A DNA stretch of 64,000 nt from the NCBI RefSeq assembly GCF_034006665.1, contig NZ_JAVESI010000016.1:329-64328 (forward strand). The letters run 5' to 3'. The notes under the pieces are model-generated. The model saw nothing but the letters and a program-made list of their open reading frames with translations. It was not told where the DNA came from and ran no database searches. This DNA comes from Trichloromonas sp. (GTDB lineage: Bacteria > Desulfobacterota > Desulfuromonadia > Desulfuromonadales > Trichloromonadaceae). Of this stretch, positions 1 to 64,000 are shown piece by piece. A program made the translations under genes and the position numbers. Numbering within the stretch: the stretch's first letter is position 1; every line of letters starts with the position of its first letter.

Positions 1-404
1 ATCGCCCCCTGCCGGGGGAAACCTTGCGGGGGGCGCTGAAGAAGGGGGAAGGACAGGATGGTTTGCTCGCAGCTTTCGCGCGCTTTCTCGCCAAACTGCA
101 TCGGCGCGGGATCTATTTCCGTTCCATCCATTTCGGAAATGTCATCATCCAGCCCGATTCGGACGAACCGGGTTTGATCGACATCGCCGACATGCGTATC
201 CGGCGCCGCCCTTTGGGGGCCGGGGCGCGCGCCCGGAATCTTCGGCATTTTCTCCGCTATCGAGAAGATGTTTGTGCCCTGGAAGCTTTTGGCCTTGCAC
301 GTTTTCTGGAAATCTACCTGGAGGCCGCCGATCTTCGCGGCTGGCGGCAAACGCTTTTTCAGCGCCTTGCCGAAAGGATACTGCGGAAGGGTTTACAACG
401 CTGA
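1..404 (+). CDS. Lipopolysaccharide kinase (Kdo/WaaP/InaA) family protein, C-terminal part; 5' end outside window
   Basis: Frame open from base 3 to TGA 402-404. FLAKLHRRGIYFRSIHFGNVIIQP...LIDIADMRI resembles the catalytic-loop region of LPS core kinases. Adjacent to heptose genes. Confidence 0.45.
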   Translation, partial: RPLPGETLRGALKKGEGQDGLLAAFARFLAKLHRRGIYFRSIHFGNVIIQPDSDEPGLIDIADMRIRRRPLGAGARARNLRHFLRYREDVCALEAFGLARFLEIYLEAADLRGWRQTLFQRLAERILRKGLQR

Positions 405-424
405 GCTTTGACGAGGAGGCTGGT

Positions 425-1390
425 TTGGCTCAAAAAAAATATGAACGGATTGCCCTCGACGGCATCCACACCTATTCCATCGCCACCCGCGACAATAAGG
501 TCAACATCCGCGACCATTTTGCCCGCGCCCCCGTAGCAGGGATGAGTTTCGCCGATTTCTATGACAGTCTTCCCCGCCTGCTTGGCGCCGACAGCCTGCG
601 TGGGGTGGTTGATGCCGTGGTTGCGGCACGGGAAAAAGGTCGGCCGGTGGTGTTGGCCATGGGCGGGCATGTGATCAAGTGCGGTTTGCAACCGGTGCTC
701 AAGAAACTCATCGAGGTCGGGGCGATTACCGCTGTGGCCATGAACGGCTCGGTGACGATCCACGATTTCGAGGTGTCCCTGGTCGGCGCTACGTCCGAGG
801 ATGTCGGTGCGGTGCTGCATTCGGGGGATTTCGGCTTTTCCGAGGAGACCGGCGGCGGCATGAATCAGGCGCTGGCCGACGGTCTGCCAAAGGGGTACGG
901 TTTCGGCGAGGCGATCGGCCGGCGGATCATCGAAGCGAATCATCCCTTTAAGGACTATAGCCTGCTGGCGGCCTGCGTCGAAAAAGGTATCCCCGTCACC
1001 GTTCATGTCGCCATCGGCACCGATATCATCCACCAGCATCCGAAAATGGATGGTGCCGTGACCGGGGAGATGAGTTATCGGGATTTTCGCTTGCTGACTT
1101 CGGTGGTGGCTGATCTCGGAGACGGCGGGGTCTGGCTCAATGTCGGTTCGGCGGTTCTTTTGCCCGAAGTCTTCCTCAAGGCTCTCTCCATCGCTCAGAA
1201 TCTGGGGCATCACGTCGATAATTTCAGCACCGCCAACTTTGACATGACCCAGCATTATCGCCCCCTGCAGAACGTGGTCAAGCGTCCCACCTCCGGCGGA
1301 GGCAAGGGTTACACCCTGACCGGTCATCACGAAATCAACATTCCCCTCTTCGCCATGGCGGTGCTCGATCGGCTTGCCGGAAAAGGGTAG
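425..1390 (+). CDS. Deoxyhypusine-synthase-like fold protein of unknown function
   Basis: TTG 425 preceded by GAGGAGG (412-418). The long ORF 272-1390 overlaps the upstream gene, so a downstream start is preferred. GGHVIKCGLQPVLKKLIEVGAITAVAMNGSVTIHDFE resembles the DHS-family nucleotide-binding core. Confidence 0.4.
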   Translation: MAQKKYERIALDGIHTYSIATRDNKVNIRDHFARAPVAGMSFADFYDSLPRLLGADSLRGVVDAVVAAREKGRPVVLAMGGHVIKCGLQPVLKKLIEVGAITAVAMNGSVTIHDFEVSLVGATSEDVGAVLHSGDFGFSEETGGGMNQALADGLPKGYGFGEAIGRRIIEANHPFKDYSLLAACVEKGIPVTVHVAIGTDIIHQHPKMDGAVTGEMSYRDFRLLTSVVADLGDGGVWLNVGSAVLLPEVFLKALSIAQNLGHHVDNFSTANFDMTQHYRPLQNVVKRPTSGGGKGYTLTGHHEINIPLFAMAVLDRLAGKG

Positions 1391-1468
1391 ATTAGACCTT
1401 CCAACGGAGCCTCCGGATGTGGTATAAAACCTCTTTGTTTTGTGCTTTTCTCCGGGGGCTTTCCTTTC

Positions 1469-2941
1469 ATGATCCGCTCCGAAATCGAAAATTTCCTCTC
1501 CAGACTGAAGGATATCAACGCCCTGGTTATCGGCGACCTGATGCTCGATGAATACCTGTGGGGCAAGGCCGAGCGCATTTCTCCCGAGGCGCCGGTGCAG
1601 GTGGTGGATGTCACCCGCGCGGATCTGCGTCTTGGCGGCGCCGGCAATGTGGTCAACAATCTCGTGGCCTTGGGCTGCCGGGTCGAGGTTGTGAGTGTGT
1701 TAGGCGAGGACGACGACGGCCATCTGCTTCGTTCCCTCCTTGTCGATCAGGGGATCGCCGTCGACGGCATCTTCAGCGATCCCGGGCGGGTGACCAGCCG
1801 CAAGACCCGGGTGCTGGCCGGTAATCAGCAGATGCTGCGCATCGACCGGGAAAGCAAAGATCCCATTCTTGAGGATCTGGCCCGACGCCTGCTCGATCAC
1901 GTCCGCGCCGTCGCCGACGGTTTTCAGGTCATCCTTGTTTCCGACTATCTCAAGGGGGTCTTGACCGACTTTCTGCTCCGCGAGCTGATCGCCCTTGGGC
2001 GCGAGAAGGGGATTCCGGTGGTGATCGACCCCAAGGGGGACGATTACGGCAAATACCGGGGCGCGACCCTGCTCACCCCCAATCGCAAAGAAGCGCAGAC
2101 GGCCTCCGGCGTCGCCATCGTCGATGAGGCGTCGTTGCTTAAAGCGGGGCGGGCGCTACGCGAAAGGCTCGAACTCGACGCCTTGGTGCTGACCCGCAGC
2201 GAGGAGGGGATGAGCCTCTTCCTGCGCGACGGCCGCGAACTGCACATGCCGACCAAGGCCCGGGAGGTTTTCGACGTTTCCGGCGCTGGCGATACCGTGC
2301 TCTCGGTGATCGGTGTCGGGCTGGCGGCGGGGCTGAGCCTCGAACAGGCGGCGACGGTCTCCAATCTGGCGGCCGGAGTCGTCGTCGGCAAGGTTGGCAC
2401 CTCCACCGTTTCCCCCGAGGAGATCCTCCAAGCGTCCGGCGCCGCGCACGCCGACGGTGATCTCAAGATCAGGAACCGCGAGGCCCTAGCCACCGTGCTG
2501 GACCGTGAGCGTCGGCAAGGCAGGCGCATCGTCTTCACCAACGGCTGTTTCGACCTGCTTCACGTCGGCCATGTCAAATATCTGCAAGCGGCTCGCCGCC
2601 TTGGCGACCTGCTTGTCCTCGGTCTCAATTCCGATGATTCCATCCGTCGTCTCAAAGGGCCGAACCGTCCGCTCATCTCCCAGGACGAACGCGCCCATAT
2701 CCTCGCCGCCCTTGACTGCATCAATCATGTGGTCATCTTCGATGAAGATACCCCTCTCGAACTGATTCGCCTGCTGCGCCCGGATATCCTTGTCAAAGGC
2801 GGCGACTACACTCCGGAAGGGGTGGTGGGCAAGGATCTGGTCGAAAGCTGGGGCGGGCGGGTCGAGTTGATCCAGTTCGTTGATGGCAAGTCGACCACGG
2901 GGATTGTTGAAAAAATACTTCGGCAGTATCGAGAGGAGTGA
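1469..2941 (+). CDS. hldE: Bifunctional D-glycero-beta-D-manno-heptose-7-phosphate kinase / heptose-1-phosphate adenylyltransferase
   Basis: N-terminal ribokinase-like domain (VIGDLMLDEYLWG, DVSGAGDTV) plus C-terminal cytidylyltransferase domain (FTNGCFDLLHVGHVKYL). About 490 aa, as expected for HldE/RfaE. Confidence 0.9.
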   Translation: MIRSEIENFLSRLKDINALVIGDLMLDEYLWGKAERISPEAPVQVVDVTRADLRLGGAGNVVNNLVALGCRVEVVSVLGEDDDGHLLRSLLVDQGIAVDGIFSDPGRVTSRKTRVLAGNQQMLRIDRESKDPILEDLARRLLDHVRAVADGFQVILVSDYLKGVLTDFLLRELIALGREKGIPVVIDPKGDDYGKYRGATLLTPNRKEAQTASGVAIVDEASLLKAGRALRERLELDALVLTRSEEGMSLFLRDGRELHMPTKAREVFDVSGAGDTVLSVIGVGLAAGLSLEQAATVSNLAAGVVVGKVGTSTVSPEEILQASGAAHADGDLKIRNREALATVLDRERRQGRRIVFTNGCFDLLHVGHVKYLQAARRLGDLLVLGLNSDDSIRRLKGPNRPLISQDERAHILAALDCINHVVIFDEDTPLELIRLLRPDILVKGGDYTPEGVVGKDLVESWGGRVELIQFVDGKSTTGIVEKILRQYREE

Positions 2942-2946
2942 GTCGT

Positions 2947-3282
2947 ATGCTGTGCGTGGACGAAGAGTTGCTCAAGCGCATGACGGAAACGATCGTCCGG
3001 GAGCTTGCTCCGGAAAAGATCGTTTTGTTCGGTTCCCATGCACGAGGAACCGCCGGTCCTGACTCCGACCTCGATTTTCTCGTCGTTGCCGGCAAGCCCT
3101 TTTCCCGGCACCACAGCCGCAAGGAAGAAATGATGCGGCTCTATCGTCGTTTCTTCGATTACGATATACCGCTGGATTTTCTGTTGTTTGACCAAGAAGA
3201 AGTGAAGCGCTGGCAATCGGTCGAAAATCATGTCATCGCCCAGGCTCTTTCCGGGGGACGGACCTTGTATGAACGCCATTGA
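2947..3282 (+). CDS. MNT-type nucleotidyltransferase (antitoxin of a HEPN/MNT pair)
   Basis: LFGSHARGTAGPDSDLDFLVV (GSxxRG...DxD) motif. RBS GAGAGGAG sits 8 nt upstream of ATG 2947. Confidence 0.8.
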   Translation: MLCVDEELLKRMTETIVRELAPEKIVLFGSHARGTAGPDSDLDFLVVAGKPFSRHHSRKEEMMRLYRRFFDYDIPLDFLLFDQEEVKRWQSVENHVIAQALSGGRTLYERH

Positions 3283-3418
3283 GCATGCCGAGCGGCTATT
3301 GCTGATGGCGGAAAAAGATCTGCAGGCCTTGCGGTCGTTGGCTTCACCGGAGAGCGCCGCTGATGAAATCTTCGGATTTCATGCGCAGCAGGTCGACTCG
3401 GTGAGGAGTGGGGAGTGA
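3269..3418 (+). pseudogene. HEPN-domain toxin gene, 3'-truncated (49 codons, no Rx4-6H motif)
   Basis: ATG overlaps the end of the MNT gene by 14 nt, as in intact pairs. MNAIEHAERLLLMAEKDLQALRSL is a typical HEPN N-terminal helix. The ORF ends inside the repeat arm at 3401-3420. Confidence 0.6.
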
Positions 3419-3420
3419 GG
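3401..3420. repeat. Left arm of inverted repeat bracketing the four-helix-bundle gene
   Basis: GTGAGGAGTGGGGAGTGAGG. 17/20 identical to the reverse complement of 3781-3809; as RNA 19/20 positions pair, counting G-U. Confidence 0.8.
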
Positions 3421-3762
3421 CGAAAGCATCATGACCTGAGGTTGTGGCAAGAAGCGATGTCTTTGGTTAAGGATATCTACCGTGTCACTGGGGATTTTCC
3501 GCGAGAAGAAACCTATGCCTTGACCAGTCAAATGCAACGCGCCGCGATTTCCATACCCAGTAACATAGCCGAGGGAGCGGGTCGGACCGGGGGCAGGGAG
3601 TTTTTGCAGTTTTTGTCCATAACGCGCGGTTCCTTGAGCGAATTGGAAACGCAGGTCATCCTGGCTCAGGACCTTGGCTATCTGAAGGATAATCGCCCCC
3701 TTCTCGAAAAAATAGATGGAATTTTCGGCCTAATCGGCGGCCTGATGAATTCCCTGCAGTAA
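3415..3762 (+). CDS. Four-helix-bundle protein, 23S rRNA intervening-sequence protein (Avd-like) family
   Basis: LWQEAMSLVKDIYRVTGDFPREETYALTSQMQRAAISIPSNIAEGAGR...FLSITRGSLSELETQ is the family signature. GTG start. Confidence 0.85.
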   Translation: MRRKHHDLRLWQEAMSLVKDIYRVTGDFPREETYALTSQMQRAAISIPSNIAEGAGRTGGREFLQFLSITRGSLSELETQVILAQDLGYLKDNRPLLEKIDGIFGLIGGLMNSLQ

Positions 3763-3777
3763 AGGCTTGAAAAATAA

Positions 3778-4395
3778 ATGCCCCTCACCCTTCACTCCTC
3801 ACCCCTCACGGGGAAAAAGGCCGTTTTCCTCGACCGTGACGGGACGATCAACGAGGAGAAAGATTATCTCTATCGCATCGAGGATTTCGCCTTCATCCCC
3901 GGCGCGCCCGAGGCGATCCGGCGGCTCAAGGAGGCGGGTTACCGGGTGATCGTGGCGACCAACCAGTCCGGGGTGGCGCGAGGGTATTTTTCCCGTGAAG
4001 ACGTGGAGCGCCTGCATGCGCACATTCAGCGGGAACTGGCGAAAATCGGGACCACTATCGACGCTTTCTACCTCTGTCCCCACCATCCTGAAAAAGGGCA
4101 GGGGGAGTTCAAGGTCGACTGCGATTGCCGTAAAGGTAGGCCGGGGATGTTGTTGCAAGCGGCGGCTGTGCATGGCATCAATCTGGCGGCCTCATGGATG
4201 GTTGGCGACAAGCGTGCCGATCTCGAAGCGGGCAGGGCGGCCGGCTGTCGGTCGCTGCTGGTACGCACCGGTTATGGCGACAAGGAACTGGCCACGGGAG
4301 CGGGAACTTTGGCCGAGGCGGTGGTTGATGATCTGCCTGCGGCGGCGGATTATATCCTCGGCAACCGACTGCGGAAAGAAATAAAGAAGACATAA
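3778..4395 (+). CDS. gmhB: D-glycero-beta-D-manno-heptose 1,7-bisphosphate 7-phosphatase
   Basis: HAD motifs FLDRDGTIN, VATNQSG, MVGDKRADLEAG, plus the Zn-binding CPHHP...CDCRKGRPGM loop. Confidence 0.9.
   Translation: MPLTLHSSPLTGKKAVFLDRDGTINEEKDYLYRIEDFAFIPGAPEAIRRLKEAGYRVIVATNQSGVARGYFSREDVERLHAHIQRELAKIGTTIDAFYLCPHHPEKGQGEFKVDCDCRKGRPGMLLQAAAVHGINLAASWMVGDKRADLEAGRAAGCRSLLVRTGYGDKELATGAGTLAEAVVDDLPAAADYILGNRLRKEIKKT
3781..3809. repeat. Right arm of inverted repeat bracketing the four-helix-bundle gene
   Basis: CCCCTCACCCTTCACTCCTCACCCCTCAC, complementary to 3401-3420. Overlaps the first codons of gmhB. Confidence 0.8.
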
Positions 4396-4480
4396 AATTC
4401 CAGTCCACGGAAGACACGGAAAGCACGGAATTTCAGGATTATTTTCCGTGTCTTCCGTGGACAAAGAAGGTTTTGATTTT
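4394..4480. repeat. REP-like palindromic element, copy A
   Basis: Perfect 20-bp arms GTCCACGGAAGACACGGAAA (4403-4422) and TTTCCGTGTCTTCCGTGGAC (4443-4462). The flanks are shared with copy B. Confidence 0.9.
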
Positions 4481-4497
4481 TTATCTCGGAATTACTT

Positions 4498-4803
4498 GTG
4501 CGCCTGAATCCCCGGGAAATCGAAGTGCTTAAAGAGGTTGGATCCGAGGTCTTTGGGTCGCAGGCGCGGCTCTTTCTTTTCGGCTCTCGCCTTGACGATG
4601 CCCGGCGGGGAGGGGATATCGACCTCTATGTGACCGGATTCGCTCGCTCTGTTGCCGAACAGCTCGATGCCAAGCTGCATTTTCTGGTCAAGGCAAAAGA
4701 GCGCTTGGGCGAGCAGCGTATCGATGTCGTGTTCGCTGCCGTACCGGGGGAATCCTTGACGCCGATTCAGCAGATGGCTGAAAAGACAGGAATTCTGCTG
4801 TGA
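4498..4803 (+). CDS. MNT-type nucleotidyltransferase (antitoxin-like)
   Basis: LFLFGSRLDDARRGGDIDLYV motif. GTG start. GTGA overlap with the next gene. Confidence 0.7.
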   Translation: MRLNPREIEVLKEVGSEVFGSQARLFLFGSRLDDARRGGDIDLYVTGFARSVAEQLDAKLHFLVKAKERLGEQRIDVVFAAVPGESLTPIQQMAEKTGILL

Positions 4804-5282
4804 ACAAGCAGGAAGTGATCGTCTGCAAGTTACAGCCGGCGCTGGCGGAATGTGAACAGCACCAGCGACGTCTCTATTTGGCCTGGGGCGAGGCGAAAAC
4901 CTTCTCCTATTGGATGAGTGATGGGGAGGAATTGAGTGACGACCAGGTGCGCACCCTTGATCAGCTGCTTTTTCGCTTCGGCAAGCTGCAGGATGCCATC
5001 GGCACCCGGTTGCTGCCCGCGACCTTACAACTGGTGGAGGAATGGCAGGAGAACGAACCTTTTCTCGACAAGTTGAACCGGGCAGAAAAGTTGGGGATGC
5101 TGCCTTCGGCGCGGCAGTGGCAAATGCTGCGCGAATTACGCAACCAGACGGCCCATGAGTATCCGGATCAGCCCGAACGGGTCAAAGCGAACCTGCGGCG
5201 CTTGCTGGAGCAGGTGCCGATCCTTGAAGCCGTTTACCGGCAACTCGCGGACTGGGCACGGGAGCGAATTCAGGCAAAGTAA
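4800..5282 (+). CDS. HEPN-like partner protein (toxin-like)
   Basis: LRELRNQTAHEYP contains an Rx4H motif. 4-nt overlap with the preceding nucleotidyltransferase gene. Confidence 0.55.
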   Translation: MNKQEVIVCKLQPALAECEQHQRRLYLAWGEAKTFSYWMSDGEELSDDQVRTLDQLLFRFGKLQDAIGTRLLPATLQLVEEWQENEPFLDKLNRAEKLGMLPSARQWQMLRELRNQTAHEYPDQPERVKANLRRLLEQVPILEAVYRQLADWARERIQAK

Positions 5283-5335
5283 CGATGCGATTTCTTGCGT
5301 CATCGCATTCTATGGGCCATAGAAATAAAGGCGAG

Positions 5336-5430
5336 AAAATCTCAGTCCACGGAAAACACGGAAGACACGGAAAATGATCCTGAACTTCCGTGCTTTCCGT
5401 GTCTTCCGTGGACAAAAAGGTTTTGACTTT
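5336..5430. repeat. REP-like palindromic element, copy B
   Basis: GTCCACGGAAAACACGGAAGACACGGAA...TTCCGTGCTTTCCGTGTCTTCCGTGGAC (5345-5413). Same CACGGAA-unit arms and the same AAGGTTTTGA tail as copy A. Confidence 0.9.
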
Positions 5431-5477
5431 AACGGTTATAATGCGAACGTCTGGAAATATAACAGGAGGATTTTACG

Positions 5478-6794
5478 ATGGTTACGGCACAGGATATTCA
5501 ATCGGGTCAAGCGAAGATTGCCTTGGTCGGTCTCGGCTATGTCGGCTTGCCGCTGGCGGCGGCCTTCGGTCGTAAGGCACAGGTGATTGGTTTTGACATC
5601 AGCGCCAGAAAGATCGAACAACTGAAAAATGGAATAGACGAGACGGGCGAGCTTGCCGCCGCCGATCTTGCGTCCACCACCATCGACTACACCACCGATG
5701 CCGCCCGGCTTAAAGAGGCGGCCTTCATCATCGTCACCGTTCCCACCCCTATCGATGATCACAACAAGCCCGATCTGACCCCGGTCGTTTCCGCCTCCCG
5801 GACCATTGGCCGCCATCTGGCGAAGGGGGCGATCATCGTCTATGAATCGACGGTCTATCCGGGTGTGACCGAAGAGGTGTGTGTCCCCCTCCTCGAAGGG
5901 GAATCGGGTCTGAAATGCGGCGTCGATTTCAAGGTCGGCTATTCGCCGGAGCGGATCAATCCCGGCGACAAGGTGCACACGGTGGACAAGATCGTCAAGG
6001 TGGTTTCCGGCCAAGACGCCGAAACTCTGGAAACGGTCGCCCGCGTCTACGAAATGGTGGTGACCGCCGGGGTACACCGGGCCGCGTCGATCAAGGTCGC
6101 CGAGGCCGCTAAGGTCATTGAGAATACCCAGCGCGACCTCAATATCGCCCTGATGAACGAACTTGCCATCATTTTCAACAAAATGGGTATTCCGACCTTG
6201 GACGTACTGGCGGCAGCCGGTACCAAGTGGAATTTTCTCAAGTTCACGCCTGGTCTGGTCGGTGGCCACTGCATCGGCGTCGATCCCTACTACCTGACCT
6301 ACAAGGCCGAGGAGATCGGCTACAATCCCCAAGTCATTCTCGCCGGCCGGCGCATCAACGACGGCATGGGCAAGTACGTCGCCGAAACGACCGTTAAAAA
6401 GCTCATCCATGCCGACAAGGCGGTAAAGGGGAGCCGGGTGCTGGTGCTGGGCATGACCTTCAAGGAAAACGTTCCCGATATCCGCAACAGCAAGGTCATC
6501 GACATCGTGCAGGAATTGCGGGAATACGGCGTCGAGGTGCTGGTTCATGACCCCATTGCTTCCTTTGATGAAACCCGCCACGAATACGGCCTGGAGCTGG
6601 TCGCTCTGGAGCAGGTGGGCACTGTTGATGCCGTAGTCTGGGCAGTGGCGCATGAAGCATTTAAGACGATCAACCCCGCCGAACTGGCGCGGTTGACCGC
6701 CGGTGGCAACGGACCCGGAGTGGTGATCGATGTCAAGACCGTGTTGCATCGGAAAGAAGTGGAAACCCTCGGTCTGATTTACTGGAGCTTGTGA
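5478..6794 (+). CDS. Nucleotide-sugar dehydrogenase, TviB/WbpO/CapL clade (UDP-GlcNAc or UDP-GalNAc 6-dehydrogenase)
   Basis: KIALVGLGYVGLPLAAAFG Rossmann motif and catalytic GGHCIGVDPYY. About 438 aa. Confidence 0.85.
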   Translation: MVTAQDIQSGQAKIALVGLGYVGLPLAAAFGRKAQVIGFDISARKIEQLKNGIDETGELAAADLASTTIDYTTDAARLKEAAFIIVTVPTPIDDHNKPDLTPVVSASRTIGRHLAKGAIIVYESTVYPGVTEEVCVPLLEGESGLKCGVDFKVGYSPERINPGDKVHTVDKIVKVVSGQDAETLETVARVYEMVVTAGVHRAASIKVAEAAKVIENTQRDLNIALMNELAIIFNKMGIPTLDVLAAAGTKWNFLKFTPGLVGGHCIGVDPYYLTYKAEEIGYNPQVILAGRRINDGMGKYVAETTVKKLIHADKAVKGSRVLVLGMTFKENVPDIRNSKVIDIVQELREYGVEVLVHDPIASFDETRHEYGLELVALEQVGTVDAVVWAVAHEAFKTINPAELARLTAGGNGPGVVIDVKTVLHRKEVETLGLIYWSL

Positions 6795-6973
6795 TATCGG
6801 AATCCCTTTTTCGGAAGAAAGGAGGGAGGTGTTATGCAAAACGAGGCCTCTGGAAATTCTCTTGGGCGATATGCGCGGCAAGTGTGATCAATGACTGATC
6901 TTGTCTGTTGCCATGCACAGAAAAGCCGACCCCCGATGTCTTGGCTTGATGAGCTTGCGTTTTCGAGGTGAAC

Positions 6974-8029
6974 ATGAAGTTGCTTGTTACAGGAGGAGCC
7001 GGGTTTATCGGCTCGGCGGTTATAAGGTATATTATTCGAAATACCGCAGACTCCGTCGTCAATGTCGATAAGCTGACCTATGCGGGGAATCTGGAATCCT
7101 TGACCGCCGTCAGCGACAGCGCCCGCTATGCCTTTGAGCAGGTTGATATCTGCAATCGTGCCGGATTGGATCGGGTTTTTGCCCAACATCAGCCCGACGC
7201 CGTGATGCACCTGGCGGCGGAAAGCCATGTCGACCGTTCCATTGACGGTCCTGCCGCTTTCATCGAAACCAATATCGTCGGTACCTATACCCTGCTCGAA
7301 GCGGCGCGGTCCTATTGGCAGAGTCTGGATGACTCCCGCAAGTCCGTCTTCCGTTTTCATCATATTTCCACCGACGAGGTCTATGGCGACTTGGAAGGGC
7401 CGGAGGACCTGTTCACCGAACAGACCCCCTATGCGCCGAGTTCCCCTTATTCCGCCAGCAAAGCCAGTTCCGATCATCTGGTCCGCGCTTGGAGAAGAAC
7501 GTACGGGTTGCCCACTCTCGTCACCAACTGCTCCAACAACTACGGACCCTACCATTTTCCCGAAAAGCTCATCCCCCTGATGATCCTCAACGCCCTCGAA
7601 GGAAAGCCGCTTCCCGTTTACGGCAAAGGCAATCAGATACGTGACTGGCTCTATGTCGACGATCATGCCCGCGCCCTTTACAAGGTCGTGACTGAAGGCA
7701 AGGTCGGGGAGACCTACAACATCGGCGGTCACAACGAAAAGCAGAATATCGAGGTCGTTCGCACTATTTGTGCGTTGCTTGACGAACTTTCGCCGTCCTC
7801 CTTTTCCCCTTATGAATCGCTGATTACCTACGTCCAGGATCGCCCAGGGCATGACCTGCGCTACGCCATTGATGCGAGAAAAATTCAGCGTGAACTGGGC
7901 TGGAAGCCCGAAGAAACCTTCGAGTCGGGCATTCGCAAGACCATTCTCTGGTATCTGGAGAATCGCGAGTGGTGTCGCCGTGTGCAGGATGGTTCTTATC
8001 AGCGTCAGCGTCTGGGAGTTGCCGGATAG
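6974..8029 (+). CDS. rfbB: dTDP-glucose 4,6-dehydratase
   Basis: [29 protein letters not shown] (YxxxK), [10 protein letters not shown] tail. Confidence 0.95.
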
Positions 8030-8935
8030 ATGAAAGATAAAAATATTGCTCTAATTGGTGCCAACGGCATGCTGGCTTCTGCGGTGAAGCGGTTGCTGCC
8101 CGTCGGCTATCAGGTTCATGCTTACGATCTGCCCATGTTTGATTTGACGGATCCTGAGCAGGTTTTTACTCTGAGGGAATTGAATCCCGCGATTATTCTC
8201 AACTGCGCCGCCTATACCCAAGTTGATGGTTGTGAGAGCCATCGCGAATTAGCTATGCGGGTCAATGGTGAAGGTCCGGGTTTTTTGGCGCAGTTGGCTT
8301 CAGAAATTGATGCCGTTCTGGTGCATATTTCGACGGATTTTGTCTTTGCCGGGGATAAAAAGACGCCCTATCGGGAGGACGACCCCACCGGTCCCCTGTC
8401 GGTCTATGGAAAAAGCAAACTTCTTGGTGAGCAGAGAATCATCGAGTCCGGGTTGGAGAAATATTTCATTGTCCGTACCAGCTGGTTATATGGCTTTGGC
8501 GGCAACAATTTTGTCGAGACGATGATTCGACTGGCCAAGGAACGCACCGAACTCAAGGTTGTCGATGACCAATGGGGAACGCCGACCTGGACCGATGATC
8601 TGGCCGAGGCGATTTTCAAACTTCTGGACTTGGTTGACGCACCTCAGGTCTCACCCCCCACGTCTCCCAGCCCCTACGGCATTTATCATTTCAGCGACGA
8701 GGGGGAATGCAACTGGTATCAGTTTGCCGTCGAGATTATCGATCAAGCACGTCATTCCGAAAGTTTGAAGATTGAAAATATTCTGCCGATTCCGACGGAA
8801 GGCTATCCATTGCCGGCCAAACGCCCAGCTTACTCGGTGCTGTCGAAAGAGAAGTACAAAGCGGTTACCGGTGCGCGGATCCCGGATTGGCGGGAGAGTT
8901 TGAAAAACTACTTTTCTGAGCGTGGGAGAATTTGA
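8030..8935 (+). CDS. rfbD: dTDP-4-dehydrorhamnose reductase
   Basis: Short-chain reductase with [26 protein letters not shown]. Position in the rfb operon. Confidence 0.9.
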
Positions 8936-8936
8936 G

Positions 8937-9821
8937 ATGGGCGGCATCAAAAAAGGCATCGTTCTCGCCGGTGGCGCCGGTAGTCGTCTTTATCCGCTGA
9001 CCCTGGTCGCCAGCAAGCAGCTGCAACCGGTCTATGACAAGCCGATGATCTATTATCCGCTCTCGACCCTGATGATGGCCGGCATCCGCGACATTTTGAT
9101 CATTTCGACGCCGCAGGATACCCCCCGCTTCGAGGCTTTGCTGGGGGACGGTTCGCGTTGGGGAATCTCTTTGTCCTACCGGGTTCAGCCTGAGCCGAAG
9201 GGGATCGCCCAGGCCTTTTTGGTCGGCGAGGATTTTATCGGTGGCGACAATGTTTGTTTGATTCTCGGCGACAACATCTTTTACGGCAAAATGGGTCTGG
9301 ATCGGATCGTCGCCAATTTCAACGGTGGTGCTTGGGTCTTCGGCTATCCGGTGCATGATCCCGAGCGTTACGGCGTAGTCGAGTTCGATGCCCGGGGCAA
9401 GGCGATCAGCATCGAGGAAAAGCCTCGCCAACCGAAATCCCGTTACGCTGTTCCCGGCCTCTATCTTTACGATAACAAGGTGGTCGAGATTACCAAACAG
9501 ATGAAGCCCTCGCCCCGGGGGGAGTTGGAAATCACCGACGTCAACCTTGAATACCTGCATCGGGGGCAATTGATGGTCGAACGTCTCGGACGCGGCATCG
9601 CTTGGCTTGACACCGGCACCCATGAAAGCCTGCTCGAGGCTAGCCATTTCATTGGCACCCTCGAAGCTCGACAAGGCTTGAAGATCGCTTGTCTCGAAGA
9701 AATTGCCTACCGCAGGGGGTTCCTCAGCCTGAGTCAATTTGAGCAGGTTATTGCGGCCACGCCGAAATCCAGCTATCGCAGCTATCTGGAAATGGTCTTG
9801 CGGGACGAGGTGGTGCTGTGA
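8937..9821 (+). CDS. rfbA: Glucose-1-phosphate thymidylyltransferase
   Basis: [39 protein letters not shown]. Confidence 0.95.
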
Positions 9822-10366
9822 ACGTAATAAAAACTGAAATTCCCGACCTCCTCATCATCGAACCAAAAGTGTTTGGTGATGAACGGGGCTTTTTTTACGA
9901 AAGTTACAACGAGCGGGCTTTTCAGGAAGCGATCGGACACGATGTTTGGTTTGTTCAGGATAATCATTCCCGTTCGGTAAAAGGCGTTCTGCGTGGACTG
10001 CATTACCAGTTGCCGCTGGCCGCCCAAGGAAAGTTGGTGCGCTGTGTGGTCGGTGAAGTGTTTGATGTGGCCGTCGATATCCGCAAAAACTCCCCAACCT
10101 TCGGTAAATGGGTGGGGGTACGCCTTTCGGCCGAAAACAAACTGCAATTTTGGATCCCCGAAGGGTTCGCTCACGGTTTTCTGGTCCTCTCCTACTATGC
10201 CGAATTCCTCTATAAAACCACAAATTACTATGCGCCGGAGCAGGAACGCTGCATTCTTTGGAACGATCCCATTCTGGGGATCGTTTGGCCATTAAGCGAC
10301 GCACCGGTACTTTCCCTCAAAGATCAGGCGGGTCGAGGGCTCTCCGAGGTGGAAGTCTTCGTTTGA
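9818..10366 (+). CDS. rfbC: dTDP-4-dehydrorhamnose 3,5-epimerase
   Basis: [12 protein letters not shown]...RGLHYQ...[19 protein letters not shown]...AHGF. GTGA overlap with rfbA. Confidence 0.95.
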
Positions 10367-10546
10367 TCGTTAATGACGGTTACCTCCCTTTGGTCCCGAA
10401 TTTTCTAGGTTGGGCTACGGTCTTCTGTCTCTGGTTTGAGCATCTACAGTGATTCCTGAGACTATTCTCATCTCCGAATCTTTTCTTGCTCTTTGCCCTT
10501 GTTTTTGTAATGATACCAGCTTGACAAAAAACAGGGGAGCTTTTTC

Positions 10547-12220
10547 ATGAAAAATTTCTTCAAGCAGTGGCGCCCTTATCTGGTTTATGGGGCCCTGTTC
10601 AGCATGTTTATTAACATTTTGCAACTGACATTCCCTATTTACATGCTGCAGATTTATGACCGGGTATTGTCCAGCTATAGCTTGCCCACTTTGTATGCCA
10701 TTACAGTTGCTGCTGTTGTCTCTTTGGTGGTTATGGCGGCTCTCGAATTTGTTCGTTCGCGACTTTTAGTTCGGTGCGGTGTTGCCATCGATCAAGTTTT
10801 GAGCAGGGATGTTCTGGAAAGTGTTTTAAAAGAGGCTGCTTTGACAGGGGCCTCGCCTAATCAGGCGACTTTGAGGGATGTTAATTTATTGCGGAATTTT
10901 TTCGGCGGGAACGCTATTTTTACCCTGTTTGATATTCCGTGGACGCCTCTCTTTCTTACGGTTATTTACATCCTCCATCCTTTGTTGGGGCTGGTAGCTA
11001 CTGGTGGGGCGGTTCTTCTGGTTGTTTTCGCGCTGATCAATGAGAAGGTAACTCGCAAACCGCTGGATGCCGCTAATACCGTGAGCGGATTTTCCATGAA
11101 ATTTGTCGAAGCGGCGCGCCGAAATGCTCAAACTGTCCATAGCATGGGGATGGTCAATGGCGTGGCCTCCCGCTGGTCGGGTTTCAACGATACCGTCACC
11201 AAACTCCAGACACAGGCCAGCAGACAGGCTGGTTTGGTTCAGTCGCTTTCGAGCTGGTTACGCCAATCCATGCAGGTTTTTATATACGGCGTGGGGGCTT
11301 GGCTGACACTCAATGGCGAGGCTACGGCGGGCTGTATGATCGCAGCATCCATCATCATGGGGAAGGCCCTCGCTCCCGTGCAGTTAGGGATTGGTTCCTG
11401 GAAAAGCATGGTGGAAGCCCGTGGTGCCTGGCGTCGCTTGGATGCCCTGTTCAGCCAAGTCAAGTCGGTGGAAGGAATGGATTTGCCCGAGCCAAAAGGA
11501 CAACTTGCCGCCGAGCATGTCAGTTTCGCCATTCAGGGAAACTTTATTCTTCGCGACATCAACTTTTCCTTGGAGCCAGGGGAGTCTCTTGGCCTGATTG
11601 GTCCTTCGGGAGCGGGTAAGTCGACGCTATGTCGGCTTTTGTTGGGAATCTGGCCGCCAAGTGGGGGGAAGGTACGTTTGGATGGAGCGGATATTTTCAG
11701 TTGGCAACAGGAGAAGTTAGGGCCGTATCTGGGATATTTGTCTCAGGATATTGAGTTGTTTAGCGGCACGGTGGCCGAAAACATCGCCCGCTTGGGCGAG
11801 GTGGATTCAGAAAAAGTCATTGCCGCCGCCAAGCAGGCTGGGGTGCATGATCTTATATTGAATCTGCCAAAAGGGTACGATACCCGAATTGGTGAAGGTG
11901 GTCAGGTTTTGTCCGGTGGTCAGCGCCAACGGATCGGGTTGGCACGCGCCCTGTACAAACAGCCGCGACTTGTCATTCTGGATGAGCCGAACTCGAATCT
12001 CGATGAAGAAGGGGAAGCGGCCCTTGTTCGCTCTTTTTCCGAACTTAAAAAACAAGGGACGACACTGGTAATTGTTTCTCATAAGCCGGCATTGCTTGCT
12101 GGTGTCGATAAGGTTCTGATGCTTAAAAATGGTCAACTGGCTCTTTTTGGGCCACGTAATGCGGTTTTTTCTAAGTTAATGGAAAGCCAAGGCCAAGGGC
12201 GGCAGCAGGTGGCAGGGTAA
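10547..12220 (+). CDS. Type I secretion system ABC permease/ATPase, PrtD/RsaD type (no C39 peptidase domain)
   Basis: 557 aa. N-terminal six-TM region. Walker A GPSGAGKST, signature LSGGQRQRIGLARAL, Walker B LVILDEP. Confidence 0.85.
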   Translation: MKNFFKQWRPYLVYGALFSMFINILQLTFPIYMLQIYDRVLSSYSLPTLYAITVAAVVSLVVMAALEFVRSRLLVRCGVAIDQVLSRDVLESVLKEAALTGASPNQATLRDVNLLRNFFGGNAIFTLFDIPWTPLFLTVIYILHPLLGLVATGGAVLLVVFALINEKVTRKPLDAANTVSGFSMKFVEAARRNAQTVHSMGMVNGVASRWSGFNDTVTKLQTQASRQAGLVQSLSSWLRQSMQVFIYGVGAWLTLNGEATAGCMIAASIIMGKALAPVQLGIGSWKSMVEARGAWRRLDALFSQVKSVEGMDLPEPKGQLAAEHVSFAIQGNFILRDINFSLEPGESLGLIGPSGAGKSTLCRLLLGIWPPSGGKVRLDGADIFSWQQEKLGPYLGYLSQDIELFSGTVAENIARLGEVDSEKVIAAAKQAGVHDLILNLPKGYDTRIGEGGQVLSGGQRQRIGLARALYKQPRLVILDEPNSNLDEEGEAALVRSFSELKKQGTTLVIVSHKPALLAGVDKVLMLKNGQLALFGPRNAVFSKLMESQGQGRQQVAG

Positions 12221-12316
12221 GGGAAAAAATATCCTAAGAGCTTTTAGCTGAATGATGATAGTTGCTTAGGCTCTCCCCAACGAAGTTCTTCCCTAATCTA
12301 TCACGAAAGTAAGTGG

Positions 12317-13747
12317 ATGACCGATAACGATCGAAAAGCTGTTCTGGACCAAGAAAAAAAAGTGGGATTCTGGAATAGAATACTGCGTCGAAAACGTATC
12401 AGTGACGAGGACTATGTACGGATAGAAGATGAAACTACGGCTCCCCCTGATTTGCCTATCCATTATACCGACAGTCGCCGAATCATTTTTTCCGGTCTTT
12501 TGATTGTCGGAGTGTTTTTCGGGTTGGGCGGATTATGGATCAGTCTGGCGGAAATTAGCGGTGCTGTCATTGCCAATGGTGAAGTAAGGGTCGATACCGA
12601 ACGGAAAACGGTGCAGCATCTGGAAGGGGGGATTGTTCGGGAGATTTTGGTGCGTAATGGTGACGTGGTTGACGCTGGGCAGCCCTTGATCATTTTGGAC
12701 AGTTCTCGCGTAGTCGCAGCAACTGATCAATTGCGTTTGCAGATTATGGCCACACGCCTGGATGAAGCTCGGCTTCAGGCGGAAAAAGAATTGTCTGCTG
12801 CGGTTTCTTGGCCCGCTGCGATTGAGGGGGTTTCAAAAGAGCAATACGACGATCTTCTGGATAGCGTTAAAAAGGTATTCAGCAGCGGTCGTCAGGCTTT
12901 AGTTACCCAGACGGATCTGCTAAGGAAACAGATCGACCAGTTGACTGAACAGGATCGCAGTCTGGCGGCTCGCCAACAGGCGGAGGAGCAGATTATTGCG
13001 ACCCTGCAAGAAGAACTGGATGCCAAAATGGTGCTCTTTGAGGAACAATATATTGACAAGACTCGCATCTTGGAACTTCGGCGGGCGATTGCTGAACATC
13101 AGGGGTTGAAGGCCCAGTTGCAGGGGAGCCAGGCCGAACTACGCGAAAAAGTTGCCGAGTTTCAGTTGCGCATCAGTGGTCTGGAAACGGAATACCGTCA
13201 AAAAGCCAGCGCCCAACAATCAGAAGTGCAGCAGCGGTTTTTTGATTTGCAACAGCAGTTAATGCCGTTGGTCGATGCCAGGGAACGGTTGTCGGTCACT
13301 GCACCTGTCGCTGGTGAAGTCGTTGCACTCCAGGTTCATTCACGCGGCGGTGTCATCAGCCCCGGTCAGCCGCTGCTGGATATCGTTCCTAAGGACAGTC
13401 CGCTAATTGTCGAGTGCCAGATTATGGTGAAGGATATCACGCATCTCTATAAAGGGCAGCCGGCCGATGTGCAACTTCTTGCTTTCAATCAGCGGACAAC
13501 GCCTAAAGTTGAAGGTAAGGTCGTCTATATATCAGCGGATCGGCTTTTGCAAAAAACACCTTATGGCGAACAGCCTGCATATATCGTACATATTGAACTC
13601 GATAAGCAGCAGCTTTATGACAATGATCTCTACCTGACGGCGGGAATGCCTGCCGCTGTCTTTATCCGGACCGAACCTAGGACGGTATTAGATTACGTTA
13701 TTGAGCCCCTGAAAGAAAATTTTGATCGGGCACTCCGGGAAAATTGA
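12317..13747 (+). CDS. HlyD-family type I secretion periplasmic adaptor (membrane fusion protein)
   Basis: Single N-terminal TM, GGIVREILVRNGDVVDAGQPLIILD lipoyl-like motif, long coiled coil, C-terminal beta domain. Confidence 0.85.
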   Translation: MTDNDRKAVLDQEKKVGFWNRILRRKRISDEDYVRIEDETTAPPDLPIHYTDSRRIIFSGLLIVGVFFGLGGLWISLAEISGAVIANGEVRVDTERKTVQHLEGGIVREILVRNGDVVDAGQPLIILDSSRVVAATDQLRLQIMATRLDEARLQAEKELSAAVSWPAAIEGVSKEQYDDLLDSVKKVFSSGRQALVTQTDLLRKQIDQLTEQDRSLAARQQAEEQIIATLQEELDAKMVLFEEQYIDKTRILELRRAIAEHQGLKAQLQGSQAELREKVAEFQLRISGLETEYRQKASAQQSEVQQRFFDLQQQLMPLVDARERLSVTAPVAGEVVALQVHSRGGVISPGQPLLDIVPKDSPLIVECQIMVKDITHLYKGQPADVQLLAFNQRTTPKVEGKVVYISADRLLQKTPYGEQPAYIVHIELDKQQLYDNDLYLTAGMPAAVFIRTEPRTVLDYVIEPLKENFDRALREN

Positions 13748-13760
13748 GAGAAGTTGGATA

Positions 13761-15071
13761 ATGGTAAAAAAGTCGATTATTTTTCTGCTTGGTTTCATGT
13801 TTCTAGTCCAAGAACCCTCCTGGTCATCCAGTTCGATGGAAACCATGACATTGGAAGATTGTATCCGTTATGGTTTGGACCACAACCCCGAAGTGAAGGC
13901 TTATACCTTAGCCGTTGATGAAGCGAAGTTAGGAGTCAGTGAAGCCAAAGGCGCCTTTTTCCCAACTTTAACCTTGGGTTATAACTATAATCAGTTGTCC
14001 AGCGGCAACAGTAATGATCGAGATACCGATTATCTTGACCAGAACAGCGACAGCTACTCCGTTCGTCTCAGCCAGCCCCTCTTTGCCGGTTTTTCCAGCG
14101 TGGCCGGACTTAACCGAGCTCGTCAATCTCGCGCGTACCGAGAAGCGGAACTCGTTTACATGCGTCAGCAGCTGGTAAAGGAAGTTCGCACCAGTTTTTA
14201 TAATTATATACAATCAAATCAACGTGCTCATGAGTGGCAAGCTTCTGTTGAGCGACTTGAGCGTCAGAAAGACATTGCCGCAGCTTGGGTCAAACAGCAG
14301 TTGGCCCCCCGTTTACGCTTGCTTGAAACTGAAGTCGAATTGTCCAATGCTCGTCATCAGCTAATTCGGGCACAATCCGAAGAGCGAATTGCTGCCGCAC
14401 AGCTTCGTCAATGGCTGGCCTTGGAAGCCGATGCCCCTTTGAATCTAAGCGGTGCTTTTGATGAAAGTCTCACGATACCTTGTATCGATCTGCCTCAGTG
14501 TCTCTCCTTGGGGTTGGAACGCCGTCCCGACTTGCAGTTGGCAAAGCTTAATATCGACATGGCCCGTGAAGATGCCCGTGTCATTCTGGCTCGCAATCTT
14601 CCCCAGGTACAACTGGAGGGGGGATATACGGATTATCAACGCGATTATGACGACAGTCGTTATGGAGAAGATAAACGCGATTATTTCAGTGTGACCCTGA
14701 ATCTGAGCATGAAACCTTTTCAGGGGGGACGTAATATTGCCGCCTGGCGAAAACAGCGCATCGCCGTCAATCGTTATGAACAACAGCTGAATGCGGCTCG
14801 CCTGCAAGTCACGAGTGATGTGGAAACCCGTTTTCAGCAACTCGATGAAGCCCGGGCGCGAATTGCCAATGCTCACGATACGATCAAAGAAGCCCGGGCC
14901 GCCTACGAAGTTGCCAGCCGTTCCGCCGAATTGGGTGTGGTCTCCCTGGATGATCTCCTCAACGCTGAGTTGCGCCTGACCCGCGCCGAAATCAACCTGA
15001 TCGATTCCCGCGCCGCTGAAGCTTTGGCCCGCGTTGCCCTCGACTATGCGATTGGGGTACCCACTCCGTAA
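13761..15071 (+). CDS. TolC-family outer-membrane channel
   Basis: Signal peptide MVKKSIIFLLGFMFL. Duplicated OEP repeats (PTLTLGYNYNQ..., LEGGYTDYQRDY...). Confidence 0.8.
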   Translation: MVKKSIIFLLGFMFLVQEPSWSSSSMETMTLEDCIRYGLDHNPEVKAYTLAVDEAKLGVSEAKGAFFPTLTLGYNYNQLSSGNSNDRDTDYLDQNSDSYSVRLSQPLFAGFSSVAGLNRARQSRAYREAELVYMRQQLVKEVRTSFYNYIQSNQRAHEWQASVERLERQKDIAAAWVKQQLAPRLRLLETEVELSNARHQLIRAQSEERIAAAQLRQWLALEADAPLNLSGAFDESLTIPCIDLPQCLSLGLERRPDLQLAKLNIDMAREDARVILARNLPQVQLEGGYTDYQRDYDDSRYGEDKRDYFSVTLNLSMKPFQGGRNIAAWRKQRIAVNRYEQQLNAARLQVTSDVETRFQQLDEARARIANAHDTIKEARAAYEVASRSAELGVVSLDDLLNAELRLTRAEINLIDSRAAEALARVALDYAIGVPTP

Positions 15072-15095
15072 CTTCCCGTTTTACAGGCACTCCTT

Positions 15096-15917
15096 ATGCA
15101 GCACTTTTCCATCCACCCTGGGCAGATCTCCAGAAGTTTCTGGCGTCATCGACAGCTTATTTTCAGCCTAATCCGCCAGGAGGTGCTGGTACGCTACCGC
15201 GGTTCCATTCTTGGGCTGCTCTGGTCCTTCTTTAACCCGGTGTTCATGTTACTGGTCTATACCTTCGTTTTCAGTGTGGTGTTCCAGGCACGTTGGGATC
15301 AGTCCATCGGTGGCTCGAAGGCTGAGTTTGCCCTGGTTTTGTTTGTTGGTCTGTTGCTGTTCAATCTGCTGGCGGAATGTTTTACCCGGGCTCCTTCTCT
15401 GATTCTGCAGAATCCCTCCTATGTCAAACGGGTCGTCTTCCCCCTGGAGGTTTTGCCTCTGGTTGCATTCGGTTCGGCTCTGTTTCATGCCGGCATCAGT
15501 CTGCTGGTGTTGCTGTTGTTTTCCTGTTTCGTTTTCGGCCTGCCGCCGATGACCGCTTTTCTTTTCCCCCTGTTGTTGCTGCCTCTGGCTGCCATCGCTC
15601 TGGCGGGGGGCTGGCTGCTCAGCTCGTTGGGAGTCTATCTGCGAGATGTCGCTCAGGTGGTGGGCTTGTTGGTGGCTGCCTGGATGTTTCTGACGCCGAT
15701 TTTTTATCCTGTCAGCATTATTCCGGCGGAATACCAGGTTTGGATGCATCTTAATCCTCTAAGTTTTTTGGTGGATCAGGCACGAGGTCTGCTTTTGTTC
15801 GGGCGCGTTCTTGACTGGTTCAGTTTTTTCTGGCTCACACTGGCGAGCTATGCCCTTGCTTGGCTTGCTTTTGTCTGGTTCCAGAAAACACGTCGAGGAT
15901 TCGCTGATGTCCTTTAG
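15096..15917 (+). CDS. wzm: O-antigen/polysaccharide ABC-2 transporter permease
   Basis: About 270 aa, six hydrophobic segments, RYRGSILGLLWSFFNPVFMLLVY signature of ABC-2 exporters. Confidence 0.8.
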   Translation: MQHFSIHPGQISRSFWRHRQLIFSLIRQEVLVRYRGSILGLLWSFFNPVFMLLVYTFVFSVVFQARWDQSIGGSKAEFALVLFVGLLLFNLLAECFTRAPSLILQNPSYVKRVVFPLEVLPLVAFGSALFHAGISLLVLLLFSCFVFGLPPMTAFLFPLLLLPLAAIALAGGWLLSSLGVYLRDVAQVVGLLVAAWMFLTPIFYPVSIIPAEYQVWMHLNPLSFLVDQARGLLLFGRVLDWFSFFWLTLASYALAWLAFVWFQKTRRGFADVL

Positions 15918-17148
15918 TCCAGTCATTGCTCTCGATAACGTCGGCAAGTGCTATCAGATCTACGACAAGCCGCGGGATCGGTTGTTGCAAATGTTTTGGC
16001 GCCGGCGTCGTCGGCTGTATCGTGAATTCTGGGCCCTGCGCGATCTGAATTTGCAGGTGCGTCCCGGCGAGGTTGTTGGTGTTATCGGCGCTAATGGTGC
16101 CGGTAAATCTACCCTGCTGCAGCTTGTTTGCGGTACGTTGGCGCCCAGTTGTGGCCATTTGCAGGTCAATGGTCGCGTTGCTGCGTTGCTCGAACTGGGG
16201 GCAGGTTTCAATCCGGAATTTACCGGTCGGGAAAATGTTTTTCTCAGTGCGGCAGTGATGGGGATGACCCATGATGAAATCTCTGCTCGTTTTGAGGAAA
16301 TCGTTGCCTTTTCCGGCATCGCGCCGTTTATCGACCAACCGGTAAAAACCTATTCCAGTGGCATGTATGTTCGCTTGGCCTTTGCCGTCGCCATTCATGT
16401 CGATCCCGATATCTTGGTGATCGATGAGGCCCTCTCGGTAGGGGATGGCGAATTTGCCCGCAAATCGTTTGACCGGATCATGAGTCTGAAGGATGCCGGC
16501 AAAACCATCCTGTTTTGTTCCCATGCTCTCTATCAGGTGGAAGCTCTGTGCAACCGGGCCATCTGGCTCGATCAGGGGCAGGTACGGCAGATTGGATCTG
16601 CTCAGACCGTCATTGCTTCCTATTCGCGATTTCTTGAGGGGCTTTCTTCTGCTGAATCAATCATGGTCTCGCCGACCACTCCTGGACAGACTGGAGCCAC
16701 AGCGGCCATGGTTATTGATGAGAAGGACGCCCCTCTGCACAGGATTAGTACGGTGATGGTGCAGAAAAATAGGGAGGATCCAGGAAAACGCATTGACATC
16801 TCAAGTCAGAAGGACATGGTGACCATCCATGTGGCATTTTTTTCGCGCATCCCAGAACCTCCCGTGCATGTCGGCATTGTGCTGACGGATACCAACGAAC
16901 GTATCATCACCAGTTTTTCGACTTTTGAAGACCATGTGCCCACACTGGTAGACAGTATGGGCCTGCGTCAAGTTAGGGTTCGTATTCCTGCCTGTCCTCT
17001 ACTCAAAGGTCAGTATCTGGTGTATGTTTTTTTACTCTGTGACCGCGCCATTTGCGTCCATGATCATGCGCATGCTGTGGCTGAGATCCATGTTTCGCAG
17101 GATAATTGGCTTCAGGGTGTTGTTGTTATTCCTCATGAGTGGGTCTGA
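15907..17148 (+). CDS. wzt: O-antigen ABC transporter ATP-binding protein with C-terminal glycan-binding (Wzt_C-like) domain
   Basis: Walker A GANGAGKST, signature YSSGMYVRLAFAV, Walker B LVIDEALSVGD, plus an about 150-aa extra C-terminal beta-rich domain. ATG 15907 overlaps the wzm end. Confidence 0.8.
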   Translation: MSFSPVIALDNVGKCYQIYDKPRDRLLQMFWRRRRRLYREFWALRDLNLQVRPGEVVGVIGANGAGKSTLLQLVCGTLAPSCGHLQVNGRVAALLELGAGFNPEFTGRENVFLSAAVMGMTHDEISARFEEIVAFSGIAPFIDQPVKTYSSGMYVRLAFAVAIHVDPDILVIDEALSVGDGEFARKSFDRIMSLKDAGKTILFCSHALYQVEALCNRAIWLDQGQVRQIGSAQTVIASYSRFLEGLSSAESIMVSPTTPGQTGATAAMVIDEKDAPLHRISTVMVQKNREDPGKRIDISSQKDMVTIHVAFFSRIPEPPVHVGIVLTDTNERIITSFSTFEDHVPTLVDSMGLRQVRVRIPACPLLKGQYLVYVFLLCDRAICVHDHAHAVAEIHVSQDNWLQGVVVIPHEWV

Positions 17149-17153
17149 CTCCG

Positions 17154-18038
17154 ATGTTGGAATTCAGTTATCATATTATCTTTCCGTTGTTGGCCAGAAT
17201 GCCGTCATGGCTGGCCTACCGGCTGTTGCGTGTGCCTGCGCTGGTGCAGGCACTAGTGAACAGGTCAGGACGCAGGATTTTTGTGCAGGGCTATACCACG
17301 ATCTTGCCTCATAGCAGTCGTTGGCAGTGCTGGTGCCAGTGGATTTGTACTTGTCTGATGCATAACCAGGAGATTCTTGATGTCTATTATCTGCCGCGCA
17401 TCCATGACCTGAGCAGCAGTCCGATTCCCATTTCGGTTTTCGGGATTGATGCGTTGCATACCAACCGCAAGGCAGGTCACGGCACAATAATTGCCATGGG
17501 ACACTATGGCCGTCTGCCGTTGTTCAGCACTGGAGTGGCCCTTGCTGGAGTCCCCGTCGGGTTTGTGATTCAGCGCATTGATGAACGCAATGAACATCTT
17601 AACATTGCTGAACGGGCCTATCTGCAAAAAAAAGTTGATGCTATGTGTCGTATTGCGGGGGGGCGTTGCATAATGGTCGGTGATGCAATGACGTCTCTCT
17701 ACCGTGGACTTAAAAATGGTGAGTGCATCATCATTCTCTTCGATTTACCACAACCACTGGAGGCGCAAATCACTTTGTGCCGCTACATGGAAGGGCAATT
17801 GCGCGTACCCAACAGCATTGTCCGTATTGCATCTAAGACTGGAGCGAACATCGTCTATGGTTCTGTCCACAACCAGAAACATGGTGTGCAGGTTACCCTG
17901 CGCCAGTTGCAGGGAACTGCACAACAGGCTCTTCATGAGGCGGTTGCAGAACTGGAAAAGGATGTACGCCAGAGTCCGTGGCAGTGGTGGCAGTGGCCTT
18001 TGGTTCCCCACCTCTGGTCATCAAAAGAAAAGGATTGA
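17154..18038 (+). CDS. LpxL/HtrB-like (lipid A biosynthesis) acyltransferase family protein
   Basis: GTIIAMGHYGRLPL (HxxxxE/R-like motif region) and C-terminal SPWQWWQW resemble the Lip_A_acyltrans family. Weakly supported. Confidence 0.45.
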   Translation: MLEFSYHIIFPLLARMPSWLAYRLLRVPALVQALVNRSGRRIFVQGYTTILPHSSRWQCWCQWICTCLMHNQEILDVYYLPRIHDLSSSPIPISVFGIDALHTNRKAGHGTIIAMGHYGRLPLFSTGVALAGVPVGFVIQRIDERNEHLNIAERAYLQKKVDAMCRIAGGRCIMVGDAMTSLYRGLKNGECIIILFDLPQPLEAQITLCRYMEGQLRVPNSIVRIASKTGANIVYGSVHNQKHGVQVTLRQLQGTAQQALHEAVAELEKDVRQSPWQWWQWPLVPHLWSSKEKD

Positions 18039-18039
18039 T

Positions 18040-18633
18040 ATGCATCATAGTTCTTATCGACACATGGAGCGCCTGCTTGATCAGCATGCAGCCAAGTATG
18101 TATCGGCAAGCATCTTTGATCTGGGCAGCTTTGACGTGAACGGCAGCTACCGACCGCTGTTTGATCGTCCAGGCTGGGTCTATCGGGGAATTGATCTCGA
18201 AGCCGGACCCAATGTCGATATTGTTCTGCGTGATGCGTACCGGTTACCCCTACCGGTTGATTCCGCCGATATTTTCCTTTCAGGTCAGGCATTCGAGCAT
18301 ATCCCATACTTCTGGATTACCTTTCTGGAAGTCGCCCGCGTTTTGAAGCCGGGGGGTCTCTTTTTCCTCATCGCCCCTTCGCGTGGTCCTGAGCACCGTT
18401 ATCCCGTCGATTGTTGGCGTTTTTATCCCGATGGTTACCAAGCCCTGGCGCGTTATGCTGGTCTGGAGGTTGTCGAGGCGCAGACCGACTGGCAACCTGA
18501 TTCCGCCCCCGACAGTGCGCCTTGGGGCGATACGGTCGGCGTGTTCCGGAAGCCACAACAAGCCTTTTGGCACAGGGCTCTTATGCGGTTACGTTGTCGT
18601 TGCCATCGTTTCGGGTTGCCTCCTTTTGCCTGA
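18040..18633 (+). CDS. Class I SAM-dependent methyltransferase (Methyltransf_11-like)
   Basis: IFDLGSFDVNG...ADIFLSGQAFEHIP...LKPGGLFFLIAP. The ATG overlaps the upstream stop (TGATATG). Confidence 0.7.
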   Translation: MHHSSYRHMERLLDQHAAKYVSASIFDLGSFDVNGSYRPLFDRPGWVYRGIDLEAGPNVDIVLRDAYRLPLPVDSADIFLSGQAFEHIPYFWITFLEVARVLKPGGLFFLIAPSRGPEHRYPVDCWRFYPDGYQALARYAGLEVVEAQTDWQPDSAPDSAPWGDTVGVFRKPQQAFWHRALMRLRCRCHRFGLPPFA

Positions 18634-18800
18634 ACCCTTCTCTCGTCCCTAGGCGGGCATATTCCGTTGGTTTTTTTCTGGCCAGCCCCAGTGCTTGGTG
18701 AAATGGGAACACATACGGGCAATCCCTATTTCGTTTTTTCCCAGGCTGTTTACGCTGTGCGCCTTTCTACGTGGTGCTATACTGTTGATAATTGGCAGAA
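18634..18800 (+). pseudogene. 5' stub of a displaced methyltransferase module (paralog of the N-terminus of the 1518-aa protein)
   Basis: GGHIPLVFFWPAPVLGEMGTHTGNPYFVFSQAVYAVRLSTWCYTVDNWQ aligns with [54 protein letters not shown]. The homology ends where AT-rich DNA begins. Confidence 0.65.
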
Positions 18801-18879
18801 AAATACATTTCTGATAACAACTGACCGAGAGGCAGTAATAAAATTAAGCGCATTATTATAATAAGGCAACGATTCTACA

Positions 18880-19815
18880 ATGATAAAAGAGTTCACAACT
18901 AATTTTATTATAAAAAAAATAGGTAATCATTGGACCGCTCAGCGGAAAGTTACGCGCCCTGCTCGTACGCGATGGTGGGAGTCCCCACTGGTAGTGCAGC
19001 ATTATAATGCGCAGATATGTGGATATGATATATCAGGGACTTCTCAAGGAATTGTTTCTGCCATCAGGCAACGTTGCGGTTCCAGGCTGCCATTCAAGCA
19101 TGGTATATCTGTTGGCGGCTCGAACGGATGGAAGGAGCGAATACTTATAAATGAAGGTATTGTCGAACATTTTACAGTAACCGAATATTCTGAAGAGCTT
19201 ATCAATGAAGGCATTGATTTATCTGAACAGCAAAAACTTAAAAATAAAATTGATTTTTATTTAGGAGATGCTTTCGAAAAATATTCAGATCCATCATCTT
19301 TTGACTTCGTATATTGGGATAATTCTTTGCATCATATGTTTGATGTTAATTCGGCTGTTTCTTGGAGCAGACATGTGCTGAATAGTAATGGTATTTTTGT
19401 AATGAATGATTTTGTTGGGCCTAATCGAATGCAATACTCCGACAGATCTATTAAATACGCATCGTTAGGCCGTGCCTTTTTGCCTAAAAAATATTTATCA
19501 GATCCCTACAATGAAGGTTCTTATCTTGATCGGGAAATTAAGCGATGTAATCCTATCGCTCTAGCTGTCTCTGACCCTTCTGAGTGTGCTGACAGTGGTC
19601 GTATTATTGATGCGGTCAAAGAGCATTTTCCTGACGCAAGTATCACGTTCACTGGTGGAACTATCTATAATTCATCTTTGAATGATATTTTGGCTAATTT
19701 TGATGAGGAAAATGAAACAGATCGATGTATTTTGCTCCTTTTGCTTCAGCTGGATAAAGAATGTGCTTTTTCTGGAGAGTCGCATTATGCTTTTGCTATG
19801 GCCGAAAAAAACTAG
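18880..19815 (+). CDS. Class I SAM-dependent methyltransferase, encoded in low-GC DNA
   Basis: FDFVYWDNSLHHMFDVNSAVSWSRHVLNSNGIFVMNDF. Markedly AT-rich codons relative to the neighbours. Confidence 0.6.
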   Translation: MIKEFTTNFIIKKIGNHWTAQRKVTRPARTRWWESPLVVQHYNAQICGYDISGTSQGIVSAIRQRCGSRLPFKHGISVGGSNGWKERILINEGIVEHFTVTEYSEELINEGIDLSEQQKLKNKIDFYLGDAFEKYSDPSSFDFVYWDNSLHHMFDVNSAVSWSRHVLNSNGIFVMNDFVGPNRMQYSDRSIKYASLGRAFLPKKYLSDPYNEGSYLDREIKRCNPIALAVSDPSECADSGRIIDAVKEHFPDASITFTGGTIYNSSLNDILANFDEENETDRCILLLLLQLDKECAFSGESHYAFAMAEKN

Positions 19816-19882
19816 TTTATTTTTTAACTTATGATCAGATAGTTTTTTTAGTCGATATTACATATCTATACGACATTAAGTG

Positions 19883-22800
19883 ATGAATAAATATCCTTTT
19901 TTAACTGATATTTCTCTGATGGTGCCAGCTCGGCTAAAGACACCGGAATCATGGGCTGGACATATCCCCTTCGCTTTTTTTTTGGTTGAACAAAGCCGAC
20001 CTGATTCTTTAGTGGAACTTGGGACTCATACCGGTAATTCTTATTTCGCATTTTGTCAGGCAGTTCGAGCAGCTGGTTTGTCGACTCGTTGTTTCGCAGT
20101 AGACACTTGGGAAGGTGATTCTCAGGCAGGCTACTATGGCAATGAAATCTACGTAGACGTTAGTGACTATAATGCTCGTCATTATGCTGACTTTTCTCAG
20201 CTGCTAAGACTTCCTTTTGATCAGGCTGTTACTCATTTCGATGATGGTTCTATCGATTTTCTTCATATCGATGGTCTTCATACTTATCAAGCTGTTCGTC
20301 ACGATTTCGAGTCTTGGTTGCCAAAACTGTCTTCCAGGGCTCTTGTTTTATTTCATGATACTGCAGTTCATCGTGACGACTTTGGCGTTTGGCGCCTTTG
20401 GCAGGAGCTTTCTTGCCGTTACCCCCACCTCCATTTTGAGCACTGCAACGGACTTGGTGTTCTCGCGATAGGGAAGGATCTCCCAGCCAATATTCAGGCG
20501 CTATTTCATGCTTGGACTTTTCCGGAACAGCGCGTGAGATTCGCCCAGCTGTTTGATCGTCTTGGGTTGGCTCTGATGCTGCAGATTCGACTGCATGAAT
20601 GGCAACTTGAGGCCAGGAATCTGCAGCAGATTGCGGAGAATCTGAAACAGGCGGAGCAGATTGCCAGCACTCGCCTTGCTGAACGTGATCACCAGTTGCT
20701 GGAATTGACATCCACTCACGACCGTGAAATGGCTGAGCTGCTGGCCACTCATGAGGGTCGTTTGTCCGATCTGGTCGCCAGCCATGACCGTGAAATGGCT
20801 GAGCTGCTGGCCACCCATGAGCGTCAGTCAGCCCAATATGACCGCCATCTGGCTGAACAGCTTCGCCATATCGAAACCTTGCGCCATCGTATTGATGCTC
20901 TGCTGACCAGCCGCAGTTGGCGCCTGACTGCGCCCCTGCGCTACCTGACCACTAATGGGCGTGTGACCGGTCAGCGCCTGCTTTGGTTTCGCCAGCAGAT
21001 CCATGCTCGTGGTGGTTGGCTGTCTGTTGCTGTCAAGACTCATGCTCTTTGGCGCCGTGAGGGACTGGCTGGCCTGCGTCAGCGCATGCGCCGGCTTCAA
21101 CAGGGAAACCTTCAGCCCCAGTTGACGCCAACCGCACAGGAATCAAACGACAGCGCCACCATACAGAGGGACGCCGCTCCGGCGAGTCGCCCTTACTACC
21201 TTGATCCCGCAGCCACCGTCACCATTGCGCCATATCTCCGAATCGCGGTGCATCTGCATCTGTACTATCCGCAGATGCTGGATGAATTCACCAGTCGCCT
21301 GCAGGCCATGCCGGTTGATTTCGATCTTTATGTCTCCGTGCGACAGAATAGCGACACGACTGTCTTGACCGAACAACTGCGGCGTCAGTTGCCCCGTCTA
21401 GGCCAACTGGTGATCGAAGCCGTGCCCAACCGGGGCCGCGATATCGCCCCTTTTATTGTCCAGTTCGGCCAGCGCCTGCTTCAATACGACCTCATCGCCC
21501 ATTTCCACAGCAAGCAGAGTCCGCACAGCGCCGAGCTGTCCCATTGGTGCGCCGATATTCTCAATCTCCTTCTGGGTACGGCTGAAACAGCCGCCGCAAC
21601 TCAAAGCCAGATTCTGCACCTGCTGCAGCAGGACGCCAAACTGGTGTATCCCGAAGGCCAACGTCAGATTCTCAAGGATCGCAGCGGCTGGGGTGCCAAT
21701 CAATCCATCGCCGAAGAACTGTTGCGACGTTATACTGATGTCTCAATAGCCGATTATCCTGTCGTTGAATTCCCCGAAGGTGCCATGTTCTGGGCGCGAG
21801 CCGAGGCCCTGCGCCCCTTTCTGACGCTGCCGCTGAACTGGCAGGACTTCCCGGCCGAGCCCATTCCCGCCGACGGTACCCTGGCACATGCCCTGGAGCG
21901 TCTCATCCTGATTCTCGCCAACCGCACACCCGGCCGTTTTTATCGCCTGCATCGTGGTGATTCCATTGCCGATTACCGCTATTACGAACCCCAGCAGGAT
22001 TTTTCCGCTCAGATTTGTGATGACATCCGGGTGCTCAGCTATTATCTGCCACAGTTTCATCCTATTCCGGAAAATGATGACTGGCACGGTAAGGGCTTCA
22101 CCGAATGGACCAAGGTGCGTGCCGCCAACCCGCTGTTTGTTGGTCATTACCAGCAGCACATTCCCCATCACGATCTCGGTTATTATCGGCTCGACTCCCC
22201 CGCACCCCTGATGCGGCAGGCCCATATGATGCAGAAGGCCGGCATCCATGGTCAGGTGTTCTACCATTACTGGTTTACGGGCAAGCTGATTCTCGAACAA
22301 CCAGCCCGTCTGCTACTGGAAAACCCCGATATCCCCATGCCGTTCTGCTTCTGCTGGGCCAACGAAAACTGGACCCGCCGCTGGGATGGCAACGAAGATG
22401 CCGTACTTCTTCAGCAAAACTATTCTGCGGCTGATGCCGAAGCTTTTATTCATTACCTGCTGCCCTTTTTCCGCGATTCCCGTTATGTGCGTATCGACAA
22501 CCGGCCGCTGCTGTTCGTTTACCGACCCGCTTCACTGCCCGATCCCCAGCAGTATCTTGCCGTCTGGTCCCAGCAGTGCCAAGCTGCCGGACTCGAACCT
22601 CCTTACGTTGTTGCCGTGTTGACCCGCGGTGCTAATGATCCGCGCACATTTGGCATGGATGCAGGCGTTGAACGTACTCTGCATGACTGGACCGGCGGTG
22701 CTGTTCCCGATATCCGCGACCAGTTACAGCCATATCAACCCCTGCACGGCAGCGTGCTCGATTATGATCAGGTTGCCAGTTTCTATGCCGAACAGCAGCA

Positions 22801-24436
22801 GGCCAAGCCCTACACCTGGTTCCGTTCCCTCGTGCCGATCTGGGACAACAGCGCCCGCTATGGCGCTGAGGCCCTGTTGGTGCATGGCAGCACCCCCGCG
22901 AGTTTTTCCCATTGGCTCGAGCGCCTCATCAACTACAGCCGCGCCAACCTGCCGGCCGACCGGCGGTTTATCTTGGTCAATGCCTGGAACGAATGGGCCG
23001 AAGGTGCGCACCTTGAACCGGACAGCCGCTATGGCTATGCCTATCTCAATGCTGTTGGTCGCACCCTCGCCGGGTTGCCCTACGGCATTGATCGTACCAT
23101 TCGCTGTAAACTGCTGCCGGATACTGTCGTTCGTATAGACCTGCTGCCTGATGTCTGGTCCAGTTTGCAAGCAGATACCCGCCTACATGATCGCTTCGTT
23201 GCTGCTTTGACTCAATCGAGCCTGTTTGACCTCTGCAGAATAAGTTTTGCTCAGCCTGAACTTGAGGCTGCTGTTCAGGCGGCCAGAGCTATTCGACAAA
23301 GCCCTCAAGCGGCAAGAAAGACATCGCCTCCCGAGTCTGCGCCCGACTATCTTTTTCAGTTTCGTCGGCTGGCCTTGGTCTTGCCCGACACCCTCGAAAA
23401 CATGCTGTATACGGCTATGCATCTGCCCGGCCAGATCCTGTTGTCCAACGCCTACGATCCTTTTGGGTCCCTGCCGCAGCCCACCGAAAACGGCTCCGTC
23501 GACAGCGCCACCGCCGAGCAGGCTCCGTTGCTGTTGTTTCCCGTCGCAGCTGCTCCCTGCGATTATAAAAATTACCGCCTGCGGACAGATGCTCACAGTT
23601 TTGTCACCCGGCCAGACAGCCGGCCCGTCGCCGAGTTGCCCCAAGTGACCACCATCCTGCGCTTCCACCGCCAGGGCGATCTGGCCCTGTTGCAGCAGGC
23701 GCTCTACAGCCTCGCGGCCATGCACGATTGCCAAGTCATTCCGCTGCTCGCTGTGCAGGATCTCTCGCCCGAGCAGACCCAAACACTTGATGCCCTGGTT
23801 GCCCGGTTACCTTGGCCGGCTGGCAGGCTGGCCCGTATCCTGCATTTTCACTCCGACAATGGTCAGGGGGATTTGCGTGCCCGGATGCTCAATCAGGCCC
23901 TGCAGTCGGTCACTACCCGTTATGCCGCCTTTCTTGATTACGATGATCGTCTGTTCTGCCATGCCTACGCCTGGCTGCTCGACCGCCTGCGCCAGACCGG
24001 CAAGGCCGTCACCTTCGGCCGGGTTTATTCCACCAGCTTTGATCCCAACACCGGTCAGCTGACCGGCCGTAAGCGCGAGTTTACCCACGGTCGCTGCTAT
24101 GAGGATTTTGTCAGCTGCAATCCCGCGCCACTGCATAGCTTCCTGCTTGATCTCGATCAGCTCGACCTTTCGTGTCTGGTCTGGCATGATGAACAGCGTT
24201 ATCTCGAAGATTATTATCTCACCCTGCAACTGATCACGTGCGACAACACCGACTGGCACAGCCTTGAACTTGATCACTACATTGGTGACTATCTTCATGG
24301 CACCTCCGGCGGCAATACCCTTGCCGTCGATTCCTCCGCTAACCGTGCTGATATCATTTCCAGTCCACTGTACCGGGAGTGCCAGGAACGGATCGATCAA
24401 TTACGCGTCCAACGGGTTGCGGTCAGTTCTCGATGA
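19883..24436 (+). CDS. Multidomain O-antigen biosynthesis protein: methyltransferase, coiled coil, RgpF-like, WbsX-like and GT2-like glycosyltransferase modules
   Basis: LVELGTHTGNSYF...FLHIDGLHTY; SRSWRLTAPLRYL; VPNRGRDIAPF...HFHSKQSPH; YYLPQFHPIPENDDWHGKGFTEWT...NAWNEWAEGAHLEPD; AAFLDYDDRLF. Confidence 0.75.
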   Translation: MNKYPFLTDISLMVPARLKTPESWAGHIPFAFFLVEQSRPDSLVELGTHTGNSYFAFCQAVRAAGLSTRCFAVDTWEGDSQAGYYGNEIYVDVSDYNARHYADFSQLLRLPFDQAVTHFDDGSIDFLHIDGLHTYQAVRHDFESWLPKLSSRALVLFHDTAVHRDDFGVWRLWQELSCRYPHLHFEHCNGLGVLAIGKDLPANIQALFHAWTFPEQRVRFAQLFDRLGLALMLQIRLHEWQLEARNLQQIAENLKQAEQIASTRLAERDHQLLELTSTHDREMAELLATHEGRLSDLVASHDREMAELLATHERQSAQYDRHLAEQLRHIETLRHRIDALLTSRSWRLTAPLRYLTTNGRVTGQRLLWFRQQIHARGGWLSVAVKTHALWRREGLAGLRQRMRRLQQGNLQPQLTPTAQESNDSATIQRDAAPASRPYYLDPAATVTIAPYLRIAVHLHLYYPQMLDEFTSRLQAMPVDFDLYVSVRQNSDTTVLTEQLRRQLPRLGQLVIEAVPNRGRDIAPFIVQFGQRLLQYDLIAHFHSKQSPHSAELSHWCADILNLLLGTAETAAATQSQILHLLQQDAKLVYPEGQRQILKDRSGWGANQSIAEELLRRYTDVSIADYPVVEFPEGAMFWARAEALRPFLTLPLNWQDFPAEPIPADGTLAHALERLILILANRTPGRFYRLHRGDSIADYRYYEPQQDFSAQICDDIRVLSYYLPQFHPIPENDDWHGKGFTEWTKVRAANPLFVGHYQQHIPHHDLGYYRLDSPAPLMRQAHMMQKAGIHGQVFYHYWFTGKLILEQPARLLLENPDIPMPFCFCWANENWTRRWDGNEDAVLLQQNYSAADAEAFIHYLLPFFRDSRYVRIDNRPLLFVYRPASLPDPQQYLAVWSQQCQAAGLEPPYVVAVLTRGANDPRTFGMDAGVERTLHDWTGGAVPDIRDQLQPYQPLHGSVLDYDQVASFYAEQQQAKPYTWFRSLVPIWDNSARYGAEALLVHGSTPASFSHWLERLINYSRANLPADRRFILVNAWNEWAEGAHLEPDSRYGYAYLNAVGRTLAGLPYGIDRTIRCKLLPDTVVRIDLLPDVWSSLQADTRLHDRFVAALTQSSLFDLCRISFAQPELEAAVQAARAIRQSPQAARKTSPPESAPDYLFQFRRLALVLPDTLENMLYTAMHLPGQILLSNAYDPFGSLPQPTENGSVDSATAEQAPLLLFPVAAAPCDYKNYRLRTDAHSFVTRPDSRPVAELPQVTTILRFHRQGDLALLQQALYSLAAMHDCQVIPLLAVQDLSPEQTQTLDALVARLPWPAGRLARILHFHSDNGQGDLRARMLNQALQSVTTRYAAFLDYDDRLFCHAYAWLLDRLRQTGKAVTFGRVYSTSFDPNTGQLTGRKREFTHGRCYEDFVSCNPAPLHSFLLDLDQLDLSCLVWHDEQRYLEDYYLTLQLITCDNTDWHSLELDHYIGDYLHGTSGGNTLAVDSSANRADIISSPLYRECQERIDQLRVQRVAVSSR
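20717..20821 (+). repeat. 66-bp (22-codon) direct duplication inside the coiled-coil segment
   Basis: 20717-20755 and 20783-20821 are 37/39 identical. Both encode HDREMAELLATHE. Confidence 0.9.
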
Positions 24437-24597
24437 ATCTTAAAGCCATCCGATTGGCCCAAGCCCGGCCGACCGATCAATAAAGATTAGTTGGAGATAA
24501 AATTTCCCGTATTTTCCAGCGCACGATTACCGATTTTTGTCTGACGCTGGTACGCTGCCCGATGATTCGAATCTGAACCGGCAAGGACAGCTTCGGC

Positions 24598-25536
24598 ATG
24601 AAATCAGACTTATTTACCAGCCTTCTTGGAAATGCCTCTGCTCGACGGCAGAGTTGCGTTCTGTTGCTGGTTTTGGCTCTCATACTGCTATTTTCCAACC
24701 CTGCGTCGGCTACACAATCGCTTGGCGTCGCCATCCTTCTGTCTCGCGAGATCGCCCCTTATATTGAAATGGTTGAAGGGCTTGAAGAGGGTCTTCCCGG
24801 TTTGCATCTTCAGCGCTTCTTTCTTGATGAAAGGGGGATCCCCTATAGCCTGGCCGGTCAGTCTCCCTTTTTGGAGCCCCGGTCGTTTGCCGCCATGGTC
24901 GCTGTCGGCCCCGAATCGCTGCGTTATCTTGCCCCCCGTTCCAGATCCACCCCCCTGATTTACGGCATGGTGCTCAATCCCGAAGCGATCTTCTCCGGTT
25001 CCCCTGCGGCCCGTTGCGGCGTCGATCTTAACCTGCCCATTGCCGCGCAGATCAAAGCCCTGCGCCAAGAGTTGCCGAACCTGAAAAGCCTTGGCGTTCT
25101 TTTCGACCCCGCCAACAACCAGGACTGGTTTGACCAGGCCGTCCCCTTGGCCGAAGCGCAAGGTCTGAATCTTTTGGCGTTGCCGGTCAGCCGTAAGTCA
25201 GGTGGGCTCGATATCCCCACCGGCCAAAAACGGCCGGACGCCATTCTTTTCATTCCCGATCGCACCATCATCTCCCGCGCCTTCATCCAGCATGTCATCA
25301 AAGAAGCGGCCTTGCGGCGGATACCGGTGGTGGGTTTTAACAGCTTTTTTCTCGATTCCGGCGCGGCCCTGGCCTTTGTCATCGATTATCGGCAGGTCGG
25401 GCGGCAGGTCGCTTCCCAGGTCACGGCGCTTCTGTCCGGGGGGGGCTGCCGAATTGAATCACCGGAATTCAGTGTCCAGCGCAACCCTCAGGTCTGGCGA
25501 TCCCTCGGATTGCCGGGAGGGGAGGGGACACCGTGA
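24598..25536 (+). CDS. Periplasmic ABC_sub_bind-type (PF04392-like) binding protein, probable sensor accessory
   Basis: Signal peptide. KSLGVLFDPANNQDW...DAILFIPDRTIISRAF...IPVVGFNSFFLDSGAALAF. Confidence 0.65.
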   Translation: MKSDLFTSLLGNASARRQSCVLLLVLALILLFSNPASATQSLGVAILLSREIAPYIEMVEGLEEGLPGLHLQRFFLDERGIPYSLAGQSPFLEPRSFAAMVAVGPESLRYLAPRSRSTPLIYGMVLNPEAIFSGSPAARCGVDLNLPIAAQIKALRQELPNLKSLGVLFDPANNQDWFDQAVPLAEAQGLNLLALPVSRKSGGLDIPTGQKRPDAILFIPDRTIISRAFIQHVIKEAALRRIPVVGFNSFFLDSGAALAFVIDYRQVGRQVASQVTALLSGGGCRIESPEFSVQRNPQVWRSLGLPGGEGTP

Positions 25537-26954
25537 AACTCCCTTATTACAGAAACCTCGGTCTCCATTCCATCCAGGGGAGGTTGACCGCCATCGCTTT
25601 CTTTTTTATCATTGCCACCGCCTTCAGCATGGGGATTGTGGGCTACCGCCTTACCGTTTCCTTTGAAAAACAACGGTTTCACGACCACTTCAGCCTCTTG
25701 GCCGGATATCTGGCGAGCAATGCCGAACTTGGAGTCCTGCTGGAAAACGAACAGATCCTGGCCAGTCTTACCGACACCATGCTGGCCGTCAGTGACGTCT
25801 GCAAGGTCGAAATCGTCGACACTTCCGGTCGGCCCATCATCGTGCGTACCCAACGTACAATCCCCGAGAGCTTTGCGACCGTTAGCGCTCCGGTATTCAG
25901 CCACAGCCTTGGTGGCGAAGAGGCCCTTTTTCTTGAGGGCCGCCCCCAGAACGAGCGCCTCGGCGAGGTGCGCCTCGGTTTTTCCCTCGCCAGTCTCGAC
26001 CAGCTCAAAAGTCGGCTGGCCTTGCGTTATGTCCTGATTTCGCTGTTTCTGTCCTTTGCCCCTATCGGCATGTACTGGACCCTGTCCCGCGCTATCAATG
26101 CTCCCCTCAAAAACCTGCTGACCGTGGCCCGACAGGTTTCGCGCGGCCAGATGGAAGGCCGTGCCGACGGCGGTCGGCTGCACGAAACCCGCACCCTGGC
26201 CCACGCCTTCAACGAAATGCTCAAGGCGCTGGAGTCGCAGCGGCGCGAAATCGCCGCCGCCCATGCGGCCATCGCCCGGCAGCAGGTGCTGGCCGAGGTC
26301 GGAAAGTTCTCTCTGACCGTGGCCCATGAAATCAAGAATCCCCTCGCCATCATCAAGGGGAGTATCGGCATCTTGCGCAAAGAGGGGCCGATCGCGCCGG
26401 AGGTCAAGGTGCGGATGATCGGATTTCTGGATGAGGAGATTGAGCGTATCAACAAACTGGTGGAGGATTTTCTTCTTTTTGCCCGCCCGCGTCCGCCGGC
26501 TTTCAAGGAAATGCCGACCTTCGAACTGGTTGCCAGCCTTGAGCAACGGATCCGGCTCATGGATGAGCGGGTGCAAATTGACAGCCAGATTCCCGATGAC
26601 CGTGCCCTGACCTTGGTCTGTGATCCCGCGCTCCTTGAGCGAGCCGTGCTCAACGTCGTTCGCAATGCCCTCGATGTGGCCGAAAATGTCACACTTCAGA
26701 TTGCTTCTCTCGATGACTTTCTGTTGTTGCGGGTTGTCGATGATGGTCCCGGTTTTGGGGATGTCGATCCCCAGTCCCTGTTCGAGCCGTTTTTTACCAC
26801 CAAGGCTAAAGGAACCGGTCTGGGGCTCGCGATTACCCGGGAGATTGTCGCCGCCCACCAGGGGACGGTCAGCGCCCTGGCCCATCAGCCGCACGGAGCC
26901 TGTTTTGATTTGCAGATCCCCTTGCACCCCGAACTTTTCAGTAAGGAGAACTGA
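25533..26954 (+). CDS. Sensor histidine kinase (TM, HAMP, HisKA, HATPase_c)
   Basis: H-box LTVAHEIKNPLAII, N-box VVRNALDV, G-boxes DDGPGF and GTGLGLAITREIV. GTGA overlap with the upstream gene. Confidence 0.9.
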   Translation: MKLPYYRNLGLHSIQGRLTAIAFFFIIATAFSMGIVGYRLTVSFEKQRFHDHFSLLAGYLASNAELGVLLENEQILASLTDTMLAVSDVCKVEIVDTSGRPIIVRTQRTIPESFATVSAPVFSHSLGGEEALFLEGRPQNERLGEVRLGFSLASLDQLKSRLALRYVLISLFLSFAPIGMYWTLSRAINAPLKNLLTVARQVSRGQMEGRADGGRLHETRTLAHAFNEMLKALESQRREIAAAHAAIARQQVLAEVGKFSLTVAHEIKNPLAIIKGSIGILRKEGPIAPEVKVRMIGFLDEEIERINKLVEDFLLFARPRPPAFKEMPTFELVASLEQRIRLMDERVQIDSQIPDDRALTLVCDPALLERAVLNVVRNALDVAENVTLQIASLDDFLLLRVVDDGPGFGDVDPQSLFEPFFTTKAKGTGLGLAITREIVAAHQGTVSALAHQPHGACFDLQIPLHPELFSKEN

Positions 26955-26960
26955 TTGCCC

Positions 26961-28367
26961 ATGGCCCGGATTTTGATCGTTGACGACGAAGAAAAAATCA
27001 GAGCTATTCTCTCTATTATCCTGATCGGCGCCGGTCACCAGACCGCCGAGGCCGGCAATGGGCGGTTGGCTCTCGAAACCCTCGGCCGGGAACCTTTCGA
27101 TCTGGTCATATCGGATATGCGCATGGATGAGATGGACGGACTCGAACTTCTCGCCGCCATTCGTGAACGGGAACTCGGTTGCCCGGTGGTCTTCGTGACC
27201 GCCTACGCCAATCTCGAATCCGCTGTCGAGGCCCTGCGTCTGGGTGCCGCCGACTTTCTGGTCAAGCCCTTCGAGGAAGAGGCCGTGCTGCTCGCCGTCG
27301 AACGTGCCCTGGGCGTCCGCCGTCTGCTCTCGGAAAACCTTCGTCTCAAGCAGCAGGTCGCCGATCATCGGCCCGAGGGGATTTTTACCTCCGAGTCCAT
27401 GCAAAAGGTGCGGGATCTGGCCCAGCGGGTTGCCGTGAGTGACGCCACGGTGCTTATTACCGGCGAGTCCGGCACCGGCAAGGAAGTCGTGGCCCGCCTG
27501 GTGCACAACAGCAGCCCCCGGGCGAAAGAGCGTTTCGTCGCGGTCAACTGTGCGGCGATCGCTCCCAATCTCATCGAAGCCGAACTTTTCGGCCACGAGC
27601 GGGGCGCGTTTACCGGTGCCGATAAGATGCGTCTCGGTAAGTTTGAATTCGCCGCCGGCGGCACCCTTTTCCTCGATGAAATCGGCGAGCTCCCCCCCGA
27701 GGCCCAGGCCAAGCTGTTGCGGACCTTGCAAGAAAAGACCATCCAGCGGGTCGGCGGCAATGAAGAGCTCCCCGTTACCTGCCGACTGGTCTGCGCGACG
27801 AACCGCGACCTCGCCGCCCTCGTTCGTCAGGGGCTTTTTCGGGAAGATTTGTACTATCGCCTCGAGGTCTTTCCCATTCATTTGCCCCCCTTGCGCGACC
27901 GGCGCGAGGATATCGATGCTTTGGTCGGCTACTGTGTCGAGAAACTCAGCGGAGCGCCTCCCCGCGGGGAACTGCTCACGCCCGCCGCGCAGCGTTTGCT
28001 GCACGAATATCCCTGGCCCGGGAACGTGCGTGAGCTCTTCAATGCAGTCGAGCGCGCCTGCATCCTCAAGGGCGGTTCCGGTCCATTCAATTCCGACGAT
28101 TTCCCCCAACTGGAAGCGGCCAGGCAGCCGCCCGCCCTGGCGGGAGAGCTCTTCCAGTTGCCGCCGGCGGGGATCGATTACGAAGAACTGCAGCGGGTGA
28201 TCGTTCGCCAATCGCTGGAAATGACCGGCAACAACCAGAGCGCCGCAGCCCGCCTGCTGCGGGTCAGCCGGGCGCGCTTCCGCACCCTGCTCGGTCTGCT
28301 CGACGGCGCCGCAAACAGCAAAACCATCCATGTTCAGGTTCGCTACAGGGGGAAACGTGAGGAATAA
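26961..28367 (+). CDS. Sigma-54-dependent response regulator (NtrC family)
   Basis: Receiver ILIVDDEE...DLVISDMRM. AAA+ GESGTGKE, GAFTGA motif (ERGAFTGADK), C-terminal Fis-type HTH NQSAAARLLRVSRARF. Confidence 0.92.
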   Translation: MARILIVDDEEKIRAILSIILIGAGHQTAEAGNGRLALETLGREPFDLVISDMRMDEMDGLELLAAIRERELGCPVVFVTAYANLESAVEALRLGAADFLVKPFEEEAVLLAVERALGVRRLLSENLRLKQQVADHRPEGIFTSESMQKVRDLAQRVAVSDATVLITGESGTGKEVVARLVHNSSPRAKERFVAVNCAAIAPNLIEAELFGHERGAFTGADKMRLGKFEFAAGGTLFLDEIGELPPEAQAKLLRTLQEKTIQRVGGNEELPVTCRLVCATNRDLAALVRQGLFREDLYYRLEVFPIHLPPLRDRREDIDALVGYCVEKLSGAPPRGELLTPAAQRLLHEYPWPGNVRELFNAVERACILKGGSGPFNSDDFPQLEAARQPPALAGELFQLPPAGIDYEELQRVIVRQSLEMTGNNQSAAARLLRVSRARFRTLLGLLDGAANSKTIHVQVRYRGKREE

Positions 28368-30351
28368 CCTCCTTCTCCGGCTTAGCCGCCATCTCTTCAT
28401 TTCGGGGCTGTTTATGGCCTTTGCCTGGTCCCAGGGTTGGGCACTGGAATTGGCCGGCGACGAAGAAACCATGCTGATGTTTGTCGGTGAAGCCGAGCAG
28501 AAAGTGACCGTCGCTTCCCGAGCGCCCGAATCCCCGGCGACCGCACCCGCGATCGTCAATCTCGTTTCCCGCGAGGAGATCGAGCGCCATGGCTATCGTA
28601 CCCTGGCTGAACTTCTTGGCGCTCAGCCGGGATTTTTCATGATCGGCGCCGGGCGTGGCAGCGTCCCGTATTTGCGTGGGCTGCGCGACGCCGTTCTTTT
28701 CCTTTACGACGGGGTGCCCCTGACCACCGATGTCAGCAAGACCTTTGCTCCCCTCGATGAGGACATGTCCCTGCACAATATTGAACGGGTCGAAATCATC
28801 TATGGTCCCGGTTCGGTCCTCTGGGGACCTGACGCCTTTGCCGGTGTGGTCAACGTCGTTCCACGTCGGGGCGGCGATCTGGGGGGGAGTGTGTCGCTTC
28901 ACGGCGGCAACCATGAATCGCGCGGCGCCGATCTCGGCGTTCAGGGGCAGGCCGCCGGCTGGCGGGCGCGGCTTGATTATGCGGACAGCCGCCGGCTCTT
29001 CCAGGAATCCGAGGTCACCACGAAACAGGACGCCGGGGAAATCGCCCCCTCCCGCTATCGGCAAGGGGCGGCCACCTTGGATTATGGCGACAGCTTTCAG
29101 TTGACCCTGCGCGGCAGCGATTTCACCCGCCGCTACACCCAGACCAACCCCGATGAAAGCCTGCGTTGGCGTGGCGAAAAGGAAACCCCCATCAATCTGG
29201 TCAAGGCCACCTTCAGTCATGTCGTCGGTGCCAGTCATTACACCCTGAGCGGGTATTATTTGCAAAGCCGCTATGAGGTTCTTGACAGCGATATCGAGCG
29301 GAGCCAGCGCAACGATGTCGGCCATGTGGAACTGCTCTGGGATCGCCGCCTCTTCGGCAAGGGCTTGCTCACTCTCGGCGGATCCTGGCGGGAAACGCGG
29401 GTGCGCGACGCTCTGGTCAGGGATGGATTCCTCCCCGACTTTCTGGAAACGGAACAGCCTCTCTTTACGCCGGAAATCGGGCAGGCGGACTACAGCAACC
29501 GCCTTTTTTCCCTTTTCGGGCAGATGCGCTGGCAATGGCGCGAAACCCACTTCTGGCTCGGCGCGCGCGTCGACGACCACAACCAATATGAAAGCACCTG
29601 CAGTTACAGCCTGGGGTTCACCCGCGCCCTCGGCAAGCGGGTCAACCTCAAAGGGAACTACGGCACCGCCTATCGCAGCCCCTACTCGCGGCAACTCTTC
29701 GAGAACCAGGATTTCGATCCCGAAGGCATCTCCACCGCCAGTCTGCAGCTCGAGTGGAGCACGCCGGGCGGGGCGAATGCGCAGGCGACCCTCTTTCACA
29801 GCCGGGTGCGGGATCATCGCAGCGAAGACCCCTACGGCGGGCTCTCCGTTCCCCAGTATCTGGAAATCTACGGCGGAGAAATTGCCTTGCGCACTCCCAG
29901 GATTTACGACATGCAATTTTATGGCGGTTTCGGCATTCACGACTATCGGGGGGACGATACCCGCTTCCATGCCTTGCGCTTCGTCTATGTCCGTCCCGAC
30001 GGCAGCCAGGTGCCGGTCTACGACGACTGGCGCGAACCCGTCGACCAGGGACCGGGCTGGCAGGCCTACGCCGGACTCTCCTGGCGGCCGTCCAATCGTT
30101 ACGATCTGGATATCTCGGGCCAGTATGCCGACGACATCGCTTACAGTTATTCCAAAGACAGTGTCGGCGGGCATTATTCGCAAGAAGTTGTCGTGCACTT
30201 GACTGCGCGGATGGCCGGTTTTTTCGAGGATGACCGTTTCACCCTGCGGGTTCGAGATCTTTTCGACCGGGGGAGTCGTCAACCCGATCTCTACGGTCCG
30301 GTCGATCCGCCCGGTCGGCAGGTCGAAGTCTTCTGGAATTATGCCTGGTAG
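28330..30351 (+). CDS. TonB-dependent outer-membrane receptor
   Basis: Signal peptide, plug (VTVASR...IVNLVSREEIERHGYRTLAELL, IERVEIIYGPGSVLWG), long beta-barrel, terminal aromatic ...FWNYAW. The start may be GTG 28357. Confidence 0.85.
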   Translation: MFRFATGGNVRNNLLLRLSRHLFISGLFMAFAWSQGWALELAGDEETMLMFVGEAEQKVTVASRAPESPATAPAIVNLVSREEIERHGYRTLAELLGAQPGFFMIGAGRGSVPYLRGLRDAVLFLYDGVPLTTDVSKTFAPLDEDMSLHNIERVEIIYGPGSVLWGPDAFAGVVNVVPRRGGDLGGSVSLHGGNHESRGADLGVQGQAAGWRARLDYADSRRLFQESEVTTKQDAGEIAPSRYRQGAATLDYGDSFQLTLRGSDFTRRYTQTNPDESLRWRGEKETPINLVKATFSHVVGASHYTLSGYYLQSRYEVLDSDIERSQRNDVGHVELLWDRRLFGKGLLTLGGSWRETRVRDALVRDGFLPDFLETEQPLFTPEIGQADYSNRLFSLFGQMRWQWRETHFWLGARVDDHNQYESTCSYSLGFTRALGKRVNLKGNYGTAYRSPYSRQLFENQDFDPEGISTASLQLEWSTPGGANAQATLFHSRVRDHRSEDPYGGLSVPQYLEIYGGEIALRTPRIYDMQFYGGFGIHDYRGDDTRFHALRFVYVRPDGSQVPVYDDWREPVDQGPGWQAYAGLSWRPSNRYDLDISGQYADDIAYSYSKDSVGGHYSQEVVVHLTARMAGFFEDDRFTLRVRDLFDRGSRQPDLYGPVDPPGRQVEVFWNYAW

Positions 30352-30369
30352 CGACGAGCTCAGGTAAAT

Positions 30370-30393
30370 CCCTGAAAACGCTTCAGGGTTTTC
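30370..30393 (+). terminator. Rho-independent terminator after the TonB receptor gene
   Basis: CCCTGAA-aacgc-TTCAGGG followed by TTTTC. Confidence 0.65.
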
Positions 30394-30437
30394 CCCTGTT
30401 TCACCCACCCCAAAAATTTTCATCCGCTGCAATGAGT

Positions 30438-30475
30438 CTGGTTGAATCAAACCAGCGCTGGTTGGATTCAACCAG
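30438..30475 (+). promoter_or_regulatory. Two adjacent 18-bp palindromes, candidate enhancer (UAS) for a sigma-54 activator
   Basis: CTGGTTGAATCAAACCAG and CTGGTTGGATTCAACCAG, located 53-90 nt upstream of the -24 element. Confidence 0.55.
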
Positions 30476-30527
30476 CGTTGACGTAAGCCTTTTTGTAAAA
30501 TGCCGTAATATATATGAAGTTTTCTCT

Positions 30528-30543
30528 TGGCATGGACATTGCT
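30528..30543 (+). promoter_or_regulatory. Sigma-54 (-24/-12) promoter
   Basis: TGGCATGGACATTGCT matches TGGCAC-N5-TTGCW. 67 nt upstream of ATG 30610. Confidence 0.7.
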
Positions 30544-30609
30544 ATAAGGCAAAGTCATGTATGACCGGATGTCATGTATACAGTCCACAAGTAAAGGCGA
30601 AAGACGCAA

Positions 30610-31533
30610 ATGATGAATCTCACGTTTTCAGAAAGAATGACGCGCTGTGTAGTTGGTTTTCCGGTAGCCGGTCGGTTTGTCGCTTGCCTTTTGCTTGTGC
30701 TGATGGGCTTAGCCGCGGTTCCGGCGCATGCGGAAGATGCTGCAGTCGAAAAGCAAGCGCTCCTTCGCGTGCAGGCACGGATGGTTTGGGCCCGGATCAA
30801 TGAGGCCCGTGTCGACTTGCGCGCAACTGTCGAGCGTCTGGGGTTGGATGTCGAGCAGGTGGCGACGTCTCTGGGGGAACGAGCCTGGATCCTTGATGCC
30901 GGTCTGCCCCCCCTGGCCTGGAGCGACGGATTGATGGCTTCGGCCGACGCCCACGGTCGCGATATGGCGACGCAGCTTTATTACAGCTATCAGTCTCTTG
31001 ACGGCCGTACGGTCGCCGACCGGGCTGCGGAAGCCGGCTATGCCGCCGCCGAGGTCGATGAAGCTTTGGCCATTCTGGCTTTTTCCAACTATGTTGAGTT
31101 GGATGAGGCGGTGGGTTTTATGGTTGACAATTTGCTGCGTGATGAACTGCTTTCCCTTCCCGCCGGCAAGCTGACGTTGCTCAACCCCTTGTTGCGCGAA
31201 GCGGGTGTCGCCCTTTTCGCCGAAAACCTGCAACTGGTCATGGGCCAGCAATATGTTTATCTTCTCGTCATTGACGCTGCAATACCGTTGGATTTGCGCC
31301 CTTGGTTGATCGGTCAAGCGGCCTTTGGCAGCCGACTCTTTCTGCGCGATGAATTTACCGGTTTTTTGTCGACCTTGCCGGTTGATGACGCAGGGGGCTT
31401 CCAGGCTGAGTTGCCGCTTGGCGGCTCTGTCGAACTCTATGAGTTGCAGTCCGATGGGTTGATGCGCTATCTGACGACCGTCTATGCCGATTTGGGGGAC
31501 AATCAGTTCATCAATCTGTCTGACGAGGAGTGA
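30610..31533 (+). CDS. Secreted CAP/SCP (YkwD-like) domain protein
   Basis: Signal peptide ending AVPAHA. INEARVDL...LAWSDGLMASADAHGRDM...DRAAEAGY pattern of CAP domains. Moderate support only. Confidence 0.45.
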   Translation: MMNLTFSERMTRCVVGFPVAGRFVACLLLVLMGLAAVPAHAEDAAVEKQALLRVQARMVWARINEARVDLRATVERLGLDVEQVATSLGERAWILDAGLPPLAWSDGLMASADAHGRDMATQLYYSYQSLDGRTVADRAAEAGYAAAEVDEALAILAFSNYVELDEAVGFMVDNLLRDELLSLPAGKLTLLNPLLREAGVALFAENLQLVMGQQYVYLLVIDAAIPLDLRPWLIGQAAFGSRLFLRDEFTGFLSTLPVDDAGGFQAELPLGGSVELYELQSDGLMRYLTTVYADLGDNQFINLSDEE

Positions 31534-31717
31534 TGCCGGTTTTTTGCCGATTCAGTGAAATCTTTGCTGTACATTGAAGTTAAAATGTCATATCTATACT
31601 TGTTTAAAAATCTAAACTTTTTTAATCGCGGAATGTCCGTGACAGCGTGTGGCACGCCATGGGGGTGTTGCCATGCAAATGATGTAAAATCAGAGGAAAA
31701 AAGAGGAGAAATTATCG

Positions 31718-34700
31718 ATGGTAACTCCAGAACAGCAAAATGAAATCTATCTCTACACCGTTGGTTTGTTCAAGGCTGCCCCTGGTGCCTACTATGAAGG
31801 CCTGGTGGGTTTCGTCGAGAGCGGCTACAGCACCCAGGACATGGCCCTGGCTCTGGCCAATTCGCCTGTCTTCAACGGTCTGTACAACACCGATTCCGAC
31901 GACGCATTCGTTTCGGCGTTTCTGAACAATCTGGTTGGTGACACCCTCGATGCCGCGACCATGCAGGCTGCCGTTGCCGGCATGAACAGCCTGGTCGCCG
32001 ACCAGGGCCGGGCCCAGGCCGCCGTCGCCATTATTGACCTGCTGGCCGACCAGAGCCCTTCCGATCCCACCTTCGGCGAGGCCCGTCAGTTGCTGCAGGG
32101 CCGTGTGGATGCCGCCAAAGGTTACCAGGCTTTCCCCGGTGCTAAAGGCCTCTCCGCCAATATCGCTACCCTCCAGAACGTTGTCGAGGCAACCGATACC
32201 GCCCAGTACCTGACCGATGGCATCGATAATCTGCTTGGTGGTATCGGCAACGATCTGTTCCAGGCTTACATCTACGACAACAGCAACAGCCTTGAGTCCG
32301 GTGACATCATCAACGGCGGCGCCGGCACCGACGTCCTGCGCGCTGAAGTGGGTTCTTCGCAGGACTTCGCCATCTCGGCCAAGACCGTTTCCGTTGAGAA
32401 CATGTTCTTCACCGCCCAGAACCTGGCGTGGGACAATGCCGACAACACCATCGGTGATCGTCTTGGCTTCGACACCACCATCGATGCCGGTGAGTTCGCC
32501 GGTGTGCGCCAGCTGTGGTCCGACGACAGCCGCGCCAGCCTGGTCATCGAAGACGTCAGCGAAGACAGCCACCTCACCACCATCGGTATGCGTGATACCG
32601 ATTCGGCGGTTAACTACGAAGTTTACTTCGATCAGCAGAATGTGACCGACATCGGTTCCCAGGAGTCCGGCGGCTCGTTGATTCTGACCATCGCCGACCT
32701 CGATCGCATGGATCAGGGCCTGTCGCCGTTGAGCGATGCCTTCCCTTACGATATCCTCACCGTCCACTTCGAAGGCGTTTCCTATGAGCTGGACATCGAT
32801 TACACCGACGTAGAAGACCATGACGACCTGGTTGCCGCCATCAATAACGCTCTGGCCGCCGACGGCGTGACCCAGTTCGAGGCCGTCAAGCAGGGCAGCG
32901 TCAACGTTGTTCACCCCGATACCAGCAATCCTCTCGTTGTCGATCAGGTCGTTATCCAGAAGGTTGATGCGACCATGGAAGGCAATTTCGACGCCGCCAT
33001 GTCGACCTGGGACAACTCCGGCATCATCCCCGGCGACACCGCTTACCTCACCCGCGTTCAGGACGAGCAGGCTGTTGCCCAGCCGTCCCTGACTCAGGTA
33101 GATGTCGTCGTTGATAACGTCGGCCGCGGTTGCGTTGGTGGCGATCTGGTGATCGGCGCTATGGCCGAGTGCCTTGGCATCGAGCAGTTCAATGTGCAGG
33201 TCGATCGTGACAGCTGGCTGAGCACTCTGCGTTCGAACAACGAACTGTCTCATGGCGCTCTTGAAGTCGTTAACGTCGTCAACATCAGCGAGAACGATGC
33301 CGAAGGCAACGGCAATCTGCGTATCGACGCCCTGAACGACGTCCGCGTTTTCGATGCTTCCGAGATGGCCGGTAATGTCACCCTTACCGCAACTCTCAGC
33401 AATGAAATTGTCGCCAAGTACTTCAGCCTGACGGACAGCCATCAGGACAATACCCAGGACGACAGCGACCCCGTCGACTACCTGGATGTTGTGGACACCT
33501 ATTTCAGCTACGATTTCGGTGCCGGCAGCGACAGCCTCAACCTGACCCTCAGCGCCGATAATTTCCAAGATGCCGGCAGCGCGGCTTTCGAAGATTTCCA
33601 GCTTGAAGTCAACGGTAACGACGGCAATGACCGTCTCACGGTCCGTTTCGACGACGCCACTGCCAACGATGCCGACTTCTGGTACTTCAATCAGTCCGTC
33701 AACCAGGCCAACAACAGCTCCATCGTCATCAACGGCGGCGCCGGTAACGACACCATCAGCACCCCGGGCGCCGGCAACATGACCATCAACGCCGGCAGCG
33801 GCAACGATGTGGTCTTCTCCGACAATACCGGCGCCAAGGCCCAGTGGGTCATCAACGCCGCCAACCTCGATCTTAACGACCTCGACGGTAACGGTCCCGG
33901 CGCCACGGGTCTGCTCTACGGTGCGCAACTCACCCTGACCTTCGCCGCCGCCAACCTGACCTTGCCTGCCGGCATGACCCAGCCGAATGCCGATGCCTAC
34001 GATGTCGGTTTCGAGTCGACCGTACGGGTTACCACCAACGATCTGGGCAACCAGGCCACCGTCAACCAGGCCATCAAGAACGCCATCAATAACGATGCCG
34101 TTCTGAGCAAACTCCTCCTGGCTGAAGACGGCCCGGAAAACACCCTGGTGATCACTTCCAAGATCGATGGTCAGTTCTCCAGCAACGATATCCTTATCGA
34201 TGTGGAAGCGATCGATCTGGCAGACCAGTCCACGGCTACCCAGGATGACCTGCAGGACGCTTACGAACTGCTCATGCGTGATTCCGATGCCGTGCTGACC
34301 CAGGCTATTCTTGACGGCTATGCCAATGCCTACGACGGCAACATCGCCACTCTGGCCGTGCAGGGCAGCGACAGCGTTTACACCAGCGACAACCGCATCA
34401 ATGTGGGTTCCGGCGATGACCTGGTGGTTCTCGGCACCGGCGCTAACAGCAACGACACCCTGGTCTTCACCGGGACCGATCTGGGCAAGGTAACGGTCGT
34501 CAATTTCGATGACGCCGTCGGCTCCGCTTCGATGGATTCCCTCAACTTCGGCAGCTACCTGATCGGTAAGACCTCGGCGTCCGAGAGCGTCAGCTCCGAG
34601 CGCGGCATCGCCGACACCTACGACTTCCTCAATGTTTCCGGGGTAGGTGGTACCGCGGGTGCCGATGAGATCATCGTCATCAACGATTTCGCCGCCGTAG

Positions 34701-35368
34701 CAGGCGAAACCTGGGCGACCATGACCGCTTCCGACTTCCTGACCGCTATTCAGGATGAGGCGGGGACCGAGATCGGCTACGGCAACATCGACAGCAATGA
34801 TATCGATGTGGCTGCCGCTCCGGCCAATTATGTCGGCGATACCATGCACCACGTCTTCATGGTAGAGAATGACCTGAATGCCGGTGAGTACAAGGCCTTC
34901 TACGTCACCTCCGAAATCGATGCCGACGGCAACGAGTTCAATAGCGCCAGCCTGATCAGCATTATCGACTTCGGCGCCAGCTTCGACCTCGCTGACGATG
35001 GCGGCGCCGGTCCTGGGCCGGTCCAGGTCGATCAGGTCGTAGCCGACCTGATCACTTACGATGCCAGCACCGACGATTTCAATTTCATCCTTGATTTCGC
35101 TGCTGCGGGCGTCAAACTGGCCAATATCAATGGCTTCGACGACGGCGACACCGTGACCCTGCTCAACGCTCCGGCCGGTTCCGCAGTTGACTTCGATAGC
35201 GGCGCTGCCGACTCCATCGATTTCGTTGCCGGTGATTTGGTTGGTTTCACCAACGCCTGGGCCGTCACCTTCGGCGCTCAGGATCCTGTCGAAGTGGCCG
35301 ATTTTGTCGCCGCCGCCGATGAGTTTGCCGCGACTCAGGCCATTTGGGGTGACTGGCTGGTCGCCTAG
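31718..35368 (+). CDS. Large acidic RTX-like secreted protein, candidate T1SS substrate / S-layer protein 1
   Basis: 1216 aa, no signal peptide, very few K/R. GGxGxD-type repeats (INGGAGTDVL, INGGAGNDTI, AGSGNDVV, VGSGDDLV). DUF4214-like helical N-terminus. Confidence 0.7.
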   Translation: MVTPEQQNEIYLYTVGLFKAAPGAYYEGLVGFVESGYSTQDMALALANSPVFNGLYNTDSDDAFVSAFLNNLVGDTLDAATMQAAVAGMNSLVADQGRAQAAVAIIDLLADQSPSDPTFGEARQLLQGRVDAAKGYQAFPGAKGLSANIATLQNVVEATDTAQYLTDGIDNLLGGIGNDLFQAYIYDNSNSLESGDIINGGAGTDVLRAEVGSSQDFAISAKTVSVENMFFTAQNLAWDNADNTIGDRLGFDTTIDAGEFAGVRQLWSDDSRASLVIEDVSEDSHLTTIGMRDTDSAVNYEVYFDQQNVTDIGSQESGGSLILTIADLDRMDQGLSPLSDAFPYDILTVHFEGVSYELDIDYTDVEDHDDLVAAINNALAADGVTQFEAVKQGSVNVVHPDTSNPLVVDQVVIQKVDATMEGNFDAAMSTWDNSGIIPGDTAYLTRVQDEQAVAQPSLTQVDVVVDNVGRGCVGGDLVIGAMAECLGIEQFNVQVDRDSWLSTLRSNNELSHGALEVVNVVNISENDAEGNGNLRIDALNDVRVFDASEMAGNVTLTATLSNEIVAKYFSLTDSHQDNTQDDSDPVDYLDVVDTYFSYDFGAGSDSLNLTLSADNFQDAGSAAFEDFQLEVNGNDGNDRLTVRFDDATANDADFWYFNQSVNQANNSSIVINGGAGNDTISTPGAGNMTINAGSGNDVVFSDNTGAKAQWVINAANLDLNDLDGNGPGATGLLYGAQLTLTFAAANLTLPAGMTQPNADAYDVGFESTVRVTTNDLGNQATVNQAIKNAINNDAVLSKLLLAEDGPENTLVITSKIDGQFSSNDILIDVEAIDLADQSTATQDDLQDAYELLMRDSDAVLTQAILDGYANAYDGNIATLAVQGSDSVYTSDNRINVGSGDDLVVLGTGANSNDTLVFTGTDLGKVTVVNFDDAVGSASMDSLNFGSYLIGKTSASESVSSERGIADTYDFLNVSGVGGTAGADEIIVINDFAAVAGETWATMTASDFLTAIQDEAGTEIGYGNIDSNDIDVAAAPANYVGDTMHHVFMVENDLNAGEYKAFYVTSEIDADGNEFNSASLISIIDFGASFDLADDGGAGPGPVQVDQVVADLITYDASTDDFNFILDFAAAGVKLANINGFDDGDTVTLLNAPAGSAVDFDSGAADSIDFVAGDLVGFTNAWAVTFGAQDPVEVADFVAAADEFAATQAIWGDWLVA

Positions 35369-35415
35369 TTTTACCCTTTTGCTTCACTAGATCCATACCG
35401 TGGCTTGTGCAAGAT

Positions 35416-35443
35416 AGAGCGGGCAGGTTCGCCTGCCCGCTCT
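35416..35443 (+). other. Perfect 12-bp stem with TTCG loop between the two large genes
   Basis: AGAGCGGGCAGG-TTCG-CCTGCCCGCTCT. No U-tract follows. Confidence 0.8.
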
Positions 35444-35474
35444 AACCAACCAGAAACACAAGGAGACATATATC

Positions 35475-38400
35475 ATGGCAGTAGTCACAGGCACTAACCT
35501 GCTTCAAGAGATTCTCGACGCTCAGGGGATTACGCTTTCGCCGTTGATGGAAGCTGCTCTTGCTGCTCGTCTGCAGCAGGCGATCGACGCCGGAACCGAC
35601 AGCAATTTTCAGATTGCCGCCGTTCTGGCCAGTAACCCGACTATCAATGCTTCCGTCCCCGAAGGGGAAGTCCCGCTCACCTTTATCGCCGATGTCGTAG
35701 GGGATGCCAAAACGACGATCATCGACGAGCCGGTTGAGCCGATTGAAACTACCTATACCATTACCTCCGACGTCGACTCGGTGGACGAAGGCGGTACCGT
35801 CACCTTCACCGTAACGGCGGATGAAGCCGTTGTCGAAGATACCGAAGTGGCCTATACCCTCAGCGGCGTCGACGCCGCCGATGTGGATGGCGAGCTGACC
35901 GGTACGGTGACGATTCTGGCCGGTGAAACCGCCGCCACTTTTGCCGTCACTCTGCTCGAAGATGCGGCTACTGAAGGGGATGAAACCCTGACCGCGACCC
36001 TGGAAGACGGCGCTGCCGCCGATGTGGCCGTGGCCGACACCAGCATGGCCCCTGCCCAGGTTCTGAGCATCGAACCGGCATCGACGACGATCGTCGAGGG
36101 CAATGAGCTCGTCTTCACCGTGACGATGGACCGCGCGGTTGACGAAGATACCGTCATCCGCTATCAGGTTCAGGGCGTTGCCACCGACATCGCCGCTGCC
36201 GCTACGCCGGTTGACGACCTGGGCGTCATCAATGGTGAGGTGCTCATCGCGGCTGATGGCGATAACCCGATGATCGGTACTTTTTCGATCACCCCTTCAT
36301 CCGACGGCGTAACCGAAGGTTTTGAAGCCTTCAAGGTTGTGCTGCTCAATGACGACAATACCGCCGGCTTGTCTACGGCCAATATCGTCATTACCGATCC
36401 CGCCAATGCCGGCCAGTCCTTCACGCTCACTACAAGTGTGGATGATTTCACCGGTGGCGCCGGCGATGATACCTTCACGGCGACCGACACAACCCTGACC
36501 GCGCTGGACGCCCTCGATGGGGGTGATGGAGCGGATGTTCTGAAATATACCGACGTTGCAGGGGGCAAGGGCATTCCTGGAGGTGTTTCCATCAGCAACA
36601 TTGAAACGATCACGGTGCGCTCTTCAGGCGCTGCCACCATCGACTTGGCTGCTGCGGCAGGTGTGACGGGCGTGTCAACACTGAAATCGACTCAGTCTGC
36701 TGCAGCCACCCTGACCGCTGCCGACACCACCGACATCGTTGTCTCGGGCGCTACCGGCGCCATCACGATCAACGGTGGTAACAACGTTCAGGTTGCCGAC
36801 GCGACTGCAGACATGGCGATTAAAGTTGGCGCGGCTACCGCTAACGCCGGTACCATCACCGTGACCGACAGCAATCAGGGCACCGGTACGATCGACGTCG
36901 ACGGCGGCACGGATGTATCCGTTACCGCGACCACCAACGCTACGGCAGCAGTGGTCGGCGGCACCGTTAAGATCGGTGTTGTCACCCCCGCCACCGGCAC
37001 CGTAACGCTGGAACAAAACCTGAACCACAACGGCGAAGGCGGCAATCTTGCCGGCGGCGCGATCACGGTCGTCGGTGGCACCAGCGTTGATGTCACTGTC
37101 AACGCGACCAGCACCGCCAAGAACGACGACTCCGACAACGACATCGCCATCGGTGCTGTGGACGTGACCGGCGACGGTACGACCTCCGAAGTGACCGTGA
37201 CGCAGAATGCCACCACGACCGTTGTCACCACGGCCGCTGTGCCGGCGATTGCAGAAACTGACACGGTTACTTTCAAATCTATGGCCGCAGGCGATACCCT
37301 GACCACGGCCGGCAGCGGCACCCTGGTTTTTAAGGCTGTTGCTGCTATGACGGCTGAAGAAGTTGCAGCAGCCTTCACCAACCTGATCAACTCTGACACC
37401 CAATCTGCTGGCGGACCCACTGCTAAAGGCTACTTCACTGGAGCTTTCTCGCCGGTCTGGTCCAGCGCTGAAGCCTCCGGGGCCTCGGTGATCTTCACTG
37501 CCAATAGTGACGCTGAGACCAACGTTACCTGGACCCACAGTGTCGTCGCCAACAACCCGACGATCGTCAATACCCCCGGCACGGCCGCCGTTGCCGGTGA
37601 CGCTTCCACCAACGCCGTGACCTACGGCGCAGTGACGATTGCCGATGACGCGACCGCCGCCATCAAGACCGTCACGGTCGATGGCTATGCGACGGCCTCG
37701 GCTATCAACGGCACCACCGTTCTGGATACTCTGAACCTGTCTAACGCCGCTGCTACGGTTGCCATGACCGTGGCCGACACCGCCGATACTTTGGCGTTGA
37801 ACCTTTCGGCCATGGGCAAAACCGGCGATGGCAATGAAGCCGTTCTGACCTTCACCGCCGCCCCGCTGACCCTGAATGTCACTAGCACGGGCGATAACTA
37901 CGTCGACCTGACCGCCGCCGCGACCAAGACCCTCAATGTCTCCGGTACCGGCCTGCTGGATGTCGCCGACATCGACTTGGCCGCTTTGCAGACCGTCAAA
38001 GTCAGCGGTACGGCCGGCCTGTCGTTGTACGCAGGCGTCGCTGATACCGTGACTTCGGTAGACACTACCGGCACAACTGGCACCGTCACCGCCAGCATTC
38101 AAGGCGATAAGGCCACCTACGCCGGCGGCGCCGGTGTCGACAACGTCACCGTCACCAACGCCGACACGGCCATCAGCAAGGCACTCGATCTGGGTGCAAG
38201 CAACGACACCCTGACCCTGGTCGGCGCCACCGTGGCCGTGCCCACCGTCGTCCTCAAAGGCGGCGATGGCACCGACACCTTGTCGATCGACACGGCCAGC
38301 GCAGCGGCTCTCGATGGCGCAACAACGTTCGCCGCTCAACTCGATAGCTTCGAGCACCTGTTCATCAATGATGCGGGAATAGGTGGCGAAAATATTCTCC

Positions 38401-39305
38401 TTGATAATCTCGGCTTCACTCAACTGGTCTCCGTGGCCGGCTCTGGCGCTACCCTGACCCTGAGCAACCTGGCCAACAACGGCACCGTAAACGTGGTAGC
38501 CGCTCCCACAACCGGCCTGACCGTGGTAGTCAAAGATGCCGATACCGGTATCGCTGACGTATTGAACGTCGGTCTGAGTGCCGATACAGGCGTACTGACC
38601 GCCGCTAACGTTGAAACCGTCAACCTGACGGTGGACGCCGATGTGACCGCTACCCTGACCGCCGACAAGGCCACCACGGTGACCCTGGCCGGCGATAGCG
38701 ATCTGGTCCTGACTGACCTGAAAGCGGACGGTAGCACTCTGGTCGAACTGGTGGACGGCTCGGCCGGCTACTCGGGAGATCTCACCATGACGGCTGATCT
38801 GGCTGACTTGGTGGTAAAAGGCGGTTCGGGTGACGACTTCCTGATCGCAGACGCTAACGACGTCGCCCTGTATGGTGGCGACGGCGATGACATCCTGGTA
38901 GTGGATAGCGGTCTGCGTGTAAACCTCTACGGTGGTGAGGGCGCAGATACTTTTGAAATCAATGGAAGCCTCACTCTGGATGCTTACGCTGTCATCAACG
39001 GCGTCACTTCCGGCGACGTCATCCAGATGAACGGTGCAAACACCTTCATGAGCAGCAAGATCGCTCTTAGCGTCGGTGCCGACGAAACCCTGCTCAACTA
39101 CGCCAACCAGGCGGTCGATACGCTTGCTGAAGGTGAAATGGGCTGGTTCCAGCGCGGTGGCAACACTTTCATCGTTCAGGACGTCCTTGGTACTGATAGC
39201 ACCGAATTTATTGCCGGCGAAGACATGATCATCATGCTTACCGGTCTGGTAGACCTCGGTGCGGTTGCGTCGTACAACACCAATAACAGCCTGGAAATCG
39301 CCTAA
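35475..39305 (+). CDS. Large acidic Calx-beta/RTX protein, candidate T1SS substrate / S-layer protein 2
   Basis: 1276 aa, no signal peptide. Two Calx-beta-like modules, a long T/A/G/V-rich beta-helix-like region, and three canonical nonapeptides KGGSGDDFLI, YGGDGDDILV, YGGEGADTFE near the C-terminus. Confidence 0.75.
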   Translation: MAVVTGTNLLQEILDAQGITLSPLMEAALAARLQQAIDAGTDSNFQIAAVLASNPTINASVPEGEVPLTFIADVVGDAKTTIIDEPVEPIETTYTITSDVDSVDEGGTVTFTVTADEAVVEDTEVAYTLSGVDAADVDGELTGTVTILAGETAATFAVTLLEDAATEGDETLTATLEDGAAADVAVADTSMAPAQVLSIEPASTTIVEGNELVFTVTMDRAVDEDTVIRYQVQGVATDIAAAATPVDDLGVINGEVLIAADGDNPMIGTFSITPSSDGVTEGFEAFKVVLLNDDNTAGLSTANIVITDPANAGQSFTLTTSVDDFTGGAGDDTFTATDTTLTALDALDGGDGADVLKYTDVAGGKGIPGGVSISNIETITVRSSGAATIDLAAAAGVTGVSTLKSTQSAAATLTAADTTDIVVSGATGAITINGGNNVQVADATADMAIKVGAATANAGTITVTDSNQGTGTIDVDGGTDVSVTATTNATAAVVGGTVKIGVVTPATGTVTLEQNLNHNGEGGNLAGGAITVVGGTSVDVTVNATSTAKNDDSDNDIAIGAVDVTGDGTTSEVTVTQNATTTVVTTAAVPAIAETDTVTFKSMAAGDTLTTAGSGTLVFKAVAAMTAEEVAAAFTNLINSDTQSAGGPTAKGYFTGAFSPVWSSAEASGASVIFTANSDAETNVTWTHSVVANNPTIVNTPGTAAVAGDASTNAVTYGAVTIADDATAAIKTVTVDGYATASAINGTTVLDTLNLSNAAATVAMTVADTADTLALNLSAMGKTGDGNEAVLTFTAAPLTLNVTSTGDNYVDLTAAATKTLNVSGTGLLDVADIDLAALQTVKVSGTAGLSLYAGVADTVTSVDTTGTTGTVTASIQGDKATYAGGAGVDNVTVTNADTAISKALDLGASNDTLTLVGATVAVPTVVLKGGDGTDTLSIDTASAAALDGATTFAAQLDSFEHLFINDAGIGGENILLDNLGFTQLVSVAGSGATLTLSNLANNGTVNVVAAPTTGLTVVVKDADTGIADVLNVGLSADTGVLTAANVETVNLTVDADVTATLTADKATTVTLAGDSDLVLTDLKADGSTLVELVDGSAGYSGDLTMTADLADLVVKGGSGDDFLIADANDVALYGGDGDDILVVDSGLRVNLYGGEGADTFEINGSLTLDAYAVINGVTSGDVIQMNGANTFMSSKIALSVGADETLLNYANQAVDTLAEGEMGWFQRGGNTFIVQDVLGTDSTEFIAGEDMIIMLTGLVDLGAVASYNTNNSLEIA

Positions 39306-39350
39306 CCCCCTAACCCCACAATCCACCGTGGGCTAGCGTAACACCCAAAC

Positions 39351-39388
39351 ACCCCCGTCCTTCGCAAGAGGGGCGGGGGTATTTTTTT
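39351..39388 (+). terminator. Rho-independent terminator
   Basis: CCCCCGTCC...GGGGCGGGGG stem followed by T8. Confidence 0.85.
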
Positions 39389-39493
39389 TCGAAAGAATCA
39401 ATGGTTTCTTTTTTTGCTAGCGGCAGGCATGTTACAACTGAACCTATGTGACGACTTTTACTTCAAGCAGAAACACTACTGAAGGAGAATGCC

Positions 39494-39823
39494 GTGCTCA
39501 AACCCTGCCTTGCCCAACTTCTTATGGCTTCTGGTTACACCACCTTTACCCCAGAACTGATCCGCCGCGCCTCGGCATCGCTGTACGGCAATATAGGTGC
39601 CGGACTCGACTGTCGCGACTGGGACACCATCATGGCCTCAGACAATCCTCTGCAAGCCTCAGAAGATGCCCTTATCGCAATATATCAAGGAAGTAGTTGC
39701 TTGCTCGACAATGCCGATCATCTACAGGATAAAGGCTACAGCGCCAATATGATCGAGTGGACAATACGCCAGCTGCACCAACGCTTGGGGGTAAAAATTA
39801 TGGGACAGGCACTTTGTACTTGA
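39494..39823 (+). CDS. Hypothetical protein
   Basis: GTG start 6 nt after GAAGGAG. No recognisable motif. The 3' end lies inside the 77-bp repeat. Confidence 0.4.
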   Translation: MLKPCLAQLLMASGYTTFTPELIRRASASLYGNIGAGLDCRDWDTIMASDNPLQASEDALIAIYQGSSCLLDNADHLQDKGYSANMIEWTIRQLHQRLGVKIMGQALCT

Positions 39824-39865
39824 CCTGTGTTTTGCCTTGGGGTAGGGTGGTGGTGTAGTCAGGGT
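39789..39865. repeat. 77-bp direct repeat, copy 1
   Basis: GGGTAAAAATTATGGGACAGGCACTTTGTACTTGACCTGT...GGGGTAGGGTGG, aligned colinearly with 41029-41105. Confidence 0.85.
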
Positions 39866-39915
39866 CGCCAGGTTTTGTGTGGTCGACGTAAATCCCCTTT
39901 ATGCTATCCCAAAGC

Positions 39916-39949
39916 CCTCATCACCCTTCAATCGGTGGTGGGGTTTTTT
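39916..39949 (+). terminator. Rho-independent terminator
   Basis: CCTCATCACC-cttcaatc-GGTGGTGGGG (two G-U pairs) followed by T6. Confidence 0.6.
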
Positions 39950-40023
39950 CATTCCCCAAACCCATCAACTTAAGCCTCTCTCGGTTACGACCCTGAGGGG
40001 CTTTTCTCGTGAAAGGAGCCCCT

Positions 40024-40185
40024 ATGCGTGAGTATCACTGTGTCAACGACCTGCTCGACCTCTCGGAAGAGGCCCCCGTCCTCTGGCGGGAAATGTACGG
40101 GTATATGCAGGTGTGCCTGTATGAAGATGACGAAGTTGACCTGCGATTCCTGATGGCCACCGAAGACGACCTGCCCGCGATTTAA
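40024..40185 (+). CDS. Small acidic hypothetical protein (53 aa)
   Basis: ATG preceded by AAAGGAG. Below the ORF-track cutoff. No known motif. Confidence 0.3.
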   Translation: MREYHCVNDLLDLSEEAPVLWREMYGYMQVCLYEDDEVDLRFLMATEDDLPAI

Positions 40186-40326
40186 GCTCTGGGCACCCCC
40201 GAAGAAACCGGCATCCTGGCCGTATCACGCGAAGACGCGCAGAAGGGCTCAGAGCAGCGCTAATGTCAGGATGTGCTAGACACGATCACACTTGCTTTTT
40301 CGTATCCTCAAGGCTACAATAAGCCC

Positions 40327-40635
40327 ATGTACCAGATCACTGAAACCGAAGAATTCAGTCAATGGTTGCGTGGGCTGAAAGATGCCGAAACGCGGCTGCG
40401 GCTGATTAAACGTCTACGCAGAGCCAGCCTGGGTAATCTGGGTGACGTGCGATCCGTAGGTGATGGCATATTCGAGATGCGTGAATTCTTCGGGCCAGGC
40501 TGGCGCATGTATTACCTGCAGAAAGACCGGATGCTGGTTCTCATGCTTGGAGGTGGTGAGAAATCAACCCAGTCACGAGACATCCAGCGCGTAAAGGTTC
40601 TGGCACGGGAGGTATTGGATGAAAACGAAAGCTAA
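40327..40635 (+). CDS. RelE/ParE-superfamily toxin, HigB-like 'addiction module killer' family
   Basis: MYQITETEEFSQWLRGLKD...GDVRSVGDGIFEMREFFGPGWRMYY...LMLGGGEKSTQSRDI. Confidence 0.75.
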   Translation: MYQITETEEFSQWLRGLKDAETRLRLIKRLRRASLGNLGDVRSVGDGIFEMREFFGPGWRMYYLQKDRMLVLMLGGGEKSTQSRDIQRVKVLAREVLDENES

Positions 40636-40924
40636 AACAACGCTCAGACCCTTCGATGCAGCAAATTACCTGCAAACAGAAGAAGACATCGCCATGTACT
40701 TGGATACCGTCCTGGAAGATGACGATCCAGCACTGCTGGCTGCTGCCCTTGGAGATATTGCCAGAGCCCGAGGGATGACTTCTTTGGCGCAGGCCACCGG
40801 ATTGTCACGCGAGAGTCTATACAAAAGCCTTTCCGGCGAGCGTATCCCAACCACGGAAACCCTCTTCAAGGTGATTCACGCGCTGGGATTCAAGTTGTCG
40901 GTCTCTGTGCGGAACGCATCGTAG
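40619..40924 (+). CDS. HigA-like antitoxin ('addiction module antidote', HTH)
   Basis: FDAANYLQTEEDIAMYL...LGDIARARGMTSLAQATGLSRESLYKSLSG. Overlaps the toxin gene by 17 nt. Confidence 0.75.
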   Translation: MKTKAKTTLRPFDAANYLQTEEDIAMYLDTVLEDDDPALLAAALGDIARARGMTSLAQATGLSRESLYKSLSGERIPTTETLFKVIHALGFKLSVSVRNAS

Positions 40925-41028
40925 TCTGACGCTAAGCCATGATTGGCGGGATCGTCATTATGTTCGCGTTACCGGCGAACCGTATGTCCATGATCCTGTC
41001 AGATACATCGCGCCAAACTCACCTACCC

Positions 41029-41105
41029 AGGGTAAAATTATAGGACAGGCACTTTATTCTTGCCCTGTCGTTTGCCCTGGGGTAGTGTGGCGCTGTAATA
41101 GGGTG
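41029..41105. repeat. 77-bp direct repeat, copy 2
   Basis: GGTAAAATTATAGGACAGGCACTTTATTCTTGCCCTGT...GGGGTAGTGTGG. 1240 bp downstream of copy 1. Confidence 0.85.
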
Positions 41106-41211
41106 AGAAGGTCTTGTTGACATAATTTCTCTTTGTGCGTCAGTTAAATTGCTGTGATTCCTTCCGGGTGTTATGCTGAGAAAGTTGGAGTGTACAGATT
41201 CTGGAGGGCGA

Positions 41212-41481
41212 ATGCCGACGATCAGTATGTTTTATGGAATAGTCATTTGCCTCTACTTTTTTGATGATGAGAGGTACAAGCTTCCGCATATTCACGCAAA
41301 GTTTCAGGGTCAGGAAGCCTCCTTTTCAATTCTTGATGGTTCTCTTCTTGCTGGTGAAATACCTCAAACAAAAAGTAAGTTGGTTCAGGCTTGGATAGAA
41401 ATACACCGTGATTCCCTGTTGGCCAACTGGGAGTTGGCCGTTAATGGACTTCCGCCTTATTCGATCGAGCCATTGCGTTAG
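41212..41481 (+). CDS. DUF4160 domain protein
   Basis: MPTISMFYGIVICLYFFDDERYKLPHIHAKFQGQEASFSI. RBS GGAGGG. Confidence 0.65.
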   Translation: MPTISMFYGIVICLYFFDDERYKLPHIHAKFQGQEASFSILDGSLLAGEIPQTKSKLVQAWIEIHRDSLLANWELAVNGLPPYSIEPLR

Positions 41482-41489
41482 GAGGATGT

Positions 41490-41771
41490 ATGGAATCCGT
41501 AATTCGTGTAAATGCAAAAGAGAATTATTGTCTGGAGCTCTGGTTTGATACGGGTGAGCATCGACTGTTTGATGTAAAGCCTTACCTTGGGCGAGGGGTG
41601 TTTACACGGCTTCAAGATGTTCATTTGTTCGAACGGGCATTTGTGGCTATGGATACGGTTTGCTGGCCGGGTGATCTCGATATAGCCCCGGAGACTCTGT
41701 ACGACCGTTCCGTGCCCATCTCCGACGTAAACGGCGTGTGTCCCACACCCGCTCATGCAGAAAACGCCTGA
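41490..41771 (+). CDS. DUF2442 domain protein
   Basis: VNAKENYCLELWFDTGEHRLFDVKPYL...VCWPGDLDIAPETLY. Usual partner of DUF4160 genes. Confidence 0.65.
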   Translation: MESVIRVNAKENYCLELWFDTGEHRLFDVKPYLGRGVFTRLQDVHLFERAFVAMDTVCWPGDLDIAPETLYDRSVPISDVNGVCPTPAHAENA

Positions 41772-41773
41772 TC

Positions 41774-42814
41774 ATGGCCCAGCCCCGTTACGCCCAGCTC
41801 GATCTCAATGAAACGCCCTGGTATCACGTCGTTTCCCGCTGCGTGCGCCGTGCCTATTTGTGTGGTGTTGATCAGATTACCGGCCAGAGCTACGAACATC
41901 GCCGCGACTGGCTGGAACGCCGCATTCAGCAGTTGGCGGCGATCTTCACTATTGATATCGCCTCTTACGCCATCATGCACAACCATTACCACATTGTTGT
42001 GCGTGTGGATAATGAGCGGGTTGCCGATCTATCCACCGAAGAGGTGATCCAGCGCTGGTCGCAGCTTTATGCCGGCCCGTTGATTGTTCGTCGCTATCTG
42101 TCCGATCAACGTGAGCAGATGAGTCAGGGGGAGCTGCTGCAGGTGGATAAGTTGGCCGATGGTTATCGACAGCGGCTTTGCGATCTGTCTTGGTTTATGA
42201 AAAACCTCAATGAGTTTATCTCCCGCAAGGCCAACGCCGAAGAGAATGTCAAAGGTCATTTCTGGGAAAGCCGCTATAAGTGTCAGGCGTTGCTCGACGA
42301 ACCGGCCCTGCTGGCCGCCATGGCTTATGTTGACCTCAACCCCGTGCGTGCCGCCATGAGCGATACCCCGGAAACCAGCGACCATACGGCCATCAAGCGC
42401 CGGCTGGAGGAGAGTCACAACCTCACGCAGGAACCAGCGAAACAATCGGCTACCCAGACCGATCTCGATATTCTCAATTTGCCCGAAGCTCCTTTGCTTC
42501 CCTTTGACCCGACGGAAACCTTCACGACCGGCATCCCTTTTGCTTTTTCGGACTATTTGGAACTGATCGACATCGTTGGTCGCGCCGTTCACCCGAACAA
42601 GCGCGGATTTATCCCTGACAAAACTCCTGCCATTTTGCACCGGCTAAACATCAGCACCGAGGCCTTTATCCTGAACGCCGACCAGTTTTTGCATCGTTTC
42701 GGCGCCGCAGTCGGCCATCCGAGCAAGTTGACCGACCTGGCCGCTGCCCGCAACGTCCGTTATCTGCGGGGCATGGCCAAGTCGAAAGCGCTGTTTACTA
42801 CGGCCGCGGCCTGA
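41774..42814 (+). CDS. IS200/IS605-like Y1 (HUH) transposase / REP-associated tyrosine transposase-like protein
   Basis: WYHVVSRCVRR, HUH motif YAIMHNHYHIVVRV, catalytic Tyr region FWESRYKCQAL. No flanking IS ends recognised. Confidence 0.6.
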   Translation: MAQPRYAQLDLNETPWYHVVSRCVRRAYLCGVDQITGQSYEHRRDWLERRIQQLAAIFTIDIASYAIMHNHYHIVVRVDNERVADLSTEEVIQRWSQLYAGPLIVRRYLSDQREQMSQGELLQVDKLADGYRQRLCDLSWFMKNLNEFISRKANAEENVKGHFWESRYKCQALLDEPALLAAMAYVDLNPVRAAMSDTPETSDHTAIKRRLEESHNLTQEPAKQSATQTDLDILNLPEAPLLPFDPTETFTTGIPFAFSDYLELIDIVGRAVHPNKRGFIPDKTPAILHRLNISTEAFILNADQFLHRFGAAVGHPSKLTDLAAARNVRYLRGMAKSKALFTTAAA

Positions 42815-43116
42815 TAGACCCCATAGCAAAGAACAACGACACGATCTGGAATTGTCCGCCGGATTTTCTCGTCACGCCGTTGACGAGATCGGCTTCCATA
42901 TCTCCTCCCTGTTGCCCGAACACCCTCCAGGCCATACCCAGGCTGCACCAGAAATAGATCGTTCACCACAGGCGCCTTTACAGCCCTCTGGGGCCTATGT
43001 CACGTTTCTTGCCCGGCATCAGCCCTTAAAAACCCCGCCGCCTCCTTGTTAAAAGAGACAAAGGGACACCGCAGCAGCGTCCTGTCGACTCTCTTCACTC
43101 CCAAGGAGGTCCACCC

Positions 43117-44277
43117 ATGCCCCGACTCAACCTGCGCCAGGCCTTCGCCGACAATCCGCCACTACCTACCACCAGCGCCAAGACCGATTACTACGACACC
43201 CAGCTTACCGGCTTTCTTCTCGAAGTGCGCAAAAACGGCAAAGCCGCCTACTATCTGCGCTACCGCGACAAAGCCGGCCGTCAGCGCCAGACCCGACTCG
43301 GCGATCCCACCACCCTGACCCTCGATGAAGCCCGTGAACGTGCCCGTATTCTCAAAAGCAAGATCCTCATGGGCTTCGATGTCAAGGAACATGTTGAGAA
43401 GATCAAGCAGATCCCCACCTTCGCCGAGTTCGTCCGCAACCAGTACCTGCCCTACGCCCGCAACACCAAACGCACCTGGAACTACGACAAAGCCTGCATC
43501 GAAAACAAGATGCTGCGACTCTGGGGCCACCGGCCCCTGGATGACTTTAACCCCACCGACCTGCTGCAGTTCCAGAATCAGCTGCTGACGCAGAATCTCA
43601 AGCCCGGCACCGTCAACCGCATCATGGCCCTAGTCAAACACCTCTTTCACCTGGCCGAGCGCTGGCAGATCATCGACCAGGCCCCCACCAAAAACATCCC
43701 ACCCTTAGCCGACAACGGCGCCCGCGAACGCTATCTCAGCGTGCAGGAACTCGATCAGCTCCTGGCCGCCCTCAAGCAGTGCCACAGCCCCATCGTGCCC
43801 GACATCATCCGCCTGCTGATCCTCACCGGCGCCAGACGCTCCGAAGTCACCCAGCTGCCCTGGAGCGAACTCGATCTGGACAAAGGTCTCTGGACCCTGC
43901 CCGCCGAACGCAACAAAAGCAAACGCCAAAAGGTGCTGCCCCTCTCCGGCGCCGCCCTAAAACTGCTCCGCTCCCGCCAGAACAACGGCAGCCCCTATGT
44001 CTTTCCCAACCCCGCCACCGGCAAGCCCCTCATCAGCATCCACGATACCTGGAACCGCATACGCATTCAGGCCAACCTGCCCGAACTGCGCATCCATGAC
44101 CTGCGCCACAGCTTCGCCTCCTTCCTCGTCAACGCCGGTCACAGCCTCTACGAGATCCAGAAGCTCCTCGGCCATACCAGCATCACCACCACCCAGCGCT
44201 ACGCCCACCTGGAGCAATCCACCCTCAAAACCGCCACCCAGACCATCGAAAAACTGCTCCGGATCGGCGGCAAATAG
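43117..44277 (+). CDS. Tyrosine recombinase, P4-type integrase with DUF4102-like N-terminus (integrase 1)
   Basis: TGFLLEVRKNGKAAYYLRYR, TGARRSE, HDLRHSFASF, LLGHTSITTTQRYAH. Confidence 0.9.
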   Translation: MPRLNLRQAFADNPPLPTTSAKTDYYDTQLTGFLLEVRKNGKAAYYLRYRDKAGRQRQTRLGDPTTLTLDEARERARILKSKILMGFDVKEHVEKIKQIPTFAEFVRNQYLPYARNTKRTWNYDKACIENKMLRLWGHRPLDDFNPTDLLQFQNQLLTQNLKPGTVNRIMALVKHLFHLAERWQIIDQAPTKNIPPLADNGARERYLSVQELDQLLAALKQCHSPIVPDIIRLLILTGARRSEVTQLPWSELDLDKGLWTLPAERNKSKRQKVLPLSGAALKLLRSRQNNGSPYVFPNPATGKPLISIHDTWNRIRIQANLPELRIHDLRHSFASFLVNAGHSLYEIQKLLGHTSITTTQRYAHLEQSTLKTATQTIEKLLRIGGK

Positions 44278-44278
44278 C

Positions 44279-44388
44279 TGTCATCCGGTCGGTATTTGAT
44301 GGGTGAAAATCAAGGTCTAACGCAGCGAAATCCTTCAGCTTAGCCTGCGGTCGAGGCTTGTCATCCGGTCGGTATTTGCTGGGTGAAA
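44279..44388. repeat. Two 30-bp direct repeats 80 bp apart, directly after integrase 1
   Basis: TGTCATCCGGTCGGTATTTG(A/C)TGGGTGAAA at 44279-44308 and 44359-44388 (29/30 identical). Further GGTGAAA/GGTGACAAC copies run to about 44680. Confidence 0.85.
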
Positions 44389-44745
44389 CCGCTTCTGGTG
44401 GGTGAAAAGATTTCAAAACCTCGAAAGGTCAAGCACTTACCAGGCAACCGGTGAAAGTGCGGTTGGTAGGTGATGGGTGGGTGACCTGCCAGGCTTGGAC
44501 CGACAGCCAACCGATGCCGGCGGCAGGGGAGCGACACCGCCTGATACCGGTCCGCAGCCGCAAAAAGTGTCAACCAGTGACAACGCCGTGACAGCCATAG
44601 CCGCTTCGACACCTAAACTGCGCCTTAAGTATCCGTGCCGGTATTGCCATCGGTGACAACGACAGGGCACAGGATGGCACCGACCGCTACCAAGACGGTG
44701 CCGGAACCGATAACAGAAACCGCTTTCAAGACAGGAGATAGGACA

Positions 44746-46002
44746 ATGACCCAGAGGATAACGACTGAAGAAACCCTGGTGACGCTGCGAGAGATTGCGG
44801 AGGAGCTGGGGGTTAACTACAAAACACTTCTGAGTTGCAAGGCCCGTTACGAGGCCTTCGTGCCGGGACAGGCATTAGGTCGACAGGCACGCTATCGTGC
44901 CGATCTAGTGGACTTCTTCCGGTTAATCTTTGCTCTGCAGGATGAGGGTTACCGGACGGATCAGATCATCGGATTACTAAAGCAGGGAACTGTGCGTGAA
45001 GAAGATCAGTTCGTCAAGGACTGGATCGAAGACTGGCGACAGCGGTTGAGGCTGACTGGCCCGCCGACTGGCCCACTGGCTGACGGACTGACTGACCCAC
45101 TGACTGACCCACTGACTGACCCACTGACTGACCCACCGACTGACCCACCGACTGACCCACCGACTGACCCACTGGCTGACCCACTGGCTGACCCACTGGC
45201 TGACCCACTGGCTGGCCCACTGGCTGACGGACTGGCTGACGGACTGGCTGACGGACTGGCTGACGGACTGGCTGACCGCCAACTACATGACCTCATCTGC
45301 GCGACTGTAGCAGCCACCACACCCATCCTCACCGCCTTGGCCACCCACGCCAACCAGCTGCAGGAGTCCATTGCCCATCAGCAGGGACAGCTGACCCACC
45401 TGAACGACAGGCTCAGCCTGCTGGAACAGGAACTGGGCTTGGCTATCGATCCGGTACCGGCTCTGCCCGCCATCACAACCGCCAACTCCCTCGACCTTGC
45501 CAGGCTACTGCAACCCCTGCAGGATGTGACCCACGGCATCGAAGCCGACGAACAAGCGAGAGGCTTGCACCCTGAACAGGTCCAGAGTGGCCCGGCAGAG
45601 AACCCTGCCGGCAGCACAACTCCTGCAGGCAACGTCACAGAGCCGGCCACGGCCGATTCCGATCAGAGCCCTGCGCCGTCTTCTCCCCGCTACCCGCCTT
45701 CCAAAAGCCTCGCAGCCCAGCAGGTCAGCGAGCGCGTTGCCTCGGCCATCGACAGCCTGGTCAGCGTAAAAGCCGGCGTCACCAACGGTAAGCCCGACAA
45801 GCAAACCTTGCTGGAGTGGATCACACAGCAGCGGCAGCAGCATCCCAGCCTGAGCTACACCGCCATGGCCTCACTGCTGGACCAGGCGGATATCCCCACC
45901 CTGGGTGGCCGGCAAGGCTGGCACCGGGGCTCCGTCCGCAATCTGGTGGCCAAGGAACAACAACCCCGAACAGAGAGCGACTCGGCCCAGGAGCCGGAGT
46001 AA
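44746..46002 (+). CDS. Repeat-containing DNA-binding protein (N-terminal MerR-like HTH, tetrapeptide repeat linker, coiled coil, C-terminal recombinase-type HTH-like region)
   Basis: VTLREIAEELGVNYKTLLSCKARY; (T/A)D(P/G)(L/P) x about 19; SYTAMASLLDQADIPTLGGRQGWHRGSVRNLV. RBS AGGAG. Confidence 0.55.
   Translation: MTQRITTEETLVTLREIAEELGVNYKTLLSCKARYEAFVPGQALGRQARYRADLVDFFRLIFALQDEGYRTDQIIGLLKQGTVREEDQFVKDWIEDWRQRLRLTGPPTGPLADGLTDPLTDPLTDPLTDPPTDPPTDPPTDPLADPLADPLADPLAGPLADGLADGLADGLADGLADRQLHDLICATVAATTPILTALATHANQLQESIAHQQGQLTHLNDRLSLLEQELGLAIDPVPALPAITTANSLDLARLLQPLQDVTHGIEADEQARGLHPEQVQSGPAENPAGSTTPAGNVTEPATADSDQSPAPSSPRYPPSKSLAAQQVSERVASAIDSLVSVKAGVTNGKPDKQTLLEWITQQRQQHPSLSYTAMASLLDQADIPTLGGRQGWHRGSVRNLVAKEQQPRTESDSAQEPE
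45052..45277 (+). repeat. 12-nt in-frame tandem repeat, about 19 units
   Basis: Units CTGACTGACCCA, CCGACTGACCCA, CTGGCTGACCCA and CTGGCTGACGGA occur in blocks. Confidence 0.95.
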
Positions 46003-46073
46003 AAAAGCAGGGTAGGGCGGGCGATCGTCTGGCGGAGGATTGGCAGGGGGCTACGGAGAAGCCAGATAAAGAC

Positions 46074-46103
46074 GAGAAGGCGCCAGTTACCGGGCGCCTT
46101 CTC
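46074..46103 (+). terminator. Terminator-like hairpin (no U-tract)
   Basis: GAGAAGGCGCC-agttaccg-GGCGCCTTCTC, 11-bp perfect stem 70 nt after the stop. Confidence 0.4.
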
Positions 46104-46363
46104 GTGGCAGGGGTGGGAATGTTTTAGATGAAGCCGCGAAATCCCCAGATCAGCAGGGGCAGGGCAGGAGAGTCGATGAAAGAGACAGGTTAGAGGTTGC
46201 CGGCAGGTTATCTGCCGTTTAGGCCTTTTGCGAGACCCTGCCTATAAGATCGTCTAACAAAGAAGGTAAGTTTGAAAGTTGATCTACATTTCCAATGGCT
46301 TATTTAGTCAATCGCCATGTCTCTCCCCTGAATGGTCTGCGCTATTAAAAAATCCATAAATTT

Positions 46364-46607
46364 CAATTTTTCTCTTTTTTCCTTAACTGACCTCCTGAAC
46401 CGAACCAATCGTTATGTAGGAGCATAGAGATGCCCTCTAGCGCACCTGTTTTTTCCTTTTACCCAGGAGGTTTTATGGAAATCTTTTTTTTCTCTTTTTT
46501 TTTCCTTAACTGATCTCCTGAACCGAACCAAGGTTTGTATAGGAGCAGAGAGATGTTCTCTAGCGCACCTGTTTTTTCCCTTTTACTCAGGAGGTTTTAT
46601 GGAAATC
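46364..46607 (+). repeat. Tandem duplication (about 120 + 124 bp, about 90% identity) of the leader, RBS and start codon of the gene at 46599
   Basis: Both copies end in CAGGAGGTTTTATGGAAATC (46464-46483 and 46588-46607). Confidence 0.9.
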
Positions 46608-46874
46608 ACCAGCATCACCACCCTCTCAGTCACCCAGTTACAGTCGCGTCTAGCTCAGACCCTGCGCTGGGCTTCCAGGACCAGGCAGGCCATTCTGTTG
46701 ACCCATTGGCATCAGCCGACGCATGTAATTCTGCCATTGGCGCACCTGCCCGCGTCGATCAGACAGCTGCTTGAGCAGTTGCCGCAGGAGGCTGACGAGA
46801 TGGCGCAGGAAACGCTTTGCCCGATGGGAGGCTGTGGCAACGGTCTGCATACGGCGCATCGGGGTGCCTTATGA
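46599..46874 (+). CDS. Hypothetical protein, weak Phd/YefM-antitoxin-like N-terminus
   Basis: ITTLSVTQLQSRLAQTLRWASRTRQAILLTHWHQPTHVILPL. RBS AGGAGG. Confidence 0.4.
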   Translation: MEITSITTLSVTQLQSRLAQTLRWASRTRQAILLTHWHQPTHVILPLAHLPASIRQLLEQLPQEADEMAQETLCPMGGCGNGLHTAHRGAL

Positions 46875-47428
46875 TGTCGCCGCTAGCTGCGAATGATCCA
46901 GCTCATTGCCGACAGGCAACCAAGCCAGAGATTGAGCTTTTGACAGATTTGGAAAATCCCGAGGTCTGTGCGGCTCAGTGCGACGACAGATGCGCATCGG
47001 CGGCGGCGAGGTGTTCTCCCCTCCCAAGCCAGGAGATTCGCCATCAGATTTTTCTGTTGGCCTGCCGGTGCGGCGCCCTTGAACCTCAGGACGATCCGGA
47101 CCGGATGATCGACACCATCGCCTGGCTGTACCAGGATCTGGCGCCGAAGGGGGCCATGCAGACGCTTTTGGCTTCGCAGATTATCGCGACCTATCTGGTT
47201 CTGATGCGCCAACTGCATAAAACCACGCAGGAGGCGTCACTGGCGGCGAACAATATGCGCGTCAATATGGCCACCAAGCTGATGCGGGCGTTGAATTTAC
47301 AGCTGGGACTACTGGCGACGCTTCAGGGCGTGAAGATGCAGAGCATCAAGGTGGAGCATCTGAATGTGTCGGGTAATTCGGTGATCGGCATTGGTGGCCG
47401 GGTGGACCAGGGGAGGTCGTCGCAATGA
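46871..47428 (+). CDS. Hypothetical protein
   Basis: ATGA overlap with the upstream stop. No known motif. Confidence 0.45.
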   Translation: MMSPLAANDPAHCRQATKPEIELLTDLENPEVCAAQCDDRCASAAARCSPLPSQEIRHQIFLLACRCGALEPQDDPDRMIDTIAWLYQDLAPKGAMQTLLASQIIATYLVLMRQLHKTTQEASLAANNMRVNMATKLMRALNLQLGLLATLQGVKMQSIKVEHLNVSGNSVIGIGGRVDQGRSSQ

Positions 47429-47769
47429 GGTCTTATACGGAGAAACAAGCCCATGCGCTCGATCTGGCGCGGACAACGCCGCGCTGTGGGGCCAAGACGC
47501 GACGGGGCAAACCCTGCCAGGCGCCCTGTGTTGCCAAGCCGGAAGGTGGGTACAAGTCACGTTGCCGCATGCACGGCGGGGCGGCGGGGTCCGGAGCGCC
47601 CAAGGGCAACCAAAATGCGCTGAAACACGGCTTTTATACGGCCAAGGCCAAACAGCAGCGGCTCCTGATACGCCGGTTTTTCAAGGAGTTGCAAACATCC
47701 ACTACGGTGTCCGACGAGGTGCTCTTCTCCCTTGTGGACGCTCTTTCCCCAGGAGATTTAACCACATGA
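47425..47769 (+). CDS. HGGxSTG-family protein
   Basis: CGAKTRRGKPCQAPCV...RCRMHGGAAGSGAPKGNQNALKHGFYT. ATGA overlap. Confidence 0.6.
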   Translation: MRSYTEKQAHALDLARTTPRCGAKTRRGKPCQAPCVAKPEGGYKSRCRMHGGAAGSGAPKGNQNALKHGFYTAKAKQQRLLIRRFFKELQTSTTVSDEVLFSLVDALSPGDLTT

Positions 47770-48143
47770 CCAGCTATGACGCAAACCATCCCATCTATGA
47801 CGAGGCCACCTGCACCGGAGAAAGGGGCTCACAGGAGGTCGCGCCAGCGAAATACGCCGCAGAGCAGCCTGAGCCGCAGCTTTCAGGGCAGTCTCAAATA
47901 CCGGAAGGCGCGGACCCGCCTCTGTGCGGCGGCTGCCCGGACTATTGCTATCTCTCGGCTCCCGACAGTGATCCGGAGAATCCGCCACCGGGTTATGCGC
48001 CCTGCCTGCACGCCTATGACAACGATCCCTGGCTGGGCCTGGATACCGAGTGTGACTTTGATCCGGAGGAAGACGAAATGGATCTTGCCATGGCGTCAGA
48101 AATCGCCGAACGAGAGGACTTTGACTGGACGCATTATCTGTAA
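47766..48143 (+). CDS. Acidic Cys/Pro-rich hypothetical protein
   Basis: ATGA overlap with the HGGxSTG gene. It is the internal in-frame start of ORF 47391-48143. Confidence 0.4.
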   Translation: MTSYDANHPIYDEATCTGERGSQEVAPAKYAAEQPEPQLSGQSQIPEGADPPLCGGCPDYCYLSAPDSDPENPPPGYAPCLHAYDNDPWLGLDTECDFDPEEDEMDLAMASEIAEREDFDWTHYL

Positions 48144-48258
48144 ACGGGGGCCGTGGCCCGATAGCAGCTGGCCGGAAAGTCAGCACGACCGGCCGTTTGA
48201 TCTAAACCCGAACCTTGGACATGTCTCTTAAACCTCTTAAACAGAAAGGATTTTCATC

Positions 48259-48576
48259 ATGGGCTATTCATACCCCGAGCACGCGAAACTTCTGCCCTTC
48301 TGCCAGGGCGCACCGAGATCTCCCCATCCGGACGCCTGGCTGGTGGGGATTACCCAGATTGCTCATCATTTAGGCACAAACACCCGCCAGGCCCGCAAAA
48401 AGATTGCCTGCGGCGAGGTCTTTGCCATCGAGGTAAACGGTGTTCTTTACGGCAACCGCACCTGGTGCCCGAACACCTGGTATGCCAGCTGTGCGGCGGA
48501 CCCGAATGATCCGGGTTTTCCTCTCTCTCGTGCGGTGGCACCACCGAACCGGATACCCTGGCATTGGCGGTACTGA
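48259..48576 (+). CDS. Hypothetical protein, possible HTH
   Basis: ORF with ITQIAHHLGTNTRQARKKIACGEV. Weak. Confidence 0.3.
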   Translation: MGYSYPEHAKLLPFCQGAPRSPHPDAWLVGITQIAHHLGTNTRQARKKIACGEVFAIEVNGVLYGNRTWCPNTWYASCAADPNDPGFPLSRAVAPPNRIPWHWRY

Positions 48577-48960
48577 CACCCAACAGGAAGGGTCTTCCGC
48601 CGTCTGGGGCGAGAAAGGGGGGTTGGATGGTGCCGATATGATCTGGGTATGACGTCGTACAGGGTAGGCAGGTGGGTAGAATCATCAAGGATTACATCTG
48701 TTTACAGCATTTATGCTAGTCACTAAGTGAACGGAGATAAACCGAATATGAAAAAGTCAAAAAAAGGTATGGGTTGCTCAGTTATCGAACAGCAGTTTTC
48801 TGATTCGGGATGTTTGAATGGGAACTCTGTTCAGGATCGGCGAAATCACAGTACACAAACTTAAAAATCGTGAGGGCTATCAGAGGCTATATCGTTGCTC
48901 CGGCCCGACCTGCTCGGCCTGCAAGGGAAAAGCTAAGCGGACGGTGGGTGAGATTCAGTT

Positions 48961-49191
48961 TTGTTACGACGTTGGCCGGCGTGGGATAGGCTACTTCGTC
49001 GTGGAGCAAAACTCCAAGCCCGGAAGCCTGTCCTACGAACTCGTGTTTCAAGGAAAACCCTGGCCAATCTTGCCTCAAAGGGGGCATCGGTTCCTGTCGC
49101 AATGCGTATTGGCAACAAAGTCGCTTACGATGTCGTCGAGTTGATCGATTGGCTACGTCAGCACCTTACTAACGAGAAGAAAGGAAATTAA
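48961..49191 (+). CDS. Excisionase/AlpA-like HTH protein (start uncertain, possibly frameshifted)
   Basis: SRKTLANLASKGASVPVAMRIGNKVAYDVVELIDWL resembles HTH_17 excisionases. Only a TTG start without an RBS. Overlaps ORF 48818-49144. Confidence 0.35.
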   Translation: MLRRWPAWDRLLRRGAKLQARKPVLRTRVSRKTLANLASKGASVPVAMRIGNKVAYDVVELIDWLRQHLTNEKKGN

Positions 49192-49192
49192 G

Positions 49193-49741
49193 ATGACTTT
49201 TAATATTGAGACGTTGGCCCTTCCGCAAGACTTTCAAAATATGTCTGGCGCGAAAAAACTATGGACCACAATCCCGGTGCGCAAACCCGGTAAAACAGAA
49301 TTTTTCCGGGTCCTGGACGATGATGCCTATACCCTTCGGACTGCCATCATCGAATTGAAGGAAGAGAGCGAAACCTACCTTGTCGATGGTGCTCTTCTGA
49401 GTGACCTGTCAGAGTTTATCGTTCCGGTACAGGTTGTTGTCGCCCTCACACGGATGGGCTCATTGATGGTTTGGCCGCTTAAACTACCGCAGGAGCGGCA
49501 CAATGCCTGGCACGCTACCGCGCTCCAAGCAGCCGAGCTCGCCAAGAAAAAATGGATCTGTATGCGGGCCAATATGTCTGCCGGCTGTTATGACATCCTG
49601 GAAGCAACTGCTGCCCTGCCGGAGCCGGAGTTCCCGACAGCGGAACTGTCTTTTGAGCGGATGCTGGAACTGGCCTTCGCGAACTATTACGTCAACAGCC
49701 TCAATCACCCGCTTATTCGGCGGCTGACCGGCCAAGTGTAG
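49193..49741 (+). CDS. Hypothetical protein tightly linked to the DNA polymerase gene
   Basis: 182-aa ORF, 1-nt gaps to both neighbours. No known motif. Confidence 0.5.
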   Translation: MTFNIETLALPQDFQNMSGAKKLWTTIPVRKPGKTEFFRVLDDDAYTLRTAIIELKEESETYLVDGALLSDLSEFIVPVQVVVALTRMGSLMVWPLKLPQERHNAWHATALQAAELAKKKWICMRANMSAGCYDILEATAALPEPEFPTAELSFERMLELAFANYYVNSLNHPLIRRLTGQV

Positions 49742-49742
49742 T

Positions 49743-51458
49743 ATGGGACTGAATAATTACTCTAACATCTGGTGCCTGGACTTTGAGTTCCGGGCACCAG
49801 ACGGAGAGCGCCCTGCGGTTCGCTGTCTGGTGGCCATTGAATATCATTCTGGGCAGACGATCAGACGCTGGTGCGATGAATTGGGTGAGACGCCACCGTT
49901 CCTGATCGATGAGTCGACCCTGATCGTTGCCTATTACGCCTCGGCTGAAATGGGCTGCTTCTTATCATTGGGGTGGGATCTGCCGCCAAATCTCCTCGAT
50001 CTGTATGTCGAGTTCAGGCGGAAGCATAACGGACTTTTTCTCAAGGCCGGATCGGACCTTAACGGTGCGCTTATCCAATATGGCCTGAGTGTGATCCCGG
50101 ATAAGCAGGAGATGCGCGAACTTGCCATGCGCGAAGGAGACGTTTACTCAGAGCAGGAAAAGTCTGACTTGGTCGCGTACTGTCAGGCTGATGTTGAAGC
50201 TCTCATCCACCTCCTTCCCAAGATGGAGGAGAGCATCGACTGGCCTCGGGCCTTAGTGCGCGGCAGCTATATGAAGGCCGTCGCGGTCATGGAGTACAAT
50301 GGGGTGCCGATCGATACCGAAATCCTCGAACGACTCCGTGACCGCTGGAACGATATCCGGCAGGATTTGATTGCTGAAATCGACCAGGATTACGGCGTGT
50401 ACGAAGGAAGCGTCTTCAAGGCCGACAGATTTGAACAGTGGCTGACGCAACAAGGGATCGCCTGGCCGCGACTTGAATCCGGTAAGCTTGATCTTAAAAG
50501 TGATACCTTCCGTGACATCGCAAAAGGTCACCCCGAACTTGAACCACTAAAAGAGCTGCGCTATTCCCTTTCAGAGCTGCGCCTGAATAAGTTGGCTGTG
50601 GGACGGGATGGCCGCAACCGTTGCCTGCTTTCTCCCTTCCGGGCAAAAACCAGCCGCAATCAACCCAGTAACAGCAAATTTATTTTCGGTCCTTCGGCCT
50701 GGTTGAGAGCGCTGATAAGGCCGGCCGTCGGCTATGGTCTTGCTTATATTGATTGGAGTCAGCAGGAGTTTGCCATCGCTGCGGTCCTAAGCGGCGACGC
50801 GGATATGCAGCAGGCGTATACCTCTGGCGATCCCTATCTGGAATTTGCAAAGCTCGCCGGGGCCGTTCCCCCAGAGGGAACCAAAGACAGCCATCCTAAG
50901 GAGCGCAAGCTTTTTAAGAACTGTATCTTAGGTGTCCAGTACGGCATGGGTCCCGAGTCTCTGGCCCAGCGTATCGGGGAGCCGGTGATTAAAGGCCGCG
51001 AGCTGATCCAACTCCATAAAGAGATATTTCCCGATTATTGGAAATGGTCACAGGCTGTTGTCGACTATGCCCTGACCAGCGGAACTCTCTTCTCGACCCT
51101 GGGCTGGTCACTATCCATCAATAGTCAAGCAAATCCTCGATCCCTGGCAAACTGGCCCGTCCAGACCAATGGAGCCGAAATCCTGCGATTGGCGGTGATT
51201 CTCATCGTCGAGACTGGGATCGCGGTCTGCTGCCCTGTCCATGACGCGATCCTGATCGAAGCCCCACTGGAGCGGCTGGACGAAGATATCCGCACGGCCC
51301 AGCAGCTGATGCAACAAGCAGGGGAAATGATCCTTGGCGGGTTCAAGCTCCGCACGGACGTCGACCGTGTCTGTTATCCCGAGCGGTACATCGATGAGCG
51401 AGGGGAGAAGATGTGGGAAAAGATGATGAAATTGTTGAGTGCGTTCGACTCCGAATGA
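49743..51458 (+). CDS. Family A DNA polymerase with 3'-5' exonuclease domain (mobile-element type, no 5' nuclease)
   Basis: Exo motifs CLDFEF, YCQADVEAL. Pol motif A AYIDWSQQEFAIAA, motif B KERKLFKNCILGVQYGMG, motif C CPVHDAILIE. Confidence 0.85.
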   Translation: MGLNNYSNIWCLDFEFRAPDGERPAVRCLVAIEYHSGQTIRRWCDELGETPPFLIDESTLIVAYYASAEMGCFLSLGWDLPPNLLDLYVEFRRKHNGLFLKAGSDLNGALIQYGLSVIPDKQEMRELAMREGDVYSEQEKSDLVAYCQADVEALIHLLPKMEESIDWPRALVRGSYMKAVAVMEYNGVPIDTEILERLRDRWNDIRQDLIAEIDQDYGVYEGSVFKADRFEQWLTQQGIAWPRLESGKLDLKSDTFRDIAKGHPELEPLKELRYSLSELRLNKLAVGRDGRNRCLLSPFRAKTSRNQPSNSKFIFGPSAWLRALIRPAVGYGLAYIDWSQQEFAIAAVLSGDADMQQAYTSGDPYLEFAKLAGAVPPEGTKDSHPKERKLFKNCILGVQYGMGPESLAQRIGEPVIKGRELIQLHKEIFPDYWKWSQAVVDYALTSGTLFSTLGWSLSINSQANPRSLANWPVQTNGAEILRLAVILIVETGIAVCCPVHDAILIEAPLERLDEDIRTAQQLMQQAGEMILGGFKLRTDVDRVCYPERYIDERGEKMWEKMMKLLSAFDSE

Positions 51459-51461
51459 CAG

Positions 51462-51498
51462 GGTATGCAGGCCTGCAATGCCAGGTATGCAGGCCTGC
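51462..51498 (+). promoter_or_regulatory. Two 15-bp direct repeats, each containing the palindrome GCAGGCCTGC (candidate operator)
   Basis: GGTATGCAGGCCTGC at 51462-51476 and 51484-51498, 22-bp centre-to-centre, followed by TTGACC. Confidence 0.5.
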
Positions 51499-51570
51499 TT
51501 GACCCGGTCCCATTATATGAATAGTTATTAGAGTTAACAATATAAGACAGATGTCTCAGGAGGATTCCCG

Positions 51571-51918
51571 ATGGGGAAGACGATGATTGTCGATGACATT
51601 GAATGTGAACAAGTTGAGTTTGGAACCAGAAAAAGGGAACCCCGACAATTGTATGCCACCATCCCCCTCGACTGGATCAAAGATTTACCAGGAGAAAGCA
51701 GGAAGGTCAAGCTCATCACAATTCTCTGGTGTTACAGCAGCTTAAAAGGTGGTGGGTGGTTCTCCTGCGGGAATAAAGTGTGTGAACGGTATGGGATTTC
51801 GCCGAGCCAAAAATCTCGAATTCTGGCATCACTTGAAAAGTCAGGCCATCTCGAACTGAAGCTTAGCCCAGGGAAAGCCGTTCAAGTGAAACTCACTAAA
51901 CCATTAGGGTGGAAGTAA
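51571..51918 (+). CDS. Winged-helix-like DNA-binding protein
   Basis: RBS AGGAGG. YGISPSQKSRILASLEKSGHLEL. Confidence 0.4.
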   Translation: MGKTMIVDDIECEQVEFGTRKREPRQLYATIPLDWIKDLPGESRKVKLITILWCYSSLKGGGWFSCGNKVCERYGISPSQKSRILASLEKSGHLELKLSPGKAVQVKLTKPLGWK

Positions 51919-52142
51919 TTTGGCTTATATATAGCGGCGTCATTGGTGCGTTTTTTGGTAAAAGTGAACAGGACAATGTGCTCGTCTTAAGACGTACCTT
52001 CAGCGCCAGCCTGGGATTTGATTCCACCGACGAATGGATACTTATACCTATCGATGTGAGCGTACCTCCGGATGCGTGGAGTGAGCTCATGTCCCGATAC
52101 TTTGAACTTTTACATGCCTTTATGGCTAAGAGGAGATATCTC

Positions 52143-53297
52143 ATGTCCGTACAGAATTTAACCACCGCGTTTCTCTCCACCCTGGATTCCTGCCCAGCCG
52201 CAGCCGGCCGTATCGAATACTGTGATACCGAGCTGCCGGGCTTCTTTCTGGAGTATCGGACCAAAGGAAAGGGGACCTATTACTTCCGTTACCGCAATCG
52301 CGGCAGCAGAGCTCGCCAGATGCGCTTGGGGAAACTCGGCGAAATCTCTCTTGCAGACGCCCGTGCCAAGGCGTACCGGCTGCATCAGCAGGTCAGTGCC
52401 GGAGAGAATCCGCAGCACCAGGGTTCCGGCGAAATGCCCAGTCTGGCACAGTTTGTCCGGGAACATTACCTGCCTTACGCCAAAGACCACAAACGCAGCT
52501 GGTCCACCGATGAAACCCTGCTGCGCCTGCATCTGCTGCCGGTTTTCGGCGAAAAGCCCCTCGATCAGATCCAGCGACAGGAGATCGCTACTCTCCATCG
52601 GCGCCTGAAACAGCAAGGCTATGCTGCCGGAACCTGCAACCGGATTCTGGTGCTGCTGCGCTTTCTCTTCAACTGTGCCCGACGCTGGGATATTTTGCCG
52701 GCAACGACCACCAATCCCTGTAGCGGCATTCCCGCCTTTGCCGATCGTGGTGCTCGCGAGCGCTACCTCAGTGATGCCGAGGTCAAACGGCTGCTGACCC
52801 AACTCGACAAAAGCCGCCATCAACAGGTCGCCCGCATCGTCAAACTGTTGCTCTACACCGGGGCTCGCCGCTCCGAGATCGTCAACGCCCGCTGGGAGTA
52901 CATCGATCTGGAACAGCAGGTGCTGACCGTTCCTCTGTCCAAGTCCGGCAAGCCCCGGCATATCGCCCTGCCCGATGCCGCCGTCAAACTGCTGCGCGAG
53001 ATCCCCCGCCAGGCCGATGTGCCTTGGGTCTTCCACAACCCCAAAACCGGCAAGCCGCTTGTCTCCTTCTACTGCGCCTGGAATAGCCTGCGCAAGGCCG
53101 CAGCCATTCCCGATGTGCGCCTGCACGATCTGCGTCATTCCTTTGCCAGTTTTCTGGTGCGCTCCGGCCGCTCCCTCTACGAGGTGCAGAAACTGCTGGG
53201 CCACTATGACCCGAAGGTCACCATGCGTTATGCCCATCTCTCCCCCCGTTCCCTGGTGGACGCCGCCAACATCGCGGCCCAGATCATCGGCGGGTAG
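52143..53297 (+). CDS. Tyrosine recombinase, P4-type integrase (integrase 2, paralog of integrase 1)
   Basis: PGFFLEYRTKGKGTYYFRYR, TGARRSE, HDLRHSFASF, LLGHYDPKVTMRYAH. Colinear with integrase 1 over the whole length. Confidence 0.9.
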   Translation: MSVQNLTTAFLSTLDSCPAAAGRIEYCDTELPGFFLEYRTKGKGTYYFRYRNRGSRARQMRLGKLGEISLADARAKAYRLHQQVSAGENPQHQGSGEMPSLAQFVREHYLPYAKDHKRSWSTDETLLRLHLLPVFGEKPLDQIQRQEIATLHRRLKQQGYAAGTCNRILVLLRFLFNCARRWDILPATTTNPCSGIPAFADRGARERYLSDAEVKRLLTQLDKSRHQQVARIVKLLLYTGARRSEIVNARWEYIDLEQQVLTVPLSKSGKPRHIALPDAAVKLLREIPRQADVPWVFHNPKTGKPLVSFYCAWNSLRKAAAIPDVRLHDLRHSFASFLVRSGRSLYEVQKLLGHYDPKVTMRYAHLSPRSLVDAANIAAQIIGG

Positions 53298-53508
53298 GGT
53301 GGTGACTGCCGCTATCCTGACCCCATCTACGGCAACACCCCTTGCCTGCGGCCTTCTCATCGGGTTCTGTCACGGCCGAAGAGAGAGCGGCCCAAGAGAT
53401 CCTCCGCAGGACCAGAGCCCCTGACAAACAACCAGCAAGGCAACGCCGGGGACTCTGGTCATCGGTTCCTCTGGGTCGAAGGATGCGGGGAGCGGCTGCA
53501 GCGCCGTT

Positions 53509-55236
53509 TTAGCCCGTCCGGCCCAAGGCGGGGTTCAGCAGAAATCCCTCCAGCAGACCAAACAGCGCCGCTGGCAAATCGTCAACCCGGTCAATCACGC
53601 AGTGCTTTGGCCAGAGCCGTTTCACCGCGTCGGTCTGCAGACCAATGGCGCCAATCTCAATGCCGTCGCGTTGCAGCCGCCGTGTCGCGGTACCCGCAGA
53701 CTCCACATCGTCCGGGTATCCATCGGTGATCAGCAGAAGCAATTTGCGCGGCTGCGGCTGGCCCAACAGTGCTGCCCGGGCAAGCCACAGGCCCGTCGCG
53801 GTCGGGGTGCTGCCTGAGGCCCTGAACGCAAACCACGGCGCCTCAGGTCTCTCCCCGAAATCAGCCAGCAAGCGCAGACGGTCGTCTTCCCTGCCGGCAA
53901 AGACGGCCGAAGCGGCGCTCACCCCCGCCAGGTGGTACAGCGTCCGGTGCAGGGCGAAGGCACTGGCGTTGGCCACGGCGCTGAGGCTCTCTCCCTGCGG
54001 TGTTCGGGTCAACATGCTGCCCGAGCCATCGATCAGCACAAACACAGCGGTGTTGAGCGCGCTGACCTCCTCCTTCTTCCGAAAAATACGTGGGTCACCC
54101 AGGGACAGGCGAACCAGCCGCCGGGTATCCATCCGCCGACCCGACTTTGCCGCACTCTGGGCACGGCGCTGCTGAGCCTGCAGCAGGGTCAGCAACCTCG
54201 ACCGCAGGCGCGAACAGACCCGTAAGGCTTGCGCTTCATCCACCGGCTTGACAAAGGGTTCCGGCCCACTGACCCGTTCCGCTGCCGGCAGTAGGGGAAT
54301 CACGGCACAGAGCTTCTGAGGCGTTCGTGCCGAGAGATCATTCAGATCTTGCAACAGCGCGGCGCTGCGATCCCCGTAGCCACCCGGACGACCACTGCCG
54401 CCGACAAGCATCTGCTCCAGCTCTTCAGGGCCTAAAGTCGACCGCTGCAAATGGGCCTCCCCGTCAGAACACTGACAATCTGCAGCCTGCTGTCCGCCGG
54501 GAGAGGGACTCCCGTCAAGAGTTTTGAAGATGGGCGAGGGCTGGGCCGCCGCTGACGCGCCGGCGAACTCTGTCTGGGAGACCTCTTTTGCTGCAGACGA
54601 AGGCGGTAACTCACCCGCCGCCGTTTCCTGCGGCTTCTCCTGCGCCACCTGCTTGAGGCGCTCAAGAATCCGCTCGGCCAGCGACCGGGCCTCTTGGGTC
54701 GATGTCAGGGCGGCAAAACCCGGCTGCAGCAAAGACTCAAGATCGACCATAAAGGCCTGGCCCAGCTCCTGCTCCAGCAGGGTGCGGCAGCGATCCTTTA
54801 GCGGCGTCACCCCGGGGTAGAGCAGGATTTCTCCATAGCCGTAGGTCAGAACCCAGCCGAGCAGGGCCGTTGCTTTATCCCTGGGCAGCAGATCGTCTTT
54901 GGCAAGATAATGACGGGTTACCGCCTCCAGGTCATAGCGGGTCCCGGGCCGCTCCTTCAAGGTCAAGGCCTCGACCCGCACATCCTCGATAATGTTGGTC
55001 AGTTCACCCACCAGGCCGGCAGGACACTCCCCCCGGGTGTATTTCTTGTGCGCCACCTCGTGAAACACCAGGCCCGTCATCAGCATCCGGCCAAGGGGCG
55101 TGGTCGGCATCCGGGCGATGTTGATGCGGCGGCCATCACTACTGCAGTAGGAAGTCTCACCACTCACGGTGAGGGTGAGATCGGTATCCTTCCCCAGGGT
55201 CCGGGCCAGCCCGGCCAGTTCGGTATCGCGAAGCAT
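53509..55236 (-). CDS. VWA-domain protein with N-terminal HExxH metallopeptidase-like domain (CobT-like / DUF2201-like)
   Basis: GLVFHEVAHKKY, NIIEDVRVE, MIDAS VFVLIDGSGSM, LLLITDGYPDD. Confidence 0.7.
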   Translation of the reverse strand: MLRDTELAGLARTLGKDTDLTLTVSGETSYCSSDGRRINIARMPTTPLGRMLMTGLVFHEVAHKKYTRGECPAGLVGELTNIIEDVRVEALTLKERPGTRYDLEAVTRHYLAKDDLLPRDKATALLGWVLTYGYGEILLYPGVTPLKDRCRTLLEQELGQAFMVDLESLLQPGFAALTSTQEARSLAERILERLKQVAQEKPQETAAGELPPSSAAKEVSQTEFAGASAAAQPSPIFKTLDGSPSPGGQQAADCQCSDGEAHLQRSTLGPEELEQMLVGGSGRPGGYGDRSAALLQDLNDLSARTPQKLCAVIPLLPAAERVSGPEPFVKPVDEAQALRVCSRLRSRLLTLLQAQQRRAQSAAKSGRRMDTRRLVRLSLGDPRIFRKKEEVSALNTAVFVLIDGSGSMLTRTPQGESLSAVANASAFALHRTLYHLAGVSAASAVFAGREDDRLRLLADFGERPEAPWFAFRASGSTPTATGLWLARAALLGQPQPRKLLLLITDGYPDDVESAGTATRRLQRDGIEIGAIGLQTDAVKRLWPKHCVIDRVDDLPAALFGLLEGFLLNPALGRTG

Positions 55237-55473
55237 AAGCGTATCCTTTCAGGGTAGCGGCGCATCCAGCGCCAGGATTGAAGGTTGGGGAGTAAGGGAG
55301 GTTAAAAACGGTTGCCGGGGCCGGCTGAGCTGCCGAGCCTCATGGCAAGCACAAAAAAAGCCCCGCAACCAGCAGGCTGCGGTGGCAGCGAACGGGTGCG
55401 GGGCTTCAGAGGTCGTTTAGGGTCAGAGCAGAGCAGGGCGGGGCGGTCTTAAGCCCTTTGCCGCCTGAGGGTG

Positions 55474-57051
55474 TTAGGTGCGCGACAAGAACTCCCCGGC
55501 GTTCGAGGCCGGTTCCACAGCTTCCCAAGCAAAACCTGTAACATTTCGGCTGGCCGAATCAAAATCAATGCCGATCAGGAGAATCTTTTTCCCCTCGGCC
55601 AAGTATTTTTGCTGGTAGTTGCGCTCCTTGATCTGCGCGAGCGCATCACCACTGCCGTCAACCTTGAACTCCAGAATGTAGATGACGTCGCTCAAATGGA
55701 TGGTCAGGTCAATGCGGCCGGTGCTGGTAACATCTTCGGCGACAAGATCGAGGCCCAAGCTGGCCAGATAGGCGTAGATGACGCTGGCGTAATAACCCTC
55801 GTAGCTGCCGATGGTGTTGTTGACGTAGTTGTTGTAGGGAATCGCAGCGAACAGGGAGGTAAGGGTCTGTTTGAATCTAACAATCTCTTGTTTTTTAAGA
55901 TCTGTTAAGAGCTGATTCTTGATCGGTAGAACGTTGCTGTTGCCGGTAAGATAGCTGACGACCACATTATTGAAGGTGATGATAACTTCTCGGTTTGGAA
56001 ATCCCAAAGAATAAGTCATGCCAAAATCAGTTTGTCTTGCCGCCTTGACAGTCAAGTACCCCGCTTGAAACAAAATCGGCTCCAGCTGGATGTTATCGAT
56101 ATCATAACTGTCGATCAGCTCCTCACTTACGTCAAGCTTGTCCAGTTGCGGAATATAGTAATTGTTCTGCTGAATCAGGGTAATCAGGAAGGTCGGCGTG
56201 CCGGTGGCAAACCAGTAGTTTTTGAATTGCTGGCCATTGTCAATAAACAGCAGAATGTCAAAGGGGTTGTAAACGGGTTCACCGAGAAAATTATAGCCGT
56301 TATACCAGCGGCGAACCTCGTCCCGGTCAGCCCCTTCTAGGTGCGCAGCGAAGGTGGTATCCAGATCCCGTTCGGTGTAACCGCAAATAGTGGCGTAGGT
56401 TGGATTCAGGCTGATATCCTTGAGGTTGTTCAGGCCGCTGAAGACCGACATCTTGCTGAACTTGCTCACCCCGGTGAGCAGCGTGAACCGGATATAGGCA
56501 TCGCTGCTCTTGATGATCGAATAAAGATCGCGCAACACGTCACGGCCCTGCCGCGCGACCTCGATCTGATCCAGGTTATCGACAATGAACTTGTCGTATT
56601 CATCGACCAGGATGACGACTTTCTGGCCATATTTCTGGTAAGTATTCCAGATCAGCTGTTTGAAGCAGCCCCCCAGGTTGCGGGAGTTGTCACAGGTGAC
56701 TCCCAGCCGCTGCTGATTAAAGGTGAGCAGATCGCTGACGTCCTCCTGCATATCCTCTAGACTGCGCGCGACTCCGCTGAAGTCCAAAGCGATCACCGGG
56801 TAAACCGTATCCCAGTCCCACTTGTCCTCAATAGACAGCCCCTTGAAGAATTCCCGGCGCCCCTCGAACAGAGCCTGCAGGGTCGAGACCAGCAGGCTCT
56901 TGCCAAAGCGGCGCGGCCGGGCAAGAAAGTAGTATTTACCTTCAGTGACCAGCCGATGGAGTAGCGGAGTCTTATCCACATAGGCATAGCCCTCCGAGCG
57001 GATTTCACTGAAGGTCTGAATACCGATGGGCAGTTTTGCCAGTTTCGTCAT
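55474..57051 (-). CDS. AAA-ATPase-like (PF09820-type) N-domain plus PD-(D/E)XK (PDDEXK_9-type) C-domain protein
   Basis: LPIGIQTFSEIRSEGYAYVDKTPLLHRL...YFLARPRRFGKSLLVSTL. C-terminal GRIDLTIHL..VIYILEFKVDGS. RBS AGGAG. Confidence 0.7.
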   Translation of the reverse strand: MTKLAKLPIGIQTFSEIRSEGYAYVDKTPLLHRLVTEGKYYFLARPRRFGKSLLVSTLQALFEGRREFFKGLSIEDKWDWDTVYPVIALDFSGVARSLEDMQEDVSDLLTFNQQRLGVTCDNSRNLGGCFKQLIWNTYQKYGQKVVILVDEYDKFIVDNLDQIEVARQGRDVLRDLYSIIKSSDAYIRFTLLTGVSKFSKMSVFSGLNNLKDISLNPTYATICGYTERDLDTTFAAHLEGADRDEVRRWYNGYNFLGEPVYNPFDILLFIDNGQQFKNYWFATGTPTFLITLIQQNNYYIPQLDKLDVSEELIDSYDIDNIQLEPILFQAGYLTVKAARQTDFGMTYSLGFPNREVIITFNNVVVSYLTGNSNVLPIKNQLLTDLKKQEIVRFKQTLTSLFAAIPYNNYVNNTIGSYEGYYASVIYAYLASLGLDLVAEDVTSTGRIDLTIHLSDVIYILEFKVDGSGDALAQIKERNYQQKYLAEGKKILLIGIDFDSASRNVTGFAWEAVEPASNAGEFLSRT

Positions 57052-57112
57052 GGATTTTCTCCTGGATTTTCTTCTGACAGTCCCCGATTGATGGCGCCGC
57101 AAAGGTTTTCCT

Positions 57113-58063
57113 CTAAAAATCCCATTGCAAAGCCGTGGCCGGTTGGCGGGGATTTTGCGTCCCAGAGGCAGCTAGTGTCACCGTACAAGTATTCATTATA
57201 TCACCGGAGTCGCCAAAGCCCAAGGGATCCTCTTCCTCAATCTGCTGATCCACCGGCAAACCCATCCGCATCAGTTGGCGGCTGAGCAGGCCCGCCAGCA
57301 GATTGAGATCGTTTCCGGCGATGGGACCCGAACTGGGCAGGTGACTGAGGCTCTCGTCGATGCTGTTTATCAGAGGGGGTATCTGTTGATCCAGAAACGC
57401 CAGAGCCGAAAGCTTCTCCCGCATGGCTACAAGTGGCCGCAGAGCCTTGCGGGTGATACTCCCCTTGCCGGCGTAAGAGGCAGCAAAAGCCGTCCGGGCC
57501 ATCAGCCGGATTTCATGGCAGAGCTGGCCGTAAAGCCCCTGAGTCTGTTCCTGCAGAGGATCACTCTCCGGCAGGGCTTGCGACGGTTGAATGGCCACCG
57601 GAGTAAAGCCGAACTGCAGCGCCTTGTCCACCGTCGTCACAGAATCGATGGCGGCCCGGATGATCGGTGCCCATTGTGGCGGGTTGGCATCAATCCAGGA
57701 GTTGACCTGCGCATCATACTGCTGCAGCAGCTGAGACTTGGCCGCTTGAAAATCCGTTTGCAGCGCAATCAGACGCTGCTCGACCTCCGCTGCCTTGTCG
57801 GTCGGTACTGCGTACCCGCCCAGAAAGCGTACTCCGGTGGCCAGCAGAATCTTCTCCGCCTCGCGTTTCATGGCCTGAAAGGGCGCGAGCGCCTCGCTGC
57901 TAATGATTTTCTTGCTGCCGAGCGAGGCCAGAGTTCCCGGCGGCAGCTGGTGGGTATCGATACCGTTAAGCGCCAGATCCTCTTCTTTGAGTTTCTTGCG
58001 ACCCGTCCACAGCCGGATATCGAGGATGAACAGAACAATCTCTTCCAGAACCGTCAGTTTCAT
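57113..58063 (-). CDS. DUF3150 family protein
   Basis: ILDIRLWTGRKKLKEEDL...LPPGTLASLGSKKIISSEALAPFQAMKREAEKILLATGVRFLGGYAVP. Confidence 0.65.
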   Translation of the reverse strand: MKLTVLEEIVLFILDIRLWTGRKKLKEEDLALNGIDTHQLPPGTLASLGSKKIISSEALAPFQAMKREAEKILLATGVRFLGGYAVPTDKAAEVEQRLIALQTDFQAAKSQLLQQYDAQVNSWIDANPPQWAPIIRAAIDSVTTVDKALQFGFTPVAIQPSQALPESDPLQEQTQGLYGQLCHEIRLMARTAFAASYAGKGSITRKALRPLVAMREKLSALAFLDQQIPPLINSIDESLSHLPSSGPIAGNDLNLLAGLLSRQLMRMGLPVDQQIEEEDPLGFGDSGDIMNTCTVTLAASGTQNPRQPATALQWDF

Positions 58064-58118
58064 GGTGATTCTCCTTTCCAGGTAGCATGAGTGCTCAAGT
58101 GCTGAGGGTGGGTGTTGC

Positions 58119-58499
58119 CTAGAAATCCCAGGTAAGGGAGTGCTGGCGCGAGGGTGTGATGTGAATCGGGTCAGAGTCGGTAACGGCCGTCAGGGGTTGT
58201 GCTGCGTCCTCGGCCCTGGCGGTGGCATCTTCAGCCGATCGCCGGGATTGCCAGCCGTCAGGAGCCTGATAGGTATCCAGGATCCGATAGCCCTTGGTCA
58301 GCTTCTGCTTGACCAGATCCCGCAAGTCGCGATGGTTGCCGCGTTCTTGCCGATGCTGGTTCACCTGGCCCGTCTTGCCCCAGTAACGGTGAAAGGTTCC
58401 ATCCTGGGTCAGGCAGCCCACCCAGTCCTTGCCGCCAGAGCGTGACGGCGAGCGCAGATGAAAGCCGATCAGGGTGTCGGGCGGAAGCGGAGGGCTCAT
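58119..58499 (-). CDS. WGR domain protein
   Basis: GGKDWVGCLTQDGTFHRYWGKTGQ...LVKQKLTKGYRIL. ATGA overlap with the AAA+ gene. Confidence 0.65.
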   Translation of the reverse strand: MSPPLPPDTLIGFHLRSPSRSGGKDWVGCLTQDGTFHRYWGKTGQVNQHRQERGNHRDLRDLVKQKLTKGYRILDTYQAPDGWQSRRSAEDATARAEDAAQPLTAVTDSDPIHITPSRQHSLTWDF

Positions 58500-59497
58500 G
58501 ACGGGTCTCCCGCAGGCGGAGCCAGCTCGGGCGCCGGAATGTTGAAGTGGGTCTGGATCAGTTTATGAAGCATGGCGCGCACATGCTCATCGACCCCGTG
58601 ACCGAACGCCTTATCGAAGGCATGATAGACCACCGGCACATCCGTCCGCTGGGCTCCCAACAGCAGTTTGCGGCCCCAGCGTTTGAGATCCCGGATCGAG
58701 ATGGGGCCGGGACAACTGCCCTGCCGATAACTGGTGCGGATATCGGCAGCCACCTTGACCATGGCGCTGATGACCTTCTCATCCAGCTGGGGCAGGGCGC
58801 CGGACAGGATCTGCTCTTCGATCTTGGCTGCGGGATAGTCCAGGCTCCACTTTTCAAAGCGATTGAGGGTGGCCAGATTAAAGACACTGGTGGCCGCGTA
58901 GATATCACCTCCTTGACCATCGCCCCGGGTGTTGGCGGTAGCCGCCATCAAAATCCGGTTCGCCGGAGTGATGACCGTGCCGTCATCCAGAGTCACCGGC
59001 GCCTTTTCCAGCAGCCGATGACAGGCCATCATCACCTCCGGATTGTAACCATCGATCTCATCAAAGAGGAGGGCATAGCCCCGGGCATAGGCTTCCAGCA
59101 GGGGACCTGGGGTAAAGACCGTATTGCCATTCACCAGCTGAACCCGGCCCAGGATATCGTCCGGTTCGGTACTCTTCTTCGCACTGACGATCACCGTCGG
59201 CATGTGCAGCTTGGCGAACAGCTGTTTTAAGGCTTCGGTCTTGCCGCAGCCTGTCGGACCGGAAACCCACAGCGGCTCCGGCTCTGGATCGCACAGCCAT
59301 TCGATGCAATCCTTTGCCAGTTCCGGGCTCCAGACATAGGTTTCCAGGGCTTGGGGGACTAGGGGATGACCCGGCTTGAAACCGGGCAGAGGCATTTGAC
59401 TGGCAAAGCCGAAGATCTCCTGCACGCTGTAGGTTGTCGCTAGTGGCTCAGGTGCGCTGAAAAGATGGGTGAGGGATGGATGTGTCGGGTTCTTCAT
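58496..59497 (-). CDS. CobS-like / MoxR-type AAA+ ATPase
   Basis: Walker A SGPTGCGKTE, Walker B LLFDEIDG, MAATANTRGDG. RBS GGAGGAG before ATG 59497. Confidence 0.75.
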   Translation of the reverse strand: MKNPTHPSLTHLFSAPEPLATTYSVQEIFGFASQMPLPGFKPGHPLVPQALETYVWSPELAKDCIEWLCDPEPEPLWVSGPTGCGKTEALKQLFAKLHMPTVIVSAKKSTEPDDILGRVQLVNGNTVFTPGPLLEAYARGYALLFDEIDGYNPEVMMACHRLLEKAPVTLDDGTVITPANRILMAATANTRGDGQGGDIYAATSVFNLATLNRFEKWSLDYPAAKIEEQILSGALPQLDEKVISAMVKVAADIRTSYRQGSCPGPISIRDLKRWGRKLLLGAQRTDVPVVYHAFDKAFGHGVDEHVRAMLHKLIQTHFNIPAPELAPPAGDPS

Positions 59498-59631
59498 CGA
59501 AAGTCTCCTCCAGTTCGGGGTCAGATGGGCAAGGCAGACCAGCAGCCGGATCCCTGGTTTTTGATCGGATCCGGCGGCCGGGTTTAGGGCGAAGCACAAT
59601 CGGACAGATTCTTGACGGGCTTAGGGCGCTC

Positions 59632-59820
59632 TTAGCTCATCAGCCAGCCAAGCGCCTGACGGCCATACTTGTAGGTACCGTAGCCCACTCCCGCACCAAC
59701 AGCGGCCACCGCCGCCGCGACGCCGTAAGCCAGGGTACAGGCCGGGTCACCCTGGGCGTTCATCATTACTTTCTGGCCGACTTCCAGGGCCACCTGGATC
59801 ACATCCTTCTCGGTACTCAT
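59632..59820 (-). CDS. Small hydrophobic protein (62 aa)
   Basis: AYGVAAAVAAVGAGVGYGTY glycine-zipper-like TM segment. RBS AGGAAAGGAA. Confidence 0.4.
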   Translation of the reverse strand: MSTEKDVIQVALEVGQKVMMNAQGDPACTLAYGVAAAVAAVGAGVGYGTYKYGRQALGWLMS

Positions 59821-59981
59821 GGGCGTATTCCTTTCCTGCGGTTTTGGGTTGCGTGGGATGGTGGATACAAAAAAACCCCGTCATCTGCTCTCGTGCGATG
59901 CGGGGGGGTTGGCGTGCTTTTTTGAAAAGGTTCCTGTATTTAAATGCCCGGAACGATGAGGCTGTCGTTCGGTCGCTTGTT

Positions 59982-60812
59982 TTACCAGTTCCGGCACTGC
60001 TGCTGATACGGACAGCCACTGCAATGCCATCCCGCACAGGGCAGAAACGCCTCTGCCGCGATGCCGGATAAGACGGCATGGGCCATACGGATAAAGCGTC
60101 GGGTGTCCGCCGGCGTTCTGAGGGTTAAGAGCCGCTCGACTTTGGGCGTTTTGAGCTTGCGGATGACGTTGTAGCAGCAGTGCAGGGTCTCATCCGGTTT
60201 CAGGTAGCCGTTGTGCCTGAGCAGCAGCGCATAAGCGCTCAGCTGCAGATCCTGATCGATGGATTCCTGAGACGGGGAATTCTTGGCGGTTTTATGATCC
60301 ACCGCCAACAAACGGCCCAGCTGATCCCGCAACAACAGATCCACAGCCCCCACCAGATGAAACTCCGTCAAGTCGCCATCGGGCGTGGTCAGTGGCAGAC
60401 TCAAGGGCAGTTCGGTGGCAACGACTTCCATGCCGCAAAAGCCGGGATCCTCCAGATACGCCCGGAGCAACTGTTCTCCCCAGGCCAGCAGCTCCGCAGG
60501 ACTGGTTGCTTCATTGCTGTAGAGAATGGGCGCGCGAGGGATCGCCAGCTCGGAGCTTAAGGTCTCCCGATAAAACGCCAGCACCGCGTCTAGCGGCTCT
60601 GCGGCACCCTTCATCCGGAAGGCCTCATAGTAGTGCGCCAAGGCGGCATGGATGCTGCTGCCGAGAATCAGGGCACTGCTGGTGTGCTCTGGCGGATAGC
60701 CCTTGACGTACTGAAAAAAGTAGCGCAGAGAGCAGGTCAGATAGGTGTTGACCTGGCTGTAGCTGAGATGCAGGTGATGACGTAACACCCTTAAGGAGGG
60801 GGCAGGGCTCAT
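59982..60812 (-). CDS. PD-(D/E)XK nuclease, Cas4/RecB-like with C-terminal Cys cluster
   Basis: SYSQVNTYLTCSLRYFF, GAVDLLL...LLAVDHKTAKN, QLSAYALLL, CAGWHCSGCPYQQQC. RBS AGGAGG before ATG 60812. Confidence 0.7.
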   Translation of the reverse strand: MSPAPSLRVLRHHLHLSYSQVNTYLTCSLRYFFQYVKGYPPEHTSSALILGSSIHAALAHYYEAFRMKGAAEPLDAVLAFYRETLSSELAIPRAPILYSNEATSPAELLAWGEQLLRAYLEDPGFCGMEVVATELPLSLPLTTPDGDLTEFHLVGAVDLLLRDQLGRLLAVDHKTAKNSPSQESIDQDLQLSAYALLLRHNGYLKPDETLHCCYNVIRKLKTPKVERLLTLRTPADTRRFIRMAHAVLSGIAAEAFLPCAGWHCSGCPYQQQCRNW

Positions 60813-60826
60813 AAGTGAACCTCCTT

Positions 60827-61519
60827 TCACGCGGCCTTGACCTGGCCGGAAAACAACGCTTCGATCAGTCTGGAGGCATCGGCTTTATTCAAAAAATCAA
60901 CCATGCGGCCATACACCTGCTGACAGTGCCGGGTGATATCGGCAGGGCTCAAGCCGGCCTCCGCTGCCAGCTTCAGAATCAGCGCCTTCTGCTTGGCGGT
61001 CAGGCGAGAACCGGAATTTACGGCAACGGGCGGCGAAAGCGGACCTGATGGTGAAGACGGATGTGGCGGTGATGGTTCCGCAGGCTGGATACGCGGCGGA
61101 GACTGCCTCTGCGACTGAGGCAGGGAATCCTCCGCTGCCTCAGTCGGGTACAGGTTCACCCCCACGCCCAGAAGGGTGGCGGCCTTCTTCAGGCCATCGG
61201 TACAGGCGGCCTTGACATTGCTGCCCAAATCGACGATCTCACCGCTATCTTTTTGACGGGTGATCTGACTGGAGCCGTAACCCTCCTTGACGATTCCAGC
61301 GGTACTGACGCGCACATGGGCAAGGACTTCCCCGGCGGTGGCGTTGATCTCGACCGAGAGAATCTCAAAGCTCCAGGCGTGGTGAAAGGCCTGGTTAAGA
61401 CGCTCGACCACCGCACTGCCTTCGACATAACTTAGGGTTGCTCCGAAGCTGCCCGGCCGCTGCCTGATCTGATCCTTTCTGAAGGGCGTTGTAAGGGTCT
61501 TTCTGGTTTCGTCATCCAT
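60827..61519 (-). CDS. Rad52/22-family single-strand annealing protein
   Basis: LTTPFRKDQIRQRPGSFGATLSYVEGSAVVERLNQAFHHAWSFEI...VKAACTDGLKKAATLLGVG. RBS AGGAGG before ATG 61519. Confidence 0.7.
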   Translation of the reverse strand: MDDETRKTLTTPFRKDQIRQRPGSFGATLSYVEGSAVVERLNQAFHHAWSFEILSVEINATAGEVLAHVRVSTAGIVKEGYGSSQITRQKDSGEIVDLGSNVKAACTDGLKKAATLLGVGVNLYPTEAAEDSLPQSQRQSPPRIQPAEPSPPHPSSPSGPLSPPVAVNSGSRLTAKQKALILKLAAEAGLSPADITRHCQQVYGRMVDFLNKADASRLIEALFSGQVKAA

Positions 61520-61851
61520 GGATGAACCTCCTTTGTTGATGTGGGTCGGCGCTGAAATGGCGAAAACACCCTGAGAGTTCAGGGCACAAAAAAGCCGGGA
61601 TTTCCTGGTAGAGGGAATGACCGGCAGCGAGATCTTAGGAACTGGTGGCCTGACCCAGGCCGGATTACACGGCAATCTCAGATTGGCCAGTTACTTTCTT
61701 TTAACAAGAGTGAGGGGGGATTTTTTTTTAGGATGCCGAGTTGGACCAAGGGCCAGGCAGAGGCAACAGAAAAGCCGCTACCTCTCAGATGGGAGGTAAC
61801 GGCCTGTAATGGGGTGAGAGGGTAGGGTTTTTGCTCACTTACGAGCAGAGG

Positions 61852-62937
61852 TTAATTCTTCAGTTCCACCACCTCTTCGGCTGTCTTGGCGTCGAAGATA
61901 TTGTCGGTAAATCGCGCCAACTCCTCCACTGTAGCTTCCGAGATGCGCTGTTCAACATGCGGTGGGACAGAGCCGAAACGACGTAGAATCAGACTGGTCA
62001 GGGTCCTGGCCTGGCCTTGCCGTTTACCTTCTTCCCGGCCTTCTTCCCGGCCTTCTTCCCGGCCTTCCTGCCGACCTTCCTGCCGACCTTCCTGCCGGCC
62101 TTCTTCCCGGCCTTTTATAACCCCCCGTTCGATTCCTTGCTTAATCCCTCGCTCGACGCCTTGCTCAATCCATTTCTGTGCTAATGTCGGCATAAGTTCC
62201 TCCAGAGTGTTGCTGGCTGCCAAACTGATTTCGATCGTCTTTTCATCCACATGGTCATTGCAGTGGATGGCGTAATGCAAATAGGTTTCGATCTTTTGCA
62301 GGGTGGTCTGATGGCTATACCCGGCCCGGAGAAGCATGACCGTAATCTGGGGCAGGGTGTCGACCAGGCTGTGCTTGCGGATGTGGTACAGGATCTCCAG
62401 AAACGCCCTGACCTCCAGGCTCAGCTCCAGACGCTGCCGATCCATCTTGGCGACGTCCCACAGGACATAGTCAAACTGCGGAGTGTAGGGCCGCATCACC
62501 TCCGGCACGGGAAGATCCAGCAGATCGATCAGGTCGCGTCGTTGCCAGCCTTCTTCCCCATGATACAGCACCAGCGGGATGATCGGGGGCAGTTTCTGCC
62601 GTGGGAACTGGCTGTGAAAGGCTTCCCACTGGGCCGCGATGTATTTGAGCAGCTGTAGGCTGCACCAGTCGTCGCTGGTGCTTTTGTGTTCAAACAGGGT
62701 GTAGATATAGGCTGAGCGGTCACTTTCTTTCAAGCGTACCCGAAAAACCATGTCGCTGTAACTGTTCTTCAACTCCGGGCTGATGTGGTGATCCGGCAGG
62801 CGCTCCATGGTTGAGAGATCAAGCAGCGCCACAATTGGCTCCGGCAGTTCATGCTGGAACAGATTGCGGGTGACGTTGAGATCATCCAGCACCCGGCAGA
62901 CAAAGGTATCATGAGGGTTATGCAGGGAATTCTCCAT
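61852..62937 (-). CDS. Rpn (YhgA-like) recombination-promoting nuclease / putative transposase
   Basis: HNPHDTFVCRVL, YSDMVFRVRLKESDRSAYIYTLFEHKS (PD-(D/E)XK core), PLVLYHGEEGW. C-terminal EGRQ/EGRE repeats. Confidence 0.7.
   Translation of the reverse strand: MENSLHNPHDTFVCRVLDDLNVTRNLFQHELPEPIVALLDLSTMERLPDHHISPELKNSYSDMVFRVRLKESDRSAYIYTLFEHKSTSDDWCSLQLLKYIAAQWEAFHSQFPRQKLPPIIPLVLYHGEEGWQRRDLIDLLDLPVPEVMRPYTPQFDYVLWDVAKMDRQRLELSLEVRAFLEILYHIRKHSLVDTLPQITVMLLRAGYSHQTTLQKIETYLHYAIHCNDHVDEKTIEISLAASNTLEELMPTLAQKWIEQGVERGIKQGIERGVIKGREEGRQEGRQEGRQEGREEGREEGREEGKRQGQARTLTSLILRRFGSVPPHVEQRISEATVEELARFTDNIFDAKTAEEVVELKN
62027..62110 (-). repeat. 12-nt in-frame tandem repeat x7 within the Rpn gene
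   Basis: CCTTCTTCCCGG x3, CCTTCCTGCCGA x2, CCTTCCTGCCGG, CCTTCTTCCCGG. Encodes (EGRE)3(EGRQ)3-type repeats. Confidence 0.95.
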
Positions 62938-63079
62938 GCTTGGTATTGTAGCCGTAAGCCCACTGGCCGGCAAATGGAAAAAACTTGGTCGCCGTTGCCT
63001 TGCCCTGCAACAGGTTCTCATATTCAGGTTTGCGCCCCCCCCCACCCGGCAACGCCAGGACAGCTCTAATTTGACATCC

Positions 63080-63213
63080 ATGTCGGAAAATGGTCGGTAA
63101 AATCGACGGCCCACGAACAGCCCAAATCCGCATAGTCCCTGGTGGATCAGGCGAATTCACCGATGTGCATTGTGCCGGCGACTTGTTAAATGTCGGAAAA
63201 TGTTCGGAAAAAT
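63080..63213. repeat. Two 24-bp direct repeats 110 bp apart, upstream of the Rpn gene
   Basis: ATGTCGGAAAATGGTCGGTAAAAT (63080-63103) and ATGTCGGAAAATGTTCGGAAAAAT (63190-63213), 22/24 identical. Confidence 0.85.
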
Positions 63214-63265
63214 AATATGGACCAGCGAAAGCGCCTGATAATCACCGGACAGGCATGGGCGAATT

Positions 63266-63790
63266 TTCACGCTCACTACAGGTGTGGACGTTGTCGGCGG
63301 TGCTTCGGCCAACCTTCTGGGCTCTGCTAACTCCTACGGCACCGATGGCGACGACACTGTCGTGGCGCTGATTGATACGGTCACCACGGCAAATTCGACG
63401 CTGAATCCGCTCGATGAAATCGACGCCGGCCTTGGTACCAACACCATGACCCTGAACGTGGTCGGTGATTTGGATGATGCTGCTGATTTCCCGGGTGGCG
63501 TAACCTTCGCCAACATCGACACGGTCAACGTGCGCGGCTCTGGCGCGTTGGGTGATGCTGCTGGCGAGTTTGACTTGTCCACGGTGCTCGGCACCGCAGG
63601 TGAGGTGAACATCACCTTGGCAACTGCGGTTGCCACCAAGGTGGCTGCAGCTACCGACCTGAACGTCTTGGGCGCCACCGATGCCATCATCATCGACGGC
63701 GGCAAGGACATTGAGGTGACCGACGCCACGGCTGACAAGAACATTTCCGTGGGCGATACCACGGAAAGCGCTGGCACGGTTTGGTTTTAG
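63266..63790 (+). pseudogene. Internal fragment of a third S-layer/RTX paralog, truncated at both ends
   Basis: FTLTTGVDVVGG...GTDGDDTVVA...VTDATADKNISVGDTTESAGT is colinear with SFTLTTSVDDFTGGAGDDTFTA...VADATADMAIKVGAATANAGT of the 1276-aa protein. No N-terminal 300 aa, and it stops after about 170 codons. Confidence 0.7.
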
Positions 63791-64000
63791 ACAACGAATC
63801 CTCCCGCTTAACGGTTGTTACATCTCTAAAACCGAATAAGGCCATGCCTTTGCTCCGCAGTTATTACAACTGCTTCATCGCTACTACGCATGACTCCGCC
63901 ACTGTGCTCCGCATTGGTACTCAGGCTCTTGCGGGGTCTCCGCTTGAACCGCTCCCTTAGCATCGAAGCGACAGCTTCCCAAGTTCCACTCCAGTGCCTG

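What the first reader, a model, noticed from the sequence alone, without database searches (positions are those of the whole stretch)
10547..39388. Candidate RsaA-style S-layer system: dedicated T1SS, capped O-antigen pathway and two giant RTX/Calx-beta proteins in one block
Seen in the sequence:
- A PrtD-type ABC exporter without a C39 domain, a HlyD adaptor and TolC (10547-15071).
- These are followed by an ABC-transporter-dependent O-polysaccharide pathway: wzm, wzt with an extra C-terminal domain, three methyltransferase modules and a 1518-aa polymerase-like protein.
- About 7 kb further on lie two tandem genes for very acidic 1216- and 1276-aa proteins. Both lack signal peptides.
- Both carry GGxGxD nonapeptides: KGGSGDDFLI / YGGDGDDILV / YGGEGADTFE near 38815-38960, and INGGAGNDTI...AGSGNDVV near 33720-33830.
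- The second protein also has two Calx-beta-like modules (about 35750-36330).

Established: Caulobacter RsaA is exported by the RsaD/E/F T1SS. It is anchored through its N-terminal domain to the O-antigen, whose genes are linked to rsaA.

Inference: this block encodes an analogous secreted surface layer together with its LPS anchor. The N-terminus of protein 1 (EIYLYTVGLFKAAPGAYYEGLVGFVESGYSTQDMALALANSPVF) looks like a helical anchor module. I am not aware of a characterised T1SS-type S-layer in Geobacter-like bacteria.
Basis: partly seen in the sequence, partly recalled or inferred. Interest (0 to 1): 0.75.

Follow-up and report, generated by a model that had tools for sequence, protein, structure and literature searches.

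The report
Two-protein RsaA-type surface layer locus
A Trichloromonas (Geobacter-relative) genome carries a secretion system, an O-antigen pathway and two giant acidic proteins, one a true homologue of the Caulobacter S-layer protein RsaA. The two proteins form a gene pair conserved in distant bacteria, and they appear to be joined by a previously undescribed pair of small modules.

Summary
A PrtD-type T1SS (ABC, HlyD, TolC) runs straight into wzm/wzt, three methyltransferase modules and a 1518-aa glycosyltransferase. About 7 kb further on lie two tandem genes for acidic proteins (pI ~4) without signal peptides.

- Protein 2 is a real RsaA homologue: E 1.6e-26 to PDB RsaA, and 1e-105 for its family profile.
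- Protein 1 belongs to a different, unnamed family. It shares with RsaA-type proteins only a DUF4214-like helical N-terminal module and the junction motif.
- Protein-1-family genes in 32 species are repeatedly linked to wzm/wzt (14 loci) and to a PrtD/HlyD T1SS (8 loci).

New here: protein 1 carries a ~110-aa C-terminal extension (CTE), and protein 2 an ~80-aa N-terminal module (NTD2).
- The two modules co-occur as adjacent genes in every locus where both sides are visible, about six independent lineages.
- They are fused in one chain in six proteins.
- NTD2 also sits on secreted proteases and on lipase-like and CAP-domain proteins.

I infer an O-antigen-anchored base protein (P1) carrying an RsaA-type lattice protein (P2) through CTE::NTD2. 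Lattice formation, export and binding are untested.

A third RTX gene downstream is truncated by mobile DNA.

The parts
1442..10366 (+). LPS sugar-precursor genes upstream of the finding. They are hldE (1442-2941), a gmhB-like HAD phosphatase (3778-4395), a UDP-glucose/GDP-mannose dehydrogenase family gene (5478-6794), and rmlB (6968-8029), rmlD (8030-8935), rmlA (8922-9821) and rmlC (9818-10366).
   Evidence: Pfam matches (PfkB+CTP_transf_like; GDP_Man_Dehyd/Epimerase; RmlD_sub_bind; NTP_transferase; dTDP_sugar_isom). A dTDP-rhamnose pathway fits the RgpF 'rhamnan synthesis' domain of the 1518-aa glycosyltransferase.
10547..12220 (+). T1SS ABC exporter, PrtD/RsaD type, with no C39 domain.
   Evidence: TIGR01842, 679.5 bits (cut-off 510), profile positions 3-544 of 544. 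Pfam ABC_membrane and ABC_tran.
12317..13747 (+). T1SS periplasmic adaptor (HlyD family).
   Evidence: TIGR01843, 336 bits (cut-off 208). Pfam HlyD_3 and HlyD_D23.
13722..15071 (+). TolC-like outer-membrane factor.
   Evidence: Pfam OEP, 214.9 bits, two stretches. TIGR01844 scores 160.6 bits, below its cut-off of 225.
15096..17148 (+). wzm (15096-15917) and wzt (15811-17148, with an extra C-terminal domain at residues ~285-445). wzm starts 24 nt after the TolC gene.
   Evidence: Pfam ABC2_membrane and ABC_tran. Wzt_C scores 27.4 bits, below the gathering score of 30.4. The Wzt C-domain is conserved at 28-35% identity in 7 loci and at 24% in an eighth (L012); 5-7 of these 8 loci have a P1-type N-terminal module.
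17139..24436 (+). O-polysaccharide modification and polymerisation genes. They are a 299-aa ORF with weak acyltransferase similarity (17139-18038), a methyltransferase (17704-18633, overlapping ORF call), a methyltransferase (18880-19815, GC3 0.30) and a 1518-aa Methyltransf_24+RgpF+WbsX protein (19880-24436).
24598..30351 (+). Intervening regulatory and outer-membrane module: a periplasmic binding protein (24598-25536), a HAMP histidine kinase (25533-26954), a sigma-54-dependent response regulator (26955-28367) and a Plug-domain outer-membrane protein (28330-30351).
   Evidence: Pfam. The same order is found in the 95%-identical relative L001. It is not conserved in distant loci.
30440..30542 (+). 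Candidate enhancer sites (TGGTTGAATCAAACCA and TGGTTGGATTCAACCA, 30440-30475) and a sigma-54-type -24/-12 promoter (TGGCATGGACATTGC, 30528-30542), 68 nt upstream of the CAP gene.
   Evidence: The number of matches window-wide is not above chance (6 found against 5.6 expected). Only the position, just downstream of a sigma-54 activator gene, is suggestive.
30610..31533 (+). Acidic secreted CAP-domain protein with a Sec signal peptide.
   Evidence: Pfam CAP. The sequence shows a signal peptide ending ...AVPAHA/ED. Elsewhere a CAP domain is fused to NTD2 and CTE (P0298).
31718..35368 (+). P1, 1216 aa. Helical DUF4214-like N-terminal module at residues 1-160 (31718-32197). RsaA-type junction at residues ~161-241 (32198-32440). 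Family-specific body to residue ~1090, with isolated GGxGxD motifs. GPGP linker, then the C-terminal extension CTE at residues ~1105-1216 (35030-35365).
35416..35443 (+). Perfect 12-bp hairpin (AGAGCGGGCAGG-TTCG-CCTGCCCGCTCT) between P1 and P2, with no T-run after it.
   Evidence: Read directly from the sequence. No terminator is called between the genes. This fits co-transcription with an internal RNA structure.
35475..39305 (+). P2, 1276 aa. NTD2 at residues 1-82 (35475-35720). Two Calx-beta-fold sandwiches at residues 94-187 and 196-307 (35754-36395). Junction at residues ~313-383. RsaA-homologous body and C-terminus at residues ~291-488 and 700-1263. Three GGxGxD motifs at residues 1113-1160 (38811-38954).
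39351..39390 (+). Strong intrinsic terminator after P2 (13-bp stem, 9 GC pairs, T-run).
39494..39823 (+). 5' remnant (about 100 codons) of a third exported-protein gene. In the near relative L001 this gene encodes a 1006-aa RTX repeat protein. Homology ends at window position 39789.
   Evidence: HemolysinCabind E 2.6e-8 in the intact L001 copy.
39790..64000 (.). Mobile-element mosaic that interrupts the locus. It contains toxin-antitoxin pairs (40273-40924; 41173-41771), a Y1-transposase-like ORF (41738-42814), integrases (43117-44277; 51909-53297), a MerR-like repeat protein (44635-46002), a PolA-like gene, VWA/AAA/DUF3150 genes and a YhgA-like transposase (61852-63114).
   Evidence: There is no tRNA gene in the window.

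Best explanation
The block encodes a T1SS-exported, O-antigen-anchored cell-surface layer built from a conserved pair of proteins.

Shown by homology or direct reading:
- The PrtD/HlyD/TolC genes are contiguous with an ABC-transporter-dependent O-polysaccharide pathway that is probably rhamnose-based and methylated.
- P2 is an RsaA-family protein. It has the lattice-forming C-terminal domain, the Ca-binding motifs and the C-terminal secretion region.
- P1 shares with RsaA-type proteins the N-terminal helical (DUF4214-like) module and the junction motif, but has a different body.

Inferred:
- Both proteins leave the cell C-terminus first through the linked T1SS.
- P1 binds the O-polysaccharide through its N-terminal module, as the RsaA N-terminal domain does and as reported for the DUF4214 protein Psh of P. 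putida.
- P2 has no such anchor. It is held on P1 by an interaction between its N-terminal 80-aa module (NTD2) and the ~110-aa C-terminal extension of P1 (CTE). Its two Calx-beta sandwiches act as a spacer.
- The anchor and the lattice, which RsaA combines in one chain, are therefore split over two chains. Alternatively the cell carries a double layer, with P1 inside and P2 outside.
- The same NTD2 module would let other T1SS-secreted proteins (M10 proteases, lipase-like and CAP-domain proteins) dock on the layer.
For: 1. P2 is an RsaA homologue: E 1.6e-26 for the single sequence and 1e-105 for the family profile, covering RsaA ~250-1020. Many family members are named 'S-layer protein' by JGI. 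RsaA-like proteins with an upstream T1SS have been shown by deletion to form the S-layer of methanotrophs (PMC11784148).

2. The P1 N-terminal module plus junction matches the N-terminus of RsaA-type proteins (hhalign 98.8%, E 1.2e-16).
- The P1-family profile hits RsaA residues 116-321 at E 5.5e-9.
- The best Foldseek PDB match of the P1 1-330 model is RsaA bound to O-antigen, 6z7p.
- 7 of 18 homologous N-terminal modules weakly hit DUF4214.
- The same module is found on RsaA-type bodies, which indicates domain shuffling.

3. Synteny in 32 P1-family loci from GTDB species: wzm/wzt lie within 10 kb in 14 loci and PrtD-type ABC plus HlyD in 8, while several other loci are short contigs.
- The window-type Wzt C-domain is found in 8 loci.
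- 5-7 of these 8 have a P1-type N-terminal module, against 0 of 6 loci that match the Wzt ATPase domain only.

4. Coupling of CTE and NTD2:
- A CTE-bearing P1-like gene lies directly upstream of an NTD2-bearing RsaA-like gene in the window/L001, L034, L036 (Marinomonas gallaica), L037, L038, L039, L040 and L042.
- None of the 32 CTE-less P1 loci has an NTD2 or RsaA-like neighbour.
- CTE is 58-65% identical where the P1 bodies are 25-32% identical.
- Six proteins fuse NTD2 and CTE in one chain, for example P0235 (209 aa) and P0298 (CAP+NTD2+CTE).
- The identity matrices of the two modules correlate (r = 0.93) and show the same two subtypes.

5. NTD2 is rare: 100 cluster representatives among 1.84 billion proteins. 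It occurs on M10/serralysin proteases and on PepSY, PPC, Lcl_C and CAP proteins, mostly T1SS-type substrates. Within L036 it occurs four times.

6. Features that fit an abundant secreted structural protein:
- pI 4.05 and 0-2 cysteines.
- The strongest codon bias among the native genes of the window (Nc 35 and 40 against 43-55).
- Strong Shine-Dalgarno sites.
- A strong terminator after P2.

7. Precedent for a T1SS-secreted DUF4214 protein that binds O-antigen: the Psh preprint 10.64898/2026.09.02.748959.
Against: - There is no experimental evidence for expression, export, surface location or lattice formation in this organism, which is known only as a metagenome-assembled contig.
- A profile of the P1 N-terminal module alone finds no PDB sequence match. 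The Foldseek match to RsaA has a low TM-score (0.28) and is partly driven by the junction. O-antigen binding therefore rests on analogy.
- The CTE::NTD2 interaction was never modelled or measured.
  - Co-occurrence and correlated divergence could reflect co-inheritance of an operon.
  - CTE is always at the extreme C-terminus and ends in D-W-L-hydrophobic, like PrtD-type secretion signals. It could be mainly a secretion domain.
  - In L041 a stand-alone CTE ORF is followed by a gene that shares only the first ~13 residues of NTD2.
- The T1SS lies 20 kb from P1/P2, with an unrelated regulatory module in between.
- TolC is below its NCBIfam cut-off and Wzt_C is below Pfam's gathering score.
Confidence: 0.55

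Rival explanations
1. P1 and P2 are two independent surface proteins. Each is exported by the T1SS and each is anchored on LPS by its own N-terminal module, with NTD2 being just another LPS- or O-antigen-binding anchor that replaces DUF4214. CTE is only a specialised C-terminal T1SS secretion domain. The gene pair is conserved because it travels as an operon, for example as alternative or condition-specific coats.
For: - NTD2 occupies the position before the junction that DUF4214 occupies in most RsaA-type proteins.
- DUF4214 is likewise found on M10 peptidases (L035) and binds O-antigen in Psh.
- CTE is always C-terminal and ends in an acidic residue followed by hydrophobic residues, as PrtD-type signals do.
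- The fused NTD2-CTE mini-proteins could simply be NTD2 plus a secretion signal.
Against: - P1-family proteins without CTE are also linked to PrtD-type T1SS genes, so CTE is not needed for export.
- P2 and the other NTD2 proteins use different C-termini.
- CTE was never seen without NTD2 in the same chain or the next gene wherever this could be checked. It is far better conserved than the P1 body.
Confidence: 0.25
2. P1 and P2 are not a crystalline S-layer. They are T1SS-secreted surface-associated proteins of another kind: an O-antigen-binding protective coat like Psh, or Ca-dependent biofilm or matrix adhesins.
For: - They are large, acidic, Ca-motif-bearing T1SS substrates with Calx-beta modules, which is also typical of adhesins.
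- Psh shows that a T1SS-secreted O-antigen binder need not be a lattice.
- Nothing in the sequence proves a lattice.
Against: - P2 is homologous to the whole lattice-forming domain of RsaA, not just to its RTX motifs.
- RsaA-like homologues form S-layers in methanotrophs.
- There is no LapA-type retention module, no LapG/LapD and no long tandem Ig arrays.
- The proteins are ~1200 aa, typical of S-layer proteins rather than of giant adhesins.
Confidence: 0.15
3. The locus is decaying or mis-assembled in this genome and does not function as a unit.
For: - The third gene is truncated at 39789 and followed by 24 kb of mobile DNA.
- The source is a metagenome contig.
- The ORF calls at 17139-18633 overlap.
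Against: - P1, P2, the T1SS genes and the O-antigen genes are intact long ORFs.
- P1 and P2 are 98% and 91% identical to intact copies in an independent assembly, with the same gene order.
Confidence: 0.04

Closest known systems
Caulobacter crescentus RsaA with RsaD/RsaE/RsaF and the linked O-antigen genes (PDB 5n8p, 6p5t, 6z7p)
   Same: - P2 is homologous to RsaA residues ~250-1020, including the Ca-binding motifs and the C-terminal secretion region.
- Neither protein has a signal peptide.
- A PrtD-type ABC, a HlyD adaptor and a TolC-like protein are linked.
- O-polysaccharide genes lie in the same block.
- The junction motif LTxGxDxxxG..NDxF...GGxGxDxL is shared by P1, P2 and RsaA.
   Different: - P2 lacks the RsaA N-terminal O-antigen-binding domain. 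It has NTD2 plus two Calx-beta sandwiches instead.
- The anchor-like helical module sits on a second, non-homologous protein (P1).
- The O-antigen is probably rhamnose-based, not N-acetylperosamine/mannose.
- The T1SS genes are fused to the wzm/wzt operon rather than lying next to the S-layer gene.
Methanotroph 'hauberk' S-layer proteins MEALZ_0971/0972 and EQU24_15540 (PMC11784148)
   Same: - They are RsaA-like proteins with homology only to the RsaA C-terminal domain.
- All three T1SS genes lie nearby.
- An adjacent accessory gene shares the operon. The authors suggest a 'complex anchoring machinery'.
   Different: - The partner there is a small protein, not a 1216-aa protein.
- No NTD2 or CTE modules are described.
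- I could not compare the sequences.
Pseudomonas putida Psh (PP_1794), an RTX-DUF4214 protein (bioRxiv 10.64898/2026.09.02.748959)
   Same: - It is a T1SS-secreted protein encoded next to O-antigen genes.
- It is reported to bind the O-antigen.
- Its DUF4214/phycobilisome-linker-like helical domain is taken to be the glycan-binding part.
- The P1 N-terminal module is a remote DUF4214 relative.
   Different: - Psh is small, and its DUF4214 domain is C-terminal.
- It has no RsaA-like lattice domain.
- It is described as a phage shield, not an S-layer.
Cohesin-dockerin and SLH-type display systems of Gram-positive bacteria
   Same: The resemblance is by analogy only. A small module (NTD2) is shared by a structural protein and by diverse secreted enzymes, and it is paired with a receptor module (CTE) on a cell-anchored scaffold protein.
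   Different: - There is no sequence or fold relationship: the NTD2 profile has no PDB hit.
- The setting is Gram-negative with T1SS export.
- The interaction is not demonstrated.

Membership tests
RsaA-family S-layer protein (P2) | Sequence homology to the lattice-forming C-terminal domain of RsaA (residues ~250-1026) | tested here: met
   phmmer against PDB gives E 1.6e-26. P2 291-488 aligns to RsaA ~250-470, and P2 700-1263 to RsaA 441-1015. The family profile scores E 1e-105.
RsaA-family S-layer protein (P2) | No N-terminal signal peptide, and a C-terminal T1SS signal region with GGxGxD Ca-binding motifs before it | tested here: met
   The N-terminus is MAVVTGTNLLQE... with no hydrophobic leader. 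Three GGxGxD motifs lie at residues 1113-1160. The C-terminal ~100 residues align to the RsaA C-terminus.
RsaA-family S-layer protein (P2) | N-terminal O-antigen-binding domain (RsaA residues 1-249) | tested here: not met
   P2 residues 1-310 are NTD2 plus two Calx-beta-fold sandwiches. They have no RsaA N-terminal domain match by sequence or by fold.
RsaA-family S-layer protein (P2) | Forms a 2D lattice on the cell and is a major cell protein | not testable with these tools
   The only support is indirect: codon bias (Nc 40), a strong Shine-Dalgarno site and a strong terminator.
RsaA-family S-layer protein (P1) | Homology to the RsaA lattice domain | tested here: not met
   BLASTP of P1 against P2 finds nothing. 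The P1-family profile matches RsaA only at residues 116-321. hhalign against the P2 family aligns only P1 residues 1-241.
DUF4214 (PF13946) / phycobilisome-linker-like helical module (P1 residues 1-160) | Match to the Pfam model or to the fold | tested here: inconclusive
   - P1 itself has no Pfam hit.
- 7 of 18 homologous N-terminal modules hit DUF4214 weakly, best E 3.6e-4.
- Foldseek matches are RsaA, then PBS-linker domains at E 0.05-0.5.
- hhalign to the DUF4214-type N-termini of RsaA-like proteins gives 98.8%.
RTX proteins (HemolysinCabind PF00353) | Tandem nonapeptide GGxGxDxUx repeats reaching the Pfam threshold | tested here: not met
   P1 scores E 0.012 (16 bits) and P2 E 0.27 (11.7 bits), against a gathering score of 23. 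The P2-family profile does hit serralysin beta-roll regions at E 3e-12, so a short RTX-type beta-roll is likely.
Calx-beta domain (PF03160) | Pfam match or Calx-beta fold | tested here: inconclusive
   There is no Pfam hit. The AlphaFold model of P2 residues 94-307 (pLDDT >90) has NCX1/CALX CBD12 among its top Foldseek matches, E 4e-10 to 1e-7. Generic Ig-like sandwiches also score well.
Type I secretion system, PrtD/AprD/RsaD class | ABC exporter without C39/CLD, a HlyD-family adaptor and a TolC-family outer-membrane factor, encoded together | tested here: met
   TIGR01842 scores 679.5 (cut-off 510) and TIGR01843 scores 336 (cut-off 208). Pfam OEP scores 214.9, although TIGR01844 at 160.6 is below its cut-off of 225.
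ABC-transporter-dependent O-polysaccharide pathway with chain-end recognition | Wzm, a Wzt with a C-terminal carbohydrate-binding domain, a terminating modification enzyme and polymerising glycosyltransferases | tested here: inconclusive
   Wzm and the Wzt ATPase domain are clear. Wzt_C scores 27.4 bits, below the gathering score of 30.4. Three methyltransferase modules and a multidomain glycosyltransferase are present. That the methyltransferases cap the chain is an inference.
LapA-type giant RTX adhesins | N-terminal retention module, LapG/LapD control and long tandem Ig-like repeat arrays | tested here: not met
   P1 and P2 have no NCBIfam or Pfam hit. Pfam scans of the ORFs at 272-39305 and of selected ORFs downstream gave no match pointing to LapG or LapD. 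The proteins are ~1200 aa.
Slr4 S-layer family (Pseudoalteromonas tunicata) | A ~59-kDa protein with a cleaved Sec signal peptide | tested here: not met
   Slr4 is 59 kDa with an N-terminal signal peptide (PMC7821379). P1 and P2 are ~125-130 kDa and have none.

The most novel reading that the evidence does not exclude
CTE and NTD2 are a new, rare receptor/docking pair for T1SS substrates in Gram-negative bacteria.
- An O-antigen-anchored base protein (P1) presents CTE.
- An RsaA-type lattice protein and assorted exoenzymes (M10 proteases, lipase-like and CAP-domain proteins) plug into it through NTD2.
- The result would be a two-tier, modular surface layer, functionally like cohesin-dockerin display but unrelated to it in sequence, here in a Geobacter relative that respires extracellularly.
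Probability: 0.35. Interest if true: 0.8.

Novelty: new variant of a known kind. Interest (0 to 1): 0.6.

Why it matters
- S-layers of Gram-negative bacteria are understood in atomic detail for essentially one protein, RsaA, in which one chain both binds O-antigen and forms the lattice. This locus indicates a recurring alternative in which these tasks are split between two secreted proteins joined by a dedicated module pair. The same module is used to display enzymes.
- If this is confirmed, it gives:
  - a second architecture for anchoring T1SS S-layers;
  - a function for an unnamed family of ~1100-1300-aa proteins (108 hits in the homologue search) that is tightly linked to wzm/wzt and T1SS genes;
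  - a small portable tag (NTD2, ~80 aa) for surface display.
- It would also be the first S-layer candidate in Desulfuromonadia. In these bacteria an outer protein coat would have to coexist with extracellular electron transfer.

Tried and rejected
1. Slr4 of marine Gammaproteobacteria as the identity of the P1 family. Rejected: Slr4 is 59 kDa and has a signal peptide.
2. P1 and P2 as paralogues. Rejected by BLASTP and hhalign, which align only the first ~240 residues.
3. Direct sequence homology between the P1 N-terminal module and the RsaA N-terminal domain. A profile of the N-terminal module alone finds nothing in PDB. Only the fold-level match and the indirect link through the junction remain.
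4. PDB relatives of NTD2. None were found.
5. The rest of the truncated third gene elsewhere in the window. It is absent.
6. A tRNA integration site for the mobile DNA. No tRNA gene is present.
7. Sigma-54 promoter sites as a window-wide signal. They are not enriched (6 found against 5.6 expected). Only the site at 30528 is well placed.
8. Broad alignments as queries for locus searches. These failed for lack of conserved stretches. The metagenome scan with NTD2 returned only one 1-kb contig.
9. The search with the CTE profile returned only contig-edge fragments. One look-up had no DNA.
10. Literature on S-layers in Desulfuromonas, Geobacter or Trichloromonas, and on a Marinomonas S-layer. Nothing relevant was found.

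Full report
**Source and gene map**

P2 is 100% identical to an NCBI protein named 'beta strand repeat-containing protein [Trichloromonas sp.]' on a 64,625-bp contig. Trichloromonas belongs to the Desulfuromonadales. All genes from 272 to 39823 are on the + strand.
- Upstream of the finding lie hldE, a gmhB-like phosphatase, a sugar dehydrogenase and rmlB-D-A-C.
- Next comes the T1SS: a PrtD-type ABC exporter, a HlyD adaptor and TolC.
- 24 nt after TolC come wzm, then wzt with an extra C-terminal domain, a 299-aa ORF, two methyltransferases and a 1518-aa Methyltransf_24+RgpF+WbsX protein.
- A binding-protein / histidine-kinase / sigma-54-regulator / Plug-protein module and a secreted CAP-domain protein follow.
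- Then come P1 (31718-35368) and P2 (35475-39305).
The RTX and Calx-beta labels are only motif-level and fold-level.

**What P2 is**

- P2 has no Pfam or NCBIfam hit.
- phmmer against PDB sequences finds Caulobacter RsaA at E 1.6e-26. The alignments cover RsaA ~250-470 and 441-1015 and include the C-terminal WFQ.GG.T..V.D......F..G.D.....TGLV region.
- A 13-sequence family profile scores E 1e-105.
- The family is large and spread over many Proteobacteria, and JGI often names its members 'S-layer protein'. Most members begin with DUF4214.
- P2 does not. An AlphaFold model (pLDDT 83) shows short helices at residues 1-77 and two beta-sandwiches at 94-187 and 196-307. The best PDB matches of the sandwiches are the Calx-beta tandem CBD12 of NCX1/CALX.
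- RsaA-like proteins with an upstream T1SS have been shown by deletion to form the S-layer of methanotrophs (PMC11784148). This part is therefore a new member of a known kind.

**What P1 is**

- P1 belongs to a separate family of ~1100-1300-aa proteins (108 hits). The family occurs in Neptunomonas, Marinomonas, Amphritea, Thiomicrospira, Sulfurimonas, Aliarcobacter, Azonexus, Massilia, Desulfobulbaceae, Desulfovibrio and a Geobacterales MAG. Its members are all unnamed.
- It shows no BLASTP similarity to P2.
- The P1-family profile matches RsaA only at residues 116-321 (E 5.5e-9), mostly at the junction motif.
- hhalign between the P1 and P2 families gives 98.8% probability (E 1.2e-16) over P1 residues 1-241 only. 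That span is the helical N-terminal module plus the junction.
- AlphaFold predicts helices at residues 1-157 followed by beta structure (pLDDT 83).
- The best Foldseek PDB match is the RsaA/O-antigen composite model 6z7p (E 7.4e-4, low TM-score), followed by phycobilisome-linker domains.
- A profile of the N-terminal module alone has no PDB sequence hit. 7 of 18 homologous modules weakly hit DUF4214.
- The same module also occurs on RsaA-type bodies. It therefore behaves as a shuffled N-terminal anchor module.

**Linkage to secretion and O-antigen**

- In 32 P1-family loci from GTDB species (up to 10 kb of flank on each side, less where the contig ends), wzm/wzt are present in 14 and PrtD-type ABC plus HlyD in 8. 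Many of the remaining loci are short contigs.
- The window-type Wzt C-terminal domain occurs in 8 loci (28-35% identity in 7 of them, 24% in L012). 5-7 of these 8 have the P1-type N-terminal module. None of 6 loci that match only the Wzt ATPase domain has it.
- The uncorrected Fisher p for this association is about 0.002-0.03 (my arithmetic), and the loci are phylogenetically non-independent.
- This pattern fits the anchor module and the Wzt carbohydrate-binding domain recognising the same glycan. A recent preprint reports that a T1SS-secreted DUF4214 protein of P. putida binds O-antigen.

**The conserved pair and its two modules**

P2's first ~82 residues (NTD2, starting MA.vTGtNLL...) are shared by a subset of RsaA-like proteins.
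- Every one of these whose upstream DNA could be read has a P1-like gene directly upstream. The loci are L034, L036 (Marinomonas gallaica), L037, L038, L039 and L040.
- These P1-like proteins differ in their N-terminal modules and are only 25-32% identical in the body.
- All of them end in a homologous ~110-aa extension (CTE) after a low-complexity linker. CTE is 58-65% identical within its subtype.
- None of the 32 ordinary P1 loci has CTE, NTD2 or an RsaA-like neighbour.
- In L042 a stand-alone 136-aa CTE ORF precedes an NTD2 RsaA-like gene.
- Six proteins contain NTD2 followed by CTE in one chain, including the 209-aa P0235 and the CAP-domain protein P0298.
- The pairwise identity matrices of CTE and NTD2 correlate (r = 0.93) and show the same two subtypes.

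NTD2 is rare, with 100 representatives at E ≤ 1e-3 among 1.84 billion proteins, mostly at residues 1-81.
- It also occurs on M10/serralysin proteases and on PepSY+Big_5, PPC, Lcl_C and CAP proteins.
- It occurs four times within the Marinomonas locus.
- The C-termini of many of these proteins look like T1SS signals.

**Interpretation**

- The Rosetta-stone fusions, the strict adjacency and the strong conservation point to a physical CTE::NTD2 interaction. That interaction would tether the RsaA-type protein, and other NTD2 proteins, to the O-antigen-anchored P1.
- The main alternative is that CTE is a secretion domain and NTD2 is another LPS anchor.
  - CTE-less P1 proteins are also T1SS-linked.
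  - NTD2 proteins use other C-termini.
  - These points argue against the alternative but do not exclude it.
- Nothing here demonstrates a lattice.

**Expression hints**

- P1 and P2 have the strongest codon bias among the native genes of the window (Nc 35.4 and 40.1 against 43-55).
- Both have strong Shine-Dalgarno sites.
- A perfect hairpin without a T-run lies between the two genes.
- A strong terminator follows P2.
- A well-formed sigma-54 promoter with two upstream palindromes precedes the CAP gene, just downstream of a sigma-54 activator gene.

**State of the locus**

- A 95%-identical assembly (L001) has the same gene order plus a third gene for a 1006-aa RTX repeat protein after P2.
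- In the window only its first ~100 codons remain (39494-39823). Homology ends at 39789 and 24 kb of mobile DNA follows.

**Verdict**

- The RsaA-like component is a new member of a known family in a lineage with no described S-layer.
- The P1/P2 pair with its CTE and NTD2 modules appears to be an undescribed variant that can be tested directly.

Noticed in passing
window 39494-39823 (homology to L001 ends at 39789): A third exported-protein gene, encoding a 1006-aa RTX repeat protein in the near relative L001, is cut off after ~100 codons. Unrelated mobile DNA follows. The rest of the gene is not in the window.
   Followed up: yes
window 41738-42814 and 43117-44277; L036 15442-16422; L039 5155-5889; L034 14306-15286: A 358-aa Y1-transposase-like ORF and a P4-type integrase lie downstream of P2. 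Homologues at ~44% identity occupy the same position after the P2-like gene in distant genomes: the Y1-like ORF in Marinomonas L036 and in L039, and the integrase in L034. The 3' flank of the pair may be a recurrent integration site, or the pair may travel with these genes.
   Followed up: partly
window 30440-30542: A sigma-54-type promoter (TGGCATGGACATTGC) lies 68 nt upstream of the CAP-domain gene. Two near-palindromic repeats (TGGTTGAATCAAACCA and TGGTTGGATTCAACCA) lie ~55-90 nt further upstream. The whole element is immediately downstream of a sigma-54 response-regulator operon.
   Followed up: partly
window 30610-31533; protein P0298: The window encodes a Sec-secreted acidic CAP-domain protein just upstream of P1. 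In another organism a CAP domain is fused to NTD2 and CTE in one 926-aa protein. CAP proteins may therefore be regular passengers of this system.
   Followed up: partly
L036 (Marinomonas gallaica CP187511) 20451-24041: NTD2-like modules occur in three further proteins next to the P1/P2-like pair: at the N-terminus of an M10 peptidase, near the C-terminus of a lipase-like protein, and near the C-terminus of a 'choice-of-anchor L' protein.
   Followed up: partly
window 17139-18633: Two ORF calls in different frames overlap by 335 nt (17139-18038 and 17704-18633). The methyltransferase domain lies only in the last third of the second ORF. Either the true start is later or there is a frameshift.
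   Followed up: no
window 18000-20000: G+C content dips to 0.44, and the methyltransferase gene at 18880-19815 has a GC3 of 0.30, against 0.5-0.75 for its neighbours. This piece of the O-antigen cluster looks recently acquired.
   Followed up: no
window 44635-46002: A MerR-type HTH protein carries a long run of 4-residue repeats (DPLT/DPPT/DPLA/DGLA). A MerR-like gene also follows the integrase in L034.
   Followed up: no
window 2938-5282: Small nucleotidyltransferase-domain ORFs (2938-3282, 4498-4803), a 160-aa ORF with no Pfam match (4800-5282) and a '23S rRNA intervening sequence protein' gene (3415-3762) are interspersed among the LPS core sugar genes.
   Followed up: no
L041 208-2421; L043 1562-2053: CTE also occurs as a stand-alone small ORF and as a partial tandem duplication (L043). 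In L041 it is followed by an RTX/beta-propeller-like protein whose first 13 residues (MANISGNLLNNLL) resemble the start of NTD2.
   Followed up: partly

Follow-up and report, generated by a model that had tools for sequence, protein, structure and literature searches.

The minus-strand operon that occupies positions 53509–61519 of a 64,000-nucleotide stretch of Trichloromonas sp. contig NZ_JAVESI010000016.1 (this whole stretch is hereafter called the window) corresponds distantly, as judged from sequence comparisons, to hde, the host-defense-evasion operon carried by SXT/R391 elements and IncC plasmids. Its conserved module consists of an annealase, a nuclease, a 62-aa protein, a CobS-like AAA+ ATPase, a WGR-like protein, a DUF3150 protein and a CobT-like VWA protein. 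We lean, by a small margin over even, towards a reading in which this island cargo combines a repair arm (annealase and nuclease) with a CobS/CobT-like machine and protects the DNA of the incoming element.

Organization of the operon

The operon comprises eight ORFs, and not nine as proposed in the initial annotation, whose coordinates and strand are otherwise confirmed by the ORFs and by gene calls made independently for the contig (Table 1). The sequence also bears out the AGGAG-type ribosome-binding sites upstream of most genes, that of the Rad52-family gene being AAAGGAGGT, and the ATGA overlap between the stop codon of the AAA+ gene and the start of the WGR-like gene. The domain calls were verified with Pfam and other searches, with one reservation concerning the 126-aa protein (see below). 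Family searches with the 62-aa protein gave no significant match. Nucleotide homology to three independent relatives spans exactly 53558–61541.

Table 1. Features of the operon and of its immediate flank (window coordinates)
Feature	Position	Strand	Support
P4-type tyrosine integrase, convergent with the operon	52146..53297	+	PF00589, PF13356
CobT-like adaptor, 575 aa	53509..55236	-	PF11775/PF00092 (CobT_C/VWA), E 3e-8 and 2.6e-5
Terminator-like hairpin and T-run, between the inserted gene and the VWA gene	55363..55382	-	
PF09820 (AAA-ATPase_like) and PF08011 (PD-(D/E)XK) gene	55474..57102	-	Pfam E 1.8e-65, 2.4e-20
DUF3150 protein, 316 aa	57113..58063	-	PF11348, E 7e-87
Divergent WGR-like protein, 126 aa	58119..58499	-	pSD orthologue matches Pfam WGR
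CobS-like AAA+ ATPase, motor	58496..59497	-	PF07728 (AAA_5), E 2e-18
Conserved glycine-rich 62-aa protein, role unassigned	59632..59820	-	same position in L013, L025, L048, L049
Cas4/AddB-like PD-(D/E)XK nuclease	59982..60812	-	PF12705 (PDDEXK_1), E 3e-36
Rad52-family single-strand annealing protein, 230 aa	60827..61519	-	PF04098 (Rad52_Rad22), E 2.5e-16

The PF09820/PF08011 gene, which lies between the DUF3150 and VWA genes, is a secondary insertion outside the conserved module. Indeed, it is absent from all the related loci compared, its G+C content is 0.49–0.54 as against about 0.60, and it is separated from the start of the VWA gene by the hairpin and a 237-nt gap, the DUF3150–VWA gap being 87–88 nt in loci L048 and L049. 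The inserted gene and the terminator may interrupt the operon and uncouple the VWA gene in the Trichloromonas copy. The integrase gene, which also directly follows the VWA gene in L048, L049 and L025, probably marks the edge of an island of ~9–10 kb. A search for att repeats at the island found none, and no transfer genes are visible on it, so that entry into a new host presupposes mobilization by something else.

The recombination pair is exchangeable

The Rad52-family protein has its annealase domain at the N-terminus, joined by a Pro-rich linker to a small helical domain at the C-terminus; its PHROG matches are Erf-like/SSAP, and orthologues hold the same position in L013, L048, L049 and L025. 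The Cas4-like nuclease, encoded after a 14-nt spacer, carries DxK at residue 171 and a four-Cys cluster made of C27 and a C-terminal C264-x2-C267-x5-C273 arrangement (CxxCx5C), and matches the TIGR00372 cas4 model with an E-value of 4.8e-12, under that model's cutoff. The window, L013, L048 and L049 combine Rad52 with a Cas4-like nuclease, the Geobacter loci Bet with a Cas4-like nuclease, and L031, L033, L034 and L041 ERF with a Cas4-like nuclease; IncC-type loci have ssb-bet-exo. The annealase beside the module is exchanged across all three superfamilies (Rad52, RecT/Bet and ERF), and two types of nuclease alternate (Cas4-like and lambda-Exo/YqaJ). The link to single-strand-annealing recombination seen at the outset is real and survives non-orthologous replacement of both partners, and the literature bears out the initial statement that SXT/R391 elements keep bet/exo next to a cobS-like gene.

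A CobS-like motor and a WGR-like protein

The AAA+ protein displays a Walker A motif (GPTGCGKT, 59237–59260) and a Walker B motif (LLFDEID), and aligns with CobS (PDB 9ujv) at full length (residues 21–326, E 4e-23); NorQ and CbbQ are also among its sequence matches. It is not a true CobS, since it scores 77.9 bits against TIGR01650 (CobS), whose cutoff is 558. Its identity to the IncC AAA protein, Vcrx089, is 28% (E 6e-36).

The 126-aa protein, initially annotated as a WGR protein, had no WGR match above threshold in its own Pfam search. The call is retained because its orthologue on the Geobacter plasmid pSD matches PF05406 (WGR, E 1.7e-10); the two proteins align across GGK-W / WG / KGY. A disordered linker leads to the C-terminal tail, LTWDF (58122–58136). 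The WGR-like family aligns with the Vcrx090-like family with an hhalign probability of 74% (E 2.7e-5), and the Azospirillum and L029 members of the latter have plain WGR motifs.

The adaptor is a CobT homologue with a zincin motif

As first annotated, the 575-aa protein combines a zincin-like HEVAH N-domain with a VWA MIDAS domain. The N-domain (residues 1–200), which contains HEVAH (55048–55062) and NIIED (54982–54996), is followed by a disordered linker (205–263), a conserved shaft-like segment (~334–390) and the VWA domain, with DGSGS (54016–54030), T477 and D505 as its MIDAS. H59, E60, H63, N81, E84 and D85, as well as the core MIDAS residues D403, S405, S407, T477 and D505, are invariant both in 18 and in 39 sequences; the same holds for T67 and R87 in the set of 18, with near-invariance in the set of 39. 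The N-domain profile matches the CobT N-domain (PDB 21vu/9uka) with E-values of 0.0085–0.016, and hhalign of the protein to P0247 (precomputed PF06213, CobT N-domain) gave 2.5e-27. The score against the CobT equivalog is 27.3 bits, for a cutoff of 759. In the AF2 model (mean pLDDT 82.4), the closest PDB folds to the VWA domain are the NorD VWA (E 2.6e-9) and the Rea1 MIDAS. Over its full length the protein is homologous to CobT; it retains the HExxH...NxxED zincin motif, which true CobT has lost, and its MIDAS is intact. We located no literature report of such a protein.

DUF3150 and WGR-like proteins have co-varying aromatic tails

The DUF3150 protein consists of a folded domain (residues 1–265), a disordered linker and a C-terminal tail, LQWDF (57116–57130). 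Comparison of its AF2 model (mean pLDDT 82.7, residues 276–307 disordered) with the PDB gave no match, i.e. no solved structural relative. A [WFY]DF ending is found in 111 of 120 close homologues, and the last residue is aromatic in 125 of 146 diverse representatives. Among the 4457 ORFs of the loci, 39 end in [WFY]DF, all of them (39/39) DUF3150 or WGR. Tail classes co-vary inside a locus between the WGR-like and DUF3150 proteins (WDF/WDF, CWF/FWF, HFF/YFF and YWF/FFF). We located no report of such a common tail, nor of DUF3150 and the VWA protein as parts of one machine.

The module is conserved on mobile elements

Synteny holds over about 40 loci. The order AAA, DUF3150, VWA is almost invariant, AAA being upstream in 32/33 loci and VWA downstream in 27/30, and is constant from Desulfuromonadales to Gamma-, Beta- and Alphaproteobacteria. 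DUF3150 is carried by 1145 PLSDB plasmids (970 conjugative), and most carriers of the module are conjugative plasmids that hold it in their conserved backbone. These counts uphold the earlier view of a conserved mobile-element module. The synteny and the nucleotide homology to three independent relatives place the arrangement far beyond chance. Genes for RadC, SSB and primase, such as establishment gene sets typically contain, lie nearby; a CobN gene was found at none of the module loci.

Known functions of the hde operon

The module had been labelled functionally uncharacterized, which does not hold for its IncC/SXT counterpart, where vcrx089 (AAA) and vcrx090 provide anti-restriction (PMC7498323, PMC11602122). 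When vcrx089-090 are deleted, transfer drops 25-fold with a type I R-M+ recipient and is unchanged with a delta-hsdR recipient, and complementation works only in the recipient (PMC7498323); EcoBI/EcoKI restriction is 424- to 906-fold higher without these genes (PMC11602122). The ssb/bet/exo genes serve CRISPR-Cas evasion and repair of CRISPR-Cas breaks (PMC7498323), and AntiDefenseFinder already lists the two systems (PMC11724313).

Co-transcription was shown with an RT primer placed in vcrx094 (PMC7498323). The published definition of hde ends at exo and includes neither DUF3150 nor VWA (PMC7498323); in IncC the gene order is AAA, 302-aa protein, ssb, bet, exo, DUF3150, VWA. Note that TnSeq of IncC in Cas+ and Cas- strains flagged only vcrx089-093, and not the DUF3150 and VWA genes, and that this screen was blind to restriction-specific genes since both strains were R-M+. 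Likewise, the published complementation is uninformative on the need for DUF3150 and VWA because the remainder of the plasmid was still in place.

Proposed mechanism and alternatives

From this homology, we infer that the counter-defense phenotype extends to the distant Trichloromonas variant. The operon would keep element DNA alive on arrival in a new cell. In one arm, the Rad52-type annealase and the Cas4-like nuclease would act on double-strand breaks inflicted by nucleases of the host, resecting and re-annealing them, as ssb-bet-exo has been shown to do in IncC. The other arm would be a motor–adaptor–effector machine patterned on the cobalt chelatase CobSTN: the CobS-like AAA+ protein would form an ATP-driven ring; the adaptor would dock its N-domain on the small subdomains of the ring and insert its shaft-like segment, with the VWA/MIDAS facing outwards; and the WGR-like and DUF3150 proteins would replace CobN, attaching by their common aromatic tail. 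The WGR arm would be the counterpart of Vcrx089-090 anti-restriction. Because the adaptor retains the zincin site, unlike true CobT, the machine may cut its target besides remodeling it, a peptidase activity predicted from the motif only. The four-protein assembly, the binding partner of the tails and the target are likewise predictions.

A less likely alternative is that the motor, with WGR and DUF3150, loads the annealase and nuclease onto element DNA as it enters or replicates, or regulates them there, the aromatic acidic tails mimicking the SSB tip or a clamp motif and joining the host replisome/SSB interactome. An SSB-tail-like or clamp-binding role would fit the tail sequences about as well as attachment to the machine. 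The tails follow long, disordered, often acidic, SSB-like linkers (e.g. ...DDDGDYFF in IncC and ...EEEDDYFF in Marinobacter), and the C-termini are FYW, LWF, MFW or LFW in Exo of IncC-type loci and NEPF in Bet of Geobacter. QLDSLGLW tails resemble the QLxLxL motif of clamp-binding proteins. The module almost always has recombination, SSB, primase and RadC genes as neighbors, and in phage ICP2 the CobT/CobS-like genes adjoin primase, helicase and polymerase genes. However, tail classes are more varied than host SSB tails or clamp motifs. Moreover, the sole recorded AAA and WGR-like phenotypes are restriction-specific and gone in a delta-hsdR recipient, and a delta(ssb-exo) mutant transfers normally without CRISPR targeting (PMC7498323), so that the module is dispensable for establishment in a defense-free host.

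We consider it improbable that the operon is a vWA-MoxR-type defense (conflict) system of mobile elements that shields the host or the element from phages or competing plasmids and uses the nuclease and annealase as its effectors. MoxR-like AAA+/VWA pairs were reportedly proposed as conflict systems by Kaur et al. in 2020, the integrase-linked island sits beside other island genes, as is typical of defense islands, and in L048 a helicase is paired with a methyltransferase on the far side of the integrase. By contrast, PADLOC on the AAA, WGR, DUF3150 and VWA proteins returned only two marginal AAA matches (E > 0.002), the phenotype demonstrated for the homologues is anti-defense, and the usual location is a conjugative backbone. 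Among the roles initially put forward, counter-defense thus has experimental backing in a homologue, and defense has none.

Finally, genuine cobalamin synthesis by CobS/CobT cobaltochelatase subunits, suggested by database names ('cobaltochelatase CobT' in some sources, PHROG categories 'porphyrin biosynthesis') and by real homology to CobS and CobT, is effectively refuted by the far too low equivalog scores of both proteins, the absence of CobN from every locus, the flanking recombination genes on mobile elements and the HExxH motif in place of RQARH.

Comparison with known systems

Like lambda Red and pairs of a Sak/Rad52-type annealase and a Cas4-like exonuclease, the window has adjoining annealase and 5'-3' nuclease genes; unlike in these phage and plasmid two-component recombinases, the pair sits inside a larger conserved operon with a CobST-like machine and without a Gam-like gene. 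NorQ–NorD, CbbQ–CbbO and the Rea1 MIDAS system also couple an AAA_5 motor to a MIDAS-bearing VWA adaptor, but they mature or repair metalloenzymes or remodel pre-ribosomes, and lack the zincin-motif N-domain, DUF3150 partner and annealase linkage present in the window.

The resemblance to CobSTN (bioRxiv 10.64898/2026.07.21.739949; PDB 9ujv, 9uka, 21vu) extends over the full length of CobS and, in CobT, over an N-domain described in that preprint as an M48C peptidase-like fold, a disordered linker, a shaft and a VWA domain with MIDAS. The window N-domain, however, has HExxH...NxxED where true CobT has RQARH...VEQ, CobN is absent, the WGR-like and DUF3150 proteins are the putative partners, the setting is mobile-element DNA recombination, and scores are far under the equivalog cutoffs.

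Protein identity to the IncC hde locus is only 24–28%. In the window operon as in hde, the gene of a CobS-like AAA_5/CbbQ_C ATPase precedes that of a WGR-like protein with a C-terminal tail, the transcription unit also encodes a nuclease and a single-strand annealase, DUF3150 and HExxH-VWA genes are found immediately downstream, and the carrier is a mobile element. They differ in the annealase (Rad52-type in the window, RecT/Red-beta in hde), in the nuclease (Cas4-like with an Fe-S cluster motif versus lambda-Exo/YqaJ) and in the ssb gene, present in hde only. The recombination genes precede AAA in the window and lie between the WGR-like gene and DUF3150 in hde, the 126-aa protein lacks the ~130-aa middle domain of Vcrx090, and the carrier is an integrase island in the former and a conjugative element in the latter.

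Gene content and genomic setting of the operon

The minus-strand operon at 53509-61519 had been counted as nine genes in the initial annotation; it comprises eight open reading frames, all recovered in an ORF listing and with start codons that agree with independent gene calls on the contig. Searches of Pfam, NCBIfam and PHROGs bore out the domain assignments (Rad52_Rad22, a PD-(D/E)XK nuclease of the Cas4/AddB-like type, a CobS-like AAA_5 ATPase, DUF3150 and CobT_C/VWA), and the HEVAH and MIDAS DGSGS motifs, the CxxCx5C cysteines, the ribosome-binding sites and the ATGA overlap were found as described. NIIED, Walker A and B, and nuclease DxK motifs were also recognized.

Two assignments had to be qualified. 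The 126-aa protein, taken for a WGR protein, has no match to WGR PF05406 of its own in Pfam at E <= 10, but its orthologue on the Geobacter anodireducens plasmid pSD matches above the cutoff (E 1.7e-10) and aligns with the window protein across the WGR core, with the W-G-[KR] and KGY motifs kept; the orthologues of the Pelovirga locus L013 and of the related locus L015 give E-values of 0.015 and 0.46. The PF09820/PF08011 gene does encode these domains, but its place in a conserved module had to be rejected: the gene is an insertion, unique to the window copy and missing from every related locus. Its G+C content is 0.49-0.54 (vs about 0.60 in its neighbours), and after it come a terminator-like hairpin (55382-55363) and 237 nt of non-coding sequence before the VWA gene; only 87-88 nt separate the DUF3150 and VWA genes in the closest relatives. 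The edge of the Pelovirga contig carries a fragment resembling this gene (table), which would fit with a family that is multi-copy or mobile in these genomes.

The window makes up nearly all of a 64.6-kb metagenome contig (ENA ERZ27247324, k141_643081), whose proteins public records place in Trichloromonas sp. (Desulfuromonadales). The left 40 kb of the window are ordinary chromosome, with genes for LPS, sugar nucleotides, ABC exporters, a TonB-type receptor and a two-component system; island-type genes start at about 43 kb. A second island-like block, directly upstream (43117-51918), encodes a P4-type integrase, a MerR-like protein, several small ORFs, a family-A polymerase and a winged-helix protein; because it is not present in the relatives L048 and L049, it probably represents a separate, tandem element. 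Two pairs of repeats in this block, of 86 and 30 nt, could be regulatory or arm-type sites. Short coding repeats occur in its MerR-like ORF and, beyond the Rad52 gene, in an Rpn-family gene (PD-(D/E)XK, RpnA/ISNCY-like recombination-promoting nuclease). Small DUF4160/DUF2442 and HTH genes precede the transposase-like ORF that stands before the first integrase. No tRNA gene was found in the window, and a search around the two integrases and the operon ends gave no att-like direct repeats.

Features of the window and of related loci (L numbers), with coordinates
Feature	Locus	Coordinates	Remarks
ORF, weak match to IS200-like Y1 transposase	window	41738-42814	just before first integrase
P4-type integrase, first	window	43117-44277	
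30-nt repeat	window	44279-44308, 44359-44388	97% identical; immediately after first integrase gene
MerR-like ORF	window	44635-46002	
Tandem 12-nt repeats, at least 16	window	45018-45305	in MerR-like ORF; code for a tetrapeptide repeat
86-nt direct repeat	window	46375-46460, 46498-46583	88% identical; AGGAGG ribosome-binding site, then ATG, after each copy
Family-A DNA polymerase	window	49743-51458	571 aa; abutted by a 182-aa ORF (1-nt gap)
Second integrase	window	52146-53297	42% identical to first integrase; minus-strand operon comes next
Rpn-family gene	window	61852-63114	just past Rad52 gene
12-nt repeats	window	62010-62129	in Rpn-family gene; code for EGRQ repeats
PF09820 gene fragment	L013	17-290	75% identical to window 56791-57064
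Three tandem tyrosine-recombinase genes	L013	8172-11370	after truncated DUF3150
Two 401-aa ORFs	L025	2455-3660, 7211-8416	one just after truncated Rad52 gene
RadC gene	L048	7943-8521	between 62-aa and AAA genes
RadC gene	L049	2150-2728	between 62-aa and AAA genes
RadC gene	L001 (pSD)	14591-15082	downstream of module
CobT-like and CobS-like genes	L047 (ICP2)	5873-8746	adjoining
Lambda-Exo-type nuclease gene	L002	7785-8795	aromatic tail
Lambda-Exo-type nuclease gene	L029	6953-7942	aromatic tail
Lambda-Exo-type nuclease gene	L036	8691-9710	aromatic tail
Lambda-Exo-type nuclease gene	L038	8689-9708	aromatic tail
Annealase and nuclease	window clade		Rad52; Cas4-like
Annealase and nuclease	many Geobacter loci		RecT/Bet; Cas4-like
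Annealase and nuclease	L031, L033, L034, L041		ERF (Pfam E 1.3e-34); Cas4-like
Annealase and nuclease	IncC plasmids, Marinobacter, Azospirillum, Halomonas		Bet (with ssb); lambda-Exo
WGR-like and DUF3150 tails	window		LTWDF; LQWDF
WGR-like and DUF3150 tails	L029		CWF; FWF
WGR-like and DUF3150 tails	IncC		DHFF; DYFF
WGR-like and DUF3150 tails	Azospirillum		DYWF; SFFF
VWA proteins ending ...AA	L002, L028, L029, L033, L036, L038, L041, L043, L044, L045		

Conservation of the module and exchange of its recombination genes

Homology to the closest relatives (L048, L049 and the Pelovirga locus; 66-77% nucleotide identity) spans exactly window positions 53558-61541. L048 and L049 share the order Rad52, nuclease, 62-aa gene, RadC, AAA, 126-aa gene, DUF3150, VWA, small ORF and convergent integrase, with chromosomal genes bordering L048 just outside the Rad52 side and L049 beyond the integrase. 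In the window clade, then, an integrase island of roughly 9-10 kb carries little besides the module. The RadC (JAB-like) gene is placed differently on pSD and missing from the window, so this slot is variable. Module decay is seen in two relatives: recombinase genes follow a truncated DUF3150 gene in the Pelovirga locus, and the two ORFs of identical length in L025 are possibly copies of one insertion element.

A wider census covered 33 genome loci and 6 plasmid loci: counting loci with enough sequence, a CobS-like AAA gene lies upstream of DUF3150 in 32/33 and a CobT-like VWA gene downstream in 27/30. The DUF3150 family forms about 1985 clusters at 50% identity and is found in 1145 PLSDB plasmids, 970 of which are conjugative.

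The link between this core and annealing recombination proved stronger than first claimed. The same AAA/DUF3150/VWA core is adjoined by all three annealase superfamilies and by two nuclease types: the adjacent genes switch family while their function stays constant. Such swaps beside a constant core are a classic signature of functional coupling.

Relationship to the hde operon of IncC plasmids

The IncC hde locus has the order AAA, 302-aa protein, ssb, bet, exo, DUF3150, VWA. As described by Roy et al. 2020 (PMC7498323), vcrx089 (the AAA gene) and vcrx090, both required in the recipient, confer protection against a type I R-M system, ssb-bet-exo repairs Cas3-induced breaks, and a single transcript was shown with an RT primer in vcrx094, which by position is the DUF3150 gene. 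Deletion of vcrx089-90 increased restriction by EcoBI/EcoKI 424- to 906-fold (Dimitriu et al. 2024, PMC11602122), and AntiDefenseFinder includes both vcrx089_090 and SSAP/exonuclease systems (PMC11724313). Protection from type I R-M and CRISPR-Cas is a phenotype on record for pVCR94, pKAZ3 and R391 only (PMC7498323, PMC11602122). Our literature searches found no functional study of DUF3150, vcrx094 or vcrx095.

The window AAA protein is 28% identical to Vcrx089 over 295 aa (BLASTP, E 6e-36) and has the same Pfam domains (AAA_5/CbbQ_C). The WGR-like protein and Vcrx090 are both encoded immediately downstream of the ATPase and end in the same kind of C-terminal tail, whereas the middle domain of Vcrx090 is missing from the window protein. 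Their families match in hhalign (probability 74%, E 2.7e-5) over 53 columns. Given this match and the plain WGR motifs of the Vcrx090-like proteins of Azospirillum and L029, the WGR-like protein is, as judged from sequence, probably a short relative of Vcrx090.

Relationship to CobS and CobT

The window AAA protein aligns end to end with the solved CobS structure (PDB 9ujv; E 4e-23). The N-domain profile of the VWA protein matches the CobT N-domain (21vu, 9uka; E 0.0085-0.016), and hhalign against P0247, a protein with a precomputed match to PF06213 (CobT N-domain), gave E 2.5e-27. In an AF2 model of the VWA protein (mean pLDDT 82.4), the N-domain is helical, residues 205-263 are a disordered linker, and a VWA domain is also seen; the nearest folds, NorD and Rea1 MIDAS, with integrin I-domains also matching, speak for the VWA domain alone, which dominated the whole-chain Foldseek search.

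This architecture is that of CobT in the aerobic cobaltochelatase CobSTN, where the CobS ring is the motor and CobT the adaptor: its M48C-peptidase-like N-domain contacts the CobS small subdomain, a linker of roughly 90 residues leads to a shaft that enters the ring, and the effector CobN sits beside the VWA/MIDAS face (bioRxiv 10.64898/2026.07.21.739949). CobT has RQARH and VEQ. By contrast, the mobile-element proteins keep H59-E60-x-x-H63 and N81-x-x-E84-D85, which do not vary among 18 or among 39 homologues and lie on consecutive predicted helices (47-66 and 74-95). The MIDAS DxSxS...T...D is complete, with D403, S405, S407, T477 and D505 invariant. It is thus plausible, from these motifs, that the mobile-element proteins are active zincins, and the comparison suggests that CobT is related to a zincin-type protein, either as its descendant or through common ancestry. 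Residues 1-201 gave no match to a Pfam peptidase family at E <= 10.

Two further observations concern these proteins. The lytic vibriophage ICP2 and its relatives carry CobT-like and CobS-like genes near primase, helicase and polymerase genes; no DUF3150 was found by tblastn. In proteobacterial-type loci, 10/13 CobT-like VWA proteins end in ...AA (AFAA, LFAA, LLAA, KLAA, KQAA, AAAA, LAAA, KSAA, GRAA), an ending not found in the window clade; being like the ssrA/ClpX C-terminal degron, it hints at rapid turnover of the adaptor.

DUF3150 and the C-terminal tails

In the DUF3150 model (mean pLDDT 82.7), a disordered linker leads to a conserved C-terminal tail. No solved structural relative was found: the best Foldseek hit in the PDB had an E-value of about 1, and a profile search of PDB sequences returned noise only. 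Fold matches were confined to uncharacterised phage proteins, those in BFVD coming from uncultured phages, and a scan of viral contigs with a single DUF3150 protein found nothing.

DUF3150 ends in [WFY]DF in 111/120 close homologues. Among 146 diverse representatives, the C-terminus is aromatic in 125, with at least two aromatics in the last four residues in 107. Over all loci, 39 of 4457 ORFs end in [WFY]DF, and all 39 are DUF3150 or WGR matches. Moreover, the tail class co-varies between the WGR-like protein and the DUF3150 of one locus (table). This suggests that the two proteins carry one docking peptide for a shared hub, for which we favour, by analogy with CobSTN, the ring or the CobT-like adaptor; the tails might instead act like the SSB tip or bind the clamp. 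A role of the WDF Asp as MIDAS ligand became less likely, as what is constant across diverse members is the aromatic C-terminus (xWF, FF, GLW), not the Asp.

Similar endings were seen in recombination proteins. Lambda-Exo-type nucleases of IncC-type loci end in FYW, LWF, MFW or LFW, and the Geobacter Bet proteins of L022, L023 and L035 in ...F[KR]F[KR]NEPF, so that recombination proteins may share the tail theme.

Discussion

With moderate confidence, we propose that the module encodes a motor-adaptor-effector anti-defence machine together with an annealase/nuclease pair that repairs breaks. What is established is the homology, synteny and motif content, together with the phenotypes published for the IncC homologues. 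The CobS-like, CobT-like, WGR-like and DUF3150 proteins would assemble into the machine, the last two taking the effector position via their tails; restriction-type complexes would be disarmed or removed, and breaks that still arise would be repaired by the annealase/nuclease pair.

More tentatively, these four proteins might form a single ATP-driven protease or remodeller, an evolutionary sibling of the cobalt chelatase with an adaptor that retains activity at its M48-like zincin site. The effector subunits would be interchangeable and dock by the common aromatic tail, host restriction or DNA-end-processing complexes would be stripped or cleaved from incoming DNA, and the DNA ends would be passed to whichever annealase/nuclease pair the element carries. 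If so, DUF3150 would be a new class of anti-defence effector and true CobT a degenerate peptidase descendant.

The main rival, an accessory role in recombination or establishment that is not specific to defence, strikes us as rather doubtful. That the module is itself a defence system is unlikely: the WGR, DUF3150 and VWA proteins have no match in PADLOC-DB 2.0, the AAA protein has two marginal ones (E 0.0025-0.0097) and only the nuclease matches Cas4 models; none of these matches is meaningful, and membership was rejected. Cobalamin synthesis can be dismissed as extremely unlikely, the scores against the CobS and CobT equivalogs lying far under the TIGR01650/TIGR01651 cutoffs (77.9 vs 558.55 and 27.3 vs 759.05 bits), with no CobN-like gene in the window or any related locus.

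Multidrug resistance is carried to a large extent by IncC plasmids and SXT/R391 elements, and the hde operon is one reason why they cross restriction and CRISPR barriers. As the window shows, the five genes published as hde belong to a larger module of much greater age, found from Desulfuromonadales to Gammaproteobacteria, in which the CobS-like motor, DUF3150 and the zincin-motif CobT-like adaptor are the constant core and the recombination enzymes are interchangeable. This draws attention to two unstudied backbone genes, DUF3150 and VWA, in more than 1100 sequenced plasmids. CobSTN offers a structural template for how the anti-restriction ATPase might work, and the common C-terminal tail a simple handle on assembly.

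The hde anti-defence operon, MoxR/VWA pairs and annealase/exonuclease pairs are known kinds of system. What is new is a distant variant in which a minimal integrase island carries Rad52 and a Cas4-like nuclease, together with evidence for DUF3150 and a zincin-motif CobT homologue as constant partners of the anti-restriction ATPase, and the tail common to WGR-like and DUF3150 proteins. Like the IncC locus, the window operon has an annealase and an exonuclease, Rad52 and the Cas4-like nuclease being functionally equivalent but non-homologous to the IncC RecT and YqaJ enzymes.
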